The notes below the pieces were generated by a model, which was not told the origin of the DNA, made no database searches, and saw only the letters and a program-made list of their open reading frames with translations. Positions 1 to 59,081 of a stretch of DNA of 59,081 nt are shown piece by piece. The stretch is from positions 1-59,081 of the IMG/VR virus record IMGVR_UViG_3300027652_000001; one strand, 5' to 3'. Numbering within the stretch: the first letter of the stretch is position 1; each line of letters begins with the position of its first letter. This stretch comes from a virus. The translations under genes and the position numbers were made by a program.

Positions 1-99
1 AGCCCCGATCCGAACGCGCCAAAGAAGCCCGCGGCGTCCGAAGGTTCCGGCGGCCCATTCCGCTCGACTGAAGAGCAGGAGGCGATGCGCGACCGCGAG
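1..99. repeat. Left copy of an exact 99-bp terminal direct repeat (identical to 58983-59081). Either a circular-contig overlap or a short DTR.
   Basis: The string agccccgatccgaacgcgcc...gcgatgcgcgaccgcgag is read identically at both window ends. Confidence 0.95.
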
Positions 100-1434
100 G
101 AGAAGCGGAAGAACGCGCTCGAAATCGAGAAGTCCACTCGTGAGTACGAGGCTAAGAAAAAGGTCGACATCCTCCAGCGCCAAATTGAGCGGCAGCAGGA
201 TCAGCAGTACATTTCAGAAACTCTAAAGGCGCGAGACGCTGGAAATATCACCGAAGAGGAAGCTCAGTACCGTATCGGCAAAGGAGCGCCAGCGGATCGC
301 AAGCCCGAGCGCGGCGTGATGATAATGCCCAACGGTCAGAAGATTTATGGTGTCATCAGCCAGAAAGATCCGAATATTCTACTGATTCCGACAGGGGACC
401 CAAATAAACCGTCTCAACCGCTAGCGACTCCTGCGATGGGACGCCTGGCGACGGTCGAGGAGTATGAAAAGGAGTCCAAACCGCCAGCCAGCAGCGAGAA
501 GGCCAAGGATGACCAGCGGGCATTCGACGCTTACAAGGAACGTCATAACATCCCGACTGAACGGAAGCTAACAGCGTCCGAAGAACAGAAGGCGCTGGCT
601 GAAGGCAAGCAGGGCGAAGAATCTCCCGATACCAAAGCGCTGCGCGAGGCAACGCTGGAATCCACGCGTGAGCGAATCCGTAAAGAGCGCGAGGAGCGCA
701 GTACTACTCCCAAAGAAATCAATCCTGGCACCCGCGAATACCGCATCGCTCAAGATCTCGCGTACGGCCGGCTGACCATGCAGGAGTTCCGCTCGCTCAC
801 TGCCTACAGTCGCGACACGAATAAAAAAATGGACATCTACGACAAGGCTACGCAGTTGAACCCGGCGTTCAACCCAGCGACCTTTGAGATGGGCTACAAG
901 TTGGCCAGCAACCCGCGTGTCCAACAGCAACTCGCTTCCCTGGATAACGTCAAGATGGGTGTGGACGATCTATTGAAGGCGTCCGATGCTGCCACGCGAA
1001 CCGGCTCCACGCTGCTCAACAAGGCGGTCATCCCGGGCGGGATCGCAATTGGAAACAAAAAGTATTCGAACTTCGCCACAGCTCGCACCGCGTTCGCCGA
1101 TGAACTGTCCGGTGCTCTAGGCTATGGATCGGCGACAGATATGTCGCGGGAGATGGGCTTCAGCATGACGGACGCGAATCTGAGTCCTGAAGCGTTTCGC
1201 TCGGCGATTCAGGATATCGTCATGCCGTTCGTGGAGCGCAAGAAAGCCAGTTTGCTACATCAGATGGGTCCATACGGCGAGCAGGGCATGAATCCCTCAG
1301 CGAGCCCTGATGCCGGAGTGCAGCGGCCAGCCGGGGTTAAAACCGTCAACACAAAGGCTGATTATGATGCACTTCCGAAGGGTGCCAAGTACATCGACTC
1401 CCAGGACGGCAAAACGTACACCAAGAGCAAGTAA
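1..1434 (+). CDS. C-terminal 477 codons of a 571-aa ORF that starts at ATG 58701 and spans the junction. Virion-module protein, possibly an internal or ejection protein.
   Basis: Frame 1 is open from nt 1, so the ORF-track start at 85 is an internal Met. The N-terminal half is Lys/Glu/Arg-rich. The stop overlaps the next start (TAATG). Confidence 0.8.
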   Translation, partial: SPDPNAPKKPAASEGSGGPFRSTEEQEAMRDREEKRKNALEIEKSTREYEAKKKVDILQRQIERQQDQQYISETLKARDAGNITEEEAQYRIGKGAPADRKPERGVMIMPNGQKIYGVISQKDPNILLIPTGDPNKPSQPLATPAMGRLATVEEYEKESKPPASSEKAKDDQRAFDAYKERHNIPTERKLTASEEQKALAEGKQGEESPDTKALREATLESTRERIRKEREERSTTPKEINPGTREYRIAQDLAYGRLTMQEFRSLTAYSRDTNKKMDIYDKATQLNPAFNPATFEMGYKLASNPRVQQQLASLDNVKMGVDDLLKASDAATRTGSTLLNKAVIPGGIAIGNKKYSNFATARTAFADELSGALGYGSATDMSREMGFSMTDANLSPEAFRSAIQDIVMPFVERKKASLLHQMGPYGEQGMNPSASPDAGVQRPAGVKTVNTKADYDALPKGAKYIDSQDGKTYTKSK

Positions 1435-2876
1435 TGCCCAACAGATTCGGGGATGAACCGGAGGCCGCTACCGGGACGGTAAACCGTTTCGGTGATGCGT
1501 TGGCTGACGCTCCAAAGACCGCAGACAAACCCAACGCTCCCGAGATGGGATTCGGCCGTCGGATGCTTGAAACCGGCATCGGCATGGCGAAAGGGTTGGG
1601 CCACACCGCAATCGGGCTATCAGATGTCGGTCGGACAATCTCAGGCGGCGACTTCTTTGATCGCTTCAGGCCAGAACGAGCCAAGAAAGAAGAAGCGGAG
1701 GGGCGTCAAAGGGTTGAGTCGTTTCTAAAACCGTCCAACGCTTCGCAGGAAGCGGGCTATGGAGCAGAACAGATAGGCGAATTCTTTGTTCCAGTCCTTC
1801 CCGAAGTGAAGGCCGGAGCGACGGCAGGAAGACTGGGAAAAGCTCTCGTCGCAGCGGGCCGTACTGGCGTAGATGTCGGACTCAAGACATCCGCCCAGAC
1901 TGGAAGTTTGCAGGAGGGCGCAAAGTCCGGAGCTATTGCCGCTCCGGTTGGCGCAGCATTCGAGGCTTTGGCTCCGAACTTTGCCGGAGTTCTGAAGAAG
2001 TGGGCGCTTTCCCAATATGGAAAGGTTCTTCATCCGCTCGGAAACAAAGCGAAGGAAGTAGCCGAAGAACATATGTTGGACATCGTGAGTCGTGGCTATC
2101 GATCTGCTGCGGCGCTTACGAAGGAAGGATTGGCCGACAAACTTACAGCCCGATCCGATCAACTCGGAAAACAACTGGAAAACGAGTATGCCAGACTAGA
2201 TCCGATTGTGAAGACGAAGCTCGCGCCAATCTATAACGATCTGAGTGACTGGATCGATCGCAACGCCTTCACGAAGGCCGGAACGATCAAAGACGAGGCG
2301 GTGTTCAATGCCGGCCTCGAGAAAATGAAGTACATTCAGGATTCTCTCGGCCCGTACCTCGGAGACGCTTCTCCCTCGACTGTGCAGGAGGTTCGCAAGG
2401 CCCTCGATAAGTATGTCTACTCAAACGGTTTGACTGCCGACCAATCAGCCCAAGCGGGAGCTTGGGTCAGGAAGGCTACAGCGGACGCGATTCGCGGTCA
2501 GTTGAATAGCCAGCACGCGACTGTTGCCGCATTGAACAATGAATATCACTTGTTCCGCTCGGTCGCGGAACTGATGCAGCGGAACGTGCGAAGCGACATC
2601 GGAAAGCTGCACTTCGCGCGCAACACCGGCTTTGCGGCACGATTCCTGATGGGTGCGGCGCTCGGTGGCGGCGAAGCCCACCGGGAAGGTAGCGACGTCT
2701 GGGGTACAGCGAGCGCGGCAGCATTGGGCGGTCTAGCTATGCAAAGTACCGCTTGGCGCACGGTGTCAGCCATTTCCAAGTCAAAGATCGCCGATTTGAT
2801 TGTTTCCGGCAATGGTGAAGCGGCGGCTAATCTGGCAGCTAGGTTGACCGGGATCACTACAAGACCGTCGCAGTGA
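1434..2876 (+). CDS. Hypothetical virion-module protein (480 aa, Ala/Gly-rich)
   Basis: Long ORF with TAATG coupling to the upstream gene and GTGA coupling to the downstream gene. No recognisable motif. Confidence 0.8.
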   Translation: MPNRFGDEPEAATGTVNRFGDALADAPKTADKPNAPEMGFGRRMLETGIGMAKGLGHTAIGLSDVGRTISGGDFFDRFRPERAKKEEAEGRQRVESFLKPSNASQEAGYGAEQIGEFFVPVLPEVKAGATAGRLGKALVAAGRTGVDVGLKTSAQTGSLQEGAKSGAIAAPVGAAFEALAPNFAGVLKKWALSQYGKVLHPLGNKAKEVAEEHMLDIVSRGYRSAAALTKEGLADKLTARSDQLGKQLENEYARLDPIVKTKLAPIYNDLSDWIDRNAFTKAGTIKDEAVFNAGLEKMKYIQDSLGPYLGDASPSTVQEVRKALDKYVYSNGLTADQSAQAGAWVRKATADAIRGQLNSQHATVAALNNEYHLFRSVAELMQRNVRSDIGKLHFARNTGFAARFLMGAALGGGEAHREGSDVWGTASAAALGGLAMQSTAWRTVSAISKSKIADLIVSGNGEAAANLAARLTGITTRPSQ

Positions 2877-3625
2877 CAATCACCGCCTCCGCTCTCGCCC
2901 GGTTCTACCGATGCGGAGAACTGTACCGCCTGGCCTCCGAGGGCGTACCGCTGCCTCCCACCACGCGCCAATGCGTCAGCCGTGCCGTGCGCCGGGCCAT
3001 CCAAGCGGACCTCCAGTCCAAGATGGACACCGGAGCGCTGCTCGCAACGCCGGACGCGCGCAGGGGGCTGGAATCCGCCGTGCGTGCCCATCTGGCGGGC
3101 GATGTCTACCTGACGGACGCCGAGGCCGCGGCCGGGAACCGGCGCATCTTTGAAACCGTGATGCTCAGTGCCCAGCGGGTGTACCTGATGCACCGGGCGG
3201 TCGTGGCGCCGAAGATCCAACCAGCGGCGCTCTCCCGGCCCTTCGAGTTGGTCATCGGCGAGCACTCGGTTACCGGCATCATCGAGATTGAGGAGCCGAC
3301 CGGCACACGTGCGACGAAGGTTCGGGCCCGGCGCCCAGAGGAAGGCGAGGCTTCGCGCGACCTGTCGCTGGCTATCCAAGCGCTGGCTTTGGAACAGATG
3401 GACGGTACGCCGCCCAGCGAAGCCACGGTCGATTACCTGATCGAGGCTAAGGAACTCGCTTACGTTCGTCAGACGGTGGAGTTTGAGGGTGGGATGCTCG
3501 CTGCTGCTGAGTCGAGAGTGAAGGCTGCTCTCCAGGCGATAGAGCAAGGGGCGTTCGTTCCGGTAGACTCGCAGGCGTGGTACTGCAGGTCGTGTCAGCT
3601 TCGCCCGGTGTGCCGCTATGTGTGA
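2873..3625 (+). CDS. Cas4-like / RecB-family PD-(D/E)XK nuclease with a putative 4Fe-4S cysteine cluster
   Basis: One N-terminal Cys (FYRCGELY) plus a C-terminal C-x2-C-x5-C (YCRSCQLRPVCRY). A central acidic beta-strand motif (GIIEIEE ... DYLIEAK) is present. GTG start overlaps the upstream stop. Confidence 0.55.
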   Translation: MTITASALARFYRCGELYRLASEGVPLPPTTRQCVSRAVRRAIQADLQSKMDTGALLATPDARRGLESAVRAHLAGDVYLTDAEAAAGNRRIFETVMLSAQRVYLMHRAVVAPKIQPAALSRPFELVIGEHSVTGIIEIEEPTGTRATKVRARRPEEGEASRDLSLAIQALALEQMDGTPPSEATVDYLIEAKELAYVRQTVEFEGGMLAAAESRVKAALQAIEQGAFVPVDSQAWYCRSCQLRPVCRYV

Positions 3626-3860
3626 TATCCACGATGTCCGGAGATTCGATGCCGCCGAGATTTGACAACGCATTTTCGCAGCAATCCCTTATCTGGTAGA
3701 TCTCTTTGTGAATACCCTTGGCGTATTCAAAGGCTACCCCGAGTGTCCGATTATTGGCGTAGGGATTTTGTCTGGCGATTTGGTTGAGAGTCGTTAGCAA
3801 TCTATCGCAAAAATCATCGATTTTAGCAGCACTGCCGAGAATGCCGTAGGATCCTCTCAT
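3447..3860 (-). CDS. Hypothetical protein (137 aa). The 3' part overlaps the convergent Cas4-like gene.
   Basis: The first ~80 aa look protein-like (MRGSYGILGSAAKIDDFCDRLLTTLNQIARQ...). The C-terminal ~55 aa are low-complexity and antisense to 2873-3625. A TATAAT box lies 5 nt upstream of the ATG. Confidence 0.45.
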   Translation of the reverse strand: MRGSYGILGSAAKIDDFCDRLLTTLNQIARQNPYANNRTLGVAFEYAKGIHKEIYQIRDCCENALSNLGGIESPDIVDITHSGTPGEADTTCSTTPASLPERTPLALSPGEQPSLSTQQQRASHPQTPPSDERKRVP

Positions 3861-3864
3861 TGGA

Positions 3865-3885
3865 AATTATATACTTGACTACCTT
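3865..3885. repeat. Left arm of a perfect 21-bp inverted repeat (aattatatacttgactacctt). Contains a TATATAAT box on the minus strand just upstream of the gene at 3860.
   Basis: The reverse complement occurs exactly at 4621-4641. A partial third copy (gggaattatatactt) is at 11058-11072. Confidence 0.9.
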
Positions 3886-3900
3886 CGCAGGCGCTCCATT

Positions 3901-4590
3901 TCAAACTGTGCTACTGCACTCCGCTACGCGTTTGTACGGGATGAATTCGCCATCGTTGCTCACGTAGCCGTAGTGCTGGATAACGTGAGGCTGGCCGTCA
4001 CTGCGGGCCTTGTGTTGAGCTTCGTGTATTTCGTAATCGAGCGATTCCCACTCACGCCCAGGCATTCTCTTGTACCAAACACCGCGAAGTTGTTTAGTTT
4101 CGTATGCGTCCTGATTGTAGACCGGATAATGCCACGGTCCTTTCGGACCGAACCAGCACCAGCCATCCGTGACCTCCTTAGCTTCTACGTTACTCTCGCG
4201 ATACCAAGAAAGACCATATGGCGTTGCAGGGAATCGAGGCTTAGCAGGCCGCACCACCCAAGCGGTGAAACGGTGCGGAGGAAGACAAGGTTTCCCATCC
4301 GAAAATAGCGCTACTTCGACCGGCTGCCCAAGCGGTGGAGGATTTGAGACGGGGTTCCAACAGCGTGGCAAGGAGGAATCCCAGAAGTCAACGCCAAGTC
4401 CAATTTCACAACTTTCATTAATCGGGTCCTGAAATGGAAGTTGAACAATGGCTTCCAGGATTTGCCCGATCTCGAACGTCTCAACCGCTCTTTTTGAGAG
4501 TTGATAGACCGGCGCTGGTGTGACTGCTTTGGTATGCACGCGATGGTTAGCGTGGTCCACTTTAGTTACTTCAAGTTGCAATCTCATCAT
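3901..4590 (-). CDS. Hypothetical protein (229 aa, Trp/Pro-rich)
   Basis: ORF preceded by a strong SD (gaaggaga) 7 nt upstream of the ATG. Bracketed by the 21-bp inverted repeat. Confidence 0.8.
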   Translation of the reverse strand: MMRLQLEVTKVDHANHRVHTKAVTPAPVYQLSKRAVETFEIGQILEAIVQLPFQDPINESCEIGLGVDFWDSSLPRCWNPVSNPPPLGQPVEVALFSDGKPCLPPHRFTAWVVRPAKPRFPATPYGLSWYRESNVEAKEVTDGWCWFGPKGPWHYPVYNQDAYETKQLRGVWYKRMPGREWESLDYEIHEAQHKARSDGQPHVIQHYGYVSNDGEFIPYKRVAECSSTV

Positions 4591-4612
4591 GATGTTTCTC
4601 CTTCTTCGGGAT

Positions 4613-4641
4613 TTGTCAATAAGGTAGTCAAGTATATAATT
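4613..4641 (+). promoter_or_regulatory. Right arm of the 21-bp inverted repeat (4621-4641). On the plus strand it forms a sigma70-like promoter: TTGTCA, 16-nt spacer, TATAAT.
   Basis: TTGTCA at 4613-4618 and TATAAT at 4635-4640. It points into the antisense of gene 4648-4962. Confidence 0.4.
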
Positions 4642-4647
4642 CCCCTC

Positions 4648-4962
4648 TCATTCGGTGCTCTCCTCTCCGCTGTTCCCCGCCGTGAACATTGCCACGATCT
4701 CCCGCTCGATCTGCTCGTCGGTGAACCCCATTGCTCGCAAGCGGGCGCGCAGCACGTCCGACTCCTCGCCTTCCATCTCCAGCAGCGCGTTCGCGTAACT
4801 TGACACTGCCTCGGGACCGAGCGGTTTTTCTGGACCGGAGGGCGCTGCGGGGATCTCCGTGAGGCGCAGGAGCGATTGCGCGATGGACTCCAGCGCGATC
4901 CGGCAATCGTGCAACTCGATGATCAACTCGCGATTGTCGGCGTGCAGTTCAAGGAGAGTCAT
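4648..4962 (-). CDS. Hypothetical acidic protein (104 aa)
   Basis: ORF with plausible composition. ATGA-type overlap with the upstream gene. Confidence 0.75.
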   Translation of the reverse strand: MTLLELHADNRELIIELHDCRIALESIAQSLLRLTEIPAAPSGPEKPLGPEAVSSYANALLEMEGEESDVLRARLRAMGFTDEQIEREIVAMFTAGNSGEESTE

Positions 4963-5621
4963 CGTTTTTTGTGGTGGCCGTGATCGGAACCTCCGCCTTG
5001 TAACACACTCTTGATGACCGAAACCCTCCCGGGAGCAATGGTCGGATCCCGCTTCTCGGTCGCCAAGTCAACCGCCTCATCGGTCTTGCTCTGCTGCCAG
5101 CGCTGGGCCTCCGCGCGCTCGGTTTCCTCTGTAGATTCGATGACCGCTCCTGGTGCCTTGCCATCCGCCCACGCTTGCGGTTCAGCGATCACCACGGCGG
5201 GCGGCTCCACAGCCGGTTCTGTTCGGCTCCCCGGCTTCGTACGAACGTCTACCAGCTCGCCGGTTGGGGTGCGCATCGTCTCCACGGTGCCTTGTTCGGC
5301 CAGTCGCCTAAGGTCCTGGGGATCCGCCTCGCGCCCGTACAAGGGTGAATTCTCGACCAACTCAACCGCTTGCTCCATCACTGGGCAGTACACCGCGCCG
5401 TCGATCTCGTACGTGATGTCCGGATCAGGTTTCGGTTCACCTGCGCCGGCCGCGTGGTAGGGCGTGAGCTTCACAGACACCTGATAGCGAATCAGCGGGA
5501 ACGCGCGTGCCATGTTTAGCGCATTGTCCTCCATCATGCAAGCGAGCACGCGCTGTGACATGATCTTTTTGATCTCGTTACCGTCCACGGCCCGGTATAC
5601 CTTCTTTGTTTCGAAACTCAA
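4959..5621 (-). CDS. Hypothetical protein (220 aa)
   Basis: ORF whose 4-nt overlaps chain it to both neighbours. Confidence 0.8.
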   Translation of the reverse strand: MSFETKKVYRAVDGNEIKKIMSQRVLACMMEDNALNMARAFPLIRYQVSVKLTPYHAAGAGEPKPDPDITYEIDGAVYCPVMEQAVELVENSPLYGREADPQDLRRLAEQGTVETMRTPTGELVDVRTKPGSRTEPAVEPPAVVIAEPQAWADGKAPGAVIESTEETERAEAQRWQQSKTDEAVDLATEKRDPTIAPGRVSVIKSVLQGGGSDHGHHKKR

Positions 5622-5863
5622 GTGTTACTCCTTGTTATTTCAAAGACCTTTCGATCCGATTCCATCGCGTCTGCACAGGCCAGCGCCTCTTTAATTTGAT
5701 CGTCGCTTGGAATGTTCTTGCCGTGTAGACAGCGAAGTCTGCACCATTCACGGATGGTCCCGGGAGCCGCTACATCGCGCGCCAGCAGAACAAAAGTCAT
5801 CTCCGTGGAATATGCGCGGTTAATGCAACTGTTGGGATTGCTCAATTCCTCTGCTTTCCTCAC
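5618..5863 (-). CDS. Hypothetical protein (81 aa)
   Basis: ORF, translationally coupled on both sides. Confidence 0.75.
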   Translation of the reverse strand: MRKAEELSNPNSCINRAYSTEMTFVLLARDVAAPGTIREWCRLRCLHGKNIPSDDQIKEALACADAMESDRKVFEITRSNT

Positions 5864-6579
5864 CGCTTTCTCCTCAAGTTCTCCGCGGCCTTGGCGCGCT
5901 CCTCCACAATTCCCGGCAGCGTTTCGCGTGCGTAGCGGGTCCAGTACTCGTTGTCAATTTCCTTCCAAAGTAGCCGCGCGTTGCCGCGCGCCAAACCGCG
6001 CACAGCCATCGTCACAGCCTTGACGACTTGCAGCAGGCCTTCCCAGCGGGTCAAACGAAGTGCGGGCAGGTGCTCAACGGGAATCGTGACCTCGTGGTAG
6101 CGGGACTTGCTCCAGCGCACTTTGATTGCGACCGTCACGAGCGGGAAATCCTTGCGCGGAGGTTGTTCGAAGAACCAAGCGCGGAACAGGCACATCCTCC
6201 GCTGCATGTCCGTCTTATCCGGGATGTACGTCGCGTGCAACTCGCCACGCTCTGCCATGTCCTCCAGTTGAGCCATGCGCCGACACAGCGCCGGACCCGG
6301 AGTGAACGCCCCCTTGCACAGTGACCCGAAGGCCGACATACCGATCCCGAGCAGCGCGACTACTCGCGATCGCGGCAACTTGACCTTTTCTTCCAGCCCC
6401 GCGATCCGCTCGGAAGGCCACTCCGCGACGATCTCGCGGAACTCGTTTGAGAACATTTTGGCCTTTTCGCTCGCTAACATCGGCACATCAACAATGCCTT
6501 TCCCCTTCAACTGGCGTCTGAGAACCCCTGGACGGGCTACGGTATAAGCCCAATCGCGCTTTGCAACCCGAAGATCCAC
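5860..6579 (-). CDS. Hypothetical protein (239 aa)
   Basis: ORF, coupled to the downstream gene. Confidence 0.8.
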   Translation of the reverse strand: MDLRVAKRDWAYTVARPGVLRRQLKGKGIVDVPMLASEKAKMFSNEFREIVAEWPSERIAGLEEKVKLPRSRVVALLGIGMSAFGSLCKGAFTPGPALCRRMAQLEDMAERGELHATYIPDKTDMQRRMCLFRAWFFEQPPRKDFPLVTVAIKVRWSKSRYHEVTIPVEHLPALRLTRWEGLLQVVKAVTMAVRGLARGNARLLWKEIDNEYWTRYARETLPGIVEERAKAAENLRRKR

Positions 6580-6597
6580 ACCGCAATCGTAGCAACA

Positions 6598-7869
6598 TCA
6601 CATCCCGTCAATAGCTTTGCAGATCTCGGCCACATCCCAATCTGTCGGGCTGAGGCTCCGGTATAGCTTCACGTTGCGCCCGTAGAACGCGGTCGTGGTG
6701 GCGGGTGGAAGCCCGAATTTCCAGTCGGACCGCAGCGGCAGTAGGATCAGCGTCGGGATTCCCAGGCTCGCTGCCAAGTGCGCAATAGCAGTATCGACGG
6801 TCACGATCAGTCGGCACTTCAACATGGTGAGCGCGGTGTGCTCCCAGTCCACGAGCAGCGAGTCGTCTTGCGTCACTCCGCGGGGAGCTTGGGAGACGCC
6901 CTCCCGGTGCATGTGCTTTCCCGATGGGACTAGCCCGACGACGCGCTCGCAGTTGGCCGCGAGGTGTTTGCCCACCCGGCTAGCGGTGAGCCTGTCCAGC
7001 GAGCGGATCTGGCGCATGACTCCGTTCTCTTCGGCCCGCCAGCAGAAACCGATCCAATCATTGGGCGGCGCCACGAGCCGGCCGCGCGGTTCCCAGTCGA
7101 GAGGAGGCGGGATGTCGGCCCACGTCTTCATGCTGTGGACCATCAGAGAAAGGTATGGAGTGCAGTGCGTGTACTGGGCGAGTTCGTCGTACTTGAACTT
7201 ATGTGAAATCGGTAGAACTCTAGGGAGCGTGTCACCGGTAGACAACCTCCTCCTGAAAACATGGCTGGTATATTCGAACATGCTATCCCACACCAGAATC
7301 GTAATCTGTGCGGCAGGCAACCACTCGATCCACCGCAAAAAGTTGAACCCATCGCCGAACCCACCCTCCGGCAGCACGAGCAACCGAGCGTCCGGCTCTC
7401 CCTTCCACGCGTGCAATCCCTGAAACGGCGTCCAAGTCTTGTTCAAACGGGCAGCTTCCCAGATGGGCCAGACGAATTGAAACTGCCCCAATCGCATCAA
7501 GGAGTATGCGAAGCCCAGCAGCGGTTCCCCTGCAGAGGAAACCGGAACGCCTGATTTTTCGATGCACTCTAGCGCACGCTGAAAGTATGGCGGCGCCTTA
7601 TCAAACTCTCCTAGGTCCTCGGAGATCTGCCCGAGGTTGGACCACGCTTCTGGGCGCGACAGATCCAGCGACATCGCCCGATGAAGCGTTTCCTTCGCTT
7701 CGAGGATCCGCCCCACCCCGCGTTGCGCCGCGGCGTAGTTGACCAGCGCTCCGTATGTGGGCGACTTATCGGCTTCGCGGCGAAGGATTGGAAGCGCCTT
7801 GCGCGGCTCGAACGCGGCGAGGTGCTGAAGTGCCTTTGAGCTCAATCTACTTCCACCTCGTACCACCAA
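6598..7869 (-). CDS. TPR-repeat protein fused to a GT-B glycosyltransferase domain (GT9 / heptosyltransferase-like)
   Basis: N-terminal TPR-type helices (EAKETLHRAMSLDLSRPEAWSNLGQISEDLGEFDKAPPYFQRALE). C-terminal motif VTVDTAIAHLAASLGIPTLILLP is typical of GT9-like nucleotide-sugar transferases. The start is uncertain; a TTG at 7845 overlaps the upstream stop. Confidence 0.6.
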   Translation of the reverse strand: MVVRGGSRLSSKALQHLAAFEPRKALPILRREADKSPTYGALVNYAAAQRGVGRILEAKETLHRAMSLDLSRPEAWSNLGQISEDLGEFDKAPPYFQRALECIEKSGVPVSSAGEPLLGFAYSLMRLGQFQFVWPIWEAARLNKTWTPFQGLHAWKGEPDARLLVLPEGGFGDGFNFLRWIEWLPAAQITILVWDSMFEYTSHVFRRRLSTGDTLPRVLPISHKFKYDELAQYTHCTPYLSLMVHSMKTWADIPPPLDWEPRGRLVAPPNDWIGFCWRAEENGVMRQIRSLDRLTASRVGKHLAANCERVVGLVPSGKHMHREGVSQAPRGVTQDDSLLVDWEHTALTMLKCRLIVTVDTAIAHLAASLGIPTLILLPLRSDWKFGLPPATTTAFYGRNVKLYRSLSPTDWDVAEICKAIDGM

Positions 7870-8072
7870 CGATTAGGCTCGTTTTTTACGACCATAAATC
7901 TGCGAGAGTCTTCGGGTAACCGAGGGTCAGCAAGGCAATCGTCGATATATTCTTGCTCCGTTGCCACGCGCTTCACTCTTGCGGGGATAGTCCTCTGGTT
8001 GGATCCGTATTCAAATTCAGGCAGATCTACGACGCTGCCGATTATTCGAGGCTCCAAAGATTCCACTATCAT
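7842..8072 (-). CDS. Hypothetical protein (76 aa)
   Basis: ATG 8072 overlaps the stop of the methyltransferase gene (ATGA). The longer ORF-track start at 8126 would overlap that gene. Confidence 0.65.
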   Translation of the reverse strand: MIVESLEPRIIGSVVDLPEFEYGSNQRTIPARVKRVATEQEYIDDCLADPRLPEDSRRFMVVKNEPNRWWYEVEVD

Positions 8073-8626
8073 ATGCTCCCCCAGTAGATAACTTCCGATC
8101 CGTCGAACAGAGCTTGCGGAGTGCATCCGATGTGAGTCGACATGAAGCCGTCAACCGCCCGCTGAATTCCCGGATGCGTCTCGTAATCGTCCAAGACAAC
8201 GACGCCACCGTTCACCAAATGGTGGGACAGCCAATCCAGCGCACACTTCGCAGACAGGTACAGGTCGCAATCCAAGTACGCCAGGACCACGCGGGCATTC
8301 TTGATGTCTCGCAAGGTTTCTTCGAAGCGGCCGACGACCGGCATGACGTTGGGGTAGCCACTCAGCACTTCGAAGATCTCCGCTTGCGGCTTGAACTTTC
8401 CCGGAGCATCGATATCCAGCCCCTCGATGTAATCCTCCGCTGGGATTCCCTGGAACGTATCGAACGCCCAAACGAATCGGTTCAACTGAGCCAGTTGCAC
8501 CGTAGTGGCCCCGGCATAGACGCCGAACTCGCAGATGTCTCCCGGGATGTGCTTGCGTTCTTCCAGCAGACGCGTTATTGTCGCCATGTGGGAACCAAGG
8601 ATTTCGATTTCAGCCACGCTCGTCAA
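8069..8626 (-). CDS. Class I SAM-dependent methyltransferase, TylF / macrocin-O-methyltransferase-like
   Basis: SAM motif GDICEFGVYAGATT and the TylF-type VLAYLDCDLYLSAKCALDWLSHHLVNGGVVVLDDYE. Confidence 0.75.
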   Translation of the reverse strand: MTSVAEIEILGSHMATITRLLEERKHIPGDICEFGVYAGATTVQLAQLNRFVWAFDTFQGIPAEDYIEGLDIDAPGKFKPQAEIFEVLSGYPNVMPVVGRFEETLRDIKNARVVLAYLDCDLYLSAKCALDWLSHHLVNGGVVVLDDYETHPGIQRAVDGFMSTHIGCTPQALFDGSEVIYWGSI

Positions 8627-9104
8627 CTCCGTTCTTGTCGGCTCGCCGCGTTTCCCAGTAGGTGATCGCTACCGCTAGAGCTGGCCAGAGGTGGCCGCTG
8701 ATACCGTACAGTGGTCCGGGCGATCGCTTGCTCCCAATTGCCGTATCCTTACCGCCAAACCGCGCTATCAACGCCTCTCGAACGAACGAATCTTTGCTGA
8801 TTCCTCCATGCCCGCAGACATGCGCAGCCGCGACCTTACGCGGGATCATGAACGTCCGGTGATCTCCGAACTGCTGAAGGAATCTTCCGGTCCAGTGGCA
8901 GGTGTCAAAAAGTTTGTCGCTGGCTAGAACTCCAAATCCACGGATCTGCTCGATAGCGCAGACAGCCCCTAGTGTCTGCTGCAGATGAGCGAGCATGGCA
9001 TCGTTTCCTAGTTCCCCAAATGAACCGATACGTTCCCCATCCCAGAACACATACGCGGATCTTTCTGGCCCCGGATCAATGCCAATAACGCCTGTAACTA
9101 CCAC
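8610..9104 (-). CDS. RuvC-like Holliday-junction resolvase
   Basis: GVIGIDPG catalytic-Asp motif at the N-terminus and a later HLWPALAVA motif. GTG 9104 is chosen because the ORF-track start at 9251 overlaps gene 9151-9621. Confidence 0.55.
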   Translation of the reverse strand: MVVTGVIGIDPGPERSAYVFWDGERIGSFGELGNDAMLAHLQQTLGAVCAIEQIRGFGVLASDKLFDTCHWTGRFLQQFGDHRTFMIPRKVAAAHVCGHGGISKDSFVREALIARFGGKDTAIGSKRSPGPLYGISGHLWPALAVAITYWETRRADKNGVDERG

Positions 9105-9150
9105 GACTGGCCCTTCCGCTGCGGTGTGCCGTGGACGGTGAAGCTCACGT

Positions 9151-9621
9151 TCACTCGCCGATCTCCACAACTTTGCCGTCTTCCGATTCCTGCTCGGATT
9201 TTTCCACCAGCGTCCCGTTGACCCGCATGGAAGCCTTTCCAGCGCCCACACTCATCAACCAAGACTCAGCGAACCCGCATACGTCGGGAGCCACGAAAAC
9301 AACCTGAAAGCGCAACTCGCGACGGAAGCCTTTGCCTTTTGATTTTTCCAACTCAAGGCGAACGATTTCAAAATGCGCTAGAGTCTGGAAATCGGCCGAT
9401 AGTTCCTTGTCGGAGAAAAGATCCTTCTGTTTGGGAGTGAGATTGATAGATCCCGCAGTGATCGACCCCTCCATCTTGCTTCCGGTGCAACTGTCGGGAA
9501 GGTCCTCCCACTTCATGGCCTTCGACACCGAAGTGGTGAGGTCAGACGAAAAGTGTAGCTTTCCACCCTTCGAGTCACGCTCTAATTTTCTGAGAACGGC
9601 CCCGCTGAAATTGATTACCAT
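9151..9621 (-). CDS. Hypothetical protein (156 aa)
   Basis: ORF lying between the exonuclease and resolvase genes. Confidence 0.75.
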   Translation of the reverse strand: MVINFSGAVLRKLERDSKGGKLHFSSDLTTSVSKAMKWEDLPDSCTGSKMEGSITAGSINLTPKQKDLFSDKELSADFQTLAHFEIVRLELEKSKGKGFRRELRFQVVFVAPDVCGFAESWLMSVGAGKASMRVNGTLVEKSEQESEDGKVVEIGE

Positions 9622-10334
9622 TTCTCTCCCTTCCGCTGCGCTTCGAGAATCATCTCCACGTCCGCATCGCTCACGCCGAAATCACCCATCTCCTGCGCCG
9701 CGCGTGGCTCCGGTCGCGTGAACGGACCGAAGCGGGTTTCTAGCTGTTCTCGCGCCAGCAGCATCGTGCCAACGAACGCCGACAGAACGGTTTTTAGTGC
9801 CTCTATAAATTTCTCGTCGCGGTGCACGCGCAGCGGCTGGATCGATAACCGCGGGTGGTACGAGAAAATGTCCACCCACTTGCGATCGGTGATCAGCATG
9901 CGCCCTTGGAGTTGCGCCATGTAGTCGTCTCCAACCGTTCCCGTCAAAGCGTATTCGACCTGCGTTTGGATGAGCGGGCACTTGATCTCGAGATCCCCTA
10001 CCTCGCCGATCAGGCGATCAGGAGAACACCCGATCAGCCCGTCATCAGTCGTAATGAATCCCCCGGGCGTCGTCTCGAAACCAGTCATGATTTCGTAGGC
10101 GAGTATAGCCTTGTCCTCCAACTCCTGGCCACGCACCATGTACTCGCTCTGGTAGTTCTCCACCTGCTCGCCGGTGATGTACTCTGCCAGCAGCCGATAC
10201 ATGTAGCCAGGTGCCTGACTTGAAAGTTGCAGTTTTTTTGGGGTGATCACACGGTGAAATTCAGACGAGGTCGGGATTCCCAGCCTGAGCGCGTACCACT
10301 CCTGGGAGCGAGGTTCAACATCGTGGAAGATCAC
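9615..10334 (-). CDS. YqaJ / lambda-exonuclease-type recombination exonuclease
   Basis: SQEWYALRLGIPTSSEFHRV N-terminal motif and the GDLEIKCP PD-(D/E)XK core. Confidence 0.8.
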   Translation of the reverse strand: MIFHDVEPRSQEWYALRLGIPTSSEFHRVITPKKLQLSSQAPGYMYRLLAEYITGEQVENYQSEYMVRGQELEDKAILAYEIMTGFETTPGGFITTDDGLIGCSPDRLIGEVGDLEIKCPLIQTQVEYALTGTVGDDYMAQLQGRMLITDRKWVDIFSYHPRLSIQPLRVHRDEKFIEALKTVLSAFVGTMLLAREQLETRFGPFTRPEPRAAQEMGDFGVSDADVEMILEAQRKGEKW

Positions 10335-10906
10335 GCGCGAACTCCCATCGCTTTTGCTATTGCGATAGATCCGCGAACGTCGGCCAGAGCATCATGCGCG
10401 TCTTGCAGTTCAATTCCAAAATGTTTGCACAACTCCGAAAGCTTCAAGCTTTTGAAATTAGTTCCGGTCTCTCTGGCGTACCACAATGCCCGCTGTAGCG
10501 AGCACATCACCTGCGGATGAGCCCCCAAGAATTGACCGTGACGCGAGAACATCGCCTGGATGCGGGGCCCATCGAAAGCGGCTGCGTTGTGCCCAGCGAG
10601 CCGCGCTACAGAATACGGACGCCCGGTTCTTTTGCTGATGAGTTCAATCGACTTGTACGACTCCAAGAATCTGGAGAACGAGGCAACCGCGATAATCTCC
10701 GCGACCCCATCCCGCTTCCACACTTCGGGGTCGTAGTGATTCAACTTCAGAGCCTCTGGGTCGGCTTGGCTCTCATCAAACTGAATCTTTTTTTCGAATG
10801 TGCCCAATTCGTTCCACTGGTCGTCTACAGCCACGGCAGCGAGTTGAATATCTGGACTCGTGGCCAACAGTCCGCCCGTCTCAAGATCAAAAAAAACGGT
10901 ACTCAC
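10331..10906 (-). CDS. DEDDh 3'-5' exonuclease (DnaQ / epsilon-like)
   Basis: Exo I VFFDLETGG, Exo II GHNAAAFDGPRI, Exo III HDALADVR. GTG 10906 overlaps the upstream stop (GTGA). Confidence 0.8.
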   Translation of the reverse strand: MSTVFFDLETGGLLATSPDIQLAAVAVDDQWNELGTFEKKIQFDESQADPEALKLNHYDPEVWKRDGVAEIIAVASFSRFLESYKSIELISKRTGRPYSVARLAGHNAAAFDGPRIQAMFSRHGQFLGAHPQVMCSLQRALWYARETGTNFKSLKLSELCKHFGIELQDAHDALADVRGSIAIAKAMGVRA

Positions 10907-11016
10907 TCGGCTTGCCTCGCGTCGATCTCGATGTCGGTTTCTTTGTGGTAAGTTTTTATCGGACAGTACAACTGGTTGCCTCCCACGCAAAACCGAAGCG
11001 CCGCCGTCCGAGGCAT
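10903..11016 (-). CDS. Small hypothetical protein (37 aa)
   Basis: ATG 11016. Its stop overlaps the GTG start of the exonuclease. Lies downstream of the TATATAAT element at 11058-11079. Confidence 0.4.
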   Translation of the reverse strand: MPRTAALRFCVGGNQLYCPIKTYHKETDIEIDARQAE

Positions 11017-11254
11017 AGTCACTTCACCCCATTTATGTTGATAGTGATCATTTTTATGGGAATTATATACTTTAGTCCCATGGTTGCTCGGGTTTGGAAT
11101 AAGTTCCGTCAGGTTGGCGGATTCGGCCATCGAACAGCCTCGCAGGGCCTTCGGCTTGTGGATTCTTCCACTGATGGTCTCCTTCGTGCCCGTACCATAG
11201 TTGGCATGGCCCTTTAAAAACGTGAATCTCATTGCATTGCATATCAAGCTCTCT

Positions 11255-11371
11255 CTAGCCTTTTTTGGAATTTGGTTTTCTCTTTTTCTTCCGTCCCTTT
11301 GGCTGCTTATCCTTCGGGCGATACGCGAGGACGGCGTCTGTTATCCGGTCCAGTTCGGGAGGCGTCTTCAT
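11255..11371 (-). CDS. Small basic protein (38 aa, MKTPPELDRITDAVLAYRPKDKQPKGRKKKRKPNSKKG)
   Basis: ATGA overlap with the stop of gene 11368-11559. Too short to appear in the ORF track. Confidence 0.45.
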   Translation of the reverse strand: MKTPPELDRITDAVLAYRPKDKQPKGRKKKRKPNSKKG

Positions 11372-11559
11372 GACTTCCTCCCCACGACGGCGGCAAGGTA
11401 CGCCATCCACATGTCGTCACCTATGTTGCGGAGCGGCGTCCGTTCCTCTGTCGGATCGCCACACGTCTCGCCAGTTTCACCCAAGTTCCGAGCGTTGTAA
11501 CCAGCTTCCAGTTCGGCGAGGTCCTCTTCCGTTAAGTCCTCGAAATACTCGGGGTCCAT
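11368..11559 (-). CDS. Hypothetical protein (63 aa). 5'-shortened paralog of 14001-14252.
   Basis: Shares DPEYFED...NIGDD-WMAYLA with the 83-aa paralog. The conserved FHEHGCND codons persist upstream but are cut off by an in-frame TAG. Confidence 0.65.
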   Translation of the reverse strand: MDPEYFEDLTEEDLAELEAGYNARNLGETGETCGDPTEERTPLRNIGDDMWMAYLAAVVGRKS

Positions 11560-11640
11560 GTCGTTACAGCCGTGCTCATGGAACTAGATCTTGGCACTGC
11601 GAGTGCTTTCCGGTGATGCAGGGCGTTGAATGGTAGGGCA

Positions 11641-12363
11641 TTACTTCGCTTCCTCCACCGCGCGTCGCTTGGCCACGAGAAAATTGATTGCCACTTTGTA
11701 CGCGCCCTGCTGGATGTCCGACAGCACCTTGCAGCCCATCATCTCCATGAACTTTGAGCGGGCGGTCGGAGAAAGCTTGCATTCGTCCATCAGGCACTCG
11801 ATGTTGCGGACTTGGTCCTCACTGATCGCACTGATCGAATCCGCGTCATCGTCATCACCGATGAAGCGTAGGTTGAGCATCATCTTCGCAACGTAGCGCT
11901 GGCCGTACGAAGTCGTGCTTCCGGTGCCCTGAATCTCGTTCATCGAACCAGATTTGTCGCGCGGCAGGTACAGTACAGCTCCGCGCGAGTGGCCCGCGAC
12001 GTGAGACAGCAATCCGTGGATCGGTATGCCCTGCGGAGTCACGTCGCCCGAAGTAAACGTCAGAGTGAAGCCTTCTCTGTCCAGAATCGGATTTATGATT
12101 TCCTGGATGTCATCGAACGAGGCGTACTTAGAGTTGTGCGCCTTCGAGGTTTTCTTGATCGGCGGGAACTTCATGCGAGAGAACGCGGCGATGAACTGCT
12201 TCTCTGCATCGCGCCGCTCGGCCTGCTCCTGCATGTCCATCAGGCCCTTGATGCGCTCCAGTGGGATAGACAGATCACGCGCGAGGCCGGCGAAAACTTC
12301 CAGCACGGTCATGCGCTCGGGGAGTTGCGGGGCGTCGATGATCGAGAGTTGCTTGTCGCTCAT
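11641..12363 (-). CDS. ERF-family single-strand annealing protein
   Basis: KYASFDDIQEIINPILDREGFTLTF ... STTSYGQRYVAKMMLNL matches the ERF recombinase pattern as remembered. Sits in the recombination module. Confidence 0.65.
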   Translation of the reverse strand: MSDKQLSIIDAPQLPERMTVLEVFAGLARDLSIPLERIKGLMDMQEQAERRDAEKQFIAAFSRMKFPPIKKTSKAHNSKYASFDDIQEIINPILDREGFTLTFTSGDVTPQGIPIHGLLSHVAGHSRGAVLYLPRDKSGSMNEIQGTGSTTSYGQRYVAKMMLNLRFIGDDDDADSISAISEDQVRNIECLMDECKLSPTARSKFMEMMGCKVLSDIQQGAYKVAINFLVAKRRAVEEAK

Positions 12364-12635
12364 TCCGCCACCGCCAACCAGTATTCCGCCGAAGTATGTA
12401 CGATCAGCCGGAGAGGATTTGCCCCGAATTCCGTTTTTCTCTTGACGTATTCCTCACGAGTCGTCTTTGCGACGATCACGCATTTACCATGCTCTTCATC
12501 TCCAGGAATCCAGTGATCCCCAATCACGCATCCTACGTGCAGATCACGCTCGCTCCACAAAGCGAAGTTGCCGTACTTCTCGAGTTCGGCCTGCGTCTTC
12601 TGTGTTCCAGAAACCACTTCGTTCGCTTGGTTCAT
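12360..12635 (-). CDS. Hypothetical protein (91 aa)
   Basis: ORF coupled at both ends. Confidence 0.75.
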   Translation of the reverse strand: MNQANEVVSGTQKTQAELEKYGNFALWSERDLHVGCVIGDHWIPGDEEHGKCVIVAKTTREEYVKRKTEFGANPLRLIVHTSAEYWLAVAE

Positions 12636-12793
12636 TTGGTTTTCTTCCCCAGGACTTTCGTTAGCAGCCGGATGATCACGTTCGAAAGCGTGCGTTGCTC
12701 AATTTTGGCCCGCTCGTGCAACTGCGCCGCTAGTTGTCGCGGCGCCCGGAATGCCAACTGGACTGTTCCTTCGCTGTTGTCTTCATTCGCCAT
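12632..12793 (-). CDS. Ribbon-helix-helix (CopG/Arc-like) DNA-binding protein (53 aa). First gene of an early operon.
   Basis: MANEDNSEGTVQLAFRAPRQLAAQLHERAKIEQRTLSNVIIRLLTKVLG shows the beta-strand, helix, helix pattern. ATGA overlap with the next gene. Too short to appear in the ORF track. Confidence 0.6.
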   Translation of the reverse strand: MANEDNSEGTVQLAFRAPRQLAAQLHERAKIEQRTLSNVIIRLLTKVLGKKTK

Positions 12794-12802
12794 TGACTAC
12801 CT

Positions 12803-12831
12803 ATGCTAGACCGTGTCAAACGGTTTGTCAA
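12803..12831 (-). promoter_or_regulatory. Sigma70-like promoter for the RHH operon (TTGACA, 17-nt spacer, TAGCAT) with a duplicated TTTGACA box. Predicts a near-leaderless mRNA.
   Basis: On the plus strand tgtcaa lies at 12814-12819 and 12826-12831, and atgcta at 12803-12808. The ATG at 12793 lies about 10 nt downstream of the -10 box. Confidence 0.45.
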
Positions 12832-12834
12832 ATA

Positions 12835-13095
12835 CTATTTTCGTCCCAACCGCGCGTCTGCCAAGCGGCGCTGTCTCCCTAAATTGCGCTCCATCGCTTC
12901 GGCGTGCAACCGATCGCGCACCTCGCGTGGTTTCGGCCCGGGCTTGGCACCGCCCATCTTCGCGCGCTGCTTGCTGCCCATCTCCACTCGGCAGGGCCCA
13001 CGCCTGGTGCGCCAGTCGTCCGGAATCTTGTCGCGATCCACGTCGCCCCAGCCTTGCGCGATCATCGCGTCCAGTTCGTCCAGCGGCTCGGTCAT
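12835..13095 (-). CDS. Hypothetical basic protein (86 aa)
   Basis: ATG 13095 overlaps the methyltransferase stop (ATGA). Confidence 0.65.
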   Translation of the reverse strand: MTEPLDELDAMIAQGWGDVDRDKIPDDWRTRRGPCRVEMGSKQRAKMGGAKPGPKPREVRDRLHAEAMERNLGRQRRLADARLGRK

Positions 13096-13757
13096 GCGAA
13101 CTCCAGAACTTCCTGCGACAGCCGCTTGGCCGCGATCTCGCAATAGCGTTCCTCGATCTCGATACCTATGGCCCGACGGCCATTGCGTTTAGCAGCCCAG
13201 AGTGTAGTTCCGCTGCCTGCAAATGGATCGCAAACTAGATCACCTAAATGCTTGGAAAGCAAATGCGACAGAAGCGCTACTGGTTTTTCGTGTGGATGTT
13301 GTCTTCCGGCACCGTTGTGCGCTGGTCCGCTCTCCCAACTAGGAACAGGCCTGAACCTCAGTACGCCCTCATCACGGAATCCATGCCAACCGTCCCCGCT
13401 GATATAAATCTCTTCCCATGACGGTTTCCAGGGAAATTTCAAGTCGCCAGCGCCATGCGCCGGTCCTTTGTCCCAAATCAGGACGCCACGTGTTCCCATT
13501 GGAGCGGGGCGCTTCCAACTTATTCCAAAACAGGCCCAGGAGATTCCCGCAAAGAAGCACAGAACCTCATCGCGTGTCGAACAATCGGAGTCGCCCTGAA
13601 TCATCGTTCCCTCCCAGGATGCTCCATGGGAAGTCTTGTGAGAGATCCCGTAAGGCGGATCTGTCAAGACAAGATCAATCGTTGGCAGTTCTGGCAACAC
13701 TTCTCGGCAATCGCCGTGATAGATTGTTATTCCCGCGTGCTCGTAGTACGGTTTCAC
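13092..13757 (-). CDS. DNA methyltransferase, N6-adenine / N4-cytosine class (beta-type motif order)
   Basis: Catalytic LVLTDPPYGI near the N-terminus and SAM motif VCDPFAGSGTTLWAAKRNGRRAIGIE near the C-terminus. No adjacent restriction endonuclease. Confidence 0.85.
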   Translation of the reverse strand: MKPYYEHAGITIYHGDCREVLPELPTIDLVLTDPPYGISHKTSHGASWEGTMIQGDSDCSTRDEVLCFFAGISWACFGISWKRPAPMGTRGVLIWDKGPAHGAGDLKFPWKPSWEEIYISGDGWHGFRDEGVLRFRPVPSWESGPAHNGAGRQHPHEKPVALLSHLLSKHLGDLVCDPFAGSGTTLWAAKRNGRRAIGIEIEERYCEIAAKRLSQEVLEFA

Positions 13758-13999
13758 CCGCGCACCCCTTTCATGCCGTACAGATCTTTCGGCGACATGA
13801 CTTTCTTGTCGCGCCCGGTCTTTGCGTCCACCTCAATCGGCGGTCGCCCGTTAACCTCGAACTGTCTCCAGAACGCGCGGACCTCGCGAGAGTTCGCCTG
13901 CTCGGTGATCTGCGCCATCTGCCACTCGTGCAGCGGAACGCCGCGGAAGTCTGGCGGAACGTCGGAGAGATGTGAACCGCGGCTGAATAGCAAGCTCAT
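13754..13999 (-). CDS. Hypothetical protein (81 aa)
   Basis: ORF coupled to the downstream methyltransferase. Confidence 0.7.
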   Translation of the reverse strand: MSLLFSRGSHLSDVPPDFRGVPLHEWQMAQITEQANSREVRAFWRQFEVNGRPPIEVDAKTGRDKKVMSPKDLYGMKGVRG

Positions 14000-14000
14000 T

Positions 14001-14252
14001 TCACGCTATTCTATCCGCTAGGTACGCCATCCACTCATCGTCTCCGATGTTCGCGATGTTGGCGTCGTCCCAGTCTTCGCCGTTACAACCTGACCTTCTC
14101 CAGTCATTGTAGTCAGCCACCAATTGTTGAATCTCTTCATGCTCAATATCCTCGAAGTACTCAGGATCCATGTCATTGCAGCCGTGCTCGTGAAACTGCC
14201 TCGCGGCCTCATCAAGCAATCGGCTCGCAAGTATTTCTTGAGCGCGAGTCAT
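14001..14252 (-). CDS. Hypothetical acidic protein (83 aa). Full-length paralog of 11368-11559.
   Basis: HEHGCNDMDPEYFED ... NIGDDEWMAYLA. DNA at about 14150-14200 closely resembles about 11540-11590. Confidence 0.75.
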   Translation of the reverse strand: MTRAQEILASRLLDEAARQFHEHGCNDMDPEYFEDIEHEEIQQLVADYNDWRRSGCNGEDWDDANIANIGDDEWMAYLADRIA

Positions 14253-14815
14253 GCTGTCCTCGATTCTGCGCGAATGATCGCGGCCAAGTAAGCGTCGCGG
14301 TTGCGCGCGTTCTGAACCCTCCCGGACTGGTACGCCTGACGAATGGCGTCCCTAACACGCGTCCAAACAGGATTGAGAATACGTCGACCACTCGCGAGCG
14401 TGATGTGTTCGGCCGGCATCGCCACTTGCATCGGCTTGCGAGCTGGCTTGTTCACCCTTGGTTCTTCCGAAGGTTCTTCCTTTAAGGGTGGGGCCATTGG
14501 TGGGGCCATTGGTGGGGCCAAATCCTTAATAATTCGGTACATGCTGGTCTGGTTCGGACGCCGGATCACTTCGACGTATCCTTGGGAAACGAGCCACGCT
14601 AGCCATCGTTTTACGGATCGCACAGATGCCCGAATACGCTTTGCGATCTCCCGGGACATCCATGACTGGCCGGCGTTGCACAGGCCGAGCCTGCCCTTGT
14701 GGATAAGTCTGTGGATTAATCGGAAAAGATGAACTGCGCCGCGAGGGATCACGCCACAAGCTTTCTGGAGAGGGCCGGGCTTGTGGTTCCAGCCCCGCTC
14801 CGCGCTCGGCGCCAT
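14249..14815 (-). CDS. Winged-helix DNA-binding protein, replication-initiator-like
   Basis: HTH segment SWMSREIAKRIRASVRSVKRWLAWLVSQGYVEVIRR. A central linker APPMAPPMAPP is encoded by three phased iterons. Confidence 0.55.
   Translation of the reverse strand: MAPSAERGWNHKPGPLQKACGVIPRGAVHLFRLIHRLIHKGRLGLCNAGQSWMSREIAKRIRASVRSVKRWLAWLVSQGYVEVIRRPNQTSMYRIIKDLAPPMAPPMAPPLKEEPSEEPRVNKPARKPMQVAMPAEHITLASGRRILNPVWTRVRDAIRQAYQSGRVQNARNRDAYLAAIIRAESRTA
14487..14520. repeat. Three phased copies of GGTGGGGCCA (12-bp period) followed by an AT-rich stretch. Candidate origin iterons inside the initiator-like gene.
   Basis: ggtggggccatt ggtggggccatt ggtggggcca is read at 14487-14520, followed by aatccttaataattcgg. 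Confidence 0.5.
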
Positions 14816-14873
14816 CCTGGATCAGAGGTGACGTTTTCGCCCCGAACGCCTTTAGTATACGCGAAACCATGTC

Positions 14874-14902
14874 AGTTTAACAGCGAACGGCCGTCGATTC
14901 AA
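14874..14902 (-). promoter_or_regulatory. Candidate sigma70-like promoter (TTGAAT, 17-nt spacer, TAAACT) upstream of the initiator-like gene
   Basis: On the plus strand attcaa lies at 14897-14902 and agttta at 14874-14879. The spacer contains the palindrome acggccgt. Confidence 0.4.
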
Positions 14903-14905
14903 GCT

Positions 14906-15175
14906 CTAATCCGTCATGAACCGGTAATAGCGGCGCCCTTGGGACAAGAAATCGCGTGCCGCACCAGTGACTTTCTCGTACAGATCGCGATCAGATTGAT
15001 CGGTTTCGCAGAGCACCACCAATGGCTGAGGAAGAGAAAATAAGGAACCATCGGGAGCTTCCCAGAGATTGCACACCTCGCCACGCAAGGCTCCAGACTT
15101 CCATTGAACGACCACGTACCCGATTTCTCGGATAGCTTTCTCTGCGCGTTCCATTGACTGCTGCTTGTAGTTCAT
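14906..15175 (-). CDS. Hypothetical protein (89 aa)
   Basis: ATG 15175 overlaps the recombinase stop (ATGA). Confidence 0.7.
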   Translation of the reverse strand: MNYKQQSMERAEKAIREIGYVVVQWKSGALRGEVCNLWEAPDGSLFSLPQPLVVLCETDQSDRDLYEKVTGAARDFLSQGRRYYRFMTD

Positions 15176-15840
15176 CGCTCTTTCGCCAGCTCCCTCTTCA
15201 CAATTCTGCTCACGGTGGCGCCGAACCACCGCCCGCTATCCCGCGTCGACACCCGCGCCTCGTTCAGCCGACCCGCGATCTCGTTAAACGTCCCGCCGTC
15301 CCCGTGCCACTGCATAATCAACGCCAAAACCTCCGGCTCGTGCGGGAAATCCGGATGCGACCCGAACACCTTGCGCCCCTCGCACTTTCCGGTTTTCTTC
15401 CGAATGCGATCGCGAGCCGCTCGTAACTTACACACAATCATGGTTTTATCGAACTGCGCGATCGCTCCCATGATCTGTCGAAACAAGATCCGCGTCGGAT
15501 CCTCACTCCCCAAATCCGGCTCCGCGGTCGAAACGAGCGTGACTCCACGCTTCTGCAGCTCGCGCACAATCCACTCCTGCACCCCCAGATCTCGAGCCAG
15601 GCGATCCAAACGCTCCACGATAATCATCCGCACGCCATCGAGTGCCCCGACCATCTCTACCCAAGCCGGCCGGTTATCCCACTCGGTCTTCCCGCTCACC
15701 CCTTGCTCCTCGAACCACCGCACGATCTTTATCCCGTTCACCGCCGCGTAGGCCTCGATCGCCGTGTGCTGCCGGGGAAACGAGTCGCCCTCGATCTGCG
15801 CCCGGCCCGAGCAGCGACAATACGCGAAGGCGCGCGTCAT
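15172..15840 (-). CDS. Small serine recombinase (resolvase / invertase type, 222 aa) with a C-terminal HTH
   Basis: AFAYCRCSGRAQ catalytic-Ser motif, VERLDRLARDL, and the C-terminal HTH GGTFNEIAGRLNEARVSTRDSGRWFGATVSRIVKR. ATG 15840 is chosen because the ORF-track start at 16098 overlaps upstream genes. Confidence 0.85.
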   Translation of the reverse strand: MTRAFAYCRCSGRAQIEGDSFPRQHTAIEAYAAVNGIKIVRWFEEQGVSGKTEWDNRPAWVEMVGALDGVRMIIVERLDRLARDLGVQEWIVRELQKRGVTLVSTAEPDLGSEDPTRILFRQIMGAIAQFDKTMIVCKLRAARDRIRKKTGKCEGRKVFGSHPDFPHEPEVLALIMQWHGDGGTFNEIAGRLNEARVSTRDSGRWFGATVSRIVKRELAKER

Positions 15841-15974
15841 TTGCAGCTCCCCACGACGACCCCAGTTACGAATCCGGCGAGAGCAACGAAAAACATCAGC
15901 CAAAAGCCTTGCGCTACCGTTGCGCGTGGATTGATGATTTCTTTGAGCGGTCGCCACCAGAAGGAGCGCGTCAT
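15837..15974 (-). CDS. Small membrane protein (45 aa)
   Basis: MTRSFWWRPLKEIINPRATVAQGFWLMFFVALAGFVTGVVVGSCK. ATGA overlaps at both ends. Confidence 0.5.
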   Translation of the reverse strand: MTRSFWWRPLKEIINPRATVAQGFWLMFFVALAGFVTGVVVGSCK

Positions 15975-16258
15975 GCGGCCCCCAATTCTGCCAGAGCCTT
16001 ACGCGCAGTAGCGACCGCGCAATCTCCCTCGTGTTCGTCCCCAGTATGGGCGTAACACATCCAGCCGGGATGATCGGCGATGTACGACAGCGCAGCACGC
16101 GCTATCTCCAACGATTTGGACCTCTCGAAGCTTTTTACTGCCTCCATCTGCACGCGAATGGAGAACGGCGTCTCGGCACCTTCGTATAAACTCTGAGCCC
16201 GGCCACCCAGCCAAGTGGCAAGGTGCCCTTTGCATGTCACGTAATCCCGCTCAGTCAT
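15971..16258 (-). CDS. Hypothetical protein (95 aa)
   Basis: ORF lying second in the early operon. Confidence 0.75.
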   Translation of the reverse strand: MTERDYVTCKGHLATWLGGRAQSLYEGAETPFSIRVQMEAVKSFERSKSLEIARAALSYIADHPGWMCYAHTGDEHEGDCAVATARKALAELGAA

Positions 16259-16264
16259 GGCTAT

Positions 16265-16363
16265 TCATGCCCTTCGAACTTCTGGCACGGAGTTTCCCAG
16301 GATGCGCGCCCCGTGCTCACCGTCTCGGTTTTGTCGGATTCTCGTTAGATTCTCGTTATTCAT
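16265..16363 (-). CDS. Small ORF (32 aa) with a strong SD. Contains a perfect tandem 11-mer.
   Basis: aaaggagacaacgcgATG. gattctcgtta repeats twice at 16337-16358. Confidence 0.4.
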   Translation of the reverse strand: MNNENLTRIRQNRDGEHGARILGNSVPEVRRA

Positions 16364-16408
16364 CGCGTTGTCTCCTTTTCTCTGTTGTGCGTTCGTCATC
16401 GCAACACG

Positions 16409-16437
16409 ATATTCTCACATCGCTCGGCATCTGTCAA
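16409..16437 (-). promoter_or_regulatory. Strong sigma70-like promoter for the leftward early operon (TTGACA, 17-nt spacer, GAATAT with an upstream TG)
   Basis: On the plus strand tgtcaa lies at 16432-16437 and atattc at 16409-16414. Confidence 0.55.
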
Positions 16438-16457
16438 GCACTATCCACAGAAATAGT

Positions 16458-16485
16458 TTGACGTGTTGCGTTGTAACGTTGTAAT
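16458..16485 (+). promoter_or_regulatory. Candidate rightward promoter (TTGACG, 16-nt spacer, TGTAAT), back to back with the leftward one and pointing into an ORF-free region
   Basis: ttgacg at 16458-16463 and tgtaat at 16480-16485. Confidence 0.4.
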
Positions 16486-16886
16486 CAGCTTGTCGCCGCT
16501 CGTTTGTCGCAGTATTGTCGCAGTCCGTCTGTATCACCCACGCCAGGGCCGTTGCGGGTTCGCGTGTGCGTTCGGTGCGCGAGGGGATGCTGGGTATCCT
16601 CCCGCGTGGGGAGCGTGCGCCAGGGCTGATCGCTTGCGCCGCGGCCTGGCTGTCCGCCGGCTGTCCGGTGTCACGCGTCCTGAATTGTCCAAGGGTCGAA
16701 CGACTCGTGGGTTTACTCTTACGGTGCGGGTGTACGTTTATTTTTTTTGGGACCCTGAATTTTCTGGGGTTTGGGGTGCGCGTTTTGCGAGGCTGTCGGT
16801 CACTGAATTCGGAGGGTGAGCACACTTAACCCCCTATAATCCCCCGTAGAACAGCGGCCGGTACGCTGGTGCGCCGGTGGGTCCGC

Positions 16887-17300
16887 TTACGAGGTCGAGT
16901 TCCCCTGCGCTTGCGTCCACGAGTTTCCGGTGTATTCCGGCTCTGTCGTGAAGGAAGCGGGTGTGTTTCCTACGTGGTCCGACGCGTTGAGGTCTGGGCG
17001 AGGGGCGTAAGGGGGTTGGTTTGGCGAGCGCTCGGCGCTCGGCGCGAGAGAGCCAGGGGCGGTGTAATCACCCTCCTCCTGGAGGTCGTGTCTTTGGTTT
17101 TCGTTCTCTTCTGCGACGGCACGCAGGATGGCGCGCGCTACTTTTGATTTGTATCCGGTCGGGACGCCGTTTTTGAGGATGACTTTGACTGGTCCGTGGG
17201 GTTGTGGGTCAGATTGTCGGAGTCCGCGCCTTGGTTCTCTACGCTCGATTTTTGAAACGGGACCGCCGTGGAATTTTTGTGGCGGCCGTCGCTTTTTCAC
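16887..17300 (-). CDS. Hypothetical protein (137 aa). Basic N-terminal part and a low-complexity C-terminal part.
   Basis: GTG start overlaps the upstream stop (GTGA). Confidence 0.6.
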   Translation of the reverse strand: MKKRRPPQKFHGGPVSKIERREPRRGLRQSDPQPHGPVKVILKNGVPTGYKSKVARAILRAVAEENENQRHDLQEEGDYTAPGSLAPSAERSPNQPPYAPRPDLNASDHVGNTPASFTTEPEYTGNSWTQAQGNSTS

Positions 17301-17449
17301 CAGGCCAGCTCCTCAAACCAGCCCTCGGGCAGGTTGACGATGAACCCGGGCAGGTGGAGCGATGCGCCGCCGTCCGATCGGGAGAGGAGGAGCGCGGTGT
17401 GGCCGCGGAAGGAGCCGGCGAGGATGACGACGTGGACGGGAGGTTTCAC
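17297..17449 (-). CDS. Small hypothetical protein (50 aa)
   Basis: GTG 17449 overlaps the C5-MTase stop. Its own stop overlaps the next GTG start. Confidence 0.45.
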   Translation of the reverse strand: MKPPVHVVILAGSFRGHTALLLSRSDGGASLHLPGFIVNLPEGWFEELAW

Positions 17450-18204
17450 GCAGAGGCCTCCGGTTTGAACACGCGCGCGATGTGCGCCGCCAGCGGGAAA
17501 GGGATCTTGGCTATCTGGGCTGATGCGGCTTTTCTATCGAATCCCTTTGACGATAAGCCGCACAGTCCGTTGTCAAACCAATGCTCGCCGCTCCCTACCT
17601 GCTTGACACCCCTGAGCGCGAGAGTTGACCAATTTCCAACGTGCTTGCCGGTCTTTTCCCACAGATGAGTGTCTGCACCTCCCAGTTTCTTGTGCATGGT
17701 CTGAGGCATCAACGCCGGCACGTCACCCCACAGATAGAAACTGCCAAAGTGCCACTTCGCACGTCCCACCCACTTCTGCGCTCCGCACACATTCTCGATC
17801 ACCAGCGGAATGTACCGCGTTAACCAGCCACGACCGCCGCAGGAATGGCAATCTAGACGGTTAACGACAGGGAAGCAATCCCAGCAATTTTGTGCTGTGG
17901 CCTCAATCGCCTCTCTCTGAATACGAAAGCACGCCTCGAATAGTTCGTCGCTCGGCGGAGGCAACGCCTTGGCGCGCTTCCACGGCATCGCCCGGTAGCT
18001 GTACGCTTGGCATGGCGGGCTTGCCACGATCACCGCTGCGTTGCGGAACTGCGAGCCGTGCAACGTCAACACGTCCTGAAGCACGAGCTGTGCTGGATAC
18101 GGTCGGCGCTCGATGTCGAAGCCGACCACATCGTAGCCCTCGGCGAGAAAGCCTTCGGTCCACCCGCCCAGCCCGCAGAAGAGATCAATAGCGAGCGGTT
18201 TCAT
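17446..18204 (-). CDS. DNA (cytosine-5) methyltransferase (252 aa)
   Basis: Motif I IDLFCGLGGWTEGF, motif IV ASPPCQAYS, motif VI LVIENVCG. ATG 18204 overlaps the upstream stop. No adjacent restriction endonuclease. Confidence 0.85.
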   Translation of the reverse strand: MKPLAIDLFCGLGGWTEGFLAEGYDVVGFDIERRPYPAQLVLQDVLTLHGSQFRNAAVIVASPPCQAYSYRAMPWKRAKALPPPSDELFEACFRIQREAIEATAQNCWDCFPVVNRLDCHSCGGRGWLTRYIPLVIENVCGAQKWVGRAKWHFGSFYLWGDVPALMPQTMHKKLGGADTHLWEKTGKHVGNWSTLALRGVKQVGSGEHWFDNGLCGLSSKGFDRKAASAQIAKIPFPLAAHIARVFKPEASA

Positions 18205-18800
18205 TCGCCGCTCCTGATGCGCGCGGCGATCTCCTCTACCATGGCGAAACCCCAATCGTTGGCGGGATCAAACTGTTCGCGCAATGCTTCGACCAGCCGG
18301 GCGCACCGCTCGCGTTCCTGGGCGACACCACGGTTGAAATTAAGCACAGCAATTTCGCGAGTAGCTTCCTCCTCAGTCTTGGGAGGCACTGCCTGTCCGT
18401 ACGTCAAACCGCTCGTAGGGCCGATATCTTCTCCGGCCAGCGCTCGCCGCATGCGATCCCTAAGGATGTCCACAACGTTCTCAGGATCGTCATCGGTGGA
18501 GCGCGGGGTGATGTCTTCGACCTCGAGATCCATCGGATGTTCGGCGGCGTAGGGTCGCGGGTCAAACTGTGGCCTCATCCATCCGGTTCCGACCGCGCAG
18601 GCGTACTGCGTGAGCCACTTGTCGACCGCTTCACGCTGCTCTTTGGTCGCAGGCTTGTCGTCGACCAGCATTTCATGCGGGCCGAGTTGAACAAAGCCAA
18701 TGTCGGGGATAGTTATGAATCCTCGTTTGGGGTCATCTTTTCCGCGCATCGCTTCAGCGTAGGCGGCTTCAATGTCGAGTTTGGGTGTGTTTTCGCTCAT
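18201..18800 (-). CDS. Hypothetical protein (199 aa)
   Basis: ORF, coupled to its neighbours. Confidence 0.8.
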   Translation of the reverse strand: MSENTPKLDIEAAYAEAMRGKDDPKRGFITIPDIGFVQLGPHEMLVDDKPATKEQREAVDKWLTQYACAVGTGWMRPQFDPRPYAAEHPMDLEVEDITPRSTDDDPENVVDILRDRMRRALAGEDIGPTSGLTYGQAVPPKTEEEATREIAVLNFNRGVAQERERCARLVEALREQFDPANDWGFAMVEEIAARIRSGE

Positions 18801-19042
18801 CTCCCCTTAAGCTTTCGGCGGTAGCTCGACTTGGGAGAGCATTTCCAGTCGACCTCTCCGTGTATTTCCAAGGATTGAAGAGCTCGGGCTGTCTGATATT
18901 TTGGCATCGACAATTCCGATGCTATCTCGCGGACGGTCTTCCATTCCTGGGTCAAAACGGCGAACACGCGTGCTTGGGCGAGCCTGATTATTTGGCCGTC
19001 CGTGAGCGGTTTGTCGGGATGTAGAATTGGTTTCATCGTCAA
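18797..19042 (-). CDS. Winged-helix DNA-binding protein (81 aa). First gene of the second leftward operon.
   Basis: LTQEWKTVREIASELSMPKYQTARALQSLEIHGEV is a wHTH pattern. Confidence 0.55.
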   Translation of the reverse strand: MTMKPILHPDKPLTDGQIIRLAQARVFAVLTQEWKTVREIASELSMPKYQTARALQSLEIHGEVDWKCSPKSSYRRKLKGR

Positions 19043-19170
19043 GGTCTGAAGGCGGGCCGGGACCTTGACCTACCGTCCCGCCGTCTCAGATGTGTTGCTA
19101 TCCAGTTGCAAGCTGGACACCCACAGTTTATGCCACGTTCCCCATTGCGTGTCAAGCGTATAATTCATCC

Positions 19171-20832
19171 ATGAAGAGATGGCTCATCTTTTTGTTCTGG
19201 CTGTGCGCTGGCCCCGCGTTCGCGCAGACACTCCGCATCTCGGGCTGGTGCGAGCAGGGTGCCCAGCAGATCAACGTCGGCGGGGTGCTGTCTTCGCCCA
19301 CGACGCTGGTCCAGGCGAGCTACCCGGCGTGTAGGGTGACCGTGTTCCAGGCGGGAACCATCACCAAAGAAACTATCTACGCCGACAACATGATGACGCC
19401 ACTGGCGAACCCTTTCACCCTCACGCCGGGGAATGGTTACTGGTTCTTCTACCCGGCCATGGACACCGATCACGTCGACATCACGTTTGACCAGGGGGGA
19501 ATTCCCACCCCCTACACGCTGGGGGACGTGGCGGCGGCCGGCGGGTCGGGCGGAGGTGGCGGTGGAGGACCAGGAACTGTAACACGCGTAACATTTCCCA
19601 CAATTCCCGCTTGGCTGACCGCTTCCGTGGCGACAAACACCACGACGCCGGCAATTTCGATTGTTGTGGCGACCGGGCAGGCCTCGAACCAGGTCATCGG
19701 AACGTGCGGGTCGGCCACCACTTTCGGACCGTGCTCGCTGGGCGCCACGGATCTACCAGGCACGATCGTCTACAACAATCAGGCCAACACGTACTCGACG
19801 GGTGGCCAGAACTTCGCCGCGGCCAGCTTCCTGACGATCCCGAGCGGGCCAGGGTATGCTCCTACCAACAGCGGCATGATCGGCTACGACACGACCGCGA
19901 ACGCCTACCGGCTGGGGATCGCAGGGACGGATTTCATCATCGCGCCGCTCCTGAACGGCGCTTTCACGGTCGGCCACTGCCTCGAATATTCGACCACCCC
20001 GGCGCCCTCGATAATCGATGCTGGATTTCCGTGCAGCATGGGAGGCGGCGGAGGCGGAAGTCCGCTGACGGTCCAGGTGGGCGGGACTTCGACAGGGACG
20101 GCCAGCGCCACGCTCAACTTCAATTCGGGGAGCGGCATCAACCAGACGTGCTCGTACAACGCGGGCGCCTCGCGAAACGATTGCACGCCCGCCCTGGACA
20201 CCGCCTACGCCTTGTCGCGCGCCACAGACCAAAATGGAACGGATGCGACCTGTATCGACGCGTCAGGGAGCGGGACTTCGTACACCTGCTCGGTCACGCC
20301 CGGGCTCACCGGGTACACGCGCAACATGCGGATATATTTTGTTCCGCAGACGACGAGCGGAGCGGCGCCCACGCTGAACGTGACGGGAATCGGACCGCTG
20401 CCCCTCCAGTGGAATATCAACGGGACACTGACAAACGTGGCGGCTGGTCAACTCGTCGCCGCGCTGCCCTACATGCTCACCGCCTGGGGAAGTCCTCCGA
20501 CCGCGCTCGTGGTGCAGCCGACCGCCTACGCACCGAACACCGTGCAATCTTGTGGGACGACTATCGCCTGCTCGCACACTATTCTGAGCGTCCCGCAGAT
20601 CGTGACCGGTAGTGTGGCTCTGTCGAGCGGCACCCCGAGCACGGCGGCCATCACCGGGCTGTCTCCGGGGTTCACGTCGGCATCCACCTACCACTGCACG
20701 GTGAGCGATGCGACGACAGCGGCGAATGAGGTGACGGTTCTCGCGGCGGGGTACGTTTCAGGGACGGCGTTCACGATCACCGGGCCGAGCACCGTTACGG
20801 ACGTAGTGCACTATATTTGCGTGGGCAACTGA
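19171..20832 (+). CDS. Secreted tail-fibre-like protein (553 aa) with a Sec signal peptide and poly-Gly linkers
   Basis: MKRWLIFLFWLCAGPAFA|QT. TATAAT (19159-19164) lies 6 nt upstream of the ATG. A central domain (LSRATDQNGTD ... TLNVTGIGPLPL ... GSPPTALVVQ) is shared with 31244-31939. Confidence 0.75.
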   Translation: MKRWLIFLFWLCAGPAFAQTLRISGWCEQGAQQINVGGVLSSPTTLVQASYPACRVTVFQAGTITKETIYADNMMTPLANPFTLTPGNGYWFFYPAMDTDHVDITFDQGGIPTPYTLGDVAAAGGSGGGGGGGPGTVTRVTFPTIPAWLTASVATNTTTPAISIVVATGQASNQVIGTCGSATTFGPCSLGATDLPGTIVYNNQANTYSTGGQNFAAASFLTIPSGPGYAPTNSGMIGYDTTANAYRLGIAGTDFIIAPLLNGAFTVGHCLEYSTTPAPSIIDAGFPCSMGGGGGGSPLTVQVGGTSTGTASATLNFNSGSGINQTCSYNAGASRNDCTPALDTAYALSRATDQNGTDATCIDASGSGTSYTCSVTPGLTGYTRNMRIYFVPQTTSGAAPTLNVTGIGPLPLQWNINGTLTNVAAGQLVAALPYMLTAWGSPPTALVVQPTAYAPNTVQSCGTTIACSHTILSVPQIVTGSVALSSGTPSTAAITGLSPGFTSASTYHCTVSDATTAANEVTVLAAGYVSGTAFTITGPSTVTDVVHYICVGN

Positions 20833-21084
20833 CTACTCGATGAACCTTCCCATGTGAAGGCAGACATAATGCCCGGATGCTCCCTGCGCTTTGTAAAACT
20901 CAAGCGCTTCTTTGTAAGAGGAGGGGTCTAGGCGGTACAGAGTTTTGCAATCACAGTCGCCTGTCCAATTGTCCTCTGGAATGACCCACACCACTAACGG
21001 TTCTAGAGCAACTCCGAGCAAAGTTCTCGAAATCTCGAATTGAAACAGCGCGACTCCCGGCTTGACCACTCTACCGACCGACAT
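20833..21084 (-). CDS. Hypothetical protein (83 aa)
   Basis: ORF lying last in a three-gene leftward unit. Its stop directly abuts the stop of the convergent gene. Confidence 0.65.
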   Translation of the reverse strand: MSVGRVVKPGVALFQFEISRTLLGVALEPLVVWVIPEDNWTGDCDCKTLYRLDPSSYKEALEFYKAQGASGHYVCLHMGRFIE

Positions 21085-21262
21085 GCGCCAACTCGCGCAG
21101 CGACTCGCCGAACAGAATCGCCTGCACCACGTCGTTCACCGAGCGGCCGGCCACGCGGCATGCCTCCACATGATCCGCGTTGATGTGCGCGAGGTTGATG
21201 TTCTTCGGTGACAGCCACAGACGATAGAAAACATCCTTCTCGTAGTCCAGGCGGCCCTTCAT
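21071..21262 (-). CDS. Hypothetical protein (63 aa)
   Basis: ORF coupled to the XRE gene. Confidence 0.6.
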   Translation of the reverse strand: MKGRLDYEKDVFYRLWLSPKNINLAHINADHVEACRVAGRSVNDVVQAILFGESLRELAHVGR

Positions 21263-21432
21263 GCGGCCTCCGTCATCCAGCGCAGAATTGCGGCCAGCGT
21301 TCTGCCGTCCATTGCCAGGCCGCGCTCAACCCGCGACAAGGTCGGAGCGGAAAGTCCTATTTGTTTAGCCGCCTCACGGAGCGTCAAATCGCTCATTGTT
21401 CTCCAGTGCTTCAGTAGTCTCGCAAGTCTCAT
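21259..21432 (-). CDS. XRE-family helix-turn-helix regulator (57 aa, CI/Cro-like)
   Basis: MSDLTLREAAKQIGLSAPTLSRVERG. ATG 21432 is preferred because a longer start would cover the divergent promoter region. Confidence 0.75.
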   Translation of the reverse strand: MRLARLLKHWRTMSDLTLREAAKQIGLSAPTLSRVERGLAMDGRTLAAILRWMTEAA

Positions 21433-21439
21433 GCTTCTA

Positions 21440-21486
21440 ATTGTTTCACAAATGAGTTGACAAGTCAATCTCTGTTCGGGTAGAAT
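21440..21486. promoter_or_regulatory. Back-to-back divergent promoters whose -35 boxes form the inverted repeat TTGAC-AA-GTCAA
   Basis: Rightward: TTGACA 21457-21462, 18-nt spacer, TAGAAT 21481-21486. Leftward: TTGACT (plus strand 21463-21468), 17-nt spacer, AACAAT (plus strand 21440-21445). Confidence 0.55.
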
Positions 21487-21492
21487 CTCGGC

Positions 21493-21648
21493 ATGGAAGA
21501 CATTACAACGTTTCTTCAAGCGGAGTTTCGTAAAGCCGAGCGTCGTAAAGCCGAGCGCCGTCGCGTGCTCCGTAATTTCGGTAACTGGGCGCTGGCGGGT
21601 TGCATCGTGGCCGGGTGCCTGTTCGGTTACTGGGCGGTGGCCGGATGA
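21493..21648 (+). CDS. Small membrane protein (51 aa) with an RKAERRKAERRR repeat and a C-terminal TM helix
   Basis: ATG lies 7 nt after the -10 box. C-terminal WALAGCIVAGCLFGYWAVAG. ATGA coupling to the next gene. Confidence 0.5.
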   Translation: MEDITTFLQAEFRKAERRKAERRRVLRNFGNWALAGCIVAGCLFGYWAVAG

Positions 21649-21833
21649 AAGGGTGCAAATGCACGTGGGGATCAGAGACCGGCTTCACATTCTGTGCTCT
21701 GCATGAATCCGCCCCCGAACTGCTGAACGCCTTGCGCTGGAGCATTAACCACCAAGATGAATGCCTCGGGGATTATCCCGAACTGCTGAATGCTGCCAAA
21801 ACGCTAGTGGCTAAAGCAGAGGTCCGCACGTGA
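21645..21833 (+). CDS. Small Cys-rich protein (62 aa)
   Basis: MKGCKCTWGSETGFTFCALHES... Coupled at both ends. Confidence 0.55.
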   Translation: MKGCKCTWGSETGFTFCALHESAPELLNALRWSINHQDECLGDYPELLNAAKTLVAKAEVRT

Positions 21834-22003
21834 CCGCCGTCTGCATCGGAGCCGTTCTGCTGATGCTATTCCTCGTCTGGGGCGTGATCCGCACCTCGCG
21901 CATGCCGGAGACTCCGTACCAGCAGAAGCGCAAAGCGTGGGGCAACGAGGAATCGGACGGTTGGGAGTCAGATCTTGAGCGCGACCGGAGAAACCCGCGA
22001 TGA
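21830..22003 (+). CDS. Small membrane protein (57 aa, N-terminal TM helix)
   Basis: VTAVCIGAVLLMLFLVWGVI. GTGA and ATGA overlaps. Confidence 0.5.
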   Translation: MTAVCIGAVLLMLFLVWGVIRTSRMPETPYQQKRKAWGNEESDGWESDLERDRRNPR

Positions 22004-22293
22004 ACTTACGTAGATGGTTCAGGAGGCTGTTCGCGCTGGACATACCCACTATCGTATTGCCAGTCAACTGCAAGTTGCCGTTTCATCCCTTTGCTGCGGA
22101 CGCCGCTGGAATACGCGTGGACGAGCCGGTATCTTGGACGATACGTTCCTCAAATCCTGAAATCGCAGTGATCCAAGGTGAATGCCTGGTCCCAACTGGT
22201 AATAAGCTGGGGAATGTTCGAGTAATCGGAAATCTGGATGGCCAAACTCCGCAAGTGATGGCTCACGTCAAGATAGTCCCGCATGAATCGTAG
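22000..22293 (+). CDS. Ig-like (Big_2-type) domain protein (97 aa)
   Basis: VSWTIRSSNPEIAVIQGECLVPTGNKLGNVRVIGNL resembles bacterial Ig-like group 2 domains. Confidence 0.5.
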   Translation: MNLRRWFRRLFALDIPTIVLPVNCKLPFHPFAADAAGIRVDEPVSWTIRSSNPEIAVIQGECLVPTGNKLGNVRVIGNLDGQTPQVMAHVKIVPHES

Positions 22294-22355
22294 TGAGGGT
22301 CCGCCTCAAATTCATTGAGTCGTTATCGCGCCTGTGGTATCGTAAGCCGAAGCCA

Positions 22356-22919
22356 ATGCCGGATATCTACGAGCTTGTCGAAGAAATAAACCGCAGAGTA
22401 AAGAGGCTCGAAGATCAGGAGCGGGATGACCAAAAAACGCTTGCAGCGATAGCCGCTGGAGTCAATCTGCTCCTTGCCGACATTCAGCCGCCACCCAGGG
22501 CCGCTAGGCTTACCGTAACCTGGGACCAAGGAGAACCATCTATGCCAGTAACTATTCAGCCCGGGGAATCCCGGGGAGGAACCGTTTCGCCACTCACCGC
22601 CGCTGGAGCCGCTTCGCCGGCCACCCTGAGCGGTCTCAGCGCGTCTTTCTCTGACCCGACGTTTACCGTCGTGCCTGACCCGGCCAGTCCGAACACCCGA
22701 ATCATTGTCACCGCTCCCACGAGCCTTCCGAGTGGGTTGACGACTGATGCCGCGACCGTGACATTCAGTGCAACCGCGACCGAGCCCGATGGTGTTACCA
22801 CCGAGTCGATCTCCGGCGTGGACACCGTGACCGTCAATGCGGTCGTTCCTCCTCCTCCGGCTCCGGCTGCGAGCTTGGGCATCGTCTGGGATCCGGCTCC
22901 GTCGCAGCGTAAGCGCTAA
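22356..22919 (+). CDS. Hypothetical protein (187 aa). N-terminal coiled segment and a Thr/Pro/Ala-rich beta-rich C-terminal part.
   Basis: ATG 22356 is preferred to the GTG at 22293. Confidence 0.7.
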   Translation: MPDIYELVEEINRRVKRLEDQERDDQKTLAAIAAGVNLLLADIQPPPRAARLTVTWDQGEPSMPVTIQPGESRGGTVSPLTAAGAASPATLSGLSASFSDPTFTVVPDPASPNTRIIVTAPTSLPSGLTTDAATVTFSATATEPDGVTTESISGVDTVTVNAVVPPPPAPAASLGIVWDPAPSQRKR

Positions 22920-23740
22920 TGGTCCGCTCGATCCCCCATCCGACTCTCGGAACCGTTTGTCTTGGCCGGAGGCATTCTACTGGCACGCCTCCGGCGCGCT
23001 TCGCTGATTTCATCCCGAAGAAACTGCCAGGCGTTCCGCTTGTGTTGGATCTCACACCCAAAGCGATGCCAGCGCTTGACCTGATTTATTTGAACGACAC
23101 GCTTGGGGACTGCGTTCCGGCTGGAAACCAGCATCTCGCGGGAGTGTGGACTGGGAACGCTTCGGGCGCCCCGACTATGTTCACCGACGCCCAGACGGAC
23201 GCCAACTACACCGGCATGTCGGGCGGCGAGTTCAATCCGTCCGACCCATCCACCGACCAAGGGTGCGAACCACTAGTAGCCATCGAGTGGTGGCGAACGA
23301 ACGGACTGCTGCCGGATGGTAGCCACAAGATCGCGGGCTATCTTTCGCTCGATCCGAACAACCGAGTGCAACTTCGCTCGGCGATCTGGCTGTTCGGCGG
23401 CGGCGTCGGATTCGCGCTGGATCTTCCCGATCCCTACATCAATCCGGCTCCCGCTGCCAGTGGATTCACGTGGGACGTTGCGGGCGAACCGGATCCTGAG
23501 AACGGTCACTGGATCGTTTCGGCTGGATACAACGCCAAAGGAGTGACCATCGCCACGTGGGGAATGCTCGGGACGTTCACCTATGAAGCCATCGGTGACT
23601 ACTGTCCCTTGAGCGCTGGCGGCGAATTGTACGCGATGATTTCTCAAGACGCGCTCAATGCCGCGATGGCGAAGGCCCCGAACGGTCTGGACTGGGCACA
23701 GATGAAAACGTATTTCGATGGAGCGGGAGGAAACGCGTGA
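22919..23740 (+). CDS. Papain-like (C1-like) cysteine peptidase
   Basis: Cys motif NDTLGDCVPAG. His/Trp region NGHWIVSAGYNAKGVTIATWG, which resembles the papain pattern GHAV..VGY....NSWG. Confidence 0.55.
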   Translation: MVRSIPHPTLGTVCLGRRHSTGTPPARFADFIPKKLPGVPLVLDLTPKAMPALDLIYLNDTLGDCVPAGNQHLAGVWTGNASGAPTMFTDAQTDANYTGMSGGEFNPSDPSTDQGCEPLVAIEWWRTNGLLPDGSHKIAGYLSLDPNNRVQLRSAIWLFGGGVGFALDLPDPYINPAPAASGFTWDVAGEPDPENGHWIVSAGYNAKGVTIATWGMLGTFTYEAIGDYCPLSAGGELYAMISQDALNAAMAKAPNGLDWAQMKTYFDGAGGNA

Positions 23741-24213
23741 TCAGAACTTTCTTAACATTCACACTCTTGGGCGCGCTGCTGTTTCAGGTTGGATGCAGCC
23801 AGAGCCAAGTCACAACCACGCTCGACCTGGTGGTGACCGCTGCCGACGCCGCAGTGAGCGTTCTTCAGAGTACCGGCACACTTCCACCAGGGACCGCATC
23901 CCTAATCACCGGCTACCTCGGCCAAGTGACCACCGGCGTGGAATTCGCTACGACCGAATTGGCGTCAACGGACTCAACCGCAGTCAAAGCGGCCAAGATC
24001 ACGCAGGAGTTCGCGATGATCGTTGTCCCGAATCTTCCGCCGGGGACCGGGGCCGCGATAGTGTCGGTGGTAGCTTCCGTAGCTCAGGCCGTGGCCAACT
24101 TCCTCTCCACGCTTCAAACCGTGGCCATGACTTCGGCAGACAAGCAAGTCCTTCCCAAAATCGCCCGGCACAACGCGATGGTCCGCGCCAAGCTGATTAT
24201 CGTCCACAAGTAA
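23737..24213 (+). CDS. Secreted helical protein, possible lipoprotein (158 aa)
   Basis: MIRTFLTFTLLGALLFQVGC|SQSQ is a signal peptide with an imperfect lipobox (Gln at position -3). Confidence 0.6.
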   Translation: MIRTFLTFTLLGALLFQVGCSQSQVTTTLDLVVTAADAAVSVLQSTGTLPPGTASLITGYLGQVTTGVEFATTELASTDSTAVKAAKITQEFAMIVVPNLPPGTGAAIVSVVASVAQAVANFLSTLQTVAMTSADKQVLPKIARHNAMVRAKLIIVHK

Positions 24214-24222
24214 CGTAGCGCG

Positions 24223-24228
24223 TATAAT
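24223..24228 (+). promoter_or_regulatory. TATAAT box 11 nt upstream of the giant gene ATG, in the same GCGTATAAT context as at 19156-19164
   Basis: gcgtataatgggtcttcagtATG. No SD is present. Confidence 0.35.
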
Positions 24229-24239
24229 GGGTCTTCAGT

Positions 24240-27200
24240 ATGAAGGCCCATTTGCTGCTTCTGGCGTTGCTCGCGATACCAGCGATTGCTGGTACCTATA
24301 CCGCCGCGACGTGCAATTACGCGGATGTAAACGCGGTAGTAAACGGGCCTACCCACGTCGCTGTCGCAGGCGACATAATCCAAATTCCCGCAGGTACCTG
24401 CACGTGGACGAACGGCATCGTAGTCACGGTTGGTATCACGATCAGCGGTAATGGCACTCCCAACAACACGCCCGGTACATTCGGCGCTGGTACGACCAAT
24501 ACCGTCCTTATCGACAACTACCCGGGTGGCGCAGTTATCAGTCTGCAAGGGATTCCGTTCGGGCAGACAAGCAGGATTTCGACTCTGGACATCGAGCCAC
24601 AGTCCGCTACGACAGCGCTAGTGTCGCCTCTCCAAGCAGCTGGTACCTGTACAAGTAGTGGATGTCCGAATCTGCGTATTGACAACATTGTTTTTGGCCT
24701 GACGACGCAGTGGACAGAGGCGGGGAACGGCGCACCTGCGGATTGGATGATACGCACCGACAATATCGTCGGCGTGATCGATCACACGAGTCTTCCGCCT
24801 GGCAGCAATGTTGCGTTGTTAAACGGCAACCTGTCCGCGTACTTAGGCGTAGGCGGATTCGGCGACAATTCTTGGGCGCAACCGGATTCGTTTGGCGGCG
24901 CAAACGTGATGTATGTCGAAAATAGCATAGTGAACGGAGGTGGCTTTAGCGACTGCGACAATAATCCAGCAGGCGGTGCGATTGGTGGCTGCCGAATCGC
25001 CGTCCGGTTCAATCAGTCCAGCGCCTCCAGTTCGAACGGGTTCGTTTACGTCCACGGACTTGATACGGATGGAAGGCCGCAAGGCGGCAGGCAGATTGAG
25101 GTTTATGGCAACACGCTTAACTGCACTAGCGGATCCTTTGGCGGTTGCCAAGCCATAACAGTGTACCGCTCGGGTACTGGATTCACCTTTGCCAACACAG
25201 CGGCTGTCTCTGGTGGAGGGTTCTACAATCAGATCGCTTCGATCTTAGTGTTCCGCACAGTATTTAACAATAGTTCGTTCGGGTCTTGCGGCGGGTCGAG
25301 CGCTTGGGATACGAATGATGGGACGGTTTACTACTCTGGTACTACCTCGACCAATGGCCAAACGCTCACAGATACGTCGAAGTCTTGGACTACAAACCAA
25401 TTCATTCCGAACGGCGCGCCATTCTCTGTCTACGACGTAACTCAGGGATGGTGGGCCGAAATCGCAAGTAATACCGGAAATACGCTTACCATCAACGGCA
25501 GTATTCCGGAGCAAAGCAATAGTTTTAACAGCGGCGATAGTTACCAGATCTTGCGAGCGACAGTGTGCGCAGATCAAGGGGGGCGCGGCCAAGGCAACTA
25601 TATTTCAGGTGGAACACCTACTCCAGCCAGCGCTTTGTCCCAAGCGCTCGATCCAATTTACGAATGGAATAATACTGTCGGCACGTTGTTTCATGGCAAC
25701 GTCGGCACCGACACTGGTCGCACGATTGCTAATCGTGACTGGTATACAGACGGGTCAAACGGCAGTCCGCAGGCAAACACGTCGCCGACGTCACCGTTCA
25801 ACGGCACATCAGGCGTAGGGTTCGGGACACTTGCGAATCGTCCAACTACATGCACGGTTGGCGTGGGGTATTTCGCGACAGATCAAGGCAACTGGAATCA
25901 ATCATCGAATGGATTCGGGCAGGGGCAGCTGTCGACTTGCGTCTCCACAAACACATGGGCGATTCACTACACACCCTACACGTACCCGCATCCATTGATC
26001 TCCGGCGGCGGCTCGCTACTACCACCGAGCTTTTCTCCGCCTGGGGCCTCTTATGGTCCTGCGCAGACCGTCACGATCTCGCTACCCTCCGGATCGACCG
26101 GATGCTTCACCGTCGATGGGAGTACTCCTACCGCCACCACGGCCGGCACTTGCTCTCATGGCACGACCTATTCCACTCCGATCACTGTGTCCACGAGTCT
26201 TACGGTGAAGGCCCTGGCGACGAAAGTAGGATTCACCAATTCGGCCGTTGCCAATGCGGTCTACGTCATCAACGGAGCGCTCGCAGCCCCGACGATCTCG
26301 CCGGCTACCGGAACGTACGCGGGTCCCCAAACCGTCACAATCAGCGGGCCGGCGGGGTCGACTGTCTGGTACAACTTCACCGGGACGTTCACCGGATGCA
26401 CGGCGAGCAGTTGCCCCACAGCGACGATGTACAGTTCTCCGGTGACTGTCGCAACATCGGAAACAATTCATGCTCTCGCAACCGAGGCTGGCTGGTCCAA
26501 TTCCGCGGTGGCGACCGCAGCGTACACGATCAATGGCGCTCTGCCCGCACCCACGTTCACGCCATCCGCTGGATCTTACGGGCCAACCCAGACCATCACC
26601 ATAAACCTGCCGGCCGGGGCGGCAGGATGCTATACGACGGACGGGAGCACGCCGGCGGCAGCTACCCCGGGCACCTGTTCACATGGGACGACCGTCTCAG
26701 GGACCGTCAGCGTCTCGTCCACACTCACCCTGAAGGCGATTTCAACCGAGGCAACGTTCCTCAATAGTTCGGTATCGAGCGCGCTGTACACGATCAACGG
26801 AGCGTTATCCACCCCGACCTTCTCGCCAAACGGAGGGTCGTTCGCGCTTCCTCAGACTGTCTCGATCACCTGTCCCGCAGGCGCGACGTGCTGGTACAAC
26901 TTTACGGGTACGTTCACCAGTTGCACGCCAACAGTCTGTACTGGGGCCACTATGTATTCGGCGCCGGTCGCGGTGTCCACGACGTCGACGCTTTTCTCTA
27001 TCGCCACGGAAGCAGGCTGGAGCAATTCCACAGTTGGAAGCGCCGCCTTCACGATCAACGGGACGCTGAGCGCTCCAACATTCTCCCCACCGGGCGCGGT
27101 CTATTCCAGCACGCAAACAGTGACCGTGAATTTGCCGATGGGATCGACAGGGTGCTACACCAGCGATGGAACTGCGCCGACCGCTACCACTCCAGGAACG

Positions 27201-30200
27201 TGTTCGAACGGAACAACCGTGTCTGGAACGGTCAGCGTTCCGGCCACGGTTACGCTCAAAGCGCTTGCTACGGAGGCTGCGTTCGCTAACTCGTCCGTAG
27301 CCAGCGCAACCTATACGATCATCAGTCCGAGCCCCTGTACGATCTCGAGCCCCACGGCCTCACAGTTGATTCAGGCTGCGGCGCCCCTGCAGTTGAATTC
27401 GTCGTGCTCCACGGCACCCACTGCGACCAAGGCGATTTACTTCGTGGATTACCAGCGGGTCGCTACGGGATATTCGAATCCATCCCTCGGCTCGACCATC
27501 AACGATTTCAGCACGGCCTGGTGCGGTCCGTTCTGCGCGACCTGGTGGCCGGGGCTCAATGGGGACGGATCGCACACGGTCTTCGCCCAGTTTTACCAGT
27601 TCGACACGCTACTCGCTACCACGCCCACCGTGAGTTTCACCGTCCGGCTCGAAGGGATGTCGAACCAGACGGTCAATGCGCTGCCGACTTCGGGCACCGG
27701 CGAATTCGGAGTCCTCTCCAACGGCCCGGGCGCGCACTTTATGCTCGACGGCCTAGACGGGTCGAATTCCAATTACTTCGGCGATCCGCTTTATCACTTC
27801 TGCGGGCTCGATGGCGGCACCGGGCAGGCGGGAGGCTGGAAGATCCCGGCGCTCAAAACCTCCTGCTGGCCGAACGGACAACACCTGATCGTGGCGGGAA
27901 CTTATCCGACCACCGGCGCGGCTGATCCATACGTGGTCACGCAGACGTTCACCAGCGCGAATGTGAGCGGCAACAACATCACGGTCACCAATCACTCGTT
28001 TCAGAACGGCAACGCAGCGGTCTGCTTAGGCGCATGCCCCGCGCCGATTGTGGCTGGTGCGCAGTTCTTCTGGACGACAAGCCCGACATGGGCGGCCGGC
28101 ACAGTCGCGGTCTCGATTGCCGGCGGTGTCGGGACGTTCACATGCTCATCTGCATGCGGCGTCACATCCGGCACAACAGTCAACATCGAGAACATCCAAT
28201 CGACGAACCAAGTGACCGGGCAACCGAACTGCGACGGGCAATACACAGCGGCATCAGGGTCGGGTACCTCGTTCACCGTGAACCTGCCCGCGGTTTGCAA
28301 CGGAGCATCCGGAGCCAAGAACCTGGAAGTAGACATTAACCCGATCTGGATCCAGTACGTGGACGGTAACACTGTGTCATTCTCCGCGACACCGGGCGGC
28401 TCGACCATACCGCTCACCAATACCGGCTCGGGCACCATGACGATCCAGTCGCGCACGCGGTCGCCTTACTACACAGTAGGCGGATTTGTGCCGGGGCAAA
28501 CCATGGGCGCGGATTACGTGCAGTACGGCGGCCCTGCGAATATTTATCAGCTAGTCACGTTCTCCAACGGCGCTGCGCCGATGCAGTTGATGCCTAAGTT
28601 CGGTGAGATGCATCTAGTAGCTGGAGCGAGTCCGACCGCGCTTTGTAATGCGGCAACGCTGATCGAGAATACGGATTTGACCTTTAGTGCGACCGCCTGC
28701 AACGCTTCGGGGCTTACCTGGACCGAAGTGGACGACGGTGGCGTGTCTGGCGTTTGCTCGGTGGATGCGTCAGGTAACGTGACGCCGATCATGGCCGGAT
28801 GGTGCAAGGTAAATGTAGCCTGCACAGCGTGCGCGGTGGGGGGTGTAACGCTTCCCACCGTGACCGTCTTTGTCCAAGTTCATGCGGGTTCTGTTACCTT
28901 CCCGCACTACACCCGATCCGGCGTGCTCGCGAACGCGTTCATGCCAGGGCAATCCTTCTATCCGATCAGCGCGTATCAGTTCAATCCCGCGCAAGCGCCG
29001 TCGTGGCTGGGACCTGCACTTATGCGGTCAAATGTGAACTCGCTGCCGATTGGGTTCACGTACCAAACCAATCTTACCAACCCGACCGCGACCAGCTGCC
29101 CGACGTGGCCGGATTCGACCATGAGCACCTGGGCGACATTCGCGCAGACCTGGAACCTGACGCTCGAATACGACATGTACCCGGTCTGGTTCCAGCAGGG
29201 ATCGAACGCCACATCGCTTGCAGCGATATTAAACAACACTGGGTATAATCGGCGTGCGTGTCTTGCAACGCTGGTATCGTATCTGATCGGTCTTGGGCGT
29301 GTCTGGAGGATCTATCCCGATGACGAAGTCTCAAATATTATCGGGAACTATCTTGAGCCTAATCCGCTGATCGGCCAAGGCAACTTCATCAGCGCGACAA
29401 CAGCAGGCGGCGTGGCCACGTTCAATGTGGCGAACATCACGTCGCTGGCCGCATTCAATCAAGCGACCGGGCAGGGAAATGCAATTCAAATCACAGGAGC
29501 GACAACAAATTCATGCCTGAACGGATGGTTTTTACTGACAACTGTGTCGTCTTCTACATTGACGGCACCGGCAGGCTCGTGTGGGAATGGTTTAACAATC
29601 AACGCGACGAGCGATCCCAGTGCATCCATGAACCTCCCCTTCCCCGGACTAGCCACCTCGGGGACGACGCTGCTGCAGAACGCCGGACCGCTCCCGGCGA
29701 ACCTAGGCCAGACGGAACAGACCTGGGACAGTAACCTGACGAGCATCGTGGTGTCAGGCTCGACCGGCACGATCCACTGGACCGGCCATGCTGTCACATC
29801 CGGAACCGCGATCCGGCTCTATTGCTTCGCTTGCGCACACACCAACCTGAACTTCATCGGCGTCCCAGTGGTCACGGATGCGAACACGCTCACGATCACC
29901 TGGACGGGAACAACTGGGGGGACGCCGCCCGCGGCTGGCACTTACAATAACTCAACTGACCCATCTGGTTTCTACCTGACGGTCGATCCCAATTGGGGCG
30001 CAAATCCGTTAGGGCAGTTTTACGCGCTGGTTAACGCGGTGCCGAATCATCCACTGAAAGCGTTCTCGATGCTCGGGACGCTGTTCTTCACGCCATCGAC
30101 GGTTTACAGCTACCAAGGCAACCCGGTGAACACGGACTCCTCGTGGCTCTACGTGCCCCAAGGACCGCCCAACTACACCGGCGCGGATATCTCGGTCAAC

Positions 30201-31157
30201 CAGGTCGCAAATTACAGTCAGTCCACTTCCGGGATCGCATCCCGCGCCTACCAGCTTGCCCCACGCTCGATGCTGTTCTACGGCGGCTACATCGGCGGCG
30301 GCAACATGGTCCAGTATCAGCGCTCGTTTTATTTCGACCCTTCAACAGACCGACCGGCGCAGAACGGGCTCAACTGGCGCCCGGAAACCACGCTCACTCA
30401 GATGATGTCGATGAAGACGATTGGAGTGCGTGGGCTCAGGCTCTACAACGGGTATCAGAACACATCCTCTGGCTACACTCAGCTTGGCCTCGGCTGGAAC
30501 GCGCCAGGCAACGGCGGATTCGGAACCGGCGCGGGCATGAGCCCCTACACGGCGCCTAAGACATGGGCCGCAATGGCACATACGAATGCGTTACTCGTGA
30601 TGCGCGAGGATACGGAATTGCAGCCGGAAGACAACAAACCGTACTTGGGGCCGTACTTCCAGACCGACGCGCACTTGAGCGCGACTTACGGCAATGAACG
30701 TACAGTTGTATGTGCATCTGAAATGCCGTATGGCGCAATTACGTTTCCGCTCAACCCGATTTCCGGCGGCTCGACGCTACTCTACACAAGCGATGGGTAT
30801 TCGACCCGCGTCTCAACCGTCGCAGGCAACCCGTCGTCGATTACGCAGGAATTCTGCCCGTCGCCCGGTTACACGTGGGTCTACGTCAGCCAGCCGCCCG
30901 GATACACTGCGCTCGATCAGGTCACATTTACACCGCCGAGCCCGTTGCCATTCAGTGCAGTCCACATGCTGATCCAGGTCGGATATTACCCGGACGGGAT
31001 GCAGGATGACCCGGTGTTCGACGCGACATCCGGCGTGACCGTGCCCATTGACCATCACAATATCAACGCCTGGTACCGGACGCTGTACTGTGATTCAAAC
31101 TTCCAACCATTGAGCATCAGCGACCCGACTTTAATTCCTTCACAGAATCTGCCGTGA
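24240..31157 (+). CDS. Giant secreted protein (2305 aa). Sec signal peptide, then a Gly/Asn/Thr-rich N-terminal region (possible beta-helix), five tandem CHB_HEX_C-like Ig-type repeats and a ~1280-aa C-terminal region. Candidate polysaccharide depolymerase or adhesin.
   Basis: MKAHLLLLALLAIPAIAG|TY. Single uninterrupted ORF. Repeats are read in the translation (see 26022-27323). Confidence 0.85.
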   Translation: MKAHLLLLALLAIPAIAGTYTAATCNYADVNAVVNGPTHVAVAGDIIQIPAGTCTWTNGIVVTVGITISGNGTPNNTPGTFGAGTTNTVLIDNYPGGAVISLQGIPFGQTSRISTLDIEPQSATTALVSPLQAAGTCTSSGCPNLRIDNIVFGLTTQWTEAGNGAPADWMIRTDNIVGVIDHTSLPPGSNVALLNGNLSAYLGVGGFGDNSWAQPDSFGGANVMYVENSIVNGGGFSDCDNNPAGGAIGGCRIAVRFNQSSASSSNGFVYVHGLDTDGRPQGGRQIEVYGNTLNCTSGSFGGCQAITVYRSGTGFTFANTAAVSGGGFYNQIASILVFRTVFNNSSFGSCGGSSAWDTNDGTVYYSGTTSTNGQTLTDTSKSWTTNQFIPNGAPFSVYDVTQGWWAEIASNTGNTLTINGSIPEQSNSFNSGDSYQILRATVCADQGGRGQGNYISGGTPTPASALSQALDPIYEWNNTVGTLFHGNVGTDTGRTIANRDWYTDGSNGSPQANTSPTSPFNGTSGVGFGTLANRPTTCTVGVGYFATDQGNWNQSSNGFGQGQLSTCVSTNTWAIHYTPYTYPHPLISGGGSLLPPSFSPPGASYGPAQTVTISLPSGSTGCFTVDGSTPTATTAGTCSHGTTYSTPITVSTSLTVKALATKVGFTNSAVANAVYVINGALAAPTISPATGTYAGPQTVTISGPAGSTVWYNFTGTFTGCTASSCPTATMYSSPVTVATSETIHALATEAGWSNSAVATAAYTINGALPAPTFTPSAGSYGPTQTITINLPAGAAGCYTTDGSTPAAATPGTCSHGTTVSGTVSVSSTLTLKAISTEATFLNSSVSSALYTINGALSTPTFSPNGGSFALPQTVSITCPAGATCWYNFTGTFTSCTPTVCTGATMYSAPVAVSTTSTLFSIATEAGWSNSTVGSAAFTINGTLSAPTFSPPGAVYSSTQTVTVNLPMGSTGCYTSDGTAPTATTPGTCSNGTTVSGTVSVPATVTLKALATEAAFANSSVASATYTIISPSPCTISSPTASQLIQAAAPLQLNSSCSTAPTATKAIYFVDYQRVATGYSNPSLGSTINDFSTAWCGPFCATWWPGLNGDGSHTVFAQFYQFDTLLATTPTVSFTVRLEGMSNQTVNALPTSGTGEFGVLSNGPGAHFMLDGLDGSNSNYFGDPLYHFCGLDGGTGQAGGWKIPALKTSCWPNGQHLIVAGTYPTTGAADPYVVTQTFTSANVSGNNITVTNHSFQNGNAAVCLGACPAPIVAGAQFFWTTSPTWAAGTVAVSIAGGVGTFTCSSACGVTSGTTVNIENIQSTNQVTGQPNCDGQYTAASGSGTSFTVNLPAVCNGASGAKNLEVDINPIWIQYVDGNTVSFSATPGGSTIPLTNTGSGTMTIQSRTRSPYYTVGGFVPGQTMGADYVQYGGPANIYQLVTFSNGAAPMQLMPKFGEMHLVAGASPTALCNAATLIENTDLTFSATACNASGLTWTEVDDGGVSGVCSVDASGNVTPIMAGWCKVNVACTACAVGGVTLPTVTVFVQVHAGSVTFPHYTRSGVLANAFMPGQSFYPISAYQFNPAQAPSWLGPALMRSNVNSLPIGFTYQTNLTNPTATSCPTWPDSTMSTWATFAQTWNLTLEYDMYPVWFQQGSNATSLAAILNNTGYNRRACLATLVSYLIGLGRVWRIYPDDEVSNIIGNYLEPNPLIGQGNFISATTAGGVATFNVANITSLAAFNQATGQGNAIQITGATTNSCLNGWFLLTTVSSSTLTAPAGSCGNGLTINATSDPSASMNLPFPGLATSGTTLLQNAGPLPANLGQTEQTWDSNLTSIVVSGSTGTIHWTGHAVTSGTAIRLYCFACAHTNLNFIGVPVVTDANTLTITWTGTTGGTPPAAGTYNNSTDPSGFYLTVDPNWGANPLGQFYALVNAVPNHPLKAFSMLGTLFFTPSTVYSYQGNPVNTDSSWLYVPQGPPNYTGADISVNQVANYSQSTSGIASRAYQLAPRSMLFYGGYIGGGNMVQYQRSFYFDPSTDRPAQNGLNWRPETTLTQMMSMKTIGVRGLRLYNGYQNTSSGYTQLGLGWNAPGNGGFGTGAGMSPYTAPKTWAAMAHTNALLVMREDTELQPEDNKPYLGPYFQTDAHLSATYGNERTVVCASEMPYGAITFPLNPISGGSTLLYTSDGYSTRVSTVAGNPSSITQEFCPSPGYTWVYVSQPPGYTALDQVTFTPPSPLPFSAVHMLIQVGYYPDGMQDDPVFDATSGVTVPIDHHNINAWYRTLYCDSNFQPLSISDPTLIPSQNLP
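26022..27323 (+). repeat. Five tandem ~87-aa coding repeats of two alternating subtypes (A-B-A-B-A)
   Basis: Type A contains GC[FY]T.DG[ST].P.A.T.GTCS.GTT. Type B contains WYNFTGTFT.CT...C..ATMYS.PV.V. Every unit ends in A.Y.ING or TII. Confidence 0.85.
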
Positions 31158-31243
31158 GCGTCTACAATATAACGATATGAAAAATAGACCGATCACGCAG
31201 GCTCGAGCGACGCGACGCTGATCCCGAGTCAAGGATTATTCTG

Positions 31244-31939
31244 ATGAGACTCGCCTTACTTCTAGCCCCAATCGCGCTCCTGCACGCACAGATAGTGCCT
31301 CGCGCCGTTTGCACTCCCACACCAATCGTGCCTTACGTCCAAGTTGGCACCGCGACATGGCAGCAACTCGCCACCGCTACCGTCGCAGCCGTCACAACCG
31401 TTGTGAACCTCGGGCCGCAGCCCATCGGTGGCACTTGGGGATGGACTGGGCCGAATAACTTCGCATCCACCGCGCGGGAGCTTGACGGAATCGCTCTCAG
31501 CGTTGGCGCGAACAACTACATCGCGACGTACACCAACGCAAGCGGCTGCAAGAGCACGCAGACGTTCACGATCACAGTCACCGCGCCCCCGCCTACTGTC
31601 ACATGTGGCTCGGGCCTCGTCGCCTCTGGCGCGCTTTGTAATGTCGACACGTCGGTTATCCTGTCCCGCGCAACCGACGTGAATGGTTCCGATCACTGGC
31701 TCGCTGTCACTGGTGGCCCGGTGAACTGGACCGCCGAAACAGGCATCACCGTCCCAGCCTACGTGCAGGGCAACTGGTGGCTGGCGCAGTTCGCGAACGG
31801 CGCCGGAGCGACGATCAACCTTGGTCCGGGGATACTACCGCTGCTGGTCAAAGGGACTCCGGTCGTCGGCGGAGAATGCACCAACGGTTGCATCCTGCAG
31901 GCGATTGGATCGCCACCGACCGCGCTAGCGGTCCACTAG
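31244..31939 (+). CDS. Secreted tail-fibre-tip-like protein (231 aa)
   Basis: MRLALLLAPIALLHA|QIVP. The C-terminal domain (LSRATDVNGSD ... INLGPGILPL ... GSPPTALAVH) is homologous to part of 19171-20832. Confidence 0.75.
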   Translation: MRLALLLAPIALLHAQIVPRAVCTPTPIVPYVQVGTATWQQLATATVAAVTTVVNLGPQPIGGTWGWTGPNNFASTARELDGIALSVGANNYIATYTNASGCKSTQTFTITVTAPPPTVTCGSGLVASGALCNVDTSVILSRATDVNGSDHWLAVTGGPVNWTAETGITVPAYVQGNWWLAQFANGAGATINLGPGILPLLVKGTPVVGGECTNGCILQAIGSPPTALAVH

Positions 31940-32355
31940 CGCTTGTAGAAACGGAACGGGCCGCTCGTCATCGTAAGGGAATCCGGCGTGGCCCACGGCG
32001 GGCGTTTATCTTCCGGCTCGCTCTCGTAAAAGTTAGCGCCGTTCGTGGGATCGGTTCCCAGAGGGCACTCCGCAACCGCCTGGCAAGTCAGCCATGCTAT
32101 CCAGTCCGCTCCGGCTTGCTGTGGTGGCGTCGGTTCGGTCGGCCACGCCACGATGTTCGGGTCGCCCTTCGCGGTCATACTAGAGAATTGAAGGTGCTGC
32201 GCGATCACGCCGGAGATCGTTCGCGGCCAGCGGCGTTGTGCATCGTTCATACGGTTCAGGATCACCCACCAGATACAGGTGAGCGTGGCTGCGCTGCAAC
32301 TTCGGGCCTCGCGCCACAGACAGAGGGAAGCGAGCCACTTGTCGTATTCGCTCAT
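31936..32355 (-). CDS. SleB-like cell-wall hydrolase (Hydrolase_2 family), candidate endolysin
   Basis: CLWREARSCS ... WWVILNRMND ... ISGVIAQHLQFSS matches the SleB/CwlJ pattern as remembered. No signal peptide. Confidence 0.7.
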   Translation of the reverse strand: MSEYDKWLASLCLWREARSCSAATLTCIWWVILNRMNDAQRRWPRTISGVIAQHLQFSSMTAKGDPNIVAWPTEPTPPQQAGADWIAWLTCQAVAECPLGTDPTNGANFYESEPEDKRPPWATPDSLTMTSGPFRFYKR

Positions 32356-32705
32356 TTGTTCTGGGAATCGAGGATAGCCTGTTTCTTGGCCGCCAGTTCT
32401 TTCATCTGAGCGTCGAGCGCACGAGTCTCATCCGTCTCCGTCTTAGGCCAGATAAGCATGAGACTCGCCTTGATAGCTGCCTCTATGCTGCTAGGCACTA
32501 CGAGTGGAGAACTGCCCTGCCTCTTTTCCTGCGCCGCCATCCTCGTCAGCCGAGCGCTGGTCTGCGCCATATACACGTTGCTCGCGGTGTCGGTCGTCTG
32601 CATCGTAATTGCTGGGTGAGTCTTCCCTGCATCGTCGGTGTAGACGATCGAAATCTCAGCGGCGTTAGACGCGATCACGAAAAGAAAATAACAAAATAAT
32701 CTCAT
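32352..32705 (-). CDS. Secreted or membrane-anchored protein (117 aa) with a C-terminal coiled segment. Possible spanin-like lysis accessory protein.
   Basis: MRLFCYFLFVIASNA|AEIS. ATGA coupling to the endolysin gene. Confidence 0.6.
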   Translation of the reverse strand: MRLFCYFLFVIASNAAEISIVYTDDAGKTHPAITMQTTDTASNVYMAQTSARLTRMAAQEKRQGSSPLVVPSSIEAAIKASLMLIWPKTETDETRALDAQMKELAAKKQAILDSQNK

Positions 32706-33542
32706 TTAATTCATCCTTTGAATTGTCGAGTAGAAACTGTACTGCGGGCTTCCAATCACGCTCGTCAGCGCAACCGCGTAAGTGATCGCGGAACCATTCG
32801 ATTTCAGATACGTGCAGCCTTGTCCCTCCCCGAGCGCCGTCAATGTCACCGCTGTCAGCTTCGTCGGCGTATCGGTCTCAGATTGCGTCCCATCGTTCCA
32901 GCCAAACGTGACTCCTGCCGTACCAGCGCTGCCTGTCGTAGTGGTCACCAGATAGCCGCAGACGTTGTAGATTCCTGCCGCAGGAGTGGCAATTGTTGTC
33001 GTGGTGATTGCGGAAGTCTGGCCGGTCAGTTGGATGGCGGTGGCGTAGGGAACCTGGAATGGAGTGAACCCAAGAGATGCTTGCTTGGTTGCTAGTCCAG
33101 TGTCAACGTAAGACGTGGTCGCCAGTTTTGTGCTTCCATCGGCCTGAGACTGAGTAGTTGCGGTCGTACCATTTGGAAGTGCCGGGGTACCTGACAGACT
33201 CGCAGCGGTGCCGGAAGTATTGGCCGCGTTATTCGGTATGTCGGCCGATACTAGGGCGTGACAAGTGAACGTGTGTGAAGTTGTTGAGTACTGATAGACA
33301 CCACCGCTTGCAGTACAGTTAACCAAGCTAGTCAGAGCAAGAGTGCCATTCAAGATTTGATCTTGCGTACCCGTTGTGATCGGTGCTTGCTTCCCGTTGA
33401 ACGTCACCCAGTCAGCGCTGGCCAAACAACCTGTCTGAGATGCGGATGCAGCAGGGCACATGCTCATCGGAGAGTTAACCGGAGGCATGACCTGGGAGAA
33501 TAGGAGCATCGAACAAATGAGCACGTAAGCGAGTATTTTCAT
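32706..33542 (-). CDS. Tail-fibre-like protein (278 aa) with an N-terminal signal peptide
   Basis: MKILAYVLICSMLLFSQV. Carries the tail-fibre motifs SADWVTFNGKQ and DGSTKLATTSYVD. Confidence 0.75.
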   Translation of the reverse strand: MKILAYVLICSMLLFSQVMPPVNSPMSMCPAASASQTGCLASADWVTFNGKQAPITTGTQDQILNGTLALTSLVNCTASGGVYQYSTTSHTFTCHALVSADIPNNAANTSGTAASLSGTPALPNGTTATTQSQADGSTKLATTSYVDTGLATKQASLGFTPFQVPYATAIQLTGQTSAITTTTIATPAAGIYNVCGYLVTTTTGSAGTAGVTFGWNDGTQSETDTPTKLTAVTLTALGEGQGCTYLKSNGSAITYAVALTSVIGSPQYSFYSTIQRMN

Positions 33543-34618
33543 TAAAAGGATGCCCCAATATTATCGGCGATGGTCACGCCCGTTGCGCTCGTTCCACAGT
33601 AGGCGACGAGCTTTCCGGTACCGGAGTTGGTCCCTGCCTCCATACGAAGAGTGCATCCGCCAGTACCCGGCGCGGTTGCCGAGGCGGATGTTTTAGGAAA
33701 GATATTCGGAAGCGCCGTGGTCGCGCTTCCCATCTTGAGCGTTGCGAGATTCAATTGAGCCAAAGAACCACCATCGGCGACTGGAACTCCTTGATTAAGT
33801 TCTAAGATATTCACACCTAACGGAGAGAATCCATTCATGCTACCGCTAATACTCTGATTGAAAATGGTCAATTCCACATCGTCACCGAAATTACCCAAGT
33901 CAAAACCGCCTGTTAAGTTCCCCAGTGCATCAGCTACATTCCATCCAACTTCTCCACCATTTGTAGGTCCTGCCTCCACGTTAAAAAATGCCTCGTATAA
34001 ATACGTACCGTTCAAGTAAGCGAGATAATCTATGTCTGAAATTTGAGTAATTTGACTAATGTTAGTAGGAGCAGTGACGGTCCCACCTGACACATAAAAA
34101 CTACTTACAATGAACTCGGCGTTCAGGTCAGAATAGGCGGCAACCGTGTTCTGCTGGAGATTTCCGCTCGCGATATTTGCTGTAACACTCAGCGAATTCC
34201 CCGGTCCATCACAGCACGACAAATCCGGCTCCGCGAGTCCCAATTGAAGTCCAGTCATGCCGGTCACCGTAGGATTAGCCGCCGGGTACCATTGGAATGT
34301 ATCATCTTGATCCAGATTCCCCGTTGGCCCAACGAACAGCACATCGAATGGATCGCCTCCAGTGGGATCGCCGATCATTCCACCGCCGCCACCGCCTCCT
34401 CCAGAAGCTAGTAACGCATATGTGCCAGCGCCCCCGATGGTAGGCCCCTCGCAATCCCAAGCCGCGAGCGTGGGCACGACGATCTTGAGCGCCAGCGGCT
34501 GGGCAACCGTGCAGGCTCCACTCGGGGCGCTGGTCACGTACTGAATCTGGGGTAAGGGACTCGGCTGCGCGCACAGGCGCACGCCGCACAGTGCGAAAAA
34601 GAGCAGCAGCCGCTTCAT
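33542..34618 (-). CDS. Secreted protein (358 aa) with a poly-Gly linker
   Basis: MKRLLLFFALCGVRLCA|QPSP. Contains a G8 run. First gene of the leftward fibre and lysis operon. Confidence 0.75.
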   Translation of the reverse strand: MKRLLLFFALCGVRLCAQPSPLPQIQYVTSAPSGACTVAQPLALKIVVPTLAAWDCEGPTIGGAGTYALLASGGGGGGGGMIGDPTGGDPFDVLFVGPTGNLDQDDTFQWYPAANPTVTGMTGLQLGLAEPDLSCCDGPGNSLSVTANIASGNLQQNTVAAYSDLNAEFIVSSFYVSGGTVTAPTNISQITQISDIDYLAYLNGTYLYEAFFNVEAGPTNGGEVGWNVADALGNLTGGFDLGNFGDDVELTIFNQSISGSMNGFSPLGVNILELNQGVPVADGGSLAQLNLATLKMGSATTALPNIFPKTSASATAPGTGGCTLRMEAGTNSGTGKLVAYCGTSATGVTIADNIGASF

Positions 34619-34640
34619 GCGCGAATGATACCACTTGAGT

Positions 34641-34919
34641 ATGGCAACGCTTTATGGCAACATCGGAAGCATGGATTTCAATCGAGCAACCGAAGTCAGC
34701 CCCGACGTTGACAAGACCGTCGAAGACCTTTTCACTTACCACCCTTGGAGCGCCGAGCAGACGCAGAAAGGCGTGGCCGTCCGTGATGCCCTTGCAAAGG
34801 CAGTGCGAGTGATCATCGAGAACGTGCCTCCGTGTCCTGACCGCACCGTGGCAATCCGCAAACTGCGCGAAGCGCGGATGGATGCGAACTCAGCTATCAC
34901 CCACAGCGGCAAATACTAA
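34641..34919 (+). CDS. Small phage protein, candidate Acb2-like cyclic-oligonucleotide sponge (92 aa; alternative TTG start at 34635)
   Basis: Motif FTYHPW-x11-VRDA ... VPPCPDRTVAIRKLREARMDANSAI. The Tyr and the basic residue 15 positions later resemble the family pattern as remembered. This is inference only. Confidence 0.4.
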   Translation: MATLYGNIGSMDFNRATEVSPDVDKTVEDLFTYHPWSAEQTQKGVAVRDALAKAVRVIIENVPPCPDRTVAIRKLREARMDANSAITHSGKY

Positions 34920-34924
34920 CCTGG

Positions 34925-35254
34925 ATGGAAGAACTCCGCAAACGACTGCGCGAGATGACCGACAAGTTCGTGGATGACATTGTGGCGCTCACGATCCAGG
35001 AAGGCCACAAGATGGCGATCGCTCGGATGCGTGAGGCGCGCCACAAGGCGCGCATGAACAAGGGAAAAATCCCGTACGGAGAGTACCCGCACGAGAAGGA
35101 CGGGCTCGAAATGATGATCCGCATGCGGCGAGAGGGCCATCCGTTTAGGACAATTGGAGAGGCGATGGAGCGACACGGATTCCCGACGCGCGCTGGAATG
35201 GTTTGGAACCCCGGCACGATCATCCGTATCCTGAAAAAATACGGAGTCAAATGA
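34925..35254 (+). CDS. HTH DNA-binding protein (109 aa), possible small-terminase-associated
   Basis: EGHPFRTIGEAMERHGFPTRAGMVWNPGTIIRILKKYG is a recombinase-type HTH pattern. Lies upstream of the terminase. Confidence 0.45.
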   Translation: MEELRKRLREMTDKFVDDIVALTIQEGHKMAIARMREARHKARMNKGKIPYGEYPHEKDGLEMMIRMRREGHPFRTIGEAMERHGFPTRAGMVWNPGTIIRILKKYGVK

Positions 35255-35436
35255 GGACGATCAACGAACCGTTCCCTCCAGCATTCCCACCTTGGATGGA
35301 AAAGGTCAAGGCGAAGTGTATAGAAGGATGTGGTCGCACCGTGTTTCGGACAAAGACCCATAGCGGTAGATGTCATTCTTGCGCGTCCAAGAGAAAGAAC
35401 GAAGGCCGTCGCTCTCGCGAAACAAATGCCAAATAA
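35251..35436 (+). CDS. Zinc-ribbon protein (61 aa)
   Basis: CIEGCG ... GRCHSCASK. ATGA coupling. Confidence 0.55.
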   Translation: MRTINEPFPPAFPPWMEKVKAKCIEGCGRTVFRTKTHSGRCHSCASKRKNEGRRSRETNAK

Positions 35437-36079
35437 GCGCAAGGCGTCCAAACAACTCGCGCAGATCCCCAAGGCCGAAGTTATCCTAAAGCCCCCACCA
35501 CCGGTGTTCGATGGCTCGATCGACGGCCTGGCGCGCCTGGTCAAGGGTGATCTCGAATCGCTGCCCGATGCGCGCCGTCGACTGGTGGAACTGCTGCGCG
35601 GCGAAGAGGACGTGAAAAAGTTCGTGAAGGCCGCGGACAAAATGTTCATGGGCAAGCAACACATTCCGGGGAAAGGCGACAGCCCTTCGCTCGATAAAGT
35701 GTGCGAGCGCTCCGGTGCCAACCGATCGATTATCTTCGGCGCCGTGGCGCGCGTGCTCCACCGCTATCACTTCGACGTGGCGCAGATCGTCATCGGCGCG
35801 GTCGTGGCCAACCGGGCGCATGACGTCGCAAGTTCAATGGCGGAGATGGCGCAACTGCCGATCGGTGCCGTGGACCGGCGGCTGTTCATGGAAGTGGCCG
35901 GCGCCAAGCGTGCCGGAACTGGTGGGGTAAGCGTCCAGGTGAACACGTCAGCCAATGCGCAGGCGGGCGCGAACGCCGAAGTGGTGGAGCCCAGCGGCCG
36001 GGAGCTACCGTCGTTTGAAGCTGGGATCAGAGACATGGCCGCTAAACTGCGAGCAATACCGGCGAGGACAAACGAATGA
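35426..36079 (+). CDS. Hypothetical protein (217 aa), candidate small terminase subunit by position
   Basis: Position immediately upstream of the HNH and TerL genes. No motif recognised. Confidence 0.35.
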   Translation: MPNKRKASKQLAQIPKAEVILKPPPPVFDGSIDGLARLVKGDLESLPDARRRLVELLRGEEDVKKFVKAADKMFMGKQHIPGKGDSPSLDKVCERSGANRSIIFGAVARVLHRYHFDVAQIVIGAVVANRAHDVASSMAEMAQLPIGAVDRRLFMEVAGAKRAGTGGVSVQVNTSANAQAGANAEVVEPSGRELPSFEAGIRDMAAKLRAIPARTNE

Positions 36080-36513
36080 GTTCACTCGACCGATTTTTAG
36101 ACAAGGTTTCTCCGGAACCGAACAGCGGGTGTTGGCTTTGGCTGGGCGGGGTTATTAAGGGTGGATACGCCAGAATTGGACGCGAATACGCGCACCGTTT
36201 CTCATATGAACATTTCCGTGGTCCGATCCCGGAAGGTCTACACATAGACCATCTGTGCAGAGTTCGATCTTGCGTGAACCCGTATCATCTTGAGCCGGTG
36301 ACTCAGCGGGAGAACAGCAGAAGAGGAATGGCCGGTAAGTACCCGCGAGGTGCCAATTGCCGCTTCGGCCATCCCCTGTCAGGAGTCAATTTATACTTAG
36401 CCCCGAAGACGGGTATTCGCAATTGCAAGGAGTGTCAGAGAGCGCGGGTCATCAAGTATCGAGCAAAAAGGAACTCGCTTTGTATTCTAGGCGATCAGTT
36501 GAAGCCGGTTTAA
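36076..36513 (+). CDS. HNH endonuclease (HNH_3-type)
   Basis: SGCWLWLGGVIKGGYARIG ... HIDHLCRVRSCVNPYHLEPVTQRENSRRG. Confidence 0.8.
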   Translation: MSSLDRFLDKVSPEPNSGCWLWLGGVIKGGYARIGREYAHRFSYEHFRGPIPEGLHIDHLCRVRSCVNPYHLEPVTQRENSRRGMAGKYPRGANCRFGHPLSGVNLYLAPKTGIRNCKECQRARVIKYRAKRNSLCILGDQLKPV

Positions 36514-36530
36514 AGATTGCCGACCAGAGC

Positions 36531-38723
36531 TTGGGCTACGAGCTTCTGTATCACTCAATAGAAGCTTGCGACGAGGCCGCTGCTCACTTTGATGATAAGC
36601 GTCATCGTCACGTAGAGGAGTACGGGGAAGCTCCCAACGCTCCAAAAATGAAGTTCTCCCCAGACGAGATCAAGTGGAGAGAGAACGAAAAATTCCTTTG
36701 CCAAATCGACTATCTTTACTTCGCTACCCGTTACGCTCGAATTTTGTCTGCTGATGACGAGGTGATCCATTATAATCCCAATCTGGCGCAGCTCGTGGTT
36801 AACGATGCTCGCGCCGAGCAGGAAGATTTAGGCTGGGCCATCATGCAGATGTGGCTGAAGGGAAGACAGTGTGGGATAACGACCGACTCCCAAATCGCGC
36901 TCGGCCACCGGACCTATTTCTTTGACAACATCACGGCGCTTAGCGGATCTTCCGACAAAGAGCGCAGTAAAGATATGTTGGACAAATTCAAGGCTCTCTA
37001 CGACTGGATTCCGTATTGGCTCAAGCCAGCGATGACGCGTGACCGCATGGGTACGCGCATGGAGTTTGGAGAACTTAACTCCAAACTCATCGTGCAGCAC
37101 GGCTCTCAGAAATATGATATCGGGCGCGGTAACACGCCCAGCGTAGTACATCTTTCGGAGTGCGCCACGTTTTTGAACGCGGAAGATTTGATCGATGCGG
37201 GACTGGTTCCCGCCGTCCACGAGAGTCCGAGAAAACTGGTGATCCTAGAAAGTACCGGAGAAGGTCCCTACGGCTGGTGGTACAAGACTTGGGTCCATTG
37301 CAAAAAGTTGTACTGGAAAGGGCAGGCCAAATTCAGGCCGGGGTTCATTCCTTGGTTCGTGGCATCAGACCTCTACCCCACAGTGACTTGGTTAAAACGA
37401 TCCTTTCGTCTGGATATGCGTACCGATGACGCTGACGCTGTCCGTTCAGCCGCACGAGAGAAACTCAGAGCGCAGGGCTGGAAACCTCAGGGAGTCACGA
37501 TCGCGCACGCCGAGCGGGCCAGGAAGTTTATTCACGCCAACGATCTATTACGCCGTCACTTTCCCGAGAACTGGTCGATGCCGCTGGAGCAAATGTACTT
37601 CTGGGAAGTGATGAGGGCTGAGTATCAGGCCAAGAAGATTCTCGCGCGATTCCTGCGAGAGTTTGCCTCAGACGACCTGGAGTCCTTCGCGGCATCTGGC
37701 GAGAGCGTGTTCGATGTCGACACAATCAACGATTACAACAACTCCTGCCGCGAGCCGGTCGGCGTGTTCGGGTTCCGCGCGCCCATTCACCTGATCCCGC
37801 CGCGCCTCCAGGCCGACGAGAACGACCGTGACAAAACGAAGCGAATCATCAAAGTCGGTCCCTACGAACTCGTTCCGCTGCGCTGGCAGGGCTGGCAGGA
37901 GAGCGATCCTACCGGAAAGCTACTGATCTTCGAGTGGCCGGAATACGGCGAAGAGTACGGGTTCGGCGTGGACACTTCGGACGGCATCGGGCAGGATCGG
38001 ACTGTCCTCGAGGGTCTGCGTAAAGGATCTCTGACCCGCGTCGACGGGCAGATTTGCGAGTTTGCCTCCGAGTACGTGAACGCCAATGACTTTGCGGCCA
38101 TCTGCCATTGTGTCGGCCTGTTCTACCAGGGAGCCTCCGCGCGTCAACCGAAGATGGCAATTGAGACCGGGCTTAACGGCGAAGTGACGCAACTCGAGAT
38201 GCGCAAGATGGGCTGGGCGAACTTCCACTCATGGGTGCGCTACGACCGCAAGAAGATGAATCCGAAGGACGCCGTTCGCATCGGCTTTGTGACGAATCGC
38301 TGGTCGCGGCCGATGCTGATTGATTACATGATCAAGGCGCTACGCGATGGCGACCTGGACATTAACTCGCCAGAGTTCGTGCGCGAGATGCAGGCCCTAC
38401 ACCGCGACGAGGGCATGCAATCAGCCCGCGCAGAACAGGGGCAGCATGATGACCGGTTCATGGCACTCGGTATTATCTTCCTCTCGTTGCATATACTGGA
38501 ACTTACTGGGAAGGCGCAGAGCGTCAGTTATCTGCGCCAGCAGCGCGAACAGGAGGCGTCGCCGATGTATCGAGAGGTCCTGGCAGGCGACGACTACGCG
38601 CCGCTCGTGATCAGCCCCCAGCAGGCGGCACGCAGCGCGAGTCCGGCGTTGCGAGAGTTCTTCGCCGGGCAGGCGGTCGGAGCGCATCCGGGGGCGAGCG
38701 GAGGATGGGAGGAAGAGACATGA
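36531..38723 (+). CDS. terL: Terminase large subunit
   Basis: Walker-A-like KGRQCGITT, Walker-B-like VVHLSECATF, and nuclease-domain motifs GVDTSDGIGQD and HDDRFMALGI. The start is uncertain (TTG 36531 or ATG 36648); the ORF-track start at 36357 overlaps the HNH gene. Confidence 0.8.
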   Translation: MGYELLYHSIEACDEAAAHFDDKRHRHVEEYGEAPNAPKMKFSPDEIKWRENEKFLCQIDYLYFATRYARILSADDEVIHYNPNLAQLVVNDARAEQEDLGWAIMQMWLKGRQCGITTDSQIALGHRTYFFDNITALSGSSDKERSKDMLDKFKALYDWIPYWLKPAMTRDRMGTRMEFGELNSKLIVQHGSQKYDIGRGNTPSVVHLSECATFLNAEDLIDAGLVPAVHESPRKLVILESTGEGPYGWWYKTWVHCKKLYWKGQAKFRPGFIPWFVASDLYPTVTWLKRSFRLDMRTDDADAVRSAAREKLRAQGWKPQGVTIAHAERARKFIHANDLLRRHFPENWSMPLEQMYFWEVMRAEYQAKKILARFLREFASDDLESFAASGESVFDVDTINDYNNSCREPVGVFGFRAPIHLIPPRLQADENDRDKTKRIIKVGPYELVPLRWQGWQESDPTGKLLIFEWPEYGEEYGFGVDTSDGIGQDRTVLEGLRKGSLTRVDGQICEFASEYVNANDFAAICHCVGLFYQGASARQPKMAIETGLNGEVTQLEMRKMGWANFHSWVRYDRKKMNPKDAVRIGFVTNRWSRPMLIDYMIKALRDGDLDINSPEFVREMQALHRDEGMQSARAEQGQHDDRFMALGIIFLSLHILELTGKAQSVSYLRQQREQEASPMYREVLAGDDYAPLVISPQQAARSASPALREFFAGQAVGAHPGASGGWEEET

Positions 38724-38854
38724 AATATCGATGGTATAAACTGTTCGAGTTCGGATTCCCGTTTTGCCACGTCCGTTGCGCCAAGAATTATTGTCGCGTT
38801 ACCTACGATGTCGGTGATGACTTGGAAACCTCCTACAAGATGGGGCTCAACTAA
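38720..38854 (+). CDS. Small hypothetical protein (44 aa)
   Basis: ATGA overlap with the terL stop and TAATG overlap with the next start. Confidence 0.4.
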   Translation: MKYRWYKLFEFGFPFCHVRCAKNYCRVTYDVGDDLETSYKMGLN

Positions 38855-39441
38855 TGCCGCTTTACGACTGGTCGTGTCCCGAGCATGGCAACTTTGAGGC
38901 GTTCGCCAGCATGAGCGACTGCGAGAAGCGCCAACCGTGCCCCGAGTGCGGCGGGGAGTCGGGCCGCATCTACGTGGCGTTCAGCCCGCGCGACTACCTA
39001 GATAGCCTCGTGGTGTGGCGCAGACCCGATGGCACGTTCGCTGTACCGGGAGACAAGAACGCCCGCATGCCGGTTGAGTACGAGCGCGTCGAGTTGCGCG
39101 AGACTGCCGACAAGCGCCGCGTGGAGCGCGAGATCGACCGGGAGCACAGAGAACGATGGGGCCGCGCGCAAGTCGGCAAGCAGATGATGGCCGAACAAAT
39201 CGAATCGCAGAACCGTTCTGAACTGCGGAACATCATGTCCAACGGCGGTAAGCTCCCCGATGGCCGCACCGTCGCCCCGATGAGCGCCGCGCAGAAGGAT
39301 TTCGCGCGGCACGCCATGAACGCGAACAACAACCGCCCGCGCGAGAAGTACGAGGGCGTCTTTCATTTTGAAGCGCTCAGTCAGAACGCGAGCAATCGTG
39401 AAGAGGGGCGCGGGCGAGACGGCCAAAGGATTCGCAAATGA
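38854..39441 (+). CDS. FmdB-like zinc-ribbon protein with a charged helical C-terminal part (195 aa)
   Basis: MPLYDWSCPEHGNFE ... CPECGG. Confidence 0.55.
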   Translation: MPLYDWSCPEHGNFEAFASMSDCEKRQPCPECGGESGRIYVAFSPRDYLDSLVVWRRPDGTFAVPGDKNARMPVEYERVELRETADKRRVEREIDREHRERWGRAQVGKQMMAEQIESQNRSELRNIMSNGGKLPDGRTVAPMSAAQKDFARHAMNANNNRPREKYEGVFHFEALSQNASNREEGRGRDGQRIRK

Positions 39442-39683
39442 AATATCGCAAGAAACCAGTTGTGATTGATGCGATGTGTTGGGACGGAACCAACGTCTCG
39501 GATCTACGCCAGTTTTTAGGTGGGTTCTCCGAATGGAGCCTCGTCAACAGCGACCACGTCGAGATCAAGACGTTAGAGGGGAATCACCTCGCTAATCCTG
39601 GTGACTGGATCATCAAAGGCGTCAAGGGAGAGTTTTATCCCTGCAAGCCTGATATCTTCGCCGCTACATACGAGCGAACCTGA
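39438..39683 (+). CDS. PGDYG-domain phage protein (81 aa)
   Basis: KKPVVIDA ... ANPGDWIIKGVKGEFYPCKPDIFAATYE. Confidence 0.6.
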   Translation: MKYRKKPVVIDAMCWDGTNVSDLRQFLGGFSEWSLVNSDHVEIKTLEGNHLANPGDWIIKGVKGEFYPCKPDIFAATYERT

Positions 39684-41728
39684 TGCCTGGACCGTCCGAT
39701 TACGCGATTCCTTCCTACCTCGACCAACTCGCCGACAAGCGCGGCATCCAACACTTGACCCTCGGACGCCTGAAGGAACTGCGCGACACCGGGCGGGCGT
39801 TCCTGGAATGTCAAGCGGCATGGCAGGAGATCCCGCGCGCCTACGACATTCTCTCGTTCGACAGCGCTCCGCTGCGCGTGTCCGGCTACTCGACAATTTC
39901 GGTCAACCGGATCAAGCGCGACTTCCGCGACCTAGTGGCGACGATCTCGAACCTGAAGCCAACCGGCCAGGCGGTCACCCACAAGGAAGAGGCAAAGAAC
40001 TCCATCTGGCGGCTGAACCAGATGAAACAGATCTGGTGGCGAAAGACGGCGCAAGATCGCAAATATCGGGAAGGTTGCCAGTACGCGTGCGGGCTGGGCA
40101 CCGGTTATATCGAACCGTGGTGGGATCCGAATTTTTACGGCTACAACCGTGGTGAGATCTCGTGCAAGACGGGCGGCCCATCGTCGGTTCTTCCGGTCAT
40201 GATGACGGAAGATAATGACCTGCAGAAAGCCTACGCGGTCACGATCCCCGAAGAGGTTCCGCTACATCTGGTGCTCTCCAACTATCCCGCGTTCGCCGGG
40301 ATGATTGAGCCATCGCGCAACTTCCCCGGCTGGATTCAGCGCGCGTGGGACAAGGTGCGCGGCTCGGCGCGGCAGGCGAATGGCGTGATGGGCGTGCTGG
40401 AAACCCCGCAGCGCTCGGTAGGGCGCGAGATGCCGATGGTCGATGTGTACACGACCTACATCATGGACCCGAGCGTGAACAACACCGGGCACGAGATCAT
40501 GATGGGCGATCCGGGGACGAGTTGGGAATACAAAGTGCCGTCCATCGGCAGCGAGATTCCTTCTGGCATTCGCACAAAGTCCGGTCAGATGCTCATGAAG
40601 CGAGCGACCGAAGAGGATGCCCGGTTGTTCCCCTTGCGGCGCCGAGTCATCTGGACGGACACCTGCATCCTGAAGGATGGGACTAGCCCATACCTGCATG
40701 GCCGCGTGCCACGTGTGCAACTGCGCTTTGATGACTACCCGTGGGATTTCCTGGGGACCTCGATCATCCATGATACGTGGCGGATCCAGAAAGCCATCAA
40801 CCAAATCTGGCGTGCGGTGATTGATAGCTTGCTCGTTCGATTGCAGCCCCCGCTCAAGTACGATCCGAACGTGTTGGACGCGACCGCGATGGCGCGCATC
40901 AACACGCGCATCCCAGCGCAGACTATCGCCGCATCGCTCGGCATGGGTGACCCGGTCACGCCGCTGCTACCCGTCCAATTCTGGGACGTTCCCGCGTGGA
41001 TCATTCAAGTCATCGGATTGCTCAAGGGAGAACTGGACGAGTTGGCCGTAGTCAAGGACCTGATGGCCGTCGCCAAGGCCAAACAGATCCCCAGCGCCGA
41101 TTCCATTGAGAAGATCATGGAAGCGGCCGGCCCGGTCGTGCAGGACATCGCGCGCGGCGGCGAAGTGGCGTGCCAGCAGTTTGACGAACTGTTCTACCCA
41201 ATGGCGATTCAGTTCTGGCCCGCTGGCAAGGTGTTTCAGGAACTCGGCGAGGAGGGCGCGATCAAGGAATCGTTTGACTTCCAGCCGGGAGAGTTGATCC
41301 CCTCGCACTTGCCCGACGAGGACAACCAGCAACCGTCCATCTACTCTAAGTGGGAGCGCGCCCGGTGGATGATCGAGCAGTTGAGCTACGACATTGAACC
41401 GTACTCGCAGGCCAGCGTCTCGCGCGTGGGCCGAAACCTCACGTTGCTCCAGGCAAAGAAAGCGGGGGTGTGGGTGTCGAACAACACGATCGGCAAGGGA
41501 CTCGGCCTCAACATGGGCGAGTTGCCGCCGATGCGCGACGGACAGCCAGCGGTGAGCGAGCCCGACAAGTTCATGGTGGAACAGGAGCAGGCCCACGCGC
41601 TCGCGGAAGACTTGCAGCAGGGCCAGCAGCAAGGGCAGCAGCGCGGCAGGCCGGCCACCAACCAGAACCCGCCTGCCGTTAAATCGAAGGACAATGGGAC
41701 TCGCAGCACGACGGTGACCAGCCGATAA
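39683..41728 (+). CDS. Portal protein (681 aa), assigned by position and size
   Basis: Large ORF between the terminase and scaffold/capsid genes. No motif verified. Confidence 0.6.
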   Translation: MPGPSDYAIPSYLDQLADKRGIQHLTLGRLKELRDTGRAFLECQAAWQEIPRAYDILSFDSAPLRVSGYSTISVNRIKRDFRDLVATISNLKPTGQAVTHKEEAKNSIWRLNQMKQIWWRKTAQDRKYREGCQYACGLGTGYIEPWWDPNFYGYNRGEISCKTGGPSSVLPVMMTEDNDLQKAYAVTIPEEVPLHLVLSNYPAFAGMIEPSRNFPGWIQRAWDKVRGSARQANGVMGVLETPQRSVGREMPMVDVYTTYIMDPSVNNTGHEIMMGDPGTSWEYKVPSIGSEIPSGIRTKSGQMLMKRATEEDARLFPLRRRVIWTDTCILKDGTSPYLHGRVPRVQLRFDDYPWDFLGTSIIHDTWRIQKAINQIWRAVIDSLLVRLQPPLKYDPNVLDATAMARINTRIPAQTIAASLGMGDPVTPLLPVQFWDVPAWIIQVIGLLKGELDELAVVKDLMAVAKAKQIPSADSIEKIMEAAGPVVQDIARGGEVACQQFDELFYPMAIQFWPAGKVFQELGEEGAIKESFDFQPGELIPSHLPDEDNQQPSIYSKWERARWMIEQLSYDIEPYSQASVSRVGRNLTLLQAKKAGVWVSNNTIGKGLGLNMGELPPMRDGQPAVSEPDKFMVEQEQAHALAEDLQQGQQQGQQRGRPATNQNPPAVKSKDNGTRSTTVTSR

Positions 41729-41737
41729 GGAGATTCA

Positions 41738-42022
41738 ATGCCTGTACTTGAAGCAGAGGTTGTTTGGCAGAAGGGGAAATGGCAGCGGCGAGATTACGCG
41801 ACGGTCATGTCCGGTCGCGTTGTGCGTTATAACGTCGGCTATAATTCTCCCGGAGAGGTTGAGGTGAGCGCTTCTCGCGATGCGGTTCACATTGACGGCG
41901 TGGTTATATCAACAGATAAGGGCCGCGAAGAACTTCTGGACATCGTTCAACGTGCATGGCGTCAACACGAGCATTTGAAGCAGGCCCACCAAAACGATCC
42001 ACTCTCAGAACTCGATGGATGA
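41738..42022 (+). CDS. Hypothetical protein (94 aa)
   Basis: ORF with SD-like aaggag upstream. Confidence 0.7.
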   Translation: MPVLEAEVVWQKGKWQRRDYATVMSGRVVRYNVGYNSPGEVEVSASRDAVHIDGVVISTDKGREELLDIVQRAWRQHEHLKQAHQNDPLSELDG

Positions 42023-42197
42023 GCAACCCGCGACGGTAACCGTTCCTAACGACAAGCTCGCGGCTGCGATCAAGGCCGTGACGCGCGAAAAGCGCACCGG
42101 CAAACTGCTCGTTAACTTCTCGCAGGGCACACCGACCGGTGGCGTGCAGTGGATCGAAAACCTGCCGAACGGTCATTCACTGCTCGCTGTGGACTAA
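42015..42197 (+). CDS. Hypothetical protein (60 aa)
   Basis: ORF overlapping the upstream gene by 8 nt. Confidence 0.6.
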   Translation: MDEQPATVTVPNDKLAAAIKAVTREKRTGKLLVNFSQGTPTGGVQWIENLPNGHSLLAVD

Positions 42198-42206
42198 ACC
42201 GTTAGT

Positions 42207-42236
42207 TTGACAAGGGGATGTAACTTGCACTATCAT
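42207..42236 (+). promoter_or_regulatory. Sigma70-like promoter (TTGACA, 18-nt spacer, TATCAT)
   Basis: ttgaca at 42207-42212 and tatcat at 42231-42236. Confidence 0.5.
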
Positions 42237-42270
42237 CCCGCATAGGAATCGCGTACTTCTTAGTTAGAGA

Positions 42271-42306
42271 GGCGCATCTGGGAAACCGGGTGCGCCTTTT
42301 CTATTT
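42271..42306 (+). terminator. Intrinsic terminator with an ~11-bp stem, GAAA tetraloop and UUUUCUAUUU tail. It lies about 30 nt downstream of the predicted start site.
   Basis: ggcgcatctgg-gaaa-ccgggtgcgcc followed by ttttctattt. Confidence 0.6.
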
Positions 42307-42330
42307 GAATCGCAGAAAGGAGAACACCCA

Positions 42331-42405
42331 ATGAACGAGATCAGCTTTGGTCGCGTGGAGAATCGCCGGAAAAAGGGCGGGCGTCACAAGCGCATGAAAA
42401 AGTAA
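42331..42405 (+). CDS. Tiny highly basic peptide (24 aa, MNEISFGRVENRRKKGGRHKRMKK)
   Basis: Canonical SD aaaggag lies 8 nt upstream of the ATG. Confidence 0.4.
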   Translation: MNEISFGRVENRRKKGGRHKRMKK

Positions 42406-42417
42406 TCGTGCCTGACT

Positions 42418-42493
42418 CCGCGTAGATCGAACCTTCGGGTTCCCCTCGCGAAGCAGGGTACACGCGGGGCAGGTCGCAACCCGGCGCTGCCCC
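42418..42493 (+). ncRNA. Compact structured RNA element: a three-way junction plus a 3' hairpin
   Basis: Closing helix ccgcgt/acgcgg (42418-23 / 42462-67). Hairpin gaacc-ttcg-ggttc. Hairpin cccctcgc-gaa-gcaggg. Hairpin ggggcag...ctgcccc (42466-93). Confidence 0.4.
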
Positions 42494-42521
42494 ACCTTCA
42501 ATCTCAGCCTGAAAGGAGCTT

Positions 42522-42626
42522 ATGGCTTACGAGTTAGCGCAACACGGTAAGAAGGCGACTAAGGCGTCCGACAAGGCCAAGCTCAAGACGCCGATGAAGT
42601 CGGCTCGAAAGGCCGTCCGAAAGTAG
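42522..42626 (+). CDS. Tiny highly basic peptide (34 aa, MAYELAQHGKKATKASDKAKLKTPMKSARKAVRK)
   Basis: SD gaaaggag immediately upstream. Confidence 0.4.
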   Translation: MAYELAQHGKKATKASDKAKLKTPMKSARKAVRK

Positions 42627-42630
42627 TCGC

Positions 42631-42948
42631 ATGACCTCCCCTCAACCTTTCCCGTCTTCTGATCACGCCCAACCATCTGCCGGTACTCAGATGGCTCCCT
42701 ACGCGGACATGATGGGCGTTCAGAACGGAGCCCCGACCAACAATGCGGAACAACTTCGCAAACAGCAGATGGAATCCGCTGGGATGCAGATTCGTTCCGT
42801 AGGTCAACAGCTCGACGGACTGGCGAAGCAATTCCCCGCCGCCGCACAGGACATCCTGATGCTTAAGCAGGGATTGACGAAGGTACTGGTCAAGATCGTT
42901 GGTTCTTCACAAACGGAAAGCCAAGCCCCGACCGGAGCACTGGGGTGA
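42631..42948 (+). CDS. Hypothetical protein (105 aa, Gln-rich)
   Basis: ORF upstream of the scaffold gene. Confidence 0.7.
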   Translation: MTSPQPFPSSDHAQPSAGTQMAPYADMMGVQNGAPTNNAEQLRKQQMESAGMQIRSVGQQLDGLAKQFPAAAQDILMLKQGLTKVLVKIVGSSQTESQAPTGALG

Positions 42949-43001
42949 GGCGCAGTCCGATTGATATTCCGCAGCCCGTAAGGGAAGGAAGGTTTTGAAC
43001 T

Positions 43002-43883
43002 ATGGCATTTGAATTATTGACCAAGACTCTGACTGAAGCCGGAATTTCGCCGGAGGTCGTTACTCAGCTCGTTTCCAACGAGAAGGCGGCCAAGACGATT
43101 CAGGACTGGCATGAATCAGGTCTACGACAAAGCGATTACGACCGGAAGATGAACTCTGGGAAAGCTGAGATCGAAGCTGCCAAGAAGACTCTCCAGGAAC
43201 AGATGGACAGCTTCGAGGCCACCAAGAAGACGATCAACGAGCAGTACATGGGAGCGCTCACCACGCGAGAGCAAGCCGAATCGCAACTCGCCACGCTTCG
43301 CGCCAAGGCCAAGACAGCGAGCGACGTTTACGGCGTGGACCTCGTGAAAGAACTGTTCGGCGAAGCAACCGTGATGCCGCCAGCCCGACGCGAGGAACCC
43401 ACCGCCGACGCTTCCGCCATCGGCAAGCGACTCGAAGCTCTCGAAGACCTCTTCAAGACCAACGTCAACTTCGAAGTGGAGATGCACGACATTGTCCGGC
43501 AGCACATGGAGTTGTTCCCGGACAAGCCGCTCGTGATGAAGGAGCTACTCGACGACGCGGTGAAGCAGCGGCGCTCGCCCACGCAGGTCTGGGACGACAA
43601 GTTCGGCGCCACGGCAAAGCGCGGCGAACTGCTGGCCGACAAGTACCGCGCCGAGGGTGCGGCCAAGGCCAAGGAAGAACTCGAAAAGAAGTATAGCGGC
43701 CAGATGGTCAATGGAATGCGGACAGATATACCGATCAGTCCGGTATTCGCGGCCGCCGCGCACAAAGAACTCAGCAGTCCGAGAGATCGAAATGGGCGCG
43801 CCTCCGAAACCATCGCCAACGCCGTAGCGGCGTTCGCGGCGGGCAAATACCGTCCTGGCGGTGGCAAGGAGTCCACGCATTAA
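43002..43883 (+). CDS. Scaffolding protein (293 aa)
   Basis: Highly charged composition with helical or coiled-coil character. Lies between the portal and capsid genes. Confidence 0.55.
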   Translation: MAFELLTKTLTEAGISPEVVTQLVSNEKAAKTIQDWHESGLRQSDYDRKMNSGKAEIEAAKKTLQEQMDSFEATKKTINEQYMGALTTREQAESQLATLRAKAKTASDVYGVDLVKELFGEATVMPPARREEPTADASAIGKRLEALEDLFKTNVNFEVEMHDIVRQHMELFPDKPLVMKELLDDAVKQRRSPTQVWDDKFGATAKRGELLADKYRAEGAAKAKEELEKKYSGQMVNGMRTDIPISPVFAAAAHKELSSPRDRNGRASETIANAVAAFAAGKYRPGGGKESTH

Positions 43884-44378
43884 ATGGTTAACCGTCCTGA
43901 ACCTTCAGAGATCGATTACGCAAGGCTCGCCGCTTATATTGACGGCGAGGGCAGTGTCGGCATTCAGCGAAACAAGAAGTCTTGGTTTGCTCAGTTGACC
44001 ATCGTCAACACTGACCCGAGAATCGTGCTGTGGCTATACGAAACGTTCGGTGGATTCATCGGAAAGCGCGGTTGGAACAACCGCAGAAATCCCAAGTGGC
44101 GTAAGACCTTGGTATGGTATCTCACGTGTGAAAAGCTTCACTCCGCTCTGCTGAAGTGTCGCCCTTATCTCCTGGCAAAGGGAGAACAGGTCGATATCGT
44201 CGTTGCGTTCCGAGCGACCGTTAAACGCGTGGGAGTGAAGGGTCACAGCGCCGAAGTAGTGCAGTCCCGCAACGACATGATGGGCAGGCTGAAGGTCCTG
44301 CGACACCGAGAATATTCCAAAGAGGAGTTCGACGAGATAGCGGACAATTCCAAATCTCCTCGCGAAAAGGCAGGTTGA
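43884..44378 (+). CDS. LAGLIDADG-family homing endonuclease (single-motif type), free-standing between the scaffold and capsid genes
   Basis: LAAYIDGEGSVGI motif and WLYETFGGFIG. Starts at the nucleotide immediately after the scaffold stop. Confidence 0.6.
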   Translation: MVNRPEPSEIDYARLAAYIDGEGSVGIQRNKKSWFAQLTIVNTDPRIVLWLYETFGGFIGKRGWNNRRNPKWRKTLVWYLTCEKLHSALLKCRPYLLAKGEQVDIVVAFRATVKRVGVKGHSAEVVQSRNDMMGRLKVLRHREYSKEEFDEIADNSKSPREKAG

Positions 44379-44384
44379 TAAACT

Positions 44385-45545
44385 ATGGCTTTCGATCCAG
44401 CACTTGACGAGCTCAGCGCCACAACTTTGTACGAGATCTGGCCTCGCACAGTTCAAGACAATTTTTTCAACGACGTGGCGTTCCTCGCCTACATCCGCGA
44501 TCACTGCCTTGCGACGTTCGGCGGCGGGTCGACGATGCAGCAGACCTTCCTCTACGCGCCGCTGATCACCAACTCCTACGGGATCGGCGCGCAGTTCAAC
44601 TTGGAAAAGGTCCAGACCATCGCGGGCACTCGGTTCGATCCGAAGTACTACGTGTCGATTTATCCGGAGTACATGGAGAACATCGACGTGCTGAACGTCG
44701 GGCCCAACGCCGTGTTCTCGCTGCTGAACCTTAACCTCGCGAACATGATGAACTCGATCTGCGCGGACGTGGCGATCGCGCTCTCGCTGCACGGCCAGCC
44801 GAGCGGTACCGGCATCGTGGGTAACCGGCCGTACGATATTAACGGCTGGATCGAGTTGATCAACGACGGGATTACGCCCGGGTGGGACGGCTCGATCTTC
44901 ACGGCCTACGGCGGGCAGGCGCGAAACGGCGCCATCGGCTCCACGTTCAATTCGATCCCGCGCTATTGCGGTGACTCGACGACGACGACCGGCAACACTT
45001 CGGCGGCCGGGGCCCTGACTTATTCGGTTCTCGAAGAAGGCTACTGGGATGCGTCGGTCGGTCGTGAGCGGCCCGACCTCGGCGTGACGACCAAGCGCGC
45101 ATTCGCCTTCATCAAGGAAAAGATCCAGCCCCTGCAGCGCGGCGAATTAGTGACAAAGCAGGATGCCATCTGGGGCGTTTCGGGAGTCGCGATGAACGAC
45201 GCGATCATCTTCCCCGACGACTACTTCCCGAGCGCCGCTTACGGCGTCAACGATCCGATCCTCGGCAACTACCTTACCAGCACGTTCACTGTACCAGCCG
45301 GCGTGTCGAGCAAGAGCAACCTGCCGGCGACTGGTGCGATCGCCACGGTCGGCGAGGTGTTCACGTGGTTCAACACGACCAAGTTGCAGTTCCGGTTGTC
45401 GTCCAGCCCGCGGTATCAGTTCGGCCTGTGGGGATTCTACCCGGCCGCCGACAGCACCAAGGTCGTGGCGCGCACGCACGCGGCAGTCAATCTGGTGGGC
45501 CTGAGCGCCCGCCACCAAAAGCAATTTTATGGAATCGCAGCTTAG
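44385..45545 (+). CDS. Major capsid protein (386 aa), assigned by position and size
   Basis: Follows the scaffold gene and is followed by a hairpin. Fold not verified. Confidence 0.65.
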   Translation: MAFDPALDELSATTLYEIWPRTVQDNFFNDVAFLAYIRDHCLATFGGGSTMQQTFLYAPLITNSYGIGAQFNLEKVQTIAGTRFDPKYYVSIYPEYMENIDVLNVGPNAVFSLLNLNLANMMNSICADVAIALSLHGQPSGTGIVGNRPYDINGWIELINDGITPGWDGSIFTAYGGQARNGAIGSTFNSIPRYCGDSTTTTGNTSAAGALTYSVLEEGYWDASVGRERPDLGVTTKRAFAFIKEKIQPLQRGELVTKQDAIWGVSGVAMNDAIIFPDDYFPSAAYGVNDPILGNYLTSTFTVPAGVSSKSNLPATGAIATVGEVFTWFNTTKLQFRLSSSPRYQFGLWGFYPAADSTKVVARTHAAVNLVGLSARHQKQFYGIAA

Positions 45546-45577
45546 GGGCTGAAGCGTAGCCTCTCGAGGAGACAGCA

Positions 45578-46210
45578 ATGCCGAATCAGATTCAGAACAT
45601 CCCGTATCGGTCCACGCGGCCGGCACTCAACGACGTCAACGACGTTTATCCGTTTCAGAGCACGCCGACCATTTCCGGTTCGGTGACCGAGTATGCCGCC
45701 GCTCTCGGCTCTCGCATCTGGGTGGACGGCAGCCCGTCCGGTGTCCGGTACGATAGCGCGGTCGGGACGCTTTACGGTGGCGAGTATCAGTACGTGCAAA
45801 CGTTCTTGACCTCCACCGCGGCGCCGGCAGTGGGCCAGCCAGCGGCATGGGCCTGGGACCAGGCTAACGCGGCGTTCGAATCGTACATCGTTACGCCCGA
45901 TACGAACAGCGCGATCCGCACCGGGCGATTCGCGGGTGTCTATATCAACGCGCTCACCAAGGGGCAGTACGGCTGGATCCAGGTGACCGGCAAGGCGAGC
46001 GTTCTGTTCAAGAATGGATTGACCGCCGCGACCCCCGCCGATGGCGACATGATCGTGATCGATAGCGGGACCGGGCTTGCGGATGATCCGACGCAGAGCG
46101 GTAGCCCGACCTACGCCACGCTCAAGGCTGCGATTGGGACCGCCATCGGAGCGCCGGTCACGAACCAGTTGAACCTCGTGCTCTTGCGGCCCGTCAACTT
46201 CGTCACGTAA
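45578..46210 (+). CDS. Virion structural protein (210 aa), possible capsid decoration protein
   Basis: Position directly after the capsid gene. Beta-rich composition. Confidence 0.5.
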   Translation: MPNQIQNIPYRSTRPALNDVNDVYPFQSTPTISGSVTEYAAALGSRIWVDGSPSGVRYDSAVGTLYGGEYQYVQTFLTSTAAPAVGQPAAWAWDQANAAFESYIVTPDTNSAIRTGRFAGVYINALTKGQYGWIQVTGKASVLFKNGLTAATPADGDMIVIDSGTGLADDPTQSGSPTYATLKAAIGTAIGAPVTNQLNLVLLRPVNFVT

Positions 46211-46219
46211 GGAGAACCG

Positions 46220-46585
46220 ATGCCCATCAGCGCATACGCTCAAAAACTGTCCGCTCCCTACCTGCCGGAGGGGATTATCAAGTGGCAGGGCCCGACGAGC
46301 TATACGGTCGTGACGCCTGGCAACCCTCCGACTGGCGGCGATTCAATCCCAGCGATTCTGCTGGGCATTGACGAAATCCTGATGATCGTCGGTGGAGGAA
46401 CCTACAGCGGTAACTTCCAGGTGGTTCCTATTCGCGTGTCAACAACGAAGTGGACGCTCGAGTGGCGAGCACTGAAAACGGCTACTGTCGGCGGGCAGGC
46501 TCAAACTACCGGACTGGAAGCTGTCGCGACCACTAACCTGTCAGCCGAGTTCGTGCTCCTGCTGATCAAGTCCCGGACGGCGTGA
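46220..46585 (+). CDS. Hypothetical head-module protein (121 aa)
   Basis: ORF with aaggag upstream. Confidence 0.7.
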   Translation: MPISAYAQKLSAPYLPEGIIKWQGPTSYTVVTPGNPPTGGDSIPAILLGIDEILMIVGGGTYSGNFQVVPIRVSTTKWTLEWRALKTATVGGQAQTTGLEAVATTNLSAEFVLLLIKSRTA

Positions 46586-46614
46586 TACGCTGGAATCTGT
46601 ACTCAGGGTGAATT

Positions 46615-46654
46615 GGGGCTGCGCTTCCTTCCGTGGGCGCAGCCCTTCGGCTTT
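46615..46654 (+). terminator. Strong hairpin (9-10 bp perfect GC-rich stem) with a partial U tail. Terminator or attenuator after the head genes.
   Basis: ggggctgcgc (46615-24) pairs with gcgcagccc (46637-45), followed by ttcggcttt. Confidence 0.5.
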
Positions 46655-47659
46655 ATGAGCACGCTTCAACAGTTCGCAGCCGAGACAAAAGTCTGGTTCC
46701 CCCAGATCGACCCACTCGCCTGCAACACGCTCGTGCAGCGCGCCTACCAGGACATCCGCAAGTCGCGCGAGTGGAGCTTCCTGAAAAAAGAGGGCGTGTT
46801 CTTCACTCCGTCGCCGATCACTACCGGCACTGTGGCCGTCACGTTCCTCCAGAACACGGTCGTGTTTGACGCGACAGCCGCTCCGCTCTTGAATGCGGTC
46901 GCGACAACCACGCCGCCCGAGATGCCGCTCACGTTGCGCCAGTTCAGAGTCACTGGAGGCCCCCTGTATAACGTTGTGGGTTGGGTATTCAACTCACCGT
47001 CGACGGGACTCGGTACGGCAACGCTGGATCGCGCATACACCGAAGAGAGCGCTGCGGGCGGCAGCTACATGATTTACCAACCTTACATCCCGGCGTTGTC
47101 AATCGACTTCCGCCGCTGGCTGTCGGCTCTGGACCCGATTAACGCATATCGTATACGATACCGAAATCTTTTCAGGACACAGAAGGAATTGGATCGCGTT
47201 GATCCTCAACGCACAGCGTATGAGTTTCCGATTTGCATCGCGACTCACGATTACGTGACGCTCCCAGGTGATACCCAAGCGAGACCGAGATATGAACTGT
47301 GGCCGCATCCTGTGCAGCAACTGGGCTACGTCTGCGAGTATCAAACGAATGGGGATTCCGTGACGCTGACTTCGCTGCTACCTCAGCAGATCACCGACCA
47401 GACGATTATGGCCCGCGCGCGCCACTACGCTCACGAGCTTTGTGCGAACCAGCCGAACGTGGACGTGAAGGTCAAGGCCTACCACATGAACCAACGCAAG
47501 GCCGTCGACGCCGAATACTTCGATCTGCTAAATCACGACAAGCTTTTAGATAATTCCATCTTTGATGCCTCGGTAATTCAGGAGGATTCTGGCCCAACCC
47601 TCTCTGGCCCGTACGACGCCAATTTCTTGCAATCCCACGAACTGTTCTTAATACCGTGA
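46655..47659 (+). CDS. Hypothetical virion protein (334 aa), possible head-tail connector component
   Basis: ATG 46655 lies directly after the hairpin. The ORF-track start at 46613 lies inside the hairpin. Confidence 0.7.
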   Translation: MSTLQQFAAETKVWFPQIDPLACNTLVQRAYQDIRKSREWSFLKKEGVFFTPSPITTGTVAVTFLQNTVVFDATAAPLLNAVATTTPPEMPLTLRQFRVTGGPLYNVVGWVFNSPSTGLGTATLDRAYTEESAAGGSYMIYQPYIPALSIDFRRWLSALDPINAYRIRYRNLFRTQKELDRVDPQRTAYEFPICIATHDYVTLPGDTQARPRYELWPHPVQQLGYVCEYQTNGDSVTLTSLLPQQITDQTIMARARHYAHELCANQPNVDVKVKAYHMNQRKAVDAEYFDLLNHDKLLDNSIFDASVIQEDSGPTLSGPYDANFLQSHELFLIP

Positions 47660-47686
47660 TATTTCGCGGCGTGATAGACTCAACCC

Positions 47687-47941
47687 ATGACAGTGACAGC
47701 GCACCTCGGTGGCGACTGGAATGTGGTTCACCTGGCGATCACGTTCTTTACGACGGGAGCGGGATTTGGTCTATTGGCGAACCTGGTCAATACGGCCCCG
47801 GTGCCTAAAAACGTGTACGCGCGCTGGCTGCTATCCAACGCGCAGTGGTTCATAGGACAGAAGGATCGCAGCGTGAACACGTCCAATAATCAGGACACGA
47901 TTACGAAGGCCGTCGCGAAGCCACCGGAGGCCGGCAAGTAA
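47687..47941 (+). CDS. Small membrane protein (84 aa)
   Basis: TM segment VVHLAITFFTTGAGFGLLANLV. Confidence 0.65.
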   Translation: MTVTAHLGGDWNVVHLAITFFTTGAGFGLLANLVNTAPVPKNVYARWLLSNAQWFIGQKDRSVNTSNNQDTITKAVAKPPEAGK

Positions 47942-47946
47942 ACGCC

Positions 47947-48261
47947 GTGCCCGATCCGCTGGAACCGTCCGGGCAGTCTCCGTTGCCGCCGACCACCACT
48001 CACCAGCAGGACATCACAACCGCTGGGCAACGCAAGGTGAATCTCATTTGGGAATACACTCAAGCGGTCATTGCGATATTCGTGGTGTTTTCCACGATGG
48101 GAACTGCAATGTACATGGAAATCAAAGGCAAGACGGATCAGATCCCCACAATTTTCAGCACTGCTTTCGGCATGATCGTTGGATTCTACTTCGCCCGCAC
48201 CAATCATCAGGCTATCGGCGGCGTCGGGCCAAAGCCGGATTCTAAATACGAAGGCCGATAG
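47947..48261 (+). CDS. Two-TM membrane protein (104 aa), holin-like topology
   Basis: TM segments AVIAIFVVFSTMGTAMYM and IFSTAFGMIVGFYFA. GTG start. Confidence 0.6.
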   Translation: MPDPLEPSGQSPLPPTTTHQQDITTAGQRKVNLIWEYTQAVIAIFVVFSTMGTAMYMEIKGKTDQIPTIFSTAFGMIVGFYFARTNHQAIGGVGPKPDSKYEGR

Positions 48262-48287
48262 GTGATAGGCTTGTAGCCGGAGGCAAC

Positions 48288-48461
48288 ATGTCTCGTGAAC
48301 TGCTCTTTTGGGTGTTGATGATTCTGTGGCTGATCGTGGGACTCTGGTTTGACTACGTGCCCGGCCAGCCGTATCCGCTGAGACAATTGCCGGGAAATCT
48401 TCTGATCTTCATTCTGCTGGCGATCCTCGGGTGGCAAGTGTTCGGGGCTCCCGTCAAATAG
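48288..48461 (+). CDS. Two-TM small membrane protein (57 aa)
   Basis: MSRELLFWVLMILWLIVGLWF ... LLIFILLAILGWQVF. Too short to appear in the ORF track. Confidence 0.55.
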   Translation: MSRELLFWVLMILWLIVGLWFDYVPGQPYPLRQLPGNLLIFILLAILGWQVFGAPVK

Positions 48462-48488
48462 TGGTAGCATTCAGAACAGGAGAATTTC

Positions 48489-48947
48489 ATGTCCGACCTT
48501 TCAAAACTGAGATCGTCGCTAGCGAACCTCGAAGAGAAATTCAACGCCTACGAAGCCGCCGCCGCGCCGTCCGATCAGAAGGCCGTTGACGAGACAACCC
48601 AGCGGGTTGACGCGCTCGCCATCAAGATCGAGAAGGCCACTCCGAAAGCCGCGCAGCCCGTCCGAGACAGTAAAGGAGATCACATGAGTTGGCGACCAGA
48701 AAGTTCAGGAAATGGTGCCGGCGGAAGCCTTAATTCGCCGATGGTTTCCCGGCCGTACGCGGACCCAGGCAAGGGCGGATCGCACCCGGGTGACAAGGGC
48801 GGCATGAAAGAAACGGTCGCGCTGGGAGCGCCGCCGAGCAGCGCCGGAAACGGTGATCCCCTGGCTATGCAGATCACGGAAGAGTTGGGCGGATCGCAGC
48901 CGCAGAAGGGCACCTTCCCGACTGGCACGAGCATAAGAACGGCTTAA
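48489..48947 (+). CDS. Hypothetical protein (152 aa). Coiled N-terminal part and a Gly/Pro-rich C-terminal part.
   Basis: ORF with aggag upstream. Confidence 0.7.
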   Translation: MSDLSKLRSSLANLEEKFNAYEAAAAPSDQKAVDETTQRVDALAIKIEKATPKAAQPVRDSKGDHMSWRPESSGNGAGGSLNSPMVSRPYADPGKGGSHPGDKGGMKETVALGAPPSSAGNGDPLAMQITEELGGSQPQKGTFPTGTSIRTA

Positions 48948-48960
48948 CTAGTCCATACTT

Positions 48961-49113
48961 ATGCCAGCCTCGCGCGTGATGCACGAGTACAAGCACGGCA
49001 CGCTGCGAAGTGGGTCAAAGCGCGGTCCAAAGGTAAAGAAAAGATCCCAGGCGGTCGCGATCATGATGAGCGCGCGGCGCAAGGAAGGTAAGCGAAAGAG
49101 GGCGCAGAAGTAA
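48961..49113 (+). CDS. DUF6496-like small basic protein (50 aa)
   Basis: VMHEYKHGTLRSGSKRGPKVKKRSQAVAIMMSARRKEG matches the remembered MHEFK.G.L.SG...V..RKQAIAIA pattern. Confidence 0.5.
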   Translation: MPASRVMHEYKHGTLRSGSKRGPKVKKRSQAVAIMMSARRKEGKRKRAQK

Positions 49114-49271
49114 TGGATTTGTTGGTCGAAATCATCAGGCAGGACGAGGAGTTCAGGCTCGAATGGGAGGCCGCCCACATCGCTCAGATAAATGAGCAGT
49201 GGCCTCACTTGGACGCTCTCAACCGTACTACCTTCAAATGGATGTACGGTGATAAGGTCGGCAACCAGTAG
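49113..49271 (+). CDS. Small hypothetical protein (52 aa)
   Basis: TAATG coupling to the upstream ORF. Confidence 0.45.
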   Translation: MDLLVEIIRQDEEFRLEWEAAHIAQINEQWPHLDALNRTTFKWMYGDKVGNQ

Positions 49272-49280
49272 AATGGATCA

Positions 49281-50627
49281 ATGCCCGGGCCGCCTGCCGT
49301 CACTGTCAGCATCTCTAGCCTGACAACACTGCTTGCCCAGCGCCTCGGTGCCAACCTCGCCGGCCAGGACTTCTGGGTCACTGCCGAACTTGACCTCTAC
49401 GTCAGGCAGGCGATCCGCGAGTTTCAGGTGCTCACCGACTACTGGCGGAACAAGATCACGCTGCCCGCCGCGGCGAACACCCCTTTTTACGACCTGCACG
49501 CACTCGGTGCCATCCCCTACACGGTCAACGACACGGACATCCTGGCGCAGGTCGGTTACCACTTGCTGGAGTACGACGGCACCCAGCCGAACTTCATAAA
49601 CACCCTCCAGTTCACGCAGGGAGCCGCTACAGCAGCGTTTGACCAGCGCCGGGAGGAAATGCTCGGGGAGACGCGCCTCGTCGTCACCCAGTACGCTGGG
49701 AACGCTCCGGGCCCTACTCCGCCGGCCAGCCGAATTGTGCTTTCGTCGGGCGTGATCCAGATCCACCGAGCCGAGTGGTTCGACGCGATAAGTTCCGCGT
49801 GGAACCTGCTGAACCGAACGGATGAACTGGGGGCGTACGGATGGTCCTACCAGTGGGCTGGCACGCCCGCGACCGATCCCCAGGCGTATAGCGTGGCTGT
49901 CACCCGTCCGTTCCAAGTCCAGTTGATCCCTCCTCCGAGCAATCCGGGACAGGTCGGGCTTTTGATAACTGCCTGCAATCCATACACTTTCACCGGTACT
50001 CCGCAACTTATCAACATCCCGGACGATTCTGCGTACGCCCTGCCGTGGGGGATTCTCGCCAGCATGCTCAACCAGGACGCCCAGTCGCGAGACTATCGGC
50101 GCGCGATGTACGCCCAGAAGCGATTCCGAGATGCCTTGACCGTGCTGAAGTCGTGGCCCTGCGTCATGAACGCGTACCCGGCTGGCATCCAGTACCTCCC
50201 GAGCACGCTGTTCGCGCTAGACCACTGGCAGGCCGGCTGGCGCAACGTGACTCCCGGTCAACCCAACGTTGTGGCCGTGGCAGGCCGGAACCTCGTGGTG
50301 CTCTCGCCGGCCCCAAGCGCAGCGAGCAATATTCCGCTCGATTGCGTCGTCAACTCCCCGGCGAGCGTGGCATCCCGGACGGCGACGTTCGATCTGGCCG
50401 GGGATATCGTCACGGCGATCCTCGATAACGGACAGCACCTAGCCTGCCTGAAACTCCAGGGCGAAGAGTTCGAGGCTACCGTCCCGCTGTACAACGAGTT
50501 CTTGACCGTGGCCGAAGAGTACGCGGATCGGGAACGTTCCCAGTCGATCAACTGGAACGCGTTGCGCGGCGTGGTGGAAGAGGAAAAAGCGGAAGTCCCG
50601 TACGAAAGCGAGCCGGTTGAAGCGTGA
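49281..50627 (+). CDS. Virion or tail structural protein (448 aa)
   Basis: Long ORF in the tail module. No motif recognised. Confidence 0.8.
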   Translation: MPGPPAVTVSISSLTTLLAQRLGANLAGQDFWVTAELDLYVRQAIREFQVLTDYWRNKITLPAAANTPFYDLHALGAIPYTVNDTDILAQVGYHLLEYDGTQPNFINTLQFTQGAATAAFDQRREEMLGETRLVVTQYAGNAPGPTPPASRIVLSSGVIQIHRAEWFDAISSAWNLLNRTDELGAYGWSYQWAGTPATDPQAYSVAVTRPFQVQLIPPPSNPGQVGLLITACNPYTFTGTPQLINIPDDSAYALPWGILASMLNQDAQSRDYRRAMYAQKRFRDALTVLKSWPCVMNAYPAGIQYLPSTLFALDHWQAGWRNVTPGQPNVVAVAGRNLVVLSPAPSAASNIPLDCVVNSPASVASRTATFDLAGDIVTAILDNGQHLACLKLQGEEFEATVPLYNEFLTVAEEYADRERSQSINWNALRGVVEEEKAEVPYESEPVEA

Positions 50628-50660
50628 CCTGTGTTATCCTGTCTTTTCGATATCCCACAC

Positions 50661-50844
50661 GCGAAGGGGTACCGTAGGCCCAGTGATGTAAGGGAAGCGC
50701 GGAAGACGGGCATAGCGAGTAGTCAACCATTCGGTTGTGAGTGCATGGGTTGGCGAACAAAAGGCTGGCAGTTGCAATAGCTGATTGGAATAAGCTCAGG
50801 TGAACTCACCGACCGCGTTGAACCTGCTGGGAGCGGTACCCCGC
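50661..50844 (+). ncRNA. Unclassified highly structured intergenic element closed by a long-range helix
   Basis: ggggtaccg (50666-74) pairs with cggtacccc (50834-42). The helix is extended by cccag/ctggg (50679-83 / 50826-30). Internal hairpins are caacc-attc-ggttg and gtgagt...actcac. No ORF is present. Confidence 0.45.
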
Positions 50845-50865
50845 TTAGTTTAGTATGGTACTCGG

Positions 50866-53800
50866 GTGCCAAACTACAATAAGCAAAAACAGCGCCTGGC
50901 ATTCAAGGGCGTGAATCTCAACGCGGCAGTAGACGCGATCCCTCCCGATCAACTCGGCATCGCGACCAACGTGCGCCCGACCCAACAGGGAACCCTCGGC
51001 ACGCGACCCGCAATCGCGCCATTCATCACGCCAGTCGGAGCAGTCAATCCGATTCACAGCATAAAGACATTCTCGGCGTCTGGCGTCACGCGACGATTCA
51101 CTGGAGCGGTTGCCAATTTGTGGATGGACACCGCGCTTGTGGACACCGGCTACAGCGGCAATCCCCTGAGCTTCGCGGCCTACCAGCCGTCGCAAGCCGT
51201 CCAGCCGTTCCTCTACGTGGCTGACAGCGCGCGCTATCGGAAGTTTCGCGCATCGGACGGGGCAAAGTTCAACGTGGGGATAGTGCCGCCGCCCGGCCCA
51301 CCGGACGCGAATCTAATTCAGCCGCTCTACACATCTGTAAACGAGTTTGACAGCGCTCCTGGCTGGGGCGCGGGTGGCACGGCGGGCGCTCCCACGGCAG
51401 TCGATCGCGTTCCTGCGGGCACGACGGTTGCGGCGATTCTGTACGACGTGGGGTCCACCGGCTGGGCGTGCGTGGCCTTCGAGACCCCGTCGACGACTTG
51501 GCTGACGAAGGGCGCAAGCATTTACATTGAAAACGAACTGTCGAAGGTCTCCGACATGATTGCGCAGAGTTCGGATTCAACTACGACGATTGCGGCGATC
51601 CAATACGACACCGGGGCCAGCGGAGCGTGTTGTTTCACGCTCGCCAGTTCCACCGAGAACCTTTCGCGCGATACCTTCCTCCAGCTAGGCTCCGAGAACG
51701 TTCGGATCTTGTCGGTAGCAATCGGCGAGGACAACACGGTGAGCCTTCGATGCGTCACGGTCGGAACGCACGCGGCTGGCGAGGGCGTGACATTTTACAA
51801 CTGCGCGCGCATGTATCTGACGGTGAACCACTCGGTCGGCGCCGCCGTGCTCGGAAATTGTCTCACGTCTACCGTCACGGTCGGGCTGGGAACGCTGACC
51901 CTCCCGCTCGGCATGGTGCGCGATCTCTCGCAGATCAACGGGCGCCCGCTCACAACAGATGATTGGATGCACATCAGTTTGCTGTTCGACAACCTCGACA
52001 ACCTTTCGGACGTGCGCATTCTGCTCGACGTCGACAACACGACAAACGACTTCACCCATAATTTTTACTACGCAGACATCACGGCGAACGTTCTGCAGCA
52101 GGCATCGAGCGGCGCGGCGGCGGTCGTGACTGCCGGATCCACCGCTTTGCAGGCTACAGGCACCCAGGCGCAGCTGCAGGCGCTCTACGCGCAAGCAGAA
52201 GAGTACGCGGCGGCGGGAAACTACGTGGAAGCCGCTGCCCTCCAGAACACCATCTCGCAGTTGAATGCGCAGATTAACGCGCAGCTCGTCACTGGCGCAT
52301 CGCAGTGGTCGGAGATTTTCGTCCCGCTCTCGGCGCTGACTCGAGTCGGCAACGATCAGACGGTTGGGCTTTACAACGTCAAGGCGATTCAGATTCAGAT
52401 TGTCTGCACCGATACCATCAACATCTCGATCGACTCGTGGTGGTGTGGCGGGACCTATGGGCCGAACGCGCCGCAAGCCATCAATCCCGAGAATCCGATC
52501 AAGTACTGCTACCGCTATCGCTCTACGATCACCGGCGCGCAGAGCACGTGGAGCCCACTAACACGCGGGGGAATCTTCGCCGAGCGGCAGGGCATCGGAA
52601 TCACCGGGGCGGCATACAGCACTGACCCGCAAGTGGACACGATCGATTTCGCGCGGGTTGGCGCTAGCATCAATGGGACCCCTCAGTATTTGGCAAGCGT
52701 GGCGAACAACACGGCGGGCGGGTTTGCTACCTACGTGGACAATTTCCAAGATGCGGAGTTGGGCGACCAGATCATCCCAGGCGACAACCAGCCTTGGCCG
52801 GTCCAGCAACCCCCGATCATCGGAACGTGTTCCGTGGTAGGCACCACGGTTTTTGCGACGTCGGTGACAATCCCCACGAATCTCTGCCAAGGAACCAACG
52901 TTCTCATTAACGGCCAGGAGACCGTGATCCGCGGCTTGCCGGGCACCAACACGTTTCAGGTCGAGGACAATATCGACACAGCGAACGGCGTGAGCCTCCA
53001 GATTTGGAGCCCGACGACGTTCGGCAACCCACTCCCGTTTGAGGCTGGTCCGTTTGACGAATCTATCTTCGCGGCCGGCGACCCGGTGAATCCAGGCCGG
53101 GTCTATTTCGCCAACCGAACGAATCCGGACACCGCGGCGACATCCAACTTCGTGGATCTCACGAGCAGCGCCGAACCGATCTTAGGAATCTGCGTTTGGA
53201 ACGGGTACGTTGTCGCGATGACTGCCGAACAGTTCTTCATCGGAACCACGAGCGGCCAAGTCGGCAACCCCTACGCGTTTACCACGACCGGCGTCGGCTG
53301 CGGATTGCTTGCGCCGTGGGCCTTCACGACTGGACCGGGCATATTCTTCTGGACGCGCAATGGGATCGCCGTTACGGAACTCGGCCCCGCAACTCCGATC
53401 AGTTCCGCCGATCTCTATCCATACCTGCCGCACGAGGGCATTCCCGGACAAGCGGTGAACGGCTACCTCCCGCCGATGCTCAACGTCATGCCGCGGCTGG
53501 GCTACTGCAAAAACGGCTGGCTCTATTTCGACTTCGAGGATTCGGGCGGCAACCAGAAGACGCTCGCATTCGACACGACCAAGCCGGGATGGTGGTTTGA
53601 CTGCTACACGCCTGCCGTCATGCTGCACTACCAGGACGAAGCGGAGAACAGCAGCCTGGTGCTGTGCGGTTGCGCGGATGGCACCCTTGAGCAATTCTCG
53701 ACGGCGTCGGCCGACACCGGGGGGCCGATCACTTGCCAGGCGCGACTCGGTTCGCAGAACTACGGCGATCTGCGGTCACTCAAGCAGGTAATCGATCTTG

Positions 53801-54351
53801 CGCTGGAATTGGTCGGCACGGTGCAACTGACGGTCTACGCGAACTCGTGGACGGTTTCCGACTACACGTCTGCCGTGACCGGCACGGCGGGCACGCCGAT
53901 CATCCTGCCAATTGCCGCCGCTTACGACGCGACGAAACTGTATCTCGATTTCGCTGTGGATCTCACGTGGACCGGCGTCCAGCAAGTCATCGAGTTTGAT
54001 CTCGGTTATCTCCAGAATCCGATGCTCGCCGGGGATTTCGTTTCCAACCCGACGACGCTTCTGTTTGACGGATACGGCCACGTTCGCGAGGTAATTCTCA
54101 ACACCGTCTCGAAGGCGGCGCTCACAGCGAACCTTGTCATCAACGCGGAATTTCCCGGTACAATCACCGTTCTGCTGAACATCCCGCAAGGACCGTATCG
54201 GCAATACGTCCGGCTCCCGGCGAACAAGGGAATGCTGTACGAGTGGTCTTTGCAGGGTAGCGGTCTAGACTTCGGCCTGTTCGCCTGCGATCTGCACGTG
54301 AAAGGGTGGAGAGAATCGGCGTATCGGATTGCTGCGCCGTTCTCGGAATAA
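50866..54351 (+). CDS. Large tail structural protein (1161 aa)
   Basis: Largest ORF of the tail module. GTG start. No coiled-coil tape-measure character. Confidence 0.8.
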   Translation: MPNYNKQKQRLAFKGVNLNAAVDAIPPDQLGIATNVRPTQQGTLGTRPAIAPFITPVGAVNPIHSIKTFSASGVTRRFTGAVANLWMDTALVDTGYSGNPLSFAAYQPSQAVQPFLYVADSARYRKFRASDGAKFNVGIVPPPGPPDANLIQPLYTSVNEFDSAPGWGAGGTAGAPTAVDRVPAGTTVAAILYDVGSTGWACVAFETPSTTWLTKGASIYIENELSKVSDMIAQSSDSTTTIAAIQYDTGASGACCFTLASSTENLSRDTFLQLGSENVRILSVAIGEDNTVSLRCVTVGTHAAGEGVTFYNCARMYLTVNHSVGAAVLGNCLTSTVTVGLGTLTLPLGMVRDLSQINGRPLTTDDWMHISLLFDNLDNLSDVRILLDVDNTTNDFTHNFYYADITANVLQQASSGAAAVVTAGSTALQATGTQAQLQALYAQAEEYAAAGNYVEAAALQNTISQLNAQINAQLVTGASQWSEIFVPLSALTRVGNDQTVGLYNVKAIQIQIVCTDTINISIDSWWCGGTYGPNAPQAINPENPIKYCYRYRSTITGAQSTWSPLTRGGIFAERQGIGITGAAYSTDPQVDTIDFARVGASINGTPQYLASVANNTAGGFATYVDNFQDAELGDQIIPGDNQPWPVQQPPIIGTCSVVGTTVFATSVTIPTNLCQGTNVLINGQETVIRGLPGTNTFQVEDNIDTANGVSLQIWSPTTFGNPLPFEAGPFDESIFAAGDPVNPGRVYFANRTNPDTAATSNFVDLTSSAEPILGICVWNGYVVAMTAEQFFIGTTSGQVGNPYAFTTTGVGCGLLAPWAFTTGPGIFFWTRNGIAVTELGPATPISSADLYPYLPHEGIPGQAVNGYLPPMLNVMPRLGYCKNGWLYFDFEDSGGNQKTLAFDTTKPGWWFDCYTPAVMLHYQDEAENSSLVLCGCADGTLEQFSTASADTGGPITCQARLGSQNYGDLRSLKQVIDLALELVGTVQLTVYANSWTVSDYTSAVTGTAGTPIILPIAAAYDATKLYLDFAVDLTWTGVQQVIEFDLGYLQNPMLAGDFVSNPTTLLFDGYGHVREVILNTVSKAALTANLVINAEFPGTITVLLNIPQGPYRQYVRLPANKGMLYEWSLQGSGLDFGLFACDLHVKGWRESAYRIAAPFSE

Positions 54352-54352
54352 C

Positions 54353-54676
54353 ATGCAGGCCGACGAGCAGTTCGTTAAAGACACCCTTGCGAGCCTCGCC
54401 ACACGTCAACGCAAGAAACTGAAGATCGCACACGTGCTGCACGACGCGACCGGATTTTACATGCTCGATATCGATATCTCGGCTCCGACCCTCGCGGAAC
54501 TCCAGGAGTGCATGCTCGTCGCGCTGGAAGCGATCCCTGCTGACTCGATCATGAAACCGGCGCCAGAAGCTCGCTGGCGTGAATTCTTGGACGGCGGGTT
54601 CGTGGAAAGCAAACTCGTCTCCACCCCGCTTGGCCGGCGCGGCATCATTGGCATCTTCGTGCGGAGCGTTCTGTGA
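54353..54676 (+). CDS. Hypothetical protein (107 aa)
   Basis: ATG lies 2 nt after the upstream stop. Confidence 0.7.
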   Translation: MQADEQFVKDTLASLATRQRKKLKIAHVLHDATGFYMLDIDISAPTLAELQECMLVALEAIPADSIMKPAPEARWREFLDGGFVESKLVSTPLGRRGIIGIFVRSVL

Positions 54677-56799
54677 GCGGCTACGTCTTCACGCCGCATC
54701 CGGTCCCGAACCCGGAATGGTTCGAGACTTACGCCGACGACGGGTTCTTTGTAGCGGTCCCCAACACAACACTGCGCTATTTCATCGCACAAGCCGAGGT
54801 CGGGGTCGATGAAGACACCGGTAATCTGATGATCTGGAAGTCTGCCGATTCCGGCGTGACTTGGACACAGATCGTCAACAGTTCGGACTATTCGGCAACG
54901 AACCTGCCGGCTGTTGCGCTCGTCGGAAGCATCATTTACATCGTACTTTTCGACACCGATATATCGCCCAGCAACACGTGGGGAATGTATCGATTTCAGA
55001 CTGGATCGGACACGTTCCTGACGGACGATTACGCGGGGCCGACCGACGCAGGTGGCAATTCCCGTACCCCACAACTGGTTCCTTGGATGGACGGCTCGCT
55101 CCTGTTCATCTACGGTGTAGGAAAGGCATCGATCTGGACCGCGCCCGGTTCCTGGGGCACTCCGTTCACTTTGAACAATGCTGGGGGCGACCCGTTTCCA
55201 CTGTGGGCGCTGCGTGAAACTACAACCGACCGAGTTCATGCCTTCTATTTCGATGGAAGCACGACGCTCGATCACGTCTCGGTAGACAAGCCAAATACGG
55301 TCAACACGCTCCAGACATTGGTAACAAACGCAGGTTATTTTCCCACTCAGCAGCAGTACGTCGGCATGCCGTCGATGTTCGACGCCTTCAGCCAGATCAT
55401 CTTGCCCTACTTAGATCTGACCGATGGACTCCTACACGTCCAGCGGGGCATGCAAGCCGACAATCCGACATGGACGGATGAGGTGATCGATACCAGCGCG
55501 TTGACGGCGGCTGGTTATCAGATCGGCTGTCAACTCCCGGTCGGGTTCTTCATCACCGGCTACTACTTCCCCGCAGCAGCGGTCCAGATCGGATCTACGC
55601 TGTACATGATCTTCTGCGTAAACAACGGAGGAAATTCAACCACCGTCCAGGGTTTGCTCTGCGAGTCGCACACCACGGCGGGTAGCAATGGGTGGAGCAC
55701 ACCCACCGTGATCATGCAGCCCCCAGGCCCGACCTTCTTCCTGAGCCCCTTTCCTCAGGCGATCTCGGCGACGAAGTTCGGTCTGATGACTGCAAATATA
55801 CTTGCACCCCTCGCGGTCGCCGGTAGTCCAGACCCCTACGCAGTAGCGATCACAACTTCTGTCACGCTGGCGGGCACTCCGGACTTTATCCTCCCGCCAG
55901 ATAACTCGATTATTCAGCACGCGGGCACAGGGACCACGTTAACCGGTACCGTCGATACAACGTTGTCGAATGACCTGACTGCAAATCTGTTCTTGAATGG
56001 GACACAGGTCGCGACGATCACAATACCGCATACAACCGGAATGGGCGACACGGTCACCGTGGATATCAGCGCGATCTCGTTCGTGGTGGGCGACGTGGTT
56101 TCGTGGACGCTCTCGGGGTCCGGTAGCGGGTCGGCAACCTTCGTCGCAAACTACGAGAGTCCGACGCCCAGTCTGCCACCGAGCCTCAAGTACCAATCGC
56201 TCACGATGTGGTACTTCGAGCCGGGAACCGAACCGCTCTCGCTCACCTGCCCGACTGGCACCGCTCAGGTGGGCGTGCCCTACAGTTCATCTTTCACCGC
56301 GACGGGCGGGACACCTCCGTACACCTTTGCCATCATCGCTGGCGCACTCCCACCGGGGCTAACTCTCAACACCAGTACCGGACTCGTCAGCGGAACGCCA
56401 ACTGCATTCTCAATCTATTCCTACACCGGGCAGGTAACCGATTCGCTGGGAGCAACGCAGCAGACCACGTGCTCGATCATTGTTTCACCACCGCCGCTCA
56501 TGCTTGCTTGTCCCTCCAGCACGTCCGCTGTGGGTACGCCGTACTCCAGCGCTCTGATCGCCACCGGAGGCCAGCCACCGTACACCTTCGCAATAATCGC
56601 CGGTTCGCTGCCTCCCGGCCTCGCCTTGAACACCAGTACAGGCGTCATATCAGGCATCCCCACGTCCAACGGAAATTACCCGTACACCGCACAGGTCACC
56701 GACTCGGCGGCGAACACCGCGACGGCGATGTGCTCGTTCTCGGTCGCCAACTGCGGGCCAACCGGGCTGACGCTGGGCCAGTCCACGCCGATACGGTAG
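54673..56799 (+). CDS. Tail spike or fibre (708 aa) with a BNR/Asp-box beta-propeller-like N-terminal part and two tandem He_PIG-type Ig domains
   Basis: Asp-box SADSGVTW (54841-54870). Two copies of PPYTFAIIAG.LPPGL.LNTSTG..SG.PT. Confidence 0.7.
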   Translation: MSGYVFTPHPVPNPEWFETYADDGFFVAVPNTTLRYFIAQAEVGVDEDTGNLMIWKSADSGVTWTQIVNSSDYSATNLPAVALVGSIIYIVLFDTDISPSNTWGMYRFQTGSDTFLTDDYAGPTDAGGNSRTPQLVPWMDGSLLFIYGVGKASIWTAPGSWGTPFTLNNAGGDPFPLWALRETTTDRVHAFYFDGSTTLDHVSVDKPNTVNTLQTLVTNAGYFPTQQQYVGMPSMFDAFSQIILPYLDLTDGLLHVQRGMQADNPTWTDEVIDTSALTAAGYQIGCQLPVGFFITGYYFPAAAVQIGSTLYMIFCVNNGGNSTTVQGLLCESHTTAGSNGWSTPTVIMQPPGPTFFLSPFPQAISATKFGLMTANILAPLAVAGSPDPYAVAITTSVTLAGTPDFILPPDNSIIQHAGTGTTLTGTVDTTLSNDLTANLFLNGTQVATITIPHTTGMGDTVTVDISAISFVVGDVVSWTLSGSGSGSATFVANYESPTPSLPPSLKYQSLTMWYFEPGTEPLSLTCPTGTAQVGVPYSSSFTATGGTPPYTFAIIAGALPPGLTLNTSTGLVSGTPTAFSIYSYTGQVTDSLGATQQTTCSIIVSPPPLMLACPSSTSAVGTPYSSALIATGGQPPYTFAIIAGSLPPGLALNTSTGVISGIPTSNGNYPYTAQVTDSAANTATAMCSFSVANCGPTGLTLGQSTPIR
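56235..56757 (+). repeat. Two tandem ~87-aa coding repeats (putative Ig / He_PIG domains)
   Basis: LSLTCPTGTAQVGVPYSSSFTATGGTPPYTFAIIAGALPPGLTLNTSTGLVSGTPT aligns with LMLACPSSTSAVGTPYSSALIATGGQPPYTFAIIAGSLPPGLALNTSTGVISGIPT. Confidence 0.8.
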
Positions 56800-56807
56800 C
56801 CTGAAGC

Positions 56808-57338
56808 ATGCCCGCATCGCTCGGTAGCCGCACATTCCTAGGGCAACCGGGGCTGCACCCCGACGTCATCCGGCGCCTGGACGGGATATTTAAATCGCTG
56901 TCCAACCAGGACACGGCGATCGCAGCGGTCAAGGCGGGCGCGGTGACTCCGGCACAGTCGAGAGCTATCGCCAACCAAGCCGTCGCATCGGTGCTCGCCT
57001 CGCAGAACCAGCAAAACAACCAGAACACTGGCGCGCCAGTCACCATTCTGTTCACCGATGGCCCACTCAACCCCATCGGCGGCACGTTCGTAATCGCCAA
57101 GGCTGGAGTGTTCGCCGCTACCCTAGTCGCGCCTCAGACGGCCAATGGAGCGTTTCTCCGCGTATCCTCCAGTGGCAATTTTTCTCACACGATTACAACC
57201 GCAAACCTCTTGCTCGCCGGTGCGGCTGGCAACAGCGTTGCGACCTTCCCGCCGCACGCCGGAGCTGGCTTGACGCTCATGGCATTCAACGGTGTTTGGC
57301 TGGTCCAAGCCATCGTCGGCGCGGTCGTCTTCATGTAA
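56808..57338 (+). CDS. Hypothetical tail protein (176 aa)
   Basis: ORF in the tail module. Confidence 0.75.
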   Translation: MPASLGSRTFLGQPGLHPDVIRRLDGIFKSLSNQDTAIAAVKAGAVTPAQSRAIANQAVASVLASQNQQNNQNTGAPVTILFTDGPLNPIGGTFVIAKAGVFAATLVAPQTANGAFLRVSSSGNFSHTITTANLLLAGAAGNSVATFPPHAGAGLTLMAFNGVWLVQAIVGAVVFM

Positions 57339-57357
57339 AAGGTGTAAAATAAGGCGC

Positions 57358-57729
57358 ATGCAGACGCAGAACCCGGTTTTCAACACTCCGTTTAGATCGT
57401 CGTATCTTGCGGTCAGCATCCAAGTCACCACGACTCCCCAACTCCTCAGCACCGTTATCGAGACGATGCTTGGCCGACCTGTAGGGACGCTGGCTAAAAT
57501 CTGGCGTGAGATTCAATGGCAGGTGGACCCCGAGACCAGCCCTGGCCTTACAGTCCGTTTGGGAAATGGAAACTTGGGGAATACGCTCAATGGAGTAGTC
57601 CAGAAGGGCATCTCGCTCGTGGGCCAGTCCGATACCTCGCGGGCTCCGATGGACAACGTTGACATCTCTCTCATGTGGGTTCAAGCGGTCAGCGGGACTC
57701 CGGTGATGAACTTGCAGTTCTGGTCGTAA
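57358..57729 (+). CDS. Hypothetical tail protein (123 aa)
   Basis: ATG 57358 is preferred to the ORF-track start at 57292, which overlaps the upstream gene. Confidence 0.7.
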   Translation: MQTQNPVFNTPFRSSYLAVSIQVTTTPQLLSTVIETMLGRPVGTLAKIWREIQWQVDPETSPGLTVRLGNGNLGNTLNGVVQKGISLVGQSDTSRAPMDNVDISLMWVQAVSGTPVMNLQFWS

Positions 57730-57732
57730 ATT

Positions 57733-58308
57733 ATGGCCTCCTACGGAAACCCACTGTCGGGCACGATTCAAGCCCCTCCCGGCACCGGCGGAAATTCTAT
57801 GACAAATTTCCTCCAGTCGCTCACCGGAGTCTTGTCAAAGGGCGGCCAAGCGACGTTCGGGCTCGGCCAGGACGCATACCAGCAGGGCATCCAAGACTAC
57901 GGGCCGGCGCTCAGCTACTGGAACGACATCCTGAGCGGCAACAAATCTCAGATGGAATCTGCGATCGCGCCAGAGAAATCGGACATCCTCTCGCAGTACC
58001 GTGCGCGGCGCCGGAGCATGGCCGCGTCTTCGCCGCGGTCTGGTGGCACGAACGAAGCGGTCGCCAATTCTGAGTTTGCGGAGGCCGGCGACGTGGCTAG
58101 CTTGCTCCAGAAGTTGCGCCCGCAGGCCGCGAAAGAGAGCGCGGGGATCGCCGGGCAGATCGGACAGTTGGGCTTGTCCGAATCGCAACTGGGCAACGAT
58201 CAGTTGTTCCAATCGTTCGCCGGGGCCTTGCAGCAGCGCGGCCAGAACATTCAGCAGCAGCAGATGGAGTACCAGTTGACCGACACGCTAATTTCCGCTT
58301 TGATCTAG
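57733..58308 (+). CDS. Hypothetical virion protein (191 aa, Gln-rich)
   Basis: ORF. Confidence 0.75.
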   Translation: MASYGNPLSGTIQAPPGTGGNSMTNFLQSLTGVLSKGGQATFGLGQDAYQQGIQDYGPALSYWNDILSGNKSQMESAIAPEKSDILSQYRARRRSMAASSPRSGGTNEAVANSEFAEAGDVASLLQKLRPQAAKESAGIAGQIGQLGLSESQLGNDQLFQSFAGALQQRGQNIQQQQMEYQLTDTLISALI

Positions 58309-58315
58309 GAGGCCC

Positions 58316-58561
58316 ATGGGATTGCTCACGAGCATGGCGGGCGGGGGTGATGATTCGGGGCTCGGAGGGCAACTCCTCAAGTCTTTGAAGAAGAAACGCA
58401 AGCAGGAGACCAAGCCCAGCGATCAAACCTCGGGCGACGTGCAGGACTCATACCACAAGGGCGGGCGCGTTCGCAGGACAGGGCCAGCGCGACTCAAGAA
58501 GGGCGAGCAGGTTCTCACAAAGAAACAGGCAAAGCGCTACCGGAAGACGCGGGGCAAATGA
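58316..58561 (+). CDS. Small basic protein (81 aa)
   Basis: aggaggcccATG SD. Its MGLLT N-terminus is shared with the next large ORF. Confidence 0.7.
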   Translation: MGLLTSMAGGGDDSGLGGQLLKSLKKKRKQETKPSDQTSGDVQDSYHKGGRVRRTGPARLKKGEQVLTKKQAKRYRKTRGK

Positions 58562-58713
58562 GGGATCATTGGGTCTCAGGTACGGACTTCTTTGCTTACG
58601 TTTCGCGGTTCCCAAAGAGGGTCCCACGAATTCGCGGGTATCATCCCAGGATGGATTTGCTCTCAGTGGGTTGGCGCGCTTATTGTCGGATTACGGGTAA
58701 ATGGGACTCTTAA
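58558..58713 (+). CDS. Possible small ORF (51 aa)
   Basis: ATGA overlap with the upstream stop. Overlaps the next start by 13 nt. Composition is unremarkable. Confidence 0.3.
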   Translation: MRDHWVSGTDFFAYVSRFPKRVPRIRGYHPRMDLLSVGWRAYCRITGKWDS

Positions 58714-59081
58714 CGAATCTGATCGACGCCGAACTGACCAAGAAGCGCGATGAGCGCGTGGCAAAGCTCAACGCCTACGCCTCGATGCTGGGCATGCCCG
58801 ACGACAAGGTTGCGCCCGAGAAGAAAAACCAGTACCTTCAGTTGCTCACCGGCGAGGCTCCGAAGGGCGGCAAGGACCTGCTGCAGCTCATGGGCCCGCA
58901 CCTGCTGAAGATGGGCGGTAAATCGAAAACCGAACAAACCGCGCAAAAGGCGCAGGAGTCACCCGGCGATGCGGATCTCGTCAGCCCCGATCCGAACGCG
59001 CCAAAGAAGCCCGCGGCGTCCGAAGGTTCCGGCGGCCCATTCCGCTCGACTGAAGAGCAGGAGGCGATGCGCGACCGCGAG
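58701..59081 (+). CDS. N-terminal part of the junction-spanning 571-aa ORF (continues at nt 100 / nt 1)
   Basis: ATG 58701 is preceded by an in-frame TAA. The frame stays open to the window end and is in frame with 85-1434 after removing the 99-bp overlap. Confidence 0.8.
   Translation, partial: MGLLTNLIDAELTKKRDERVAKLNAYASMLGMPDDKVAPEKKNQYLQLLTGEAPKGGKDLLQLMGPHLLKMGGKSKTEQTAQKAQESPGDADLVSPDPNAPKKPAASEGSGGPFRSTEEQEAMRDRE
58983..59081. repeat. Right copy of the exact 99-bp terminal direct repeat
   Basis: Identical to 1-99. Confidence 0.95.

Follow-up and report, generated by a model that had tools for sequence, protein, structure and literature searches.

In phage lambda, the cI-rex and N/recombination operons are separated by the pL/OL region, a non-coding hub a few hundred bp long. 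Small RNAs such as CpxQ, DapZ and SroC carry a conserved seed beside a Rho-independent terminator, and are either stand-alone or derived from a 3'-UTR. Iteron-type replication origins include at least three iterons of ~17–22 bp and an AT-rich unwinding element, often together with DnaA boxes. Among the sites of serine recombinases, site II of Sin uses direct repeats, and the half-site of gamma-delta presumably follows the consensus TGTCYNNTA, which is used here only as a lead for TGTC boxes.

The window analysed here is the whole 59,081-nt genome of an uncultured Acidobacteria phage, in which a gap of ~520 bp (the 523-nt region at coordinates 16364–16886) was examined. The genes on both flanks were found on the minus strand, with p137, p50 and a methylase gene on the upstream side, and a 32-aa ORF, p95, p45 and a recombinase gene on the downstream side. 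The initial annotation had placed the gap, with its back-to-back promoters, between two early operons, a framing that is in part wrong because both flanking gene sets are minus-strand and not divergent. Besides the small serine recombinase, the leftward operon encodes a putative O-like initiator, methylases, ERF and exonucleases, and three small ORFs lie between the leftward promoter and the recombinase gene. p137 is an orphan, and no tRNA or tmRNA was found.

As in lambda pL/OL, the gap is a hub between gene sets on the same strand, and carries a strong promoter and the leader of a recombination operon. However, the gap yielded no repressor, operator triplet or nut-type boxA/boxB, and the conserved block lies upstream of the -35 hexamer instead of overlapping the promoter. 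This block is also common to chromosomal recombinase genes, and an extra module, made up of a 15-mer and a T-tract, is directed away from the operon. The reading preferred here, tentatively and with a probability of roughly 0.4, is that the gap is a conserved non-coding control region heading the leftward recombinase/recombination operon, and that its middle module is a candidate small RNA. The features referred to below are the following.

16265–16363, minus strand: candidate 32-aa ORF with a good Shine-Dalgarno sequence (AAGGAGA), a codon log-odds of -0.23 and no frame preference.
16382–16408, minus strand: hairpin-capable leader element just downstream of the -10 hexamer, CGTGTTGCGATGAC..GCACAACAG.
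16409–16458, minus strand: leftward sigma-70-type promoter, with -35 TTGACA (16437–16432), a 17-nt spacer and -10 GAATAT (16414–16409).
16458–16485, plus strand: rightward promoter proposed in the initial annotation, with TTGACG (16458–16463), a 16-nt spacer and TGTAAT (16480–16485).
16490–16521, plus strand: three TTGTCGC boxes starting at 16490, 16504 and 16515 (spacing 14 and 11 nt).
16522–16681, plus strand: GC-rich spacer of variable length, with a small conserved island GTTGCG (16551–16556) and two GGCTGTCCG boxes (16648 and 16659).
16682–16696, plus strand: near-invariant 15-mer GAATTGTCCAAGGGT, conserved across four lineages.
16697–16748, plus strand: hairpin-capable spacer of ~41 nt and T-tract TTTATTTTTTTT (16737–16748), a candidate intrinsic terminator.
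16741–16748, plus strand: T8 run within the T-tract.
16680, 16755 and 16803: CTGAATT boxes (repeats).
16749–16886, no strand assigned: right-hand part, 3' of the p137 gene, without conserved blocks relative to the related phages L086 or L213.

The positions first given for the promoters, boxes and T8 run agreed with the sequence, while the C5-TATAAT-C5 element, placed at 16836–16853, is actually at 16830–16845. The description of the gap as repeat-rich was borne out, as four different 7-mers are present at least three times compared with 0.41 in dinucleotide shuffles (P=0.006), and the 7-mer repeat content is in the top 1.5% of genome windows. The several hairpins that had also been noted are not in excess over composition (fold z: plus strand +1.5, minus strand 0.0). 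Of the CTGAATT boxes, those at 16755 and 16803 fall inside the unconserved 16749–16886 segment, as does the C5-TATAAT-C5 element, and these right-hand 140 bp are taken from the alignments to be an unconserved spacer.

The initial annotation had also found no credible ORF in the gap, and this stood up to closer analysis. Three ORFs in the gap had codon log2-odds of -0.18 to -0.20 per codon with no frame preference, where confident large genes score +0.1 to +0.3 and the small neighbouring ORFs (p95, p188) score lower. Gene callers did predict ORFs here, which would suggest a hidden protein-coding gene such as the 136-aa ORF on the minus strand or the 104/118-aa ORFs on the plus strand. However, on identical copies of the contig their choice fell on opposite strands, with the minus-strand 136-aa ORF picked in one and a plus-strand ORF of 104 aa in the other. 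The gap ORFs had no match in Pfam, and the single PHROG match, to the 136-aa ORF, was insignificant (E=0.036). Homologous genomes had been named as the place to look for a conserved ORF, and the two phage lineages that retain the region do so without one; ORFs spanning the conserved 15-mer are in three different frames in three related phages and are not homologous to one another. On the grounds of this frame inconsistency among relatives and the negative codon scores, a hidden gene was rejected as extremely unlikely.

The 32-aa ORF adjacent to the gap holds a perfect 11-nt tandem duplication (GATTCTCGTTA x2; 16337–16358), and in relatives leaders of ~100–300 nt are found ahead of the first gene. 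This ORF is more likely to be a piece of a long 5' leader. Its codon score and the duplication make it doubtful as a gene, and the non-coding stretch may therefore span 16259 to 16886.

The region was found to be common to only two other ~59-kb Acidobacteriota (Bryobacterales) phage lineages, L086 and L213, with the islands in the same order, and a partial copy was found in one Bryobacterales chromosome (L173). The flanking genes differ among the three phage lineages, yet the island order is kept. An nhmmer profile built from the three phages found no homologues beyond L173 in all 217 loci, and blastn against deposited phages gave no match. The relatives of the recombinase protein in deposited phages all shared <31% identity. 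When the neighbouring methylase was used as an anchor, 80 loci were recovered with neither synteny nor DNA similarity, p95 led to one homologue in an unrelated context, and extra pattern scans of viral contigs returned chance matches only (L210–L212, L218). The early regions of these phages are strongly mosaic. The core module is represented by four independent copies, and the comparative inferences are thin because there are only four. As each copy lies within ~0.6–2 kb of a homologue of the small serine recombinase (4/4), this co-occurrence supports the link to the recombinase that had been proposed. No comparable downstream module was found at other recombinase loci.

Two back-to-back promoters had been proposed in the gap, and of these the leftward one, TTGACA/GAATAT, is strongly supported, as it is conserved in all three phages and its upstream block recurs at 38 of 98 recombinase genes. 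The -35 hexamer matches the consensus at 6/6 positions and the -10 at 3/6 (A2 and T6 among them). At the homologous position the weight matrix gave 10.75 in the window, 12.23 in L086 and 10.46 in L213, none of them below the null 95th percentile (10.23). A consensus promoter scan accepted the L086 promoter (TTGACA-18-TAAAGT) and neither promoter in the window, the leftward one being rejected because its -10 matches at only three of six positions; the L213 promoter is TTGACA-16/18. In an alignment with L086, the promoter stretch forms a 27-nt match with 93% identity.

Immediately upstream of the -35 hexamer is the conserved 21-bp block AACTATTTCTGTGGATAGTGC (16458–16438), which includes a partial dyad, ACTAT-N8-ATAGT, and of which the window carries one copy only. 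A related block, ACTwTwTCTACAGAATTrGTATTGAC-N17-cATAcT, was found ahead of the 38 recombinase homologues with a fixed geometry in which the ATG is ~7 nt past the -10, and in Bryobacterales chromosomes it directly precedes leaderless recombinase genes. Downstream of the -10 hexamer, the leader block GT(G/A)TTGCGATG..GCAACA is kept in the alignment of all three phages. The prediction that the left third of the gap is the promoter of the recombinase operon is therefore strongly supported at the sequence level, and block and promoter together are the ancestral cassette of this family of small serine recombinases.

The rightward promoter fared less well. Its hexamers TTGACG/TGTAAT are present and overlap an 8-nt tandem repeat (CGTTGTAA x2; 16469–16484), but L086 and L213 lack the sequence or have a gap in its place. 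Its weight-matrix score of 10.23 equals the 95th percentile of the null and is found only in the window, the best plus-strand scores in the relatives being 7.5 and 8.2, inside the null range, and the consensus scan rejected it because the -10 has G at the critical position 2. The first TTGTCGC box together with TATTGT forms a weak alternative plus-strand promoter (TTGTCG-17-TATTGT), and at the homologous place L086 has a weak promoter-like TTGTCC-17-TTAACT; no plus-strand promoter was conserved across the three phages.

Read on the plus strand, the middle part of the gap, ~16459–16748, appears to form a separate functional module in which TTGTC(G/C) boxes, a GC-rich variable spacer, a 15-nt box, a hairpin-capable spacer and a long T-tract follow each other in that order. 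The best conserved element is the 15-mer, which is identical in the window, L086/L111 and the chromosomal copy in L173, and differs at 2 of 15 positions in L213 (GTATTGTCCGAGGGT), while the sequence flanking it has diverged between lineages. The chance of the match in L173 arising in the ~1 Mb of loci is roughly 0.002. No second significant copy was found in the window, a copy with two mismatches at 53683–53697 being within chance. The T-tract, the only intergenic A/T run of at least 7 in the 59-kb genome, begins 41–47 nt after the 15-mer in all four lineages. The GC-rich spacer is poorly conserved, with a 24-nt deletion in L213, and showed no excess folding and no informative covariation.

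A stable hairpin directly adjoins the U-tract in L086 and L173, with energies of -22.4 (z -2.4) and -25.7 (z -3.3), respectively; the hairpin is weak in the window, at -12.4 (z -0.35), and in L213, at -13.2 (z 0). On the opposite strand the hairpin is weaker in all four lineages, though marginally so in L213 (-12.4). A terminator scan accepted the L173 copy, which is co-directional with and downstream of the recombinase gene, and did not call the window copy, in which the inner stem ends ~20 nt before the T-run.

The most economical reading would be a small RNA of ~200–260 nt whose transcription runs away from the operon promoter and stops at an intrinsic terminator; directly 5' of that terminator, the 15-mer would serve as a conserved, single-stranded functional or seed segment. 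In the L173 chromosome, the 15-mer and terminator would close the recombinase transcript, in the manner of 3'-UTR-derived small RNAs. For the non-coding RNA that the initial annotation had proposed, the general signs of a structured RNA were not seen: Rfam had no match, stability did not exceed the background and usable covariation was lacking. At the gathering score Rfam gave no match in the window or 10 related loci, and at E values up to 10 only chance-level matches (bxd_4, E 3.8; SAM-SAH, E 7.6). Folding of the 523-nt region (z +1.53 and -0.02) and of the putative 267-nt RNA (z +0.83 in the window and -0.39 in L086) was not above shuffles. A two-sequence consensus fold contained 15 double changes in an unreliable alignment, and a four-sequence consensus fold of the terminator module, with only 2–4 alignable sequences, gave -1.67 kcal/mol, so that usable covariation came from neither. 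No conserved trans target of at least 9 nt for the 15-mer was found in the sequence searched. The module resembles the CpxQ/DapZ/SroC type in having a short conserved sequence 5' of a hairpin and T-tract amid otherwise variable sequence, and resembles 3'-UTR-derived RNAs in its L173 position at the 3' end of the recombinase transcript. It differs from that type in that there is no conserved promoter, Rfam family or usable covariation, and in the weak hairpin of the window.

That RNA-level support was not found leaves room for a reading in which the module acts as DNA, with the TTGTC(G/C) boxes and the 15-mer as same-orientation binding sites for a phage or host protein, a possibility that we consider rather unlikely. 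The array could be a remote operator or enhancer of the operon promoter, with the A-tract supplying a bend, or res-like accessory sites for multimer resolution, with the promoter block and its partial dyad as the crossover or an autoregulatory site. TGTC[CG] occurs seven times on the plus strand within 350 nt and not at all on the minus strand, which is the genome-wide maximum (mean 0.74); two pairs of boxes are spaced by 11 nt, and the 15-mer itself includes ATTGTCC. The boxes, partly conserved in the alignment as TGCG(A/C)CAAACGAGCG, recur as the initial annotation would lead one to expect, strongly in L086, partly in L173 and weakly in L213, and the T-run recurs in all relatives. The promoter block is a partial dyad with a 2-bp centre (ATCT-GT-AGAT in L213; TTCT-AC-AGAA in the chromosomal consensus). 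All four module copies are near a recombinase homologue, and in this phage, in which no tyrosine integrase was detected, the small serine recombinase is the only recombinase detected, as would fit a plasmid-like prophage in need of multimer resolution; tblastn gave no signal of a tyrosine-integrase remnant in the gap or in the L173 600-nt region. As in Tn3/gamma-delta res and Sin resH, short TGTC boxes lie near the promoter of a serine recombinase operon. However, the res site that had been proposed fails on anatomy, as the boxes and 15-mer are direct repeats on one strand (7 vs 0) and lack the dyad symmetry of serine-recombinase sites. Unlike res, the array has no dyad subsites, spans ~260 bp and is 0.6 kb from the gene, and this recombinase has a partial 'Recombinase' (PF07508) C-terminal domain instead of HTH_7. 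The boxes start ~30 bp upstream of the promoter block of the operon, and the array as a whole lies 30–260 bp upstream of the -35 and at least 0.6 kb from the recombinase gene. The number and spacing of the boxes are not conserved (two in L213), and no second copy of the block or 15-mer was found when a recombination partner was sought in the window. In L173 the module is downstream of the recombinase gene, apart from the promoter block of that gene, and a T-tract at a fixed distance after a stable hairpin, as in L086 and L173, is what a terminator would more typically show. On inspection by eye only, nothing conserved favoured a Sigma-54, LexA-box, IHF or PhoB-box reading.

The same direct repeats, with their helical spacing, could be iterons of a replication origin in which TTGTCGC boxes bind an initiator, the T/A-tract unwinds and the strong promoter activates. 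This would recall lambda ori, P4 ori/crr and plasmid theta origins, which likewise combine direct repeats, an A/T tract and a strong promoter, and, as in iteron origins, the operon includes a putative initiator, the O-like p188, whose gene lies 1.6 kb downstream. The T/A-tract is conserved, p188 weakly matches replication-initiator families (E ~1e-4 to 1e-5), the L173 copy is upstream of YdaU-like and DnaB-like replication genes, and a DnaA-box-like CTATCCACA (8/9) is present in the window and a perfect TTATCCACA in L173. Nevertheless an origin, also suggested in the initial annotation, is improbable, as long iterons, a genuine AT-rich unwinding region and a conserved DnaA box are all lacking. 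The repeats are few, 7 nt long instead of 17–22 nt and not conserved in number, the AT-rich patch of only ~12–20 nt is too short, and the DnaA-like box is not conserved in L086 or L213. Cumulative GC skew has no turning point at the gap, and a better lambda-like origin candidate is the perfect 12-nt x2.8 tandem repeat within p188 (14487–14520). It is also conceivable, though unlikely, that only the promoter and leader are functional and the rest is spacer or the remnants of mosaic recombination, including an incidental terminator by which the promoter is shielded from antisense transcripts. The poor conservation and varying length of the central GC-rich part, the absence of a structural signal on folding against shuffles, the unconserved right-hand 140 bp and the heavy mosaicism of the early regions are consistent with this. 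However, the box island, 15-mer and fixed-distance T-tract are kept in order despite different flanking genes, the 15-mer and T-tract are also kept in an unrelated chromosomal context, and a near-invariant 15-mer would be superfluous for a bare terminator.

A further-reaching proposal is a previously undescribed RNA, with the 15-mer and terminator as its active end, whose function would be tied to that of this family of small serine recombinases. The module was found only beside recombinase homologues, and is divergent from the recombinase promoter in the three phages. A literature search found no description of RNA-guided serine recombinases, and such coupling is a long shot. If true, the RNA could regulate the recombinase or serve as its cofactor; alternatively, the module could encode a phage-borne trans-acting small RNA common to Acidobacteriota phages and chromosomal islands.

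To our knowledge, almost nothing is known about gene regulation in Acidobacteriota and their phages. The TTGACA promoter with its conserved block, found ahead of leaderless recombinase genes in many Bryobacterales, would represent a well-supported native promoter cassette for this lineage, and a host is assigned to an uncultured phage of 59 kb. In the 15-mer and T-tract there is a short, sharply conserved stretch that may be a protein-binding site, a terminator or a small RNA. Should this turn out to be an RNA linked to the recombinase, it would be a new regulatory pairing; otherwise, the gap would be an ordinary control region of an early operon.

The gap at 16364-16886, described in the initial annotation as an ORF-free, repeat-rich hub, is a genuine conserved non-coding control region. 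The three ORFs in it gave codon log-odds of -0.18 to -0.20 without frame preference, the reference being +0.1 to +0.3 for confident large genes and lower for small neighbours (p95, p188). No Pfam match was found for any of the three, and the sole PHROG match, for the 136-aa ORF, was insignificant (E=0.036). Gene callers picked opposite strands of identical DNA in the gap, and the ORFs lying over a conserved 15-mer are in three frames in three phages. By the criterion that the initial annotation itself had set, the non-coding call was therefore retained, and a coding gene in the gap can for practical purposes be excluded. The 32-aa ORF at the left edge scored -0.23 and contains, downstream of the promoter, a perfect 11-nt tandem duplication (GATTCTCGTTA x2; 16337-16358). 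Because this unit is not a multiple of three, the stretch is argued to be leader RNA rather than coding, and the ORF is a doubtful gene.

The motifs originally listed were all present at their positions save C5-TATAAT-C5, which does occur but had been misplaced (16830-16845). Four different 7-mers were found at least three times, versus 0.41 in dinucleotide shuffles (P=0.006), and the plus strand has seven TGTC[CG] copies inside 350 nt against none on the minus strand, the genome-wide maximum. The hairpins do not go beyond what composition gives, as shuffled sequence folds just as well as either strand of the hub, and the hub does not separate divergent operons, the flanking genes on both sides being on the minus strand.

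As anchors for finding relatives of the hub, the methylase gene gave many relatives with no shared synteny and p95 gave one in an unrelated context; p137 is an orphan. The useful anchor was the 222-aa serine recombinase encoded 0.6 kb to the left, which has a Resolvase domain and a partial Recombinase domain. It led to two further phage lineages of ~59 kb, L086 (one phage with L087, L105 and L111; recombinase identity 62-63%) and L213 (one phage with L214 and L215; 62%). In each of them a homologous non-coding region precedes the recombinase-containing operon, although the intervening and surrounding genes differ. A profile of the three phage hubs, run against 217 loci, picked up just one more copy, a partial one in L173, a Bryobacterales chromosomal locus. 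In the alignment of the three phages (A5), the conserved islands are, from upstream to downstream on the gene (minus) strand:

Island 1, A-tracts, followed by ~45 nt that are not conserved
Island 2, CACCCT(T/C)GGACAAT(T/A)C
Island 3, a small GCGCAAC island inside a GC-rich spacer of variable length
Island 4, TGCG(A/C)CAAACGAGCG, the TTGTCGC boxes of the initial annotation read on the other strand
Island 5, a ~27-nt block, AACTATTTCTGTrGATwGTGmTTGACA
Island 6, a leader element, GTGTTGCGATGAC..GCAACAG, immediately past the -10

The right-hand 140 bp of the hub (16749-16886) showed no conservation.

The ~27-nt block includes the -35 of the leftward promoter proposed earlier, which, with its positional equivalents in L086 and L213, scored 10.75, 12.23 and 10.46 by weight matrix (null 95th percentile, 10.23); that of L086 was also accepted by a stricter consensus scan. 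A closely related block, ACTwTwTCTACAGAATTrGTATTGAC-N17-cATAcT, lies upstream of 38 of 98 homologous recombinase genes in Bryobacterales chromosomes. From the phage scores and this chromosomal block, we infer that the leftward promoter is real and represents this recombinase family's ancestral promoter cassette; the promoter part of the hub is well supported. In the Bryobacterales genes with the block the ATG is ~7 nt past the -10, and these mRNAs are for that reason predicted to be leaderless; the phages inserted a leader and small ORFs between cassette and recombinase. The block, of which the window has a single copy, is partly dyad-symmetric and may be bound by a dimeric regulator, perhaps the recombinase itself. 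A DnaA-box-like CTATCCACA (8/9) within the window's block (16443-16451) is probably coincidental since neither L086 nor L213 keeps it; a perfect TTATCCACA is present in the L173 non-coding stretch (about 6897-6905).

A tyrosine integrase gene directly follows the recombinase gene in 22 of 99 Bryobacterales chromosomal loci and, in the loci scanned for tRNAs, abuts at its 3' end an opposite-strand tRNA gene, in most cases tRNA-Arg. The arrangement of promoter block, leaderless serine recombinase (215-225 aa), tyrosine integrase and tRNA gene recurs across L112-L190 (Bryobacterales; for example L181, coordinates 5900-7950, and L136, 3540-5490), and these genomes often carry several recombinase copies each.

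Upstream of the promoter, the 15-mer GAATTGTCCAAGGGT (window plus strand, 16682-16696) has one and the same sequence in the window, L086 and L173 and differs at two positions in L213. A long T-tract begins 41-47 nt past it in all four lineages, the sequence between not being conserved, and the T8 run is the sole intergenic A/T run of at least 7 in the whole genome. Judging by its conservation, this upstream module is likely to be functional. This intervening sequence folds into a significantly stable hairpin that abuts the T-tract in two lineages, L086 (-22.4 kcal/mol, z -2.4) and L173 (-25.7, z -3.3), the latter passing a terminator scan; the hairpins of the window (-12.4, z -0.35) and L213 (-13.2, z 0) are weak. 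The complementary strand folded more poorly in all four, clearly in three and marginally in L213. In L173 the module is ~600 nt downstream of the recombinase gene in the same direction, and would terminate the recombinase transcript. In the phages its orientation is away from the operon promoter, and transcription in that direction would give a divergent plus-strand RNA of some 200-260 nt.

The reading tentatively favoured is a small plus-strand RNA that ends in a terminator (probability about 0.4). Rfam, a check on the non-coding RNA first proposed, returned no match; the putative RNA showed no excess folding stability, so few sequences gave no usable covariation, and no conserved target for the 15-mer was found in the sequence available. 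The rightward promoter originally put forward, TTGACG-16-TGTAAT, scores 10.23 but has no corresponding sequence in L086 or L213; the second base of its -10 is G, and part of it lies in an 8-nt tandem repeat. For a weaker candidate, TTGTCG-17-TATTGT, L086 has an equivalent at the matching position (TTGTCC-17-TTAACT); the scores of the two fall inside the null range, and the weight-matrix scan found no conserved plus-strand promoter. The module might instead be a DNA-level protein-binding array, including a res-like multimer-resolution site for the recombinase, as the boxes lie on one strand at 11-nt spacing, the module is always near the recombinase and no tyrosine integrase was detected in the window phage. 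This is rather unlikely, given that neither boxes nor 15-mer are dyad-symmetric, the boxes vary in number and spacing between relatives and the genome has no second copy. That the hub is only a promoter with junk is less probable again, and does not fit easily with the persistence of the 15-mer and T-tract in four contexts.

Of the non-coding readings, an origin of replication is the least probable. The p188 product weakly matches O-like initiators, but the hub is without long iterons, a real unwinding region or a conserved DnaA box, and a more lambda-like candidate origin lies within the p188 gene itself:

14487-14520, perfect 12-nt x2.8 tandem repeat GGTGGGGCCATT (plus strand), inside the minus-strand gene 14249-14815 and encoding APPMAPPMAPP

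This repeat sits in the middle of p188, a winged-helix protein of 188 aa whose PHROG matches, to O-like replication initiators, are weak.

In L173, a 284-aa ORF (7548-8402, plus strand) directly follows the 15-mer and terminator module, and its C-terminus (..HQAVYRLRQSF..) has, by eye, an OmpR/PhoB-type winged-helix DNA-binding look. OmpR/PhoB-type proteins bind direct repeats 11 bp apart, which the spacing of the TGTC boxes resembles. Separately, a near-identical promoter, TTTTTGACTTTTTCTGTCGATTGTGCTTGACA-N16-TAGAAT, was seen in soil metagenome contigs (L089-L091, L093-L097, L099, L101-L103, L106-L109), leading into at least ~50 nt of highly conserved sequence, CTACATCTGGTATGAGGATGGTGAACTCATCGCCATCCCTAGTGAAGC, with no ORF after it. 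Located downstream of a ddl-like gene, the element is convergent with the gene beyond it and is a candidate host small RNA; the four of these contigs that were compared with Rfam gave no match.

The window ends are a perfect 99-nt direct repeat (1-99 and 58983-59081), which makes the window a circular (or terminally redundant) assembly of 58,982 bp. The genome is that of a tailed phage, with identical copies in three metagenome samples, and includes:

36357-38723, large terminase
39683-41728, portal
44385-45545, major head protein

In the early operon, the gene at 14001-14252 (p83) and a paralogue near 11400-11600 are a duplicated small gene (83-86% DNA identity in two stretches, 11393-11585 versus 14017-14197). 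A 24-nt inverted repeat (3862-3885 and 4621-4644; 96% complementary; core GGAATTATATACTTGAC) lies on both sides of a 229-aa gene (3901-4590), with a third, direct copy at 11046-11079; these could represent a second promoter class, with an AT-rich block and TTGAC, or else the termini of a segment that is invertible or mobile. All three phages encode a Gly/Thr-rich protein with a hydrophobic, signal-peptide-like N-terminal stretch (read by eye), on the strand opposite to the surrounding early genes:

Window, 19090-20832, plus strand
L086, 1040-3547, minus strand
L213, 561-2228, minus strand

In L086 this gene directly adjoins the hub and is truly divergent; in the window and L213 opposite-strand genes are inserted between them.

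Homologues of the small serine recombinase come nearly all from metagenome-assembled Bryobacterales, Bryobacteraceae and Terriglobia genomes, and on this taxonomy the phage host is most likely an acidobacterium of that group. Very little is known of regulation in Acidobacteriota and their phages, and the interest of the hub lies there and in a module tightly linked to one serine recombinase family.

Follow-up and report, generated by a model that had tools for sequence, protein, structure and literature searches.

The phage genome analysed here carries, within a single block, seven genes whose products begin with Sec-type signal peptides, and these signals, carried by proteins of fibre and depolymerase type, very probably function in export. 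The window, i.e. the whole stretch of DNA analysed (positions 1 to 59,081 of IMG/VR record IMGVR_UViG_3300027652_000001), is a complete, circularly permuted, podovirus-like genome of ~59 kb from a soil phage. It is a phage of Acidobacteria, and its nearest cultured relative, a distant one, is Tunturi_1, a phage of Tunturiibacter (Acidobacteriota). Signal-peptide-like N-termini were found in seven of the 83 genes, all inside the region from 19.2 to 34.6 kb; this block contains 16 genes, and the other 67 have none (Fisher p = 2.8e-6). The seven proteins total 4000 aa and take up 12 kb, or 20 % of the genome. Our tentative reading, held at somewhat below even weight for the whole chain of events, is that the block is a receptor-binding and EPS-depolymerase arsenal that is exported by Sec, folded oxidatively and then joined to virions.

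All seven ORFs exist with the starts given in the initial annotation, and the public gene calls for the source contig agree (553, 158, 2305, 231, 117, 278 and 358 aa). Signals were called by a heuristic of our own, not by SignalP, and cleavage sites were assigned by our own -3/-1 rule. On the plus strand, the 553-aa protein (start 19171) begins with MKRWLIFLFWLCAGPAFA|Q (AFA|Q, signal aa 1-18), the 158-aa protein (23737) with MIRTFLTFTLLGALLFQVG|C, the 2305-aa protein (24240) with MKAHLLLLALLAIPAIA|G (AIA|G, signal aa 1-17) and the 231-aa protein (31244) with MRLALLLAPIALLHA|Q (LHA|Q). On the minus strand, the 117-aa protein (32705) begins with MRLFCYFLFVIASNA|A (SNA|A), the 278-aa protein (33542) with MKILAYVLICSMLLFS|Q (LFS|Q, a site not given in the initial annotation) and the 358-aa protein (34618) with MKRLLLFFALCGVRLCA|Q (LCA|Q). 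Each n-region has a charge of +1 or +2, and the hydrophobic cores span 10-17 residues by algorithm and ~9-13 by eye, on the latter count all shorter than a membrane-spanning helix. Only these seven combined a strong N-terminal hydrophobic segment with a basic n-region in a hydrophobicity scan of the 83 genes; a looser rule additionally flagged weak cases at 8610, 17297, 22000 and 48288.

Upstream alternative starts, which had been raised as a way of losing the hydrophobic segments, leave the signals in place. An in-frame ATG at 19090, upstream of 19171, was not chosen by the gene callers; the putative extension would contain the TATAAT that lies 6 nt before ATG 19171, and the alignment of Tunturi_1 gp12 to the 553-aa protein begins at residue 1. 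The start of the 278-aa gene (33542) overlaps the stop of the 358-aa gene, and that of the endolysin gene (32355) overlaps the stop of the 117-aa gene. The reading of the N-termini as Sec-type signals and not TM anchors likewise held, on the evidence of the short h-regions together with the purifying selection, co-inheritance with a host secreted-enzyme domain and cysteine parity described below.

The 553-aa fibre-like protein (19171..20832, plus strand) comprises the signal, an N-module, linkers, a fibre domain and a C-terminus. The conserved N-module (aa ~19-125, WCEQG...TVTVF...NPFT...GIPTPYTLGDV) has two Cys; it is common to Tunturi_1 gp12 (31 % identity) and occurs in the signal-bearing proteins P0147/150/151/152/154 and also in the signal-less P0153/P0157. 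The linkers are Gly runs, and the C-terminus (...HYICVGN) is conserved. The fibre-tip-like domain reported to be shared with the 231-aa protein was confirmed, residues 342-449 matching residues 134-231 of the latter (35 % identity, E = 2e-7). The AF2 model of the whole 553-aa protein was poor (pLDDT 46), and within it residues ~340-430 (pLDDT 64-85) matched the Pa193 tail fibre and annotated BFVD phage tail fibres. In the 231-aa protein (31244..31939, plus strand), an Ig/cadherin-like middle stands between the signal and this C-terminal fibre domain. The mature proteins contain 14 and 6 Cys, respectively. By sequence inspection, the TATAAT -10 box of the 553-aa gene (19159..19164, plus strand) lies within the motif GTGTCAAGCGTATAATT, which is related to boxes at ~3871(-), ~4635(+) and ~11067(-), and suggests that the gene is a leaderless, separately transcribed unit. 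This resemblance to boxes near early genes is more in keeping with accessory genes that are expressed independently than with late structural genes, and counts against a place in the virion.

The signal-bearing multidomain protein of 2305 aa (24240..31157, plus strand; TATAAT at 24223-24228, 11 nt before the ATG) was examined by sequence, Pfam, AF2 and Foldseek. Its signal and first 570 aa share 53-69 % identity with ~600-aa signal-bearing Acidobacteriaceae proteins, which at the three loci examined neighbour GT2, GT1/GT4, UDP-GlcNAc 2-epimerase, Wzy_C and AsnB genes. The AF2 model of the N-terminal domain (aa 18-590, positions 24291-26009; pLDDT 65, pTM 0.68) gave weak Foldseek matches (E = 1e-3 to 1e-1, TM 0.2-0.33) to PL6 lyases, RbmB, WceF and tailspikes. 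The protein had been described as enzyme-like, and the domain is indeed predicted to be of the beta-helix glycanase/lyase type and homologous to proteins of EPS-biosynthesis loci. It precedes about five CHB_HEX_C/Fn3_assoc Ig-like repeats (Pfam, aa ~600-1030), and searches with the C-terminal ~1270 aa detected no relatives. The protein contains 51 Cys, mostly in short-range pairs; this odd number, and the fact that the closest cellular relatives of the enzyme domain are free exported enzymes and not virion parts, speak against virion joining.

The minus-strand operon opens with the 358-aa fibre-like protein (33542..34618), laid out as signal, conserved N-module (QPSPLPQIQYVTSAPSGACTV...), Gly8 linker and C-terminal ~55-aa tip (APGTGGCTLRMEAGTNSGTGKLVAYCGTSATGVTIADNIGASF); a TGGTATCAT box lies at 34625-34630 on the same strand, 6 nt before the ATG. 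Its homologue in L009, a phage otherwise unrelated to the window, has 425 aa, 49 % identity and a canonical lipobox (LFAG|C). In the 278-aa tail-fibre-like protein (32706..33542), the signal is accompanied by SADWVTFNGKQ and the fibre repeat NTSGTAASLSGTPALPNGTTATTQSQADGSTKLATTSYVD, and the C-terminal tip is rich in beta structure. SADWVTFNGKQ and DGSTKLATTSYVD, named earlier as tail-fibre hallmarks, do belong to a family marked by 'NTSGTAANLSGTPALPNGTTATTQ..DxSTKLATTAYVD', and these motifs, the common domain and the Pa193 and BFVD fold matches bear out the tail-fibre-like character of several of the proteins. Despite the distance between the two phages, the 278-aa signal and the first 53 codons are conserved in L009, with 15 synonymous and 4 nonsynonymous codon differences (in the signal itself there are 4 synonymous changes and 2 conservative ones), which points to purifying selection on the signal. 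The 117-aa protein (32352..32705) has a helical, charged C-terminal half; its L009 counterpart (33 % identity) keeps the same order relative to both fibre genes, and the next gene there encodes a further signal-bearing protein instead of an endolysin. In the window the operon ends with a 139-aa endolysin (31936..32355; Hydrolase_2, SleB-like; PF07486 at E = 2.4e-10 in Pfam, and PHROG endolysin families), which has no signal peptide. We propose that the 117-aa protein is exported and helps in fibre assembly, an accessory part in lysis being less likely.

The Ala/Val/Thr-rich 158-aa protein (23737..24213, plus strand) starts with GTG behind a GGAGG Shine-Dalgarno sequence, overlaps the stop of the 273-aa gene and may be processed at a lipobox-like FQVG|C or at an SPase I site, CSQS|Q. 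Searches of Pfam and PHROG with it gave no match. The signal ends in VG|C, but the proposed lipoprotein nature is not secure, the Q at -3 of F-Q-V-G-C not fitting the PROSITE lipobox pattern. The upstream genes of its operon (21645..23740, plus strand; sigma70-like promoter at 21457-21486, 11/12 matches) lack classic signals and encode proteins of 62, 57 (one TM helix), 97 (Ig-like, with RR in the N-terminus), 208 (coiled coil and Ig-like) and 273 aa (phrog_19005).

Among N-module homologues, the signal was kept in 10/13, 71/138 and 42/96 members of three families. Even and odd mature Cys counts stood at 98:11 in signal-bearing homologues (binomial p = 1e-18), compared with a non-significant 48:34 in signal-less ones (Fisher p = 7e-7 between the two), these signal and Cys statistics being taken over related, non-independent sequences. 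Cys content was 1.49 % in the former and 0.89 % in the latter, and 0.78 % in the structural module of the window. Such even parity is a mark of disulfide-bonded exported proteins. Mature proteins of the window have 14, 6, 6 and 6 Cys; Tunturi_1 gp12, gp13, gp14 and gp17 have 20, 10, 20 and 32, and similar signals were found in gp12, gp13, gp14, gp16, gp17 and gp78 of that phage. On these data the signals are genuine features of the sequence, are under selection and go together with a disulfide signature.

All nine phage contexts examined had homologues within or next to structural modules, and six of them had these in the tail-fibre/spike slot of a late structural operon. In Tunturi_1, gp12-gp17 are flanked by the gp11 tail protein on one side and the lysis genes on the other (the labels 'virion structural' and 'tail spike' in that genome being predictions, not proteomics), and the order is the same in L033. 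Other homologues directly follow baseplate wedge genes in a myovirus, follow internal-virion-like proteins in L009, stand three in a row in L008, lie in the structural module of L032 or sit beside packaging or head genes (L006 and L007); the signal-less, Cys-poor P0157 is also inside a structural module. The proteins are mosaics in which a conserved N-terminal module is joined to a distal part that varies. Because homologues occupy canonical tail-fibre slots, including in a cultured phage, synteny shifts weight towards the phage's own receptor-binding proteins and favours the last of three options named in the initial annotation (decoys or superinfection exclusion, envelope or EPS remodelling, non-canonical periplasmic assembly). 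In the window, 15 kb of early genes separate the block from the tail module, a distance that counts against virion joining. Searches of the proteins in the tail module recognised no fibre or spike apart from one candidate, a 708-aa He_PIG/Ig-domain protein (54673-56799), which could itself be the true receptor-binding protein.

On the arsenal reading, the precursors would pass SecYEG unfolded and be cut by signal peptidase I, which would expose an N-terminal Gln in four of the seven. Folding, trimerisation and disulfide formation between the many paired Cys would take place in the oxidising periplasm, whilst capsids and tails assembled fibre-less in the cytoplasm. At lysis, as holin opened the inner membrane and endolysin acted, particles would bind the periplasmic fibres and spikes via the conserved N-terminal modules; the endolysin gene shares its operon with three of the signal-bearing proteins. 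The giant's beta-helix domain, derived from or common with a host EPS-locus glycanase, would cut host exopolysaccharide or an O-antigen-like polymer. Actual export, cleavage and disulfide formation are inferred; the final joining is pure inference, since we know of no tailed phage that assembles virion proteins from the periplasm, particles forming in the cytoplasm.

The exported proteins may instead never join particles and act as free depolymerase or receptor-binding factors in the infected-cell envelope, a possible though doubtful reading. By stripping or masking the receptor that the phage itself uses (EPS, O-antigen or surface proteins), they would block superinfection, reduce progeny loss on debris, loosen EPS for release or liberate sugars, with virion receptor binding left to others such as the 708-aa protein. 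Signal conservation and Cys parity serve this reading too. In the window the block stands apart from the tail module and forms three units, the 553-, 2305- and 358-aa genes each having a -10-like box, and the box of the leaderless 553-aa gene is early-type. Export is also known for receptor-masking proteins, T5 Llp among them. RbmB and WceF are exported matrix-modifying enzymes, and the nearest relatives of the giant's enzyme domain are free enzymes of host EPS loci. Porphyromonas gingivalis phages encode signal-bearing proteins of unknown function, for which a part in modifying the host surface has been proposed (PMC10367356). Against free factors stand the fibre/spike slots of the homologues and the conserved N-module with a variable distal part, the signature of virion-anchored fibres; Tunturi_1 would also be left with almost no receptor-binding candidates, and a fifth of the genome is a very large outlay for accessory factors. 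A Sec signal alone, moreover, delivers only to the periplasm, and the EPS lies beyond the outer membrane.

For two of the proteins, a role in lysis was considered and is unlikely: the 117-aa protein as an inner-membrane spanin-like or antiholin-like protein, and the 158-aa protein as an outer-membrane spanin or exclusion lipoprotein. Translational coupling of the 117-aa gene to the endolysin gene, its helical charged half, the VG|C of the 158-aa signal and the lack of any other identified spanin pair in the genome fit such a role. However, the 117-aa h-region (~10-12 residues, with an SNA|A site) is too short for a spanin TM anchor, the L009 counterpart travels with fibre genes, and the 158-aa lipobox has its Q at -3. 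In known two-component spanins the two genes adjoin, overlap or lie one within the other, at odds with a 158-aa gene 8 kb off in a different, opposed operon.

It is unlikely that the N-terminal stretches are relics or tolerated leftovers of secreted-protein genes from the host that go unused in export, or else membrane tethers, on proteins that fold in the cytoplasm, enter normal tail assembly and form disulfides after release. Cytoplasmic assembly is, to our knowledge, the canonical route in all studied tailed phages, the genes occupy receptor-binding-protein slots, signal-less homologues (P0153, P0157) exist, and signal-peptide predictors falsely flag some phage structural proteins. Predicted capsid 'signals' in P. 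gingivalis phages, for example, were ascribed to prohead-protease cleavage (PMC10367356). The charge, length and -3/-1 residues here are nevertheless textbook, roughly half or more of the hundreds of diverged homologues retain the signals, which are under purifying selection, and signal presence tracks a Cys enrichment and near-perfect even parity that signal-less relatives lack. Host Sec would moreover recognise a functional signal on an abundant late protein unless the phage blocked Sec, and nothing here suggests a block.

The combination had been called unexpected, and it is unusual: no description of it was found in the searchable literature, and the paper on Tunturi_1 makes no mention of the trait. 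The arsenal reading has a cellular parallel in WceF, an exported, tailspike-like enzyme of an EPS locus (PMC7949094). Relatives with the same trait suggest that fibre and depolymerase parts mature outside the cytoplasm in which the particles are built. Model tailed phages have fibres without export signals, whereas the phage described here has fibre-type proteins with Sec signal peptides.

Seven genes of the phage, all lying at 19.2–34.6 kb, encode proteins with N-termini of the signal-peptide type, as the initial annotation had proposed. On the plus strand these are the 553-aa (19171..20832), 158-aa (23737..24213), 2305-aa (24240..31157; referred to here as the giant) and 231-aa (31244..31939) proteins, and on the minus strand the 358-aa (33542..34618), 278-aa (32706..33542) and 117-aa (32352..32705) proteins. 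Signals were called with our own rule-based heuristic, for which the Sec/SPase I criteria were a basic n-region, an uncharged h-region of ~7–15 residues, small residues at −3/−1 and a total length of ~15–30 residues. All seven N-termini had an n-region charge of +1/+2, a hydrophobic core (~9–13 residues by eye, 10–17 by algorithm) and small residues at −3/−1; the rule-based criteria picked out 7/7, and the same test also flagged a few weak false positives at other loci. When the 83 genes were scanned for hydrophobicity, a basic start followed by a strong N-terminal hydrophobic stretch was found in these seven only. Signals were thus present in seven of the 16 genes of the block and in none of the 67 genes elsewhere (p = 2.8e-6). 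The seven proteins together comprise exactly 4000 residues, equivalent to 20% of the genome, and predicted cleavage exposes Q at +1 in four of them.

The start sites of the seven genes were the same in independent public gene calls, and two of the genes are translationally coupled to the preceding gene. When upstream starts that might remove the hydrophobic segments were sought, the only in-frame ATG was at 19,090; a TATAAT box lies inside that extension, and gp12 of Tunturi_1, the nearest cultured phage, aligns from residue 1. A gene-start artefact was ruled out on these grounds. Transmembrane (TM) anchors were also ruled out, as the h-regions, of the algorithmic length, are followed by −3/−1 sites and the true TM proteins of the genome differ. 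The lipobox is described by [LVI][ASTVI][GAS]C or by the PROSITE-type pattern [LIVMFWSTAG](2)-LIVMFYSTAGCQ-[AGS]-C. The sequence F-Q-V-G-C, which had suggested a lipoprotein, is indeed present in the 158-aa protein, but its Gln at −3 falls outside the PROSITE-type pattern; the protein also has an alternative SPase I site, CSQS|Q. Clean lipoboxes occur in relatives, namely LFAG|C in a 425-aa protein of phage contig L009 and LLTG|C in Tunturi_1 gp78 ('tail protein', 53744–54946), which is encoded among early genes. A 97-aa Ig-like protein (22000–22293) has the N-terminus MNLRRWFRRLFALDIPTIVLPV, with a Tat-like RR-x-F motif and an Asp within the hydrophobic stretch, and might conceivably be an eighth exported protein of the block.

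The window, 59,081 bases long, is a phage genome that is both complete and circularly permuted. It matches the ENA contig k141_1291818 (59,123 bp), and other samples contain near-identical contigs. One copy, permuted differently, has a 571-aa gene that spans the window ends (58.7 kb to the end plus 1–1434), so that the window is a circular permutation and ORF 85–1434 is only the C-terminal part of that gene. Host DNA beside a prophage was ruled out by the same circularly permuted, complete state. The phage is probably a podovirus, because a large terminase, a portal, a major head protein and an SU10-type adaptor are encoded. Its only isolated relatives are the Tunturiibacter (Acidobacteriota) podophages Tunturi_1 and Tunturi_2; identity to Tunturi_1 was 26–30% for TerL, portal, capsid, tail protein, adaptor and a 1161-aa protein. 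Relatives of the first domain of the giant came from Acidobacteriota in 20 of 21 cases (a scan with one genome per species), and the sequence relationships indicate a host in the Acidobacteriaceae.

The minus strand carries the early and replication genes between 18,800 and 3,447. The 553-aa gene, at 19,171, is solitary on the plus strand and is followed by three small minus-strand genes, one of which encodes a 45-aa HTH protein. A plus-strand operon (21,645–31,939) encoding proteins of 62, 57, 97, 208, 273, 158, 2305 and 231 aa converges with a minus-strand operon (34,618 down to 31,936) encoding the 358-, 278- and 117-aa proteins and a 139-aa Hydrolase_2 endolysin (31936..32355). From 34,641, across the junction, to 3,625 lie the packaging, head and tail genes. 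Where genes converge (20832/20833 and 31936–31939), they adjoin or share 4 nt, and no terminator separates them; the divergent starts at 34618 and 34641 are just 22 nt apart; with strand switches this tight, promoters must lie within neighbouring genes.

Several further genes were noted. The 92-aa protein encoded at 34641–34919 has a weak Pfam match to Acb2/Tad1-hairpin (an anti-defence nucleotide sponge family) and a 38%-identical counterpart in Tunturi_1 (61255–61434). The 273-aa protein (22919–23740) belongs to phrog_19005, of unknown function, and has an LGDC motif and no signal; its gene is directly upstream of those for the signal-bearing 158-aa and 2305-aa proteins, and its stop overlaps the 158-aa start. 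Candidates for the holin are three small membrane proteins (84, 104 and 57 aa, with two TM helices in the 57-aa one) encoded at 47687–48461, within the head/tail module and 15 kb away from the endolysin gene. No spanin pair was recognized anywhere in the genome. Two-component spanins pair an inner-membrane subunit, with an uncleaved TM anchor and a periplasmic coiled coil, with an outer-membrane lipoprotein whose gene adjoins, overlaps or is embedded in the first. The 117-aa and 158-aa proteins were considered as such a pair, which was not supported: the 117-aa h-region is short and is followed by a cleavage site, and the 158-aa gene is 8 kb off on the other strand.

The position of the block bears on where its products might go. 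It lies 15 kb from the tail genes of this genome, in opposed operons, and −10-like boxes are found immediately 5′ of the 553-, 2305- and 358-aa genes; that of the 553-aa gene is a TATAAT box 6 nt upstream of the ATG, a motif also found near early genes. Both features favour the main alternative to a role in the virion, namely that the exported proteins stay free and may act by removing or masking receptors, by loosening EPS or by excluding other phages, roles close to those suggested in the initial annotation. A precedent is available in Porphyromonas gingivalis prophages, which encode signal-bearing proteins of unknown function, with SPase I cleavage predicted to expose an N-terminal Gln (the 'Q-rule'), that were proposed to use host Sec and to alter the cell surface (Matrishin et al., 2023; PMC10367356). 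If the proteins of the block do stay free, the phage would devote a fifth of its genome to exported factors that bind receptors or cut EPS, and its programme of envelope remodelling would be unusually large.

As a test for a moron or lysogenic-conversion cassette, terminators flanking the three genes with −10-like boxes were sought and none was found. The genome has no large integrase; its only recombinase is a small serine recombinase (222 aa, resolvase/invertase-type; 15172–15840) among the early genes. An invertible fibre segment of the Mu G or P1 C type, driven by this enzyme, was ruled out, since no significant inverted repeats flank the block (the longest was 33 nt at 76%). A 21-nt motif, AAGGTAGTCAAGTATATAATT, forms an inverted pair (~3851–3871, minus; ~4615–4635, plus) around the gene at 3901–4590, and at 3871 it is 5 nt from the ATG of the gene at 3447–3860. 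Related boxes occur at ~11067 (minus) and at 19148–19164 (plus; GTGTCAAGCGTATAATT), the latter 6 nt before the ATG at 19171. From its appearance, this motif may be a class of promoter or operator, and its position often suits leaderless starts. The region 21396–21645 is switch-like, with divergent sigma70-like promoters (TTGACA-18-TAGAAT on the plus and TTGACT-17-AACAAT on the minus strand) that separate the 45-aa HTH (Cro/CI-like) gene from the plus-strand operon containing the giant.

The giant consists of a signal peptide, a predicted β-helix domain, approximately five CHB_HEX_C Ig-like repeats and a C-terminal part of 1270 aa, for which no relatives were detected and searches of Pfam (E <= 1) and PHROGs were empty. 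Its first domain was modelled as a right-handed β-helix (AF2, pLDDT 65, pTM 0.68), and nearly all of the top 50 Foldseek matches in the PDB were β-helix lyases, hydrolases or tailspikes, including PL6 alginate lyases, chondroitinase B, Vibrio RbmB, Pantoea WceF and phage tailspikes, all with weak scores (E of at least 1.4e-3, TM of at most 0.33). Invariant D, E, H and R columns were found in the alignment of this domain. Stand-alone, signal-bearing homologues of the domain, in a family without a Pfam model, are encoded in three contigs of Acidobacteriaceae MAGs (match 6001–7730). In these three loci the gene lies among genes for GT2, GT1/GT4, UDP-GlcNAc 2-epimerase, a Wzy_C polymerase/ligase, a sugar epimerase/dehydratase and AsnB-like proteins, which identifies them, by predicted gene content, as polysaccharide biosynthesis loci. 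The homologues are probable self-EPS glycanases, analogous to WceF of Pantoea stewartii, an exported, EPS-cluster-encoded protein of tailspike fold that shortens the EPS of its own producer (PMC7949094). Signal included, the host's equivalent enzyme appears either to be shared with the phage or to have been captured by it.

Fibre-like features were evident in the smaller proteins. The motifs from which a tail-fibre character had been proposed for the 278-aa protein place it in a large family defined by a fibre repeat, and sequence comparison confirmed the domain reported to be common to the 553-aa and 231-aa proteins. This domain was the only confident part of an otherwise poor AF2 model of the 553-aa protein (pLDDT 46). 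Its matches comprised the Pseudomonas phage Pa193 tail fibre (prob 1.0, E = 0.014) and, at E <= 1e-3, 19 phage proteins from BFVD, several with a tail-fibre annotation. Right behind the signal, the 553-aa and 358-aa proteins carry a conserved two-Cys module of ~60–100 aa that is found in many otherwise different proteins; the N-modules of the two stand in tandem in one protein (P0172), and the C-terminal tips of both proteins are widely shared. Receptor-binding proteins anchored to the virion typically combine conserved N-terminal modules with distal parts that vary. Neither Pfam (E <= 1) nor PHROGs yielded a match for the 553-, 358-, 278-, 231-, 158- and 117-aa proteins, and the PDB sequence search gave no match for the giant or for the 553-aa or 273-aa proteins. 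By tblastn against 50,697 isolated phage genomes, no match was found for the 553-aa and 278-aa proteins and one marginal match, at the C-terminal tip, for the 358-aa protein. PHROGs also gave nothing for ten other tail-module proteins. The 117-aa gene was always located downstream of fibre genes, both in the window and in L009; since many phages encode fibre chaperones in that position, its location would suggest a co-exported assembly helper.

Signal-bearing proteins made up 42 of 96, 10 of 13 and 71 of 138 homologues in the three fibre families, and 17 of 20 in the family of the giant. All nine genomic contexts examined were those of phages, with the gene in or beside the structural module, and in Tunturi_1, L033, L009, L008, L032 and the P0122 myovirus the homologues lie in the tail module or late operon. 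In Tunturi_1 (PP887698), gp12 (1190 aa), gp13, gp14 ('tail spike'), gp16 and gp17 ('virion structural protein') (10371–23028) have signals such as MKKFIQLALLFILPAAASA|Q and are encoded between the gp11 tail protein and the lysis genes; the mature forms of gp12, gp13, gp14 and gp17 contain 20, 10, 20 and 32 Cys, respectively. The publication on Tunturi_1 mentions neither signal peptides nor this cysteine content or the gp78 lipobox, and does not report virion proteomics. The same order of tail protein, signal-bearing fibre and endolysin was found in L033, and in the myovirus the baseplate wedge genes are followed by one for a signal-bearing, 1943-aa homologue of the giant. Three consecutive signal-bearing proteins (1114, 947 and 1324 aa) are encoded in L008, a three-gene cassette follows internal-virion-like proteins in L009, and the homologue gene lies within the structural module in L032 and beside packaging or head genes in L006 and L007. 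A signal-less homologue (P0157) is Cys-poor and encoded inside a structural module. In L033, the gene at 11535–14720, after the signal-bearing fibre, encodes a 1061-aa protein with 32 Cys, an HTH-like N-terminus and no signal at the called start; it may be fused or miscalled. Four points favour the reading that the signal-bearing proteins of the window are the phage's own fibres and spikes: this gene order in other phages, the design of the N-modules, how much of the genome is invested, and the lack of other convincing receptor-binding candidates.

The signals of the seven proteins are likely to be used. The L009 cassette, encoding proteins of 425, 337 and 117 aa, corresponds to the 358-, 278- and 117-aa genes of the window, and no other gene of this otherwise unrelated contig is similar to the window. 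Over the first 53 codons, the 278-aa gene and its L009 counterpart differ by 15 synonymous and four nonsynonymous codons, and within the signal by four synonymous and two conservative changes (I/L and Y/F). Residues 18–590 of the giant are 53–69% identical to ~600-aa proteins of Acidobacteriaceae genomes, in which a clear signal peptide stands straight before the same 'GTYTAASCN.SDVN' start. The cysteine content of the seven proteins is 2.2%, versus 0.78% in the structural module. There are 14 Cys in the mature 553-aa protein and six in each of the 231-, 278- and 358-aa proteins, and the giant has 51, mostly in short-range pairs that recur in its repeats. Among 215 full-length homologues of the three fibre families, mature Cys content was 1.49% with a signal and 0.89% without (p = 6.5e-8). 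Members with at least one Cys had an even number in 98/109 cases with a signal (binomial p = 1e-18) and in 48/82 without (not significant; Fisher p = 7e-7), in a set whose sequences are related to each other and whose signals were called by our own heuristic. Even parity is expected if all Cys are paired, and disulfides form in the periplasm, not in the cytoplasm. They could in principle form after release instead, which is disfavoured because it leaves the absence of the pattern in signal-less relatives unexplained. The possibility that the signals are unused relics is disfavoured by the selection on the signal as well as by the cysteines.

The final destination of the proteins is less certain than the use of their signals. 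All seven would be exported by Sec and cleaved, exposing Gln in four, and would fold with disulfides in the periplasm. As fibres and spikes of the phage itself, they would then meet cytoplasmic particles after the holin opens the inner membrane; three of the signal-bearing proteins share one operon with the endolysin. Fibres or spikes of T4 and P22 can be added to fibre-less particles in vitro, so that late attachment is physically plausible, and we infer such attachment to virions here. A general form of this scheme, to which we give somewhat less than an even chance, is that virions are built in two compartments by the tailed phages of Acidobacteriota and probably by those of other soil phyla: heads and tails would be made in the cytoplasm, and receptor-binding fibres and EPS-degrading spikes, exported by Sec, folded with disulfides in the periplasm and accompanied by a small helper, would be attached only at the holin breach.

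If true, two-compartment assembly would be a previously unrecognized pathway in the Caudoviricetes and would explain the recruitment of cysteine-rich, host-enzyme-derived depolymerases as spikes. The textbook assumption is that all virion parts of tailed phages are assembled in the cytoplasm. Should the receptor-binding proteins of a whole group of soil phages pass through Sec, one branch of virion assembly would run through the periplasm, and the phage would depend on Sec, signal peptidase and disulfide-bond enzymes of its host. Annotation pipelines that rely on signal peptides to tell structural genes from auxiliary metabolic genes or host-like secreted enzymes would then place these proteins in the wrong class. 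With either destination, the link to glycanases of host EPS loci points to where putative depolymerases of Acidobacteria phages originate, and it bears on carbon turnover in acidic soils, which are rich in Acidobacteria and their EPS. The question is directly testable, as Tunturi_1, which has the same trait, is in culture on Tunturiibacter. No precedent was found in the literature on exported tail fibres, signal-bearing tailspikes or DsbA-dependent fibre maturation. The ingredients are already known singly (tailspike depolymerases, phage-encoded exported proteins, and host EPS-locus glycanases with tailspike folds); their combination, in which sets of fibre- and spike-type proteins with export signals and a disulfide signature occupy the receptor-binding-protein slots of many soil phages, was found in no paper. 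The chance that a new assembly route lies behind it is substantial.

Among known systems, spanins (Rz/Rz1), SAR endolysins, the receptor-masking lipoproteins T5 Llp and Cor, and Lom/Bor use host export signals to reach the periplasm or outer membrane, where some block the phage's own receptor. All of these are small, and none is fibre- or depolymerase-like, in contrast to the window set, for which no sequence (Pfam, PHROG) or gene-order match to them was found; the endolysin of the window has neither a signal nor an SAR domain. The P. gingivalis prophage proteins share the Q at +1 (four of seven in the window), but their description mentions neither fibre-like features nor a run in the fibre slot, and the Q-rule is described as Bacteroidetes-specific, whereas the host here is placed in Acidobacteriota.

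WceF and RbmB (Vibrio cholerae), both among the top fold matches, resemble the cellular relatives of the giant's N-terminal domain, which are signal-bearing, ~600 aa long and located in polysaccharide-synthesis clusters (three loci). The structural similarity of the two to the giant is weak (TM 0.2–0.3), with no detectable sequence similarity, and the signal of WceF is of the Tat type, whereas that of the giant is Sec-type. The giant is also four times longer, with its Ig-like repeats and 1270-aa C-terminal part, and its enzyme role is a prediction from the model.

The tailspikes of P22, HK620 and Sf6, T7 gp17 and the PB1-like Pa193 fibre are matched by the putative β-helix enzyme fold of the giant, the domain shared by the 553-aa and 231-aa proteins and the 278-aa repeats. 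The mosaic build with conserved N-modules is likewise that of podovirus tailspikes and fibres, and in other phages the homologues adjoin tail and lysis genes. The window candidates belong to no Pfam or PHROG fibre family at the sequence level. To our knowledge, the tailspikes and fibres described so far lack signal peptides and undergo folding in the cytoplasm, whereas every candidate in the window has a signal peptide and a disulfide-type Cys pattern. The nearest cultured relatives are Tunturi_1 and Tunturi_2 (PP887698 and PP885685): gp12 has the signal and N-module of the 553-aa protein, gp17 has the CHB_HEX_C repeats of the giant, and in Tunturi_1 signals start gp12, gp13, gp14, gp16, gp17 and gp78, as they do the seven proteins of the window. 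The signal-bearing gp12–gp17 of Tunturi_1 lie inside the late operon, whereas their counterparts in the window are displaced to two opposed operons and one solitary gene.

Follow-up and report, generated by a model that had tools for sequence, protein, structure and literature searches.

The window analysed here, a stretch of 59,081 nt in all, represents a tailed phage of ~59 kb whose host is a soil bacterium of the Acidobacteriota. The terminase, portal, and major head protein of the phage match PHROG families, and an SU10-type adaptor domain was also found. Its major capsid protein is 29.6% identical to those of the Tunturiibacter phages Tunturi_1 and Tunturi_2, the sole matches in 50,697 phage records; by this protein, these two podoviruses (PMC11924767) are its only GenBank relatives. 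At 24240–31157 on the plus strand lies a single open reading frame that starts with ATG, encodes 2305 aa, and takes up 11.7% of the window, in agreement with the preliminary description, which had called one ORF of ~6.9 kb covering ~12% of the genome. The gene belongs to a plus-strand block (21.6–31.9 kb) that converges on the lysis block, in which a Hydrolase_2 endolysin is encoded at 31936–32355. The structural genes extend from 36.4 kb onward, placing the giant gene outside them with the convergent lysis block between. Several other fibre-like proteins with signal peptides are encoded near the giant gene. The features of the locus are as follows:

24220–24228, plus strand: GCGTATAAT box, possible −10 element, 11 nt upstream of the ATG
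24240–24290, plus strand: Sec-type signal peptide, aa 1–17, MKAHLLLLALLAIPAIA, by inspection; predicted cleavage before Gly18
24291–26018, plus strand: N module, aa 18–593, predicted right-handed parallel β-helix (homologues, AF2, Foldseek)
26019–26279, plus strand: repeat R1, subtype A, CHB_HEX_C_1 Ig-like domain, aa 594–680 (42.5 bits)
26280–26540, plus strand: repeat R2, subtype B (WYNFTGTFTGC...C), CHB_HEX_C_1, aa 681–767 (30.3 bits)
26541–26804, plus strand: repeat R3, subtype A, CHB_HEX_C_1, aa 768–855 (29.9 bits)
26805–27065, plus strand: repeat R4, subtype B, CHB_HEX_C_1, aa 856–942 (22.8 bits, barely over the cut-off)
27066–27323, plus strand: repeat R5, subtype A, CHB_HEX_C_1, aa 943–1028 (28.2 bits)
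27324–28889, plus strand: first part of the C module, aa 1029–about 1550, predicted β-rich Ig-like domains (AF2, weak Big_7)
28962–30614, plus strand: core of the C module, aa about 1575–2125, predicted (β/α)8-barrel-like glycoside-hydrolase fold (AF2, Foldseek)
29322–29327, plus strand: Asp1695-Glu1696, motif YPDDE, candidate acid/base, invariant, after predicted strand 4
29382–29984, plus strand: predicted β domains inserted in the barrel, aa about 1715–1915 (AF2)
30384–30386, plus strand: Glu2049, motif WRPE, candidate second catalytic carboxylate, invariant
30657–31136, plus strand: predicted C-terminal β-sandwich, aa about 2140–2299 (AF2, Foldseek)
31155–31157, plus strand: stop codon TGA

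The ORF begins with a signal peptide, as had been described, here called by inspection and a hand rule only. The N-terminus, MKAHLLLLALLAIPAIA|GTYTAATCN, divides into MKAH / LLLLALLAIP / AIA|G, in which a basic n-region is followed by an h-region of hydrophobic residues without a break and then by an A-x-A site, and has each of the features expected of a Sec (SPase I) signal (basic n-region, h-region of 10–15 residues, small residues at −3 and −1). The same layout is kept in the stand-alone homologues of the N module, in which the consensus mature start is GTYTAASCN, and by a crude rule a signal peptide is present in 46 of the 67 homologues on viral contigs. The giant contains 51 Cys (2.2%), about twice the content of virion proteins, at positions that are conserved across the N and C families, and charged residues make up only 6.6% of it, compared with 12.6–18% in the core virion proteins and 23–31% in the cytoplasmic proteins of the phage. 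This low-charge composition is common to the giant and the putative tail-fibre protein encoded at 54673–56799. Together, the signal peptide, the signal-peptide-bearing cellular homologues, and the Cys-rich, low-charge composition support the earlier label of a secreted protein; in a diderm cell, a Sec signal alone leads to the periplasm only.

The preliminary description had also given the gene its own GCGTATAAT box 11 nt from the ATG and no SD. Both observations stand: the box is at that distance, and no SD-like motif was found upstream of the giant ATG. A dedicated promoter is not established: no −35 match was found for the box, and the window contains 10 copies of TATAAT where 5.2 would be expected. 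The 9-mer GCGTATAAT itself has only two occurrences in the window (0.19 expected), both 6–11 nt upstream of the ATG of SD-less signal-peptide genes; the second copy, at 19156, precedes a signal-peptide gene of 553 aa by 6 nt. The box is a possible −10 element, in which case it would give a very short leader.

Five tandem repeats of 86–88 aa each occupy 26019–27323. The resemblance to CHB_HEX_C domains in the preliminary description is borne out by the Pfam model, which matches the whole giant over five stretches with E = 7.7e-20; scanned singly, all five repeats pass the curated cut-off of CHB_HEX_C_1 (PF13290; 22 bits). Identity is 59–65% within subtype A (R1, R3, and R5), 62% within subtype B (R2 and R4), and 42–53% between the subtypes, and all within-type values exceed all between-type values, confirming an A-B-A-B-A alternation; the motifs quoted for the two types are present as quoted. 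Duplication of a two-domain unit, as had been suggested, is supported by DNA repeat families that are spaced 525 nt apart, or two units, and by the closest DNA pairs, which are R2–R4 and R3–R5. The alignment of R2R3 with R4R5 has no internal gaps, and the protein matches itself at an offset of 175 aa with 62% identity over 262 aa.

Tandem repeats of this kind raise the concern that a chimeric join, a mis-assembly of the repeats, or faulty gene calling produced a false single ORF, and one database entry for the giant is only 1516 aa long. That entry, from the separate run ERR1700728, merely ends inside the ORF: it is 99.6% identical to the giant, with six residue differences, and crosses both the N-repeat and the repeat-C junctions. 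Five contigs of 50–200 kb each carry the identical 2305-aa protein, the cluster entry of which draws on JGI/IMG, Logan, and ENA. Collapse or expansion of the repeat region is likewise unlikely because the repeat units share only 52–64% DNA identity and Tandem Repeats Finder found nothing in the region. With independent assemblies and the divergence of the repeat DNA both speaking against it, we regard an artefact as so improbable as to be nearly negligible.

AF2 models were made for the N and C parts of the protein and compared with known structures by Foldseek. The N module is rich in Gly, Asn, and Thr, as had been noted (14.9, 9.0, and 12.2%, respectively, over aa 18–593), and its model (pLDDT 84.9, pTM 0.88) suggests a right-handed β-helix. 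The top 50 Foldseek PDB matches are all right-handed β-helix lyases, hydrolases, or tailspikes, and the matches include HK620, Depo32, K2-2 TSP, and Kp32gp38 as well as WceF (6tgf) and RbmB (9ozl), at weak scores (best E = 4.9e-3; TM normalized by query length, 0.12–0.28). The earlier comparison of this region with β-helix carbohydrate-active proteins thus has support at the level of the fold only: at E ≤ 1, Pfam β-helix models (Beta_helix, Pectate_lyase, etc.) matched neither the giant nor any of 63 N-family members. NCBIfam and PHROG gave no match for the N module, and PDB sequence searches with it, as a single sequence and as a profile, returned nothing.

The N module has 404 homologues. 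The best are stand-alone proteins of 605–630 aa with 50–71% identity, from sources named Terracidiphilus, Korobacteraceae, and Acidiferrales, and the module is up to 71% identical to signal-peptide proteins of ~615 aa in Wzy-type polysaccharide clusters of Terriglobia. Four genomic contexts were examined, and each has the N-family gene between glycosyltransferases, with a Wzy_C polymerase gene one gene away and sugar-nucleotide genes nearby. Many charged residues (Asp, Glu, Arg, and His) are invariant in the family, and we consider the N module a putative polysaccharide lyase or hydrolase of an uncharacterised family.

The C-terminal ~1280 aa, in which no motif had been recognised in the preliminary description, appear to constitute a second putative enzymatic module (aa 1029–2305). 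Its AF2 model (pLDDT 81.2, pTM 0.78) points to Ig-like domains, for which weak Big_7 matches were seen in 13 of 34 C-family members, followed by a TIM-barrel glycosidase-like core and a β-sandwich; a β-sandwich after the barrel is the layout of GH30, GH39, and GH51 enzymes. Foldseek returned 56 PDB matches at E ≤ 1e-3, with GH39, GH51, GH30, GH5, and GH27 barrels at E = 5.6e-6 to 1e-4; many of the top matches are GH barrels with a probability of 1.0 (GH39: 5jvk, 4obs, and 8uwt), and BFVD matches include phage GH5 proteins. The (β/α)8 barrel with C-terminal β-sandwich of clan GH-A is found here at fold level only: none of the 34 C-family members has a GH Pfam match, Pfam, NCBIfam, and PHROG gave no match for the family, PDB sequence searches with the C module as a single sequence and as a profile found nothing, and neither did hhalign of the C family against the GH30-containing protein P0008.

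Clan GH-A enzymes have two catalytic Glu residues, located at the ends of strand 4 (in an N-E motif) and strand 7. In the C module, D1695-E1696, invariant in alignments of 34 and 38 sequences, lies just after DSSP strand 583–587 of the model, and the invariant Y1971 ends predicted strand 6; we take the acidic pair after strand 4 and this Tyr to resemble the clan GH-A signature. Farther downstream, no other Glu than E2049 is invariant; it comes after a loop modelled with low confidence and lies off the canonical end of predicted strand 7. From the models we infer D1695/E1696 as candidate acid/base and E2049 as candidate second carboxylate, and the putative catalytic role of the N module is likewise drawn from its AF2 model and Foldseek. 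Beyond fold, barrel-plus-sandwich layout, and the invariant acidic pair, the C family resembles such glycosidases in bearing a signal peptide and being encoded among EPS genes; the functional analogue would be PslG, a GH39 enzyme from the psl operon of Pseudomonas. The C module differs from clan GH-A in that it lacks Pfam or CAZy-type sequence membership, has a β insert of ~200 aa in the barrel and ~520 aa of Ig-like domains before it, and carries D-E rather than N-E, with its nucleophile candidate off strand 7.

Homologues of the C module (41) are stand-alone proteins of ~1300 aa that cover the full module with up to 67% identity, and clustering at 50% leaves the family just 72 representatives in a set of 1.84 billion proteins. 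Nine of 11 genome loci are from Bryobacterales or Bryobacteraceae, in which the homologues reside in a conserved Wza/NusG polysaccharide locus with the order Poly_export, NusG, Ig-repeat protein, GT87, collagen-like protein, C family, 492 aa, DUF218, 525 aa, and GT4. The Ig-repeat neighbour is 986 aa long, and the collagen-like neighbour is secreted. Because the C family always lies beside these two proteins, it could belong to a surface structure, and the exported giant could then be an adhesin, a mimic of a host surface fibre, or a superinfection-exclusion factor that cuts no glycan. Its wealth of Ig-like domains, the candidate status of its catalytic residues, and the fibre-like signal-peptide proteins that the phage encodes nearby fit such a role. 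We find it distinctly improbable, since numerous Asp, Glu, Arg, and His positions of both modules are invariant in 34–63 homologues, the fold matches are nearly all enzymes, and the residues after strand 4 and at the end of strand 6 resemble the clan GH-A signature.

Taken as a whole, the giant is a fusion of a signal peptide, the N module, five Ig-like domains in A-B-A-B-A order, and a C module of 1277 aa, a point absent from the preliminary description. By sequence, the N and C modules are both closely homologous to signal-peptide proteins that stand alone in surface-polysaccharide biosynthesis and export clusters of Acidobacteriota (Terriglobia, including Bryobacterales), and the phage therefore unites the two host-locus families in a single polypeptide. 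The fusion junction, SPSP|CTISSPTASQLIQ, matches the mature N-terminus of the stand-alone C family, in which a signal peptide is followed by [T/S]C[T/S][I/V]TSPT; in the giant, the N module and the Ig-like spacer have taken the place of the signal peptide with which the C family normally starts. Among the homologues examined, the N-repeat-C architecture was not found beyond the giant's own cluster, and the giant has no sequence similarity to the 50,697 GenBank phage records. The two families also occur side by side on the viral contig IMGVR_UViG_3300042090_003264, in which an N-family gene (1097 aa) is followed 30 nt later by a C-family gene (1305 aa) on the same strand. The two products are 50% and 44–45% identical to the N and C modules of the giant, respectively. 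This pair differs from the giant in being two genes, each with its own signal peptide, and not one fused ORF, and its N-family product ends in Apiosidase-like and Collagen_bind_2 domains where the giant has CHB_HEX_C repeats; the stretch fetched otherwise shares nothing with the phage of the giant.

As the N and C modules belong to host-locus families and the export signal is retained, the giant most likely cuts host slime or capsule from inside and is not virion-borne. We propose that it is a Sec-exported, non-virion, two-module depolymerase against host surface polysaccharide, a reading to which we give an even chance of being right. Clusters for the biosynthesis or export of polysaccharides do hold homologues of both modules (4 of 4 contexts for the N family; ~11 Acidobacteriota loci, with conserved synteny, for the C family). 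In the infected cell, the giant would be exported by Sec, its signal peptide would be cleaved after Ala17, and it would fold in the periplasm with disulfides, with further release possibly at lysis. The two predicted catalytic modules would cut host capsule, EPS, or O-polysaccharide in envelope transit or on the surface, and the CHB_HEX_C array would serve as a spacer and/or a glycan-binding arm. The likely benefits would be a cleared polysaccharide layer, such that lysis frees the progeny, an absence of progeny re-adsorption to debris, and an opened surrounding matrix.

An exported enzyme might instead degrade environmental polysaccharide of plant or microbial origin and feed the infected host. 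Elsewhere the N domain is fused to domains of catabolic type: P0008 and P0015 have GH30 (PF02055), and P0010 and gene 1 of the IMG/VR pair above have Apiosidase-like PF13204. Polygalacturonase and glucuronoarabinoxylan endo-xylanase are among the JGI names of its homologues; glycoside-hydrolase auxiliary genes of soil viruses are on record, one of them experimentally validated (PMC6172770). Carbon acquisition nonetheless seems to us quite improbable: the closest relatives (N, 63–71%; C, 66–67%) reside in biosynthesis or export clusters and not in catabolic loci, a gene of 6.9 kb is a heavy cost for a brief nutritional gain, and this gene adjoins the lysis genes.

The β-helix also invites comparison with the phage tailspikes recovered by Foldseek (HK620, Depo32, K2-2 TSP, and Kp32gp38), which like the giant are phage-encoded, with host-surface polysaccharide as presumed substrate. 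As a receptor-binding depolymerase on the short tail, the giant would digest capsule or O-antigen at adsorption, and its hydrophobic N-terminus would not be used for export. In the related phages L012 and L053, the N-family gene does form part of the structural operon, flanked by the adaptor gene and the homologue of the 1161-aa protein, an arrangement that speaks for a virion role and against the exported one. The same can be said of Tunturi_1, in which gp14, annotated as "tail spike", and gp17, annotated as "virion structural protein", also start with signal-peptide-like sequences, and therefore such N-termini may not exclude a virion location. The low charge that the giant shares with the putative fibre protein would suit a tailspike as well. 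However, the giant has a canonical Sec signal with A-x-A, retained from cellular homologues that are certainly non-virion, where tailspikes have an N-terminal virion-anchor domain; the β-helix is predicted from residue 18 with no anchor before it. Moreover, the gene lies outside the structural and tail genes, beyond the convergent lysis block, and the Cys content is about double that of virion proteins. The giant also differs from those tailspikes in its second, predicted TIM-barrel module. The Tunturi proteins were annotated by homology, and mass spectrometry did not turn up in a text search of PMC11924767. On balance, we consider a tailspike unlikely.

The proposed exported depolymerase also has counterparts among cellular enzymes. 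The Vi antigen lyase VexL is periplasmic and degrades its polymer in transit (PMC6003464), providing a precedent for the cutting of a polymer on its way out of the cell, and the stewartan hydrolase WceF carries a Tat signal and has a tailspike-like β-helix (PMC7949094). With these enzymes and the Vibrio polysaccharide lyase RbmB, the N module would share its predicted β-helix fold, and its cellular relatives likewise bear signal peptides and are encoded in biosynthesis clusters. The three differ from the giant in being cellular and single-module, with no detectable sequence relationship to it, and the giant, unlike WceF with its Tat signal, is a phage gene with a Sec signal and a fused second module. 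Among cultured phages, the lineage nearest to this one by capsid protein includes Tunturi_1, of which gp17 (1184 aa) is reminiscent of the N half of the giant in layout, with a signal-peptide-like N-terminus, a weak Beta_helix match, and one CHB_HEX_C_1 domain; this domain is single, the C module is missing, and neither gp17 nor gp12–gp14 has detectable sequence similarity to either giant module. By analogy, mycobacteriophage LysB and fOg44 Lys44 provide precedents for an enzyme against an extra envelope layer and for Sec export before lysis (PMC6116005). The giant adjoins the lysis block, and a lysis role may be hypothesised for it; those two enzymes, an esterase (LysB) and an endolysin directed at peptidoglycan (Lys44), differ from it in chemistry and fold.

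More generally, Sec export of large depolymerases, instead of or besides virion-borne ones, may be routine among phages of heavily encapsulated soil Acidobacteriota, as an extra lysis and release function against envelope polysaccharide built from captured and, in this case, fused glycanases of host polysaccharide loci. This generalization is tentative, and we think it rather doubtful; were it correct, the giant would be its most elaborate example, and the same strategy would extend to Tunturi_1 gp12–gp17 and to the many N-family genes with signal peptides on IMG/VR contigs.

Many polysaccharide depolymerases of phages have been described; to our knowledge, they are nearly always virion tailspikes or soluble by-products of lysis. 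In the present case, a phage gene has kept the export signal of cellular proteins and links two uncharacterised families from host capsule or EPS clusters. If the proposed role is correct, polymer cleavage would be the first functional handle on two families without Pfam or CAZy assignment, both of which are conserved in Acidobacteriota, an abundant yet poorly understood soil phylum. The fusion and the unfused adjacent pair would then be a "Rosetta stone" hint that both families have one structure as their target. Caution would be due before genes of this type in soil viromes are counted as carbon-cycling auxiliary genes, and the phages of slime-producing soil bacteria would be seen to attack envelope polysaccharide from inside, a prediction that is testable in the Tunturiibacter-Tunturi system.

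A single open reading frame at 24240..31157 (+), recovered by ORF listing and by translation, runs from ATG to TGA, occupies 11.7% of the window, and encodes a 2305-aa protein (the giant). Its N terminus, MKAHLLLLALLAIPAIA|GTYTAATCN, has on inspection the tripartite layout of a Sec signal peptide, as anticipated in the preliminary description, together with an A-x-A site, and the N module that follows (residues 18–593) is indeed rich in Gly (14.9%), Asn (9.0%), and Thr (12.2%). Five repeats, R1–R5 (residues 594–1028), and a C module (residues 1029–2305) complete the chain. An identical 2305-aa product occurs on five contigs of 50–200 kb, the cluster entry naming JGI/IMG, Logan, and ENA as sources, and a 1516-aa fragment recovered from another run (ERR1700728) crosses both domain junctions with only six residues changed relative to the giant. 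The DNA identity between repeat units is only 52–64%, and Tandem Repeats Finder gave no match in this region, the units being too diverged; collapse or expansion during assembly is therefore unlikely. Together, the five identical contigs, the junction-crossing fragment, and the diverged repeat DNA led to rejection of an assembly artefact as very unlikely, and the single-frame assignment stands. The GC content rises from 55.0% in the bin 24001–26000, where most of the N module lies, to 61.4% in the bin 26001–28000, which covers the repeats and the beginning of the C module, a step that would fit two halves of different origin.

The five repeats, of 86–88 residues each, span 26019–27323. Protein identity is 59–65% within subtype A (R1, R3, R5) and 62% within subtype B (R2–R4), whereas every A–B pair shares 42–53%; because the latter values fall below the former, the two subtypes and their strict A-B-A-B-A alternation are real. 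Pfam returns CHB_HEX_C_1 in five stretches of the giant (E = 7.7e-20), with overlapping Fn3_assoc matches and nothing else, and each repeat scanned singly exceeds the 22-bit CHB_HEX_C_1 cut-off, in agreement with the resemblance noted previously. A repeat search places DNA repeat families at an exact spacing of 525 nt, or two units; R2R3 aligns with R4R5 without internal gaps, the protein matches itself at an offset of 175 aa (62% identity, 262 aa long), and the closest DNA pairs are R2–R4 and R3–R5 (64.4% each). These observations fit the suggested duplication of a two-domain unit, in which a B-A pair would have doubled and R1 would be older. When 185 retrieved proteins were searched for the A and B motifs, three (P0009, P0010, and P0014) contained one A-like copy each, and neither the B-type motif nor the alternation was found outside the giant's own cluster.

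Neither PHROGs nor NCBIfam gave a match to the giant, and with PDB sequence searches included, nothing was returned for the 1850 residues outside the repeats; PDB searches with single sequences and family profiles of both modules gave only noise. Megablast, and tblastn with each module, found no match among 50,697 GenBank phages. The full-length query retrieved 22 relatives, all limited to residues 1–~600 and/or the repeats, and the complete N-repeats-C architecture was found only in the giant's own cluster. Queried with residues 1–595, the N family comprises 404 proteins, the best of which are stand-alone, 605–630 aa long, 50–71% identical, and devoid of Pfam domains; Terracidiphilus, Korobacteraceae, and Acidiferrales are among the source names. 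Residues 1031–2305 retrieved 41 proteins, most of them stand-alone, ~1300 aa long, and also without a Pfam domain, with 30–67% identity across the whole C module. This C family is small: the 1.84 billion proteins searched yielded 72 representatives when clustered at 50%. Pfam at E ≤ 1 on 34 C-family and 63 N-family members gave a weak Big_7 match as the sole recurring one.

The model of the N module (63-sequence alignment, pLDDT 84.9, pTM 0.88) likely has a right-handed β-helix fold: the top 50 of 50 Foldseek matches in the PDB are β-helix enzymes or tailspikes, including PL6 alginate lyases, chondroitinase B, the HK620 tailspike, Depo32, WceF, and RbmB, at weak scores (best E = 4.9e-3; TM ≤ 0.28, normalised by query length). 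The β-helix proposed earlier for this part is upheld at the level of predicted fold, weakly; a Pfam β-helix match at E ≤ 1 was found in none of the 63 family members, and membership of a β-helix enzyme family is unproven. Residues D181, H182, R256, and H272 of the N module are invariant. In four of four contexts, glycosyltransferases flank the N-family gene, a Wzy_C polymerase gene is one gene away, and heptose and nucleotide-sugar genes are close by. In the viral contig L006 (IMGVR_UViG_3300042090_003264; 1199–4492), where the two families are unfused, an Apiosidase-like catalytic domain (PF13204, E = 7e-23) and Collagen_bind_2 come after the N-family β-helix, and in other proteins it is GH30 (PF02055) that is joined to the N domain. 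Genuine glycosidase domains of more than one kind have thus been combined with the N domain, which is promiscuous in its choice of partner.

Among the GTDB species genomes scanned, the C family occurs in 11 loci, nine from Bryobacterales/Bryobacteraceae, one from Korobacteraceae, and one from Terriglobia. The gene order is kept: Poly_export (Wza-like), a NusG paralogue, a 986-aa Ig-repeat protein, GT87, a collagen-like secreted protein of ~430 aa, and the C-family gene, followed on the opposite strand by a 492-aa protein, DUF218, a 525-aa protein, GT4, and sugar epimerases. Stand-alone C-family proteins have their own signal peptide and then the motif [T/S]C[T/S][I/V]TSPT (TCTITSPT in L006; SCTVTSPT in the Bryobacterales locus L002). 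In the giant, the last repeat passes directly to ..SPSPCTISSPTASQLIQ, and because this junction matches the motif after the stand-alone signal peptide, the mature N terminus of the C family is the fusion point. One Bryobacterales MAG locus (CAWFZZ010000009.1, 5607–13822) has the C-family gene twice in tandem, so the family duplicates inside its chromosomal context. In Bryobacterales loci, the collagen-like secreted protein is always encoded directly before the C-family gene. The window encodes a 553-aa signal-peptide protein at 19171–20832 (+) (longest ORF 19090–20832) with a ~138-aa domain (residues 349–484 of the longest ORF) that is 41–50% identical to this host protein (L002 8628–10004 and the Bryobacterales locus L003 8718–10004); in the viral contig L007 (4885–5217) the domain likewise precedes a C-family gene. 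The phage thus has relatives of both members of the host gene pair, at separate places.

The C-terminal ~1280 residues had been described as lacking any recognised motif, which is true of Pfam domains; the whole module nevertheless matches the stand-alone ~1300-aa family and yields a glycosidase-like barrel model. This model (residues 1106–2305, 38 sequences, pLDDT 81.2, pTM 0.78) runs from β/Ig-like domains through an α/β region to a β-sandwich, the α/β region offering eight candidate barrel strands interrupted by ~200 aa of β domains. Foldseek gave 56 PDB matches at E ≤ 1e-3, led by a putative α-galactosidase (4nzj), GH39 (5jvk; iduronidase 4obs; GH39-like 8uwt), GH51, GH30, and GH5, many at probability 1.0, and the BFVD matches include phage GH5 proteins. 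Invariant D1695-E1696 directly follows predicted strand 4, and invariant Y1971 ends strand 6, an arrangement that we take to resemble the clan GH-A signature. E2049, the only invariant Glu downstream, comes after a low-confidence loop, and the predicted catalytic pair is for this reason only a proposal. Pfam on all members, the family profile against the PDB, and hhalign against a GH30-containing protein (noise only) gave no sequence-level link to glycosidases.

The N module is 69–71% identical to chromosomal copies versus ≤65% to other viral copies, and the C module 66–67% versus 44–45%, which suggests that both were captured from host-like genomes. In L006, an N-family gene (1097 aa) lies 30 nt upstream of a separate C-family gene (1305 aa), each with its own signal peptide. 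Plain read-through fusion of such a pair was rejected, as the L006 N-family gene has different end domains; losing a stop codon would therefore not suffice to explain how the fusion arose.

The gene content identifies the window as that of a tailed phage, the first three assignments below being PHROG family matches.

Phage hallmark genes in the window
36357–38723, terminase
39683–41728, portal
44385–45545, major head protein
49281–50627, SU10-type adaptor domain
31936–32355, minus strand, Hydrolase_2 endolysin

Among GenBank phages, the major head protein matches only those of the Tunturiibacter phages Tunturi_1 and Tunturi_2 (29.6% identity), podoviruses of Acidobacteriota (PMC11924767). No tRNA was found by a scan across the window. 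The giant gene lies within a plus-strand block (~21.6–31.9 kb) that opens at a divergent HTH-gene region and converges on a minus-strand block ending with the endolysin; structural genes begin only at ~36 kb. Several neighbours have signal-peptide-like N termini.

Neighbouring genes with signal-peptide-like N termini
23737–24213, plus strand, 158-aa lipoprotein-like protein
31244–31939, plus strand, 231-aa protein
32352–32705, minus strand, 117-aa protein
32706–33542, minus strand, 278-aa protein
33542–34618, minus strand, 358-aa protein

The minus-strand set continues to the endolysin gene. No neighbour scanned gave a Pfam or PHROG match. The 553-, 231-, 278-, and 358-aa proteins have 5.6–9.8% charged residues and 2.2–2.7% Cys, and the 278-aa protein is by eye putatively tail-fibre-like (..DGSTKLATTSYVD..). 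Two genes upstream of the giant, a 273-aa protein (22919–23740, +) matches phrog_19005 and no Pfam family; inspection by eye suggests a Cys/His pair (..DCVPAG.., ..GHWIV..) that may be like that of papain-like peptidases, and homologues lie ~2–5 kb from an N-family match in four other viral contigs (L013 14763–15383, L014 7755–8327, L017 12706–13308, L055 12974–13528). Directly upstream of the packaging genes, a 92-aa protein (34641–34919, +) scores 27.8 bits for the Acb2/Tad1 hairpin domain (PF24729; cut-off 27) and may act as a nucleotide sponge against CBASS or Thoeris.

The giant had been assigned its own box 11 nt from the ATG, with no SD. The box and the missing SD are confirmed, but the box lacks a −35 partner: TATAAT is present at 24223–24228, the window has 10 copies of this hexamer where 5.2 are expected, and a sigma-70 scan found neither a −35/−10 pair upstream of the giant nor a terminator after it. 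The longer GCGTATAAT occurs twice (19156, 24220; 0.19 expected), each copy 6–11 nt before the ATG of a signal-peptide gene without an SD-like motif, a motif found in 19 of 34 nearby genes. The 14-mer GTCAAGNNTATAAT is exact at three intergenic sites, 3866–3879 (−), 4627–4640 (+), and 19151–19164 (+), and matches five times with up to two mismatches (1.5 expected); these sites probably mark a phage promoter element of the extended −10 type. The GCGTATAAT copy at 19156 belongs to the 14-mer at 19151, and the giant's copy shares only its 3′ nine bases. A short-leader promoter for the giant is possible but unproven, and co-transcription with the upstream gene is equally possible, as that gene stops ~25 nt before the giant's ATG.

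On balance, and with about even confidence, we favour a giant that is exported rather than carried on the virion. It keeps the canonical signal peptide of its cellular homologues, its β-helix is not preceded by an anchor domain, and its gene adjoins the lysis genes outside the structural block; these same features speak against a virion tailspike, a reading we consider improbable. The tailspike reading draws on two related phages (L012, L053) that have capsid, adaptor, and tail genes in common with the window phage and place an N-family gene between the adaptor and a homologue of the 1161-aa protein. It also draws on Tunturi_1 (PP887698.1), in which four consecutive large proteins (10371–23028), gp12 (1190 aa), gp13 (675 aa), gp14 (919 aa; 'tail spike'), and gp17 (1184 aa; 'virion structural protein'), each have a Sec-type signal peptide, gp17 adding a weak Beta_helix match and a CHB_HEX_C_1 domain; neither mass spectrometry nor signal peptides came up in a text search of the Tunturi paper (PMC11924767). 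The giant further resembles a 708-aa putative tail-fibre protein (54673–56799, +) in its low charge. Low charge was accordingly discarded as a separator of exported and virion proteins, the fibre protein being equally low, and the Cys excess alone remains, as weak support for export: the giant has 51 Cys (2.2%) at conserved positions, versus 0.8–1.6% in virion proteins. By a crude rule, 46 of 67 distinct viral-contig N-family ORFs start in a signal-peptide-like manner. The 708-aa protein has no signal peptide and ends in two He_PIG Ig domains (E = 3e-22); it is a better candidate than the giant for the virion receptor-binding fibre. Three other viral contigs (L013, L015, L049) have a Hydrolase_2 homologue at most a few kb from an N-family gene, a lead that, although no statistic, hints at a lysis-associated role.

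In the favoured reading of an exported protein, the giant would leave via Sec, lose its signal peptide, and fold oxidatively in the periplasm; both modules would then cut host surface polysaccharide, in transit or at the surface, with the Ig-like array as a spacer and/or binding arm. Precedents exist for parts of this scheme. VexL is a periplasmic β-helix lyase of a capsule locus that, once directed to the periplasm, degrades Vi antigen during export (PMC6003464); WceF, from the stewartan cluster, is a tailspike-like hydrolase exported by Tat (PMC7949094); and Lys44 is a phage lysin exported through Sec, LysB a lysis enzyme for an extra envelope layer (PMC6116005).

Signal-peptide proteins of comparable size with an N domain are encoded by other viral contigs, namely one of ~2430 aa in L013 and one of 1943 aa in L015, the latter combining six CHB_HEX_C domains with two N domains, and the giant is therefore a member of a recurrent but undescribed class. 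As a phage polysaccharide-depolymerase-like protein it is of a kind already known. What sets it apart is its predicted export signal, the homology of both modules to proteins of host polysaccharide loci, the pairing of two putative catalytic modules from families without Pfam, CAZy-type, or PDB sequence assignment, and the alternating CHB_HEX_C array that joins them in one chain of 2305 aa.
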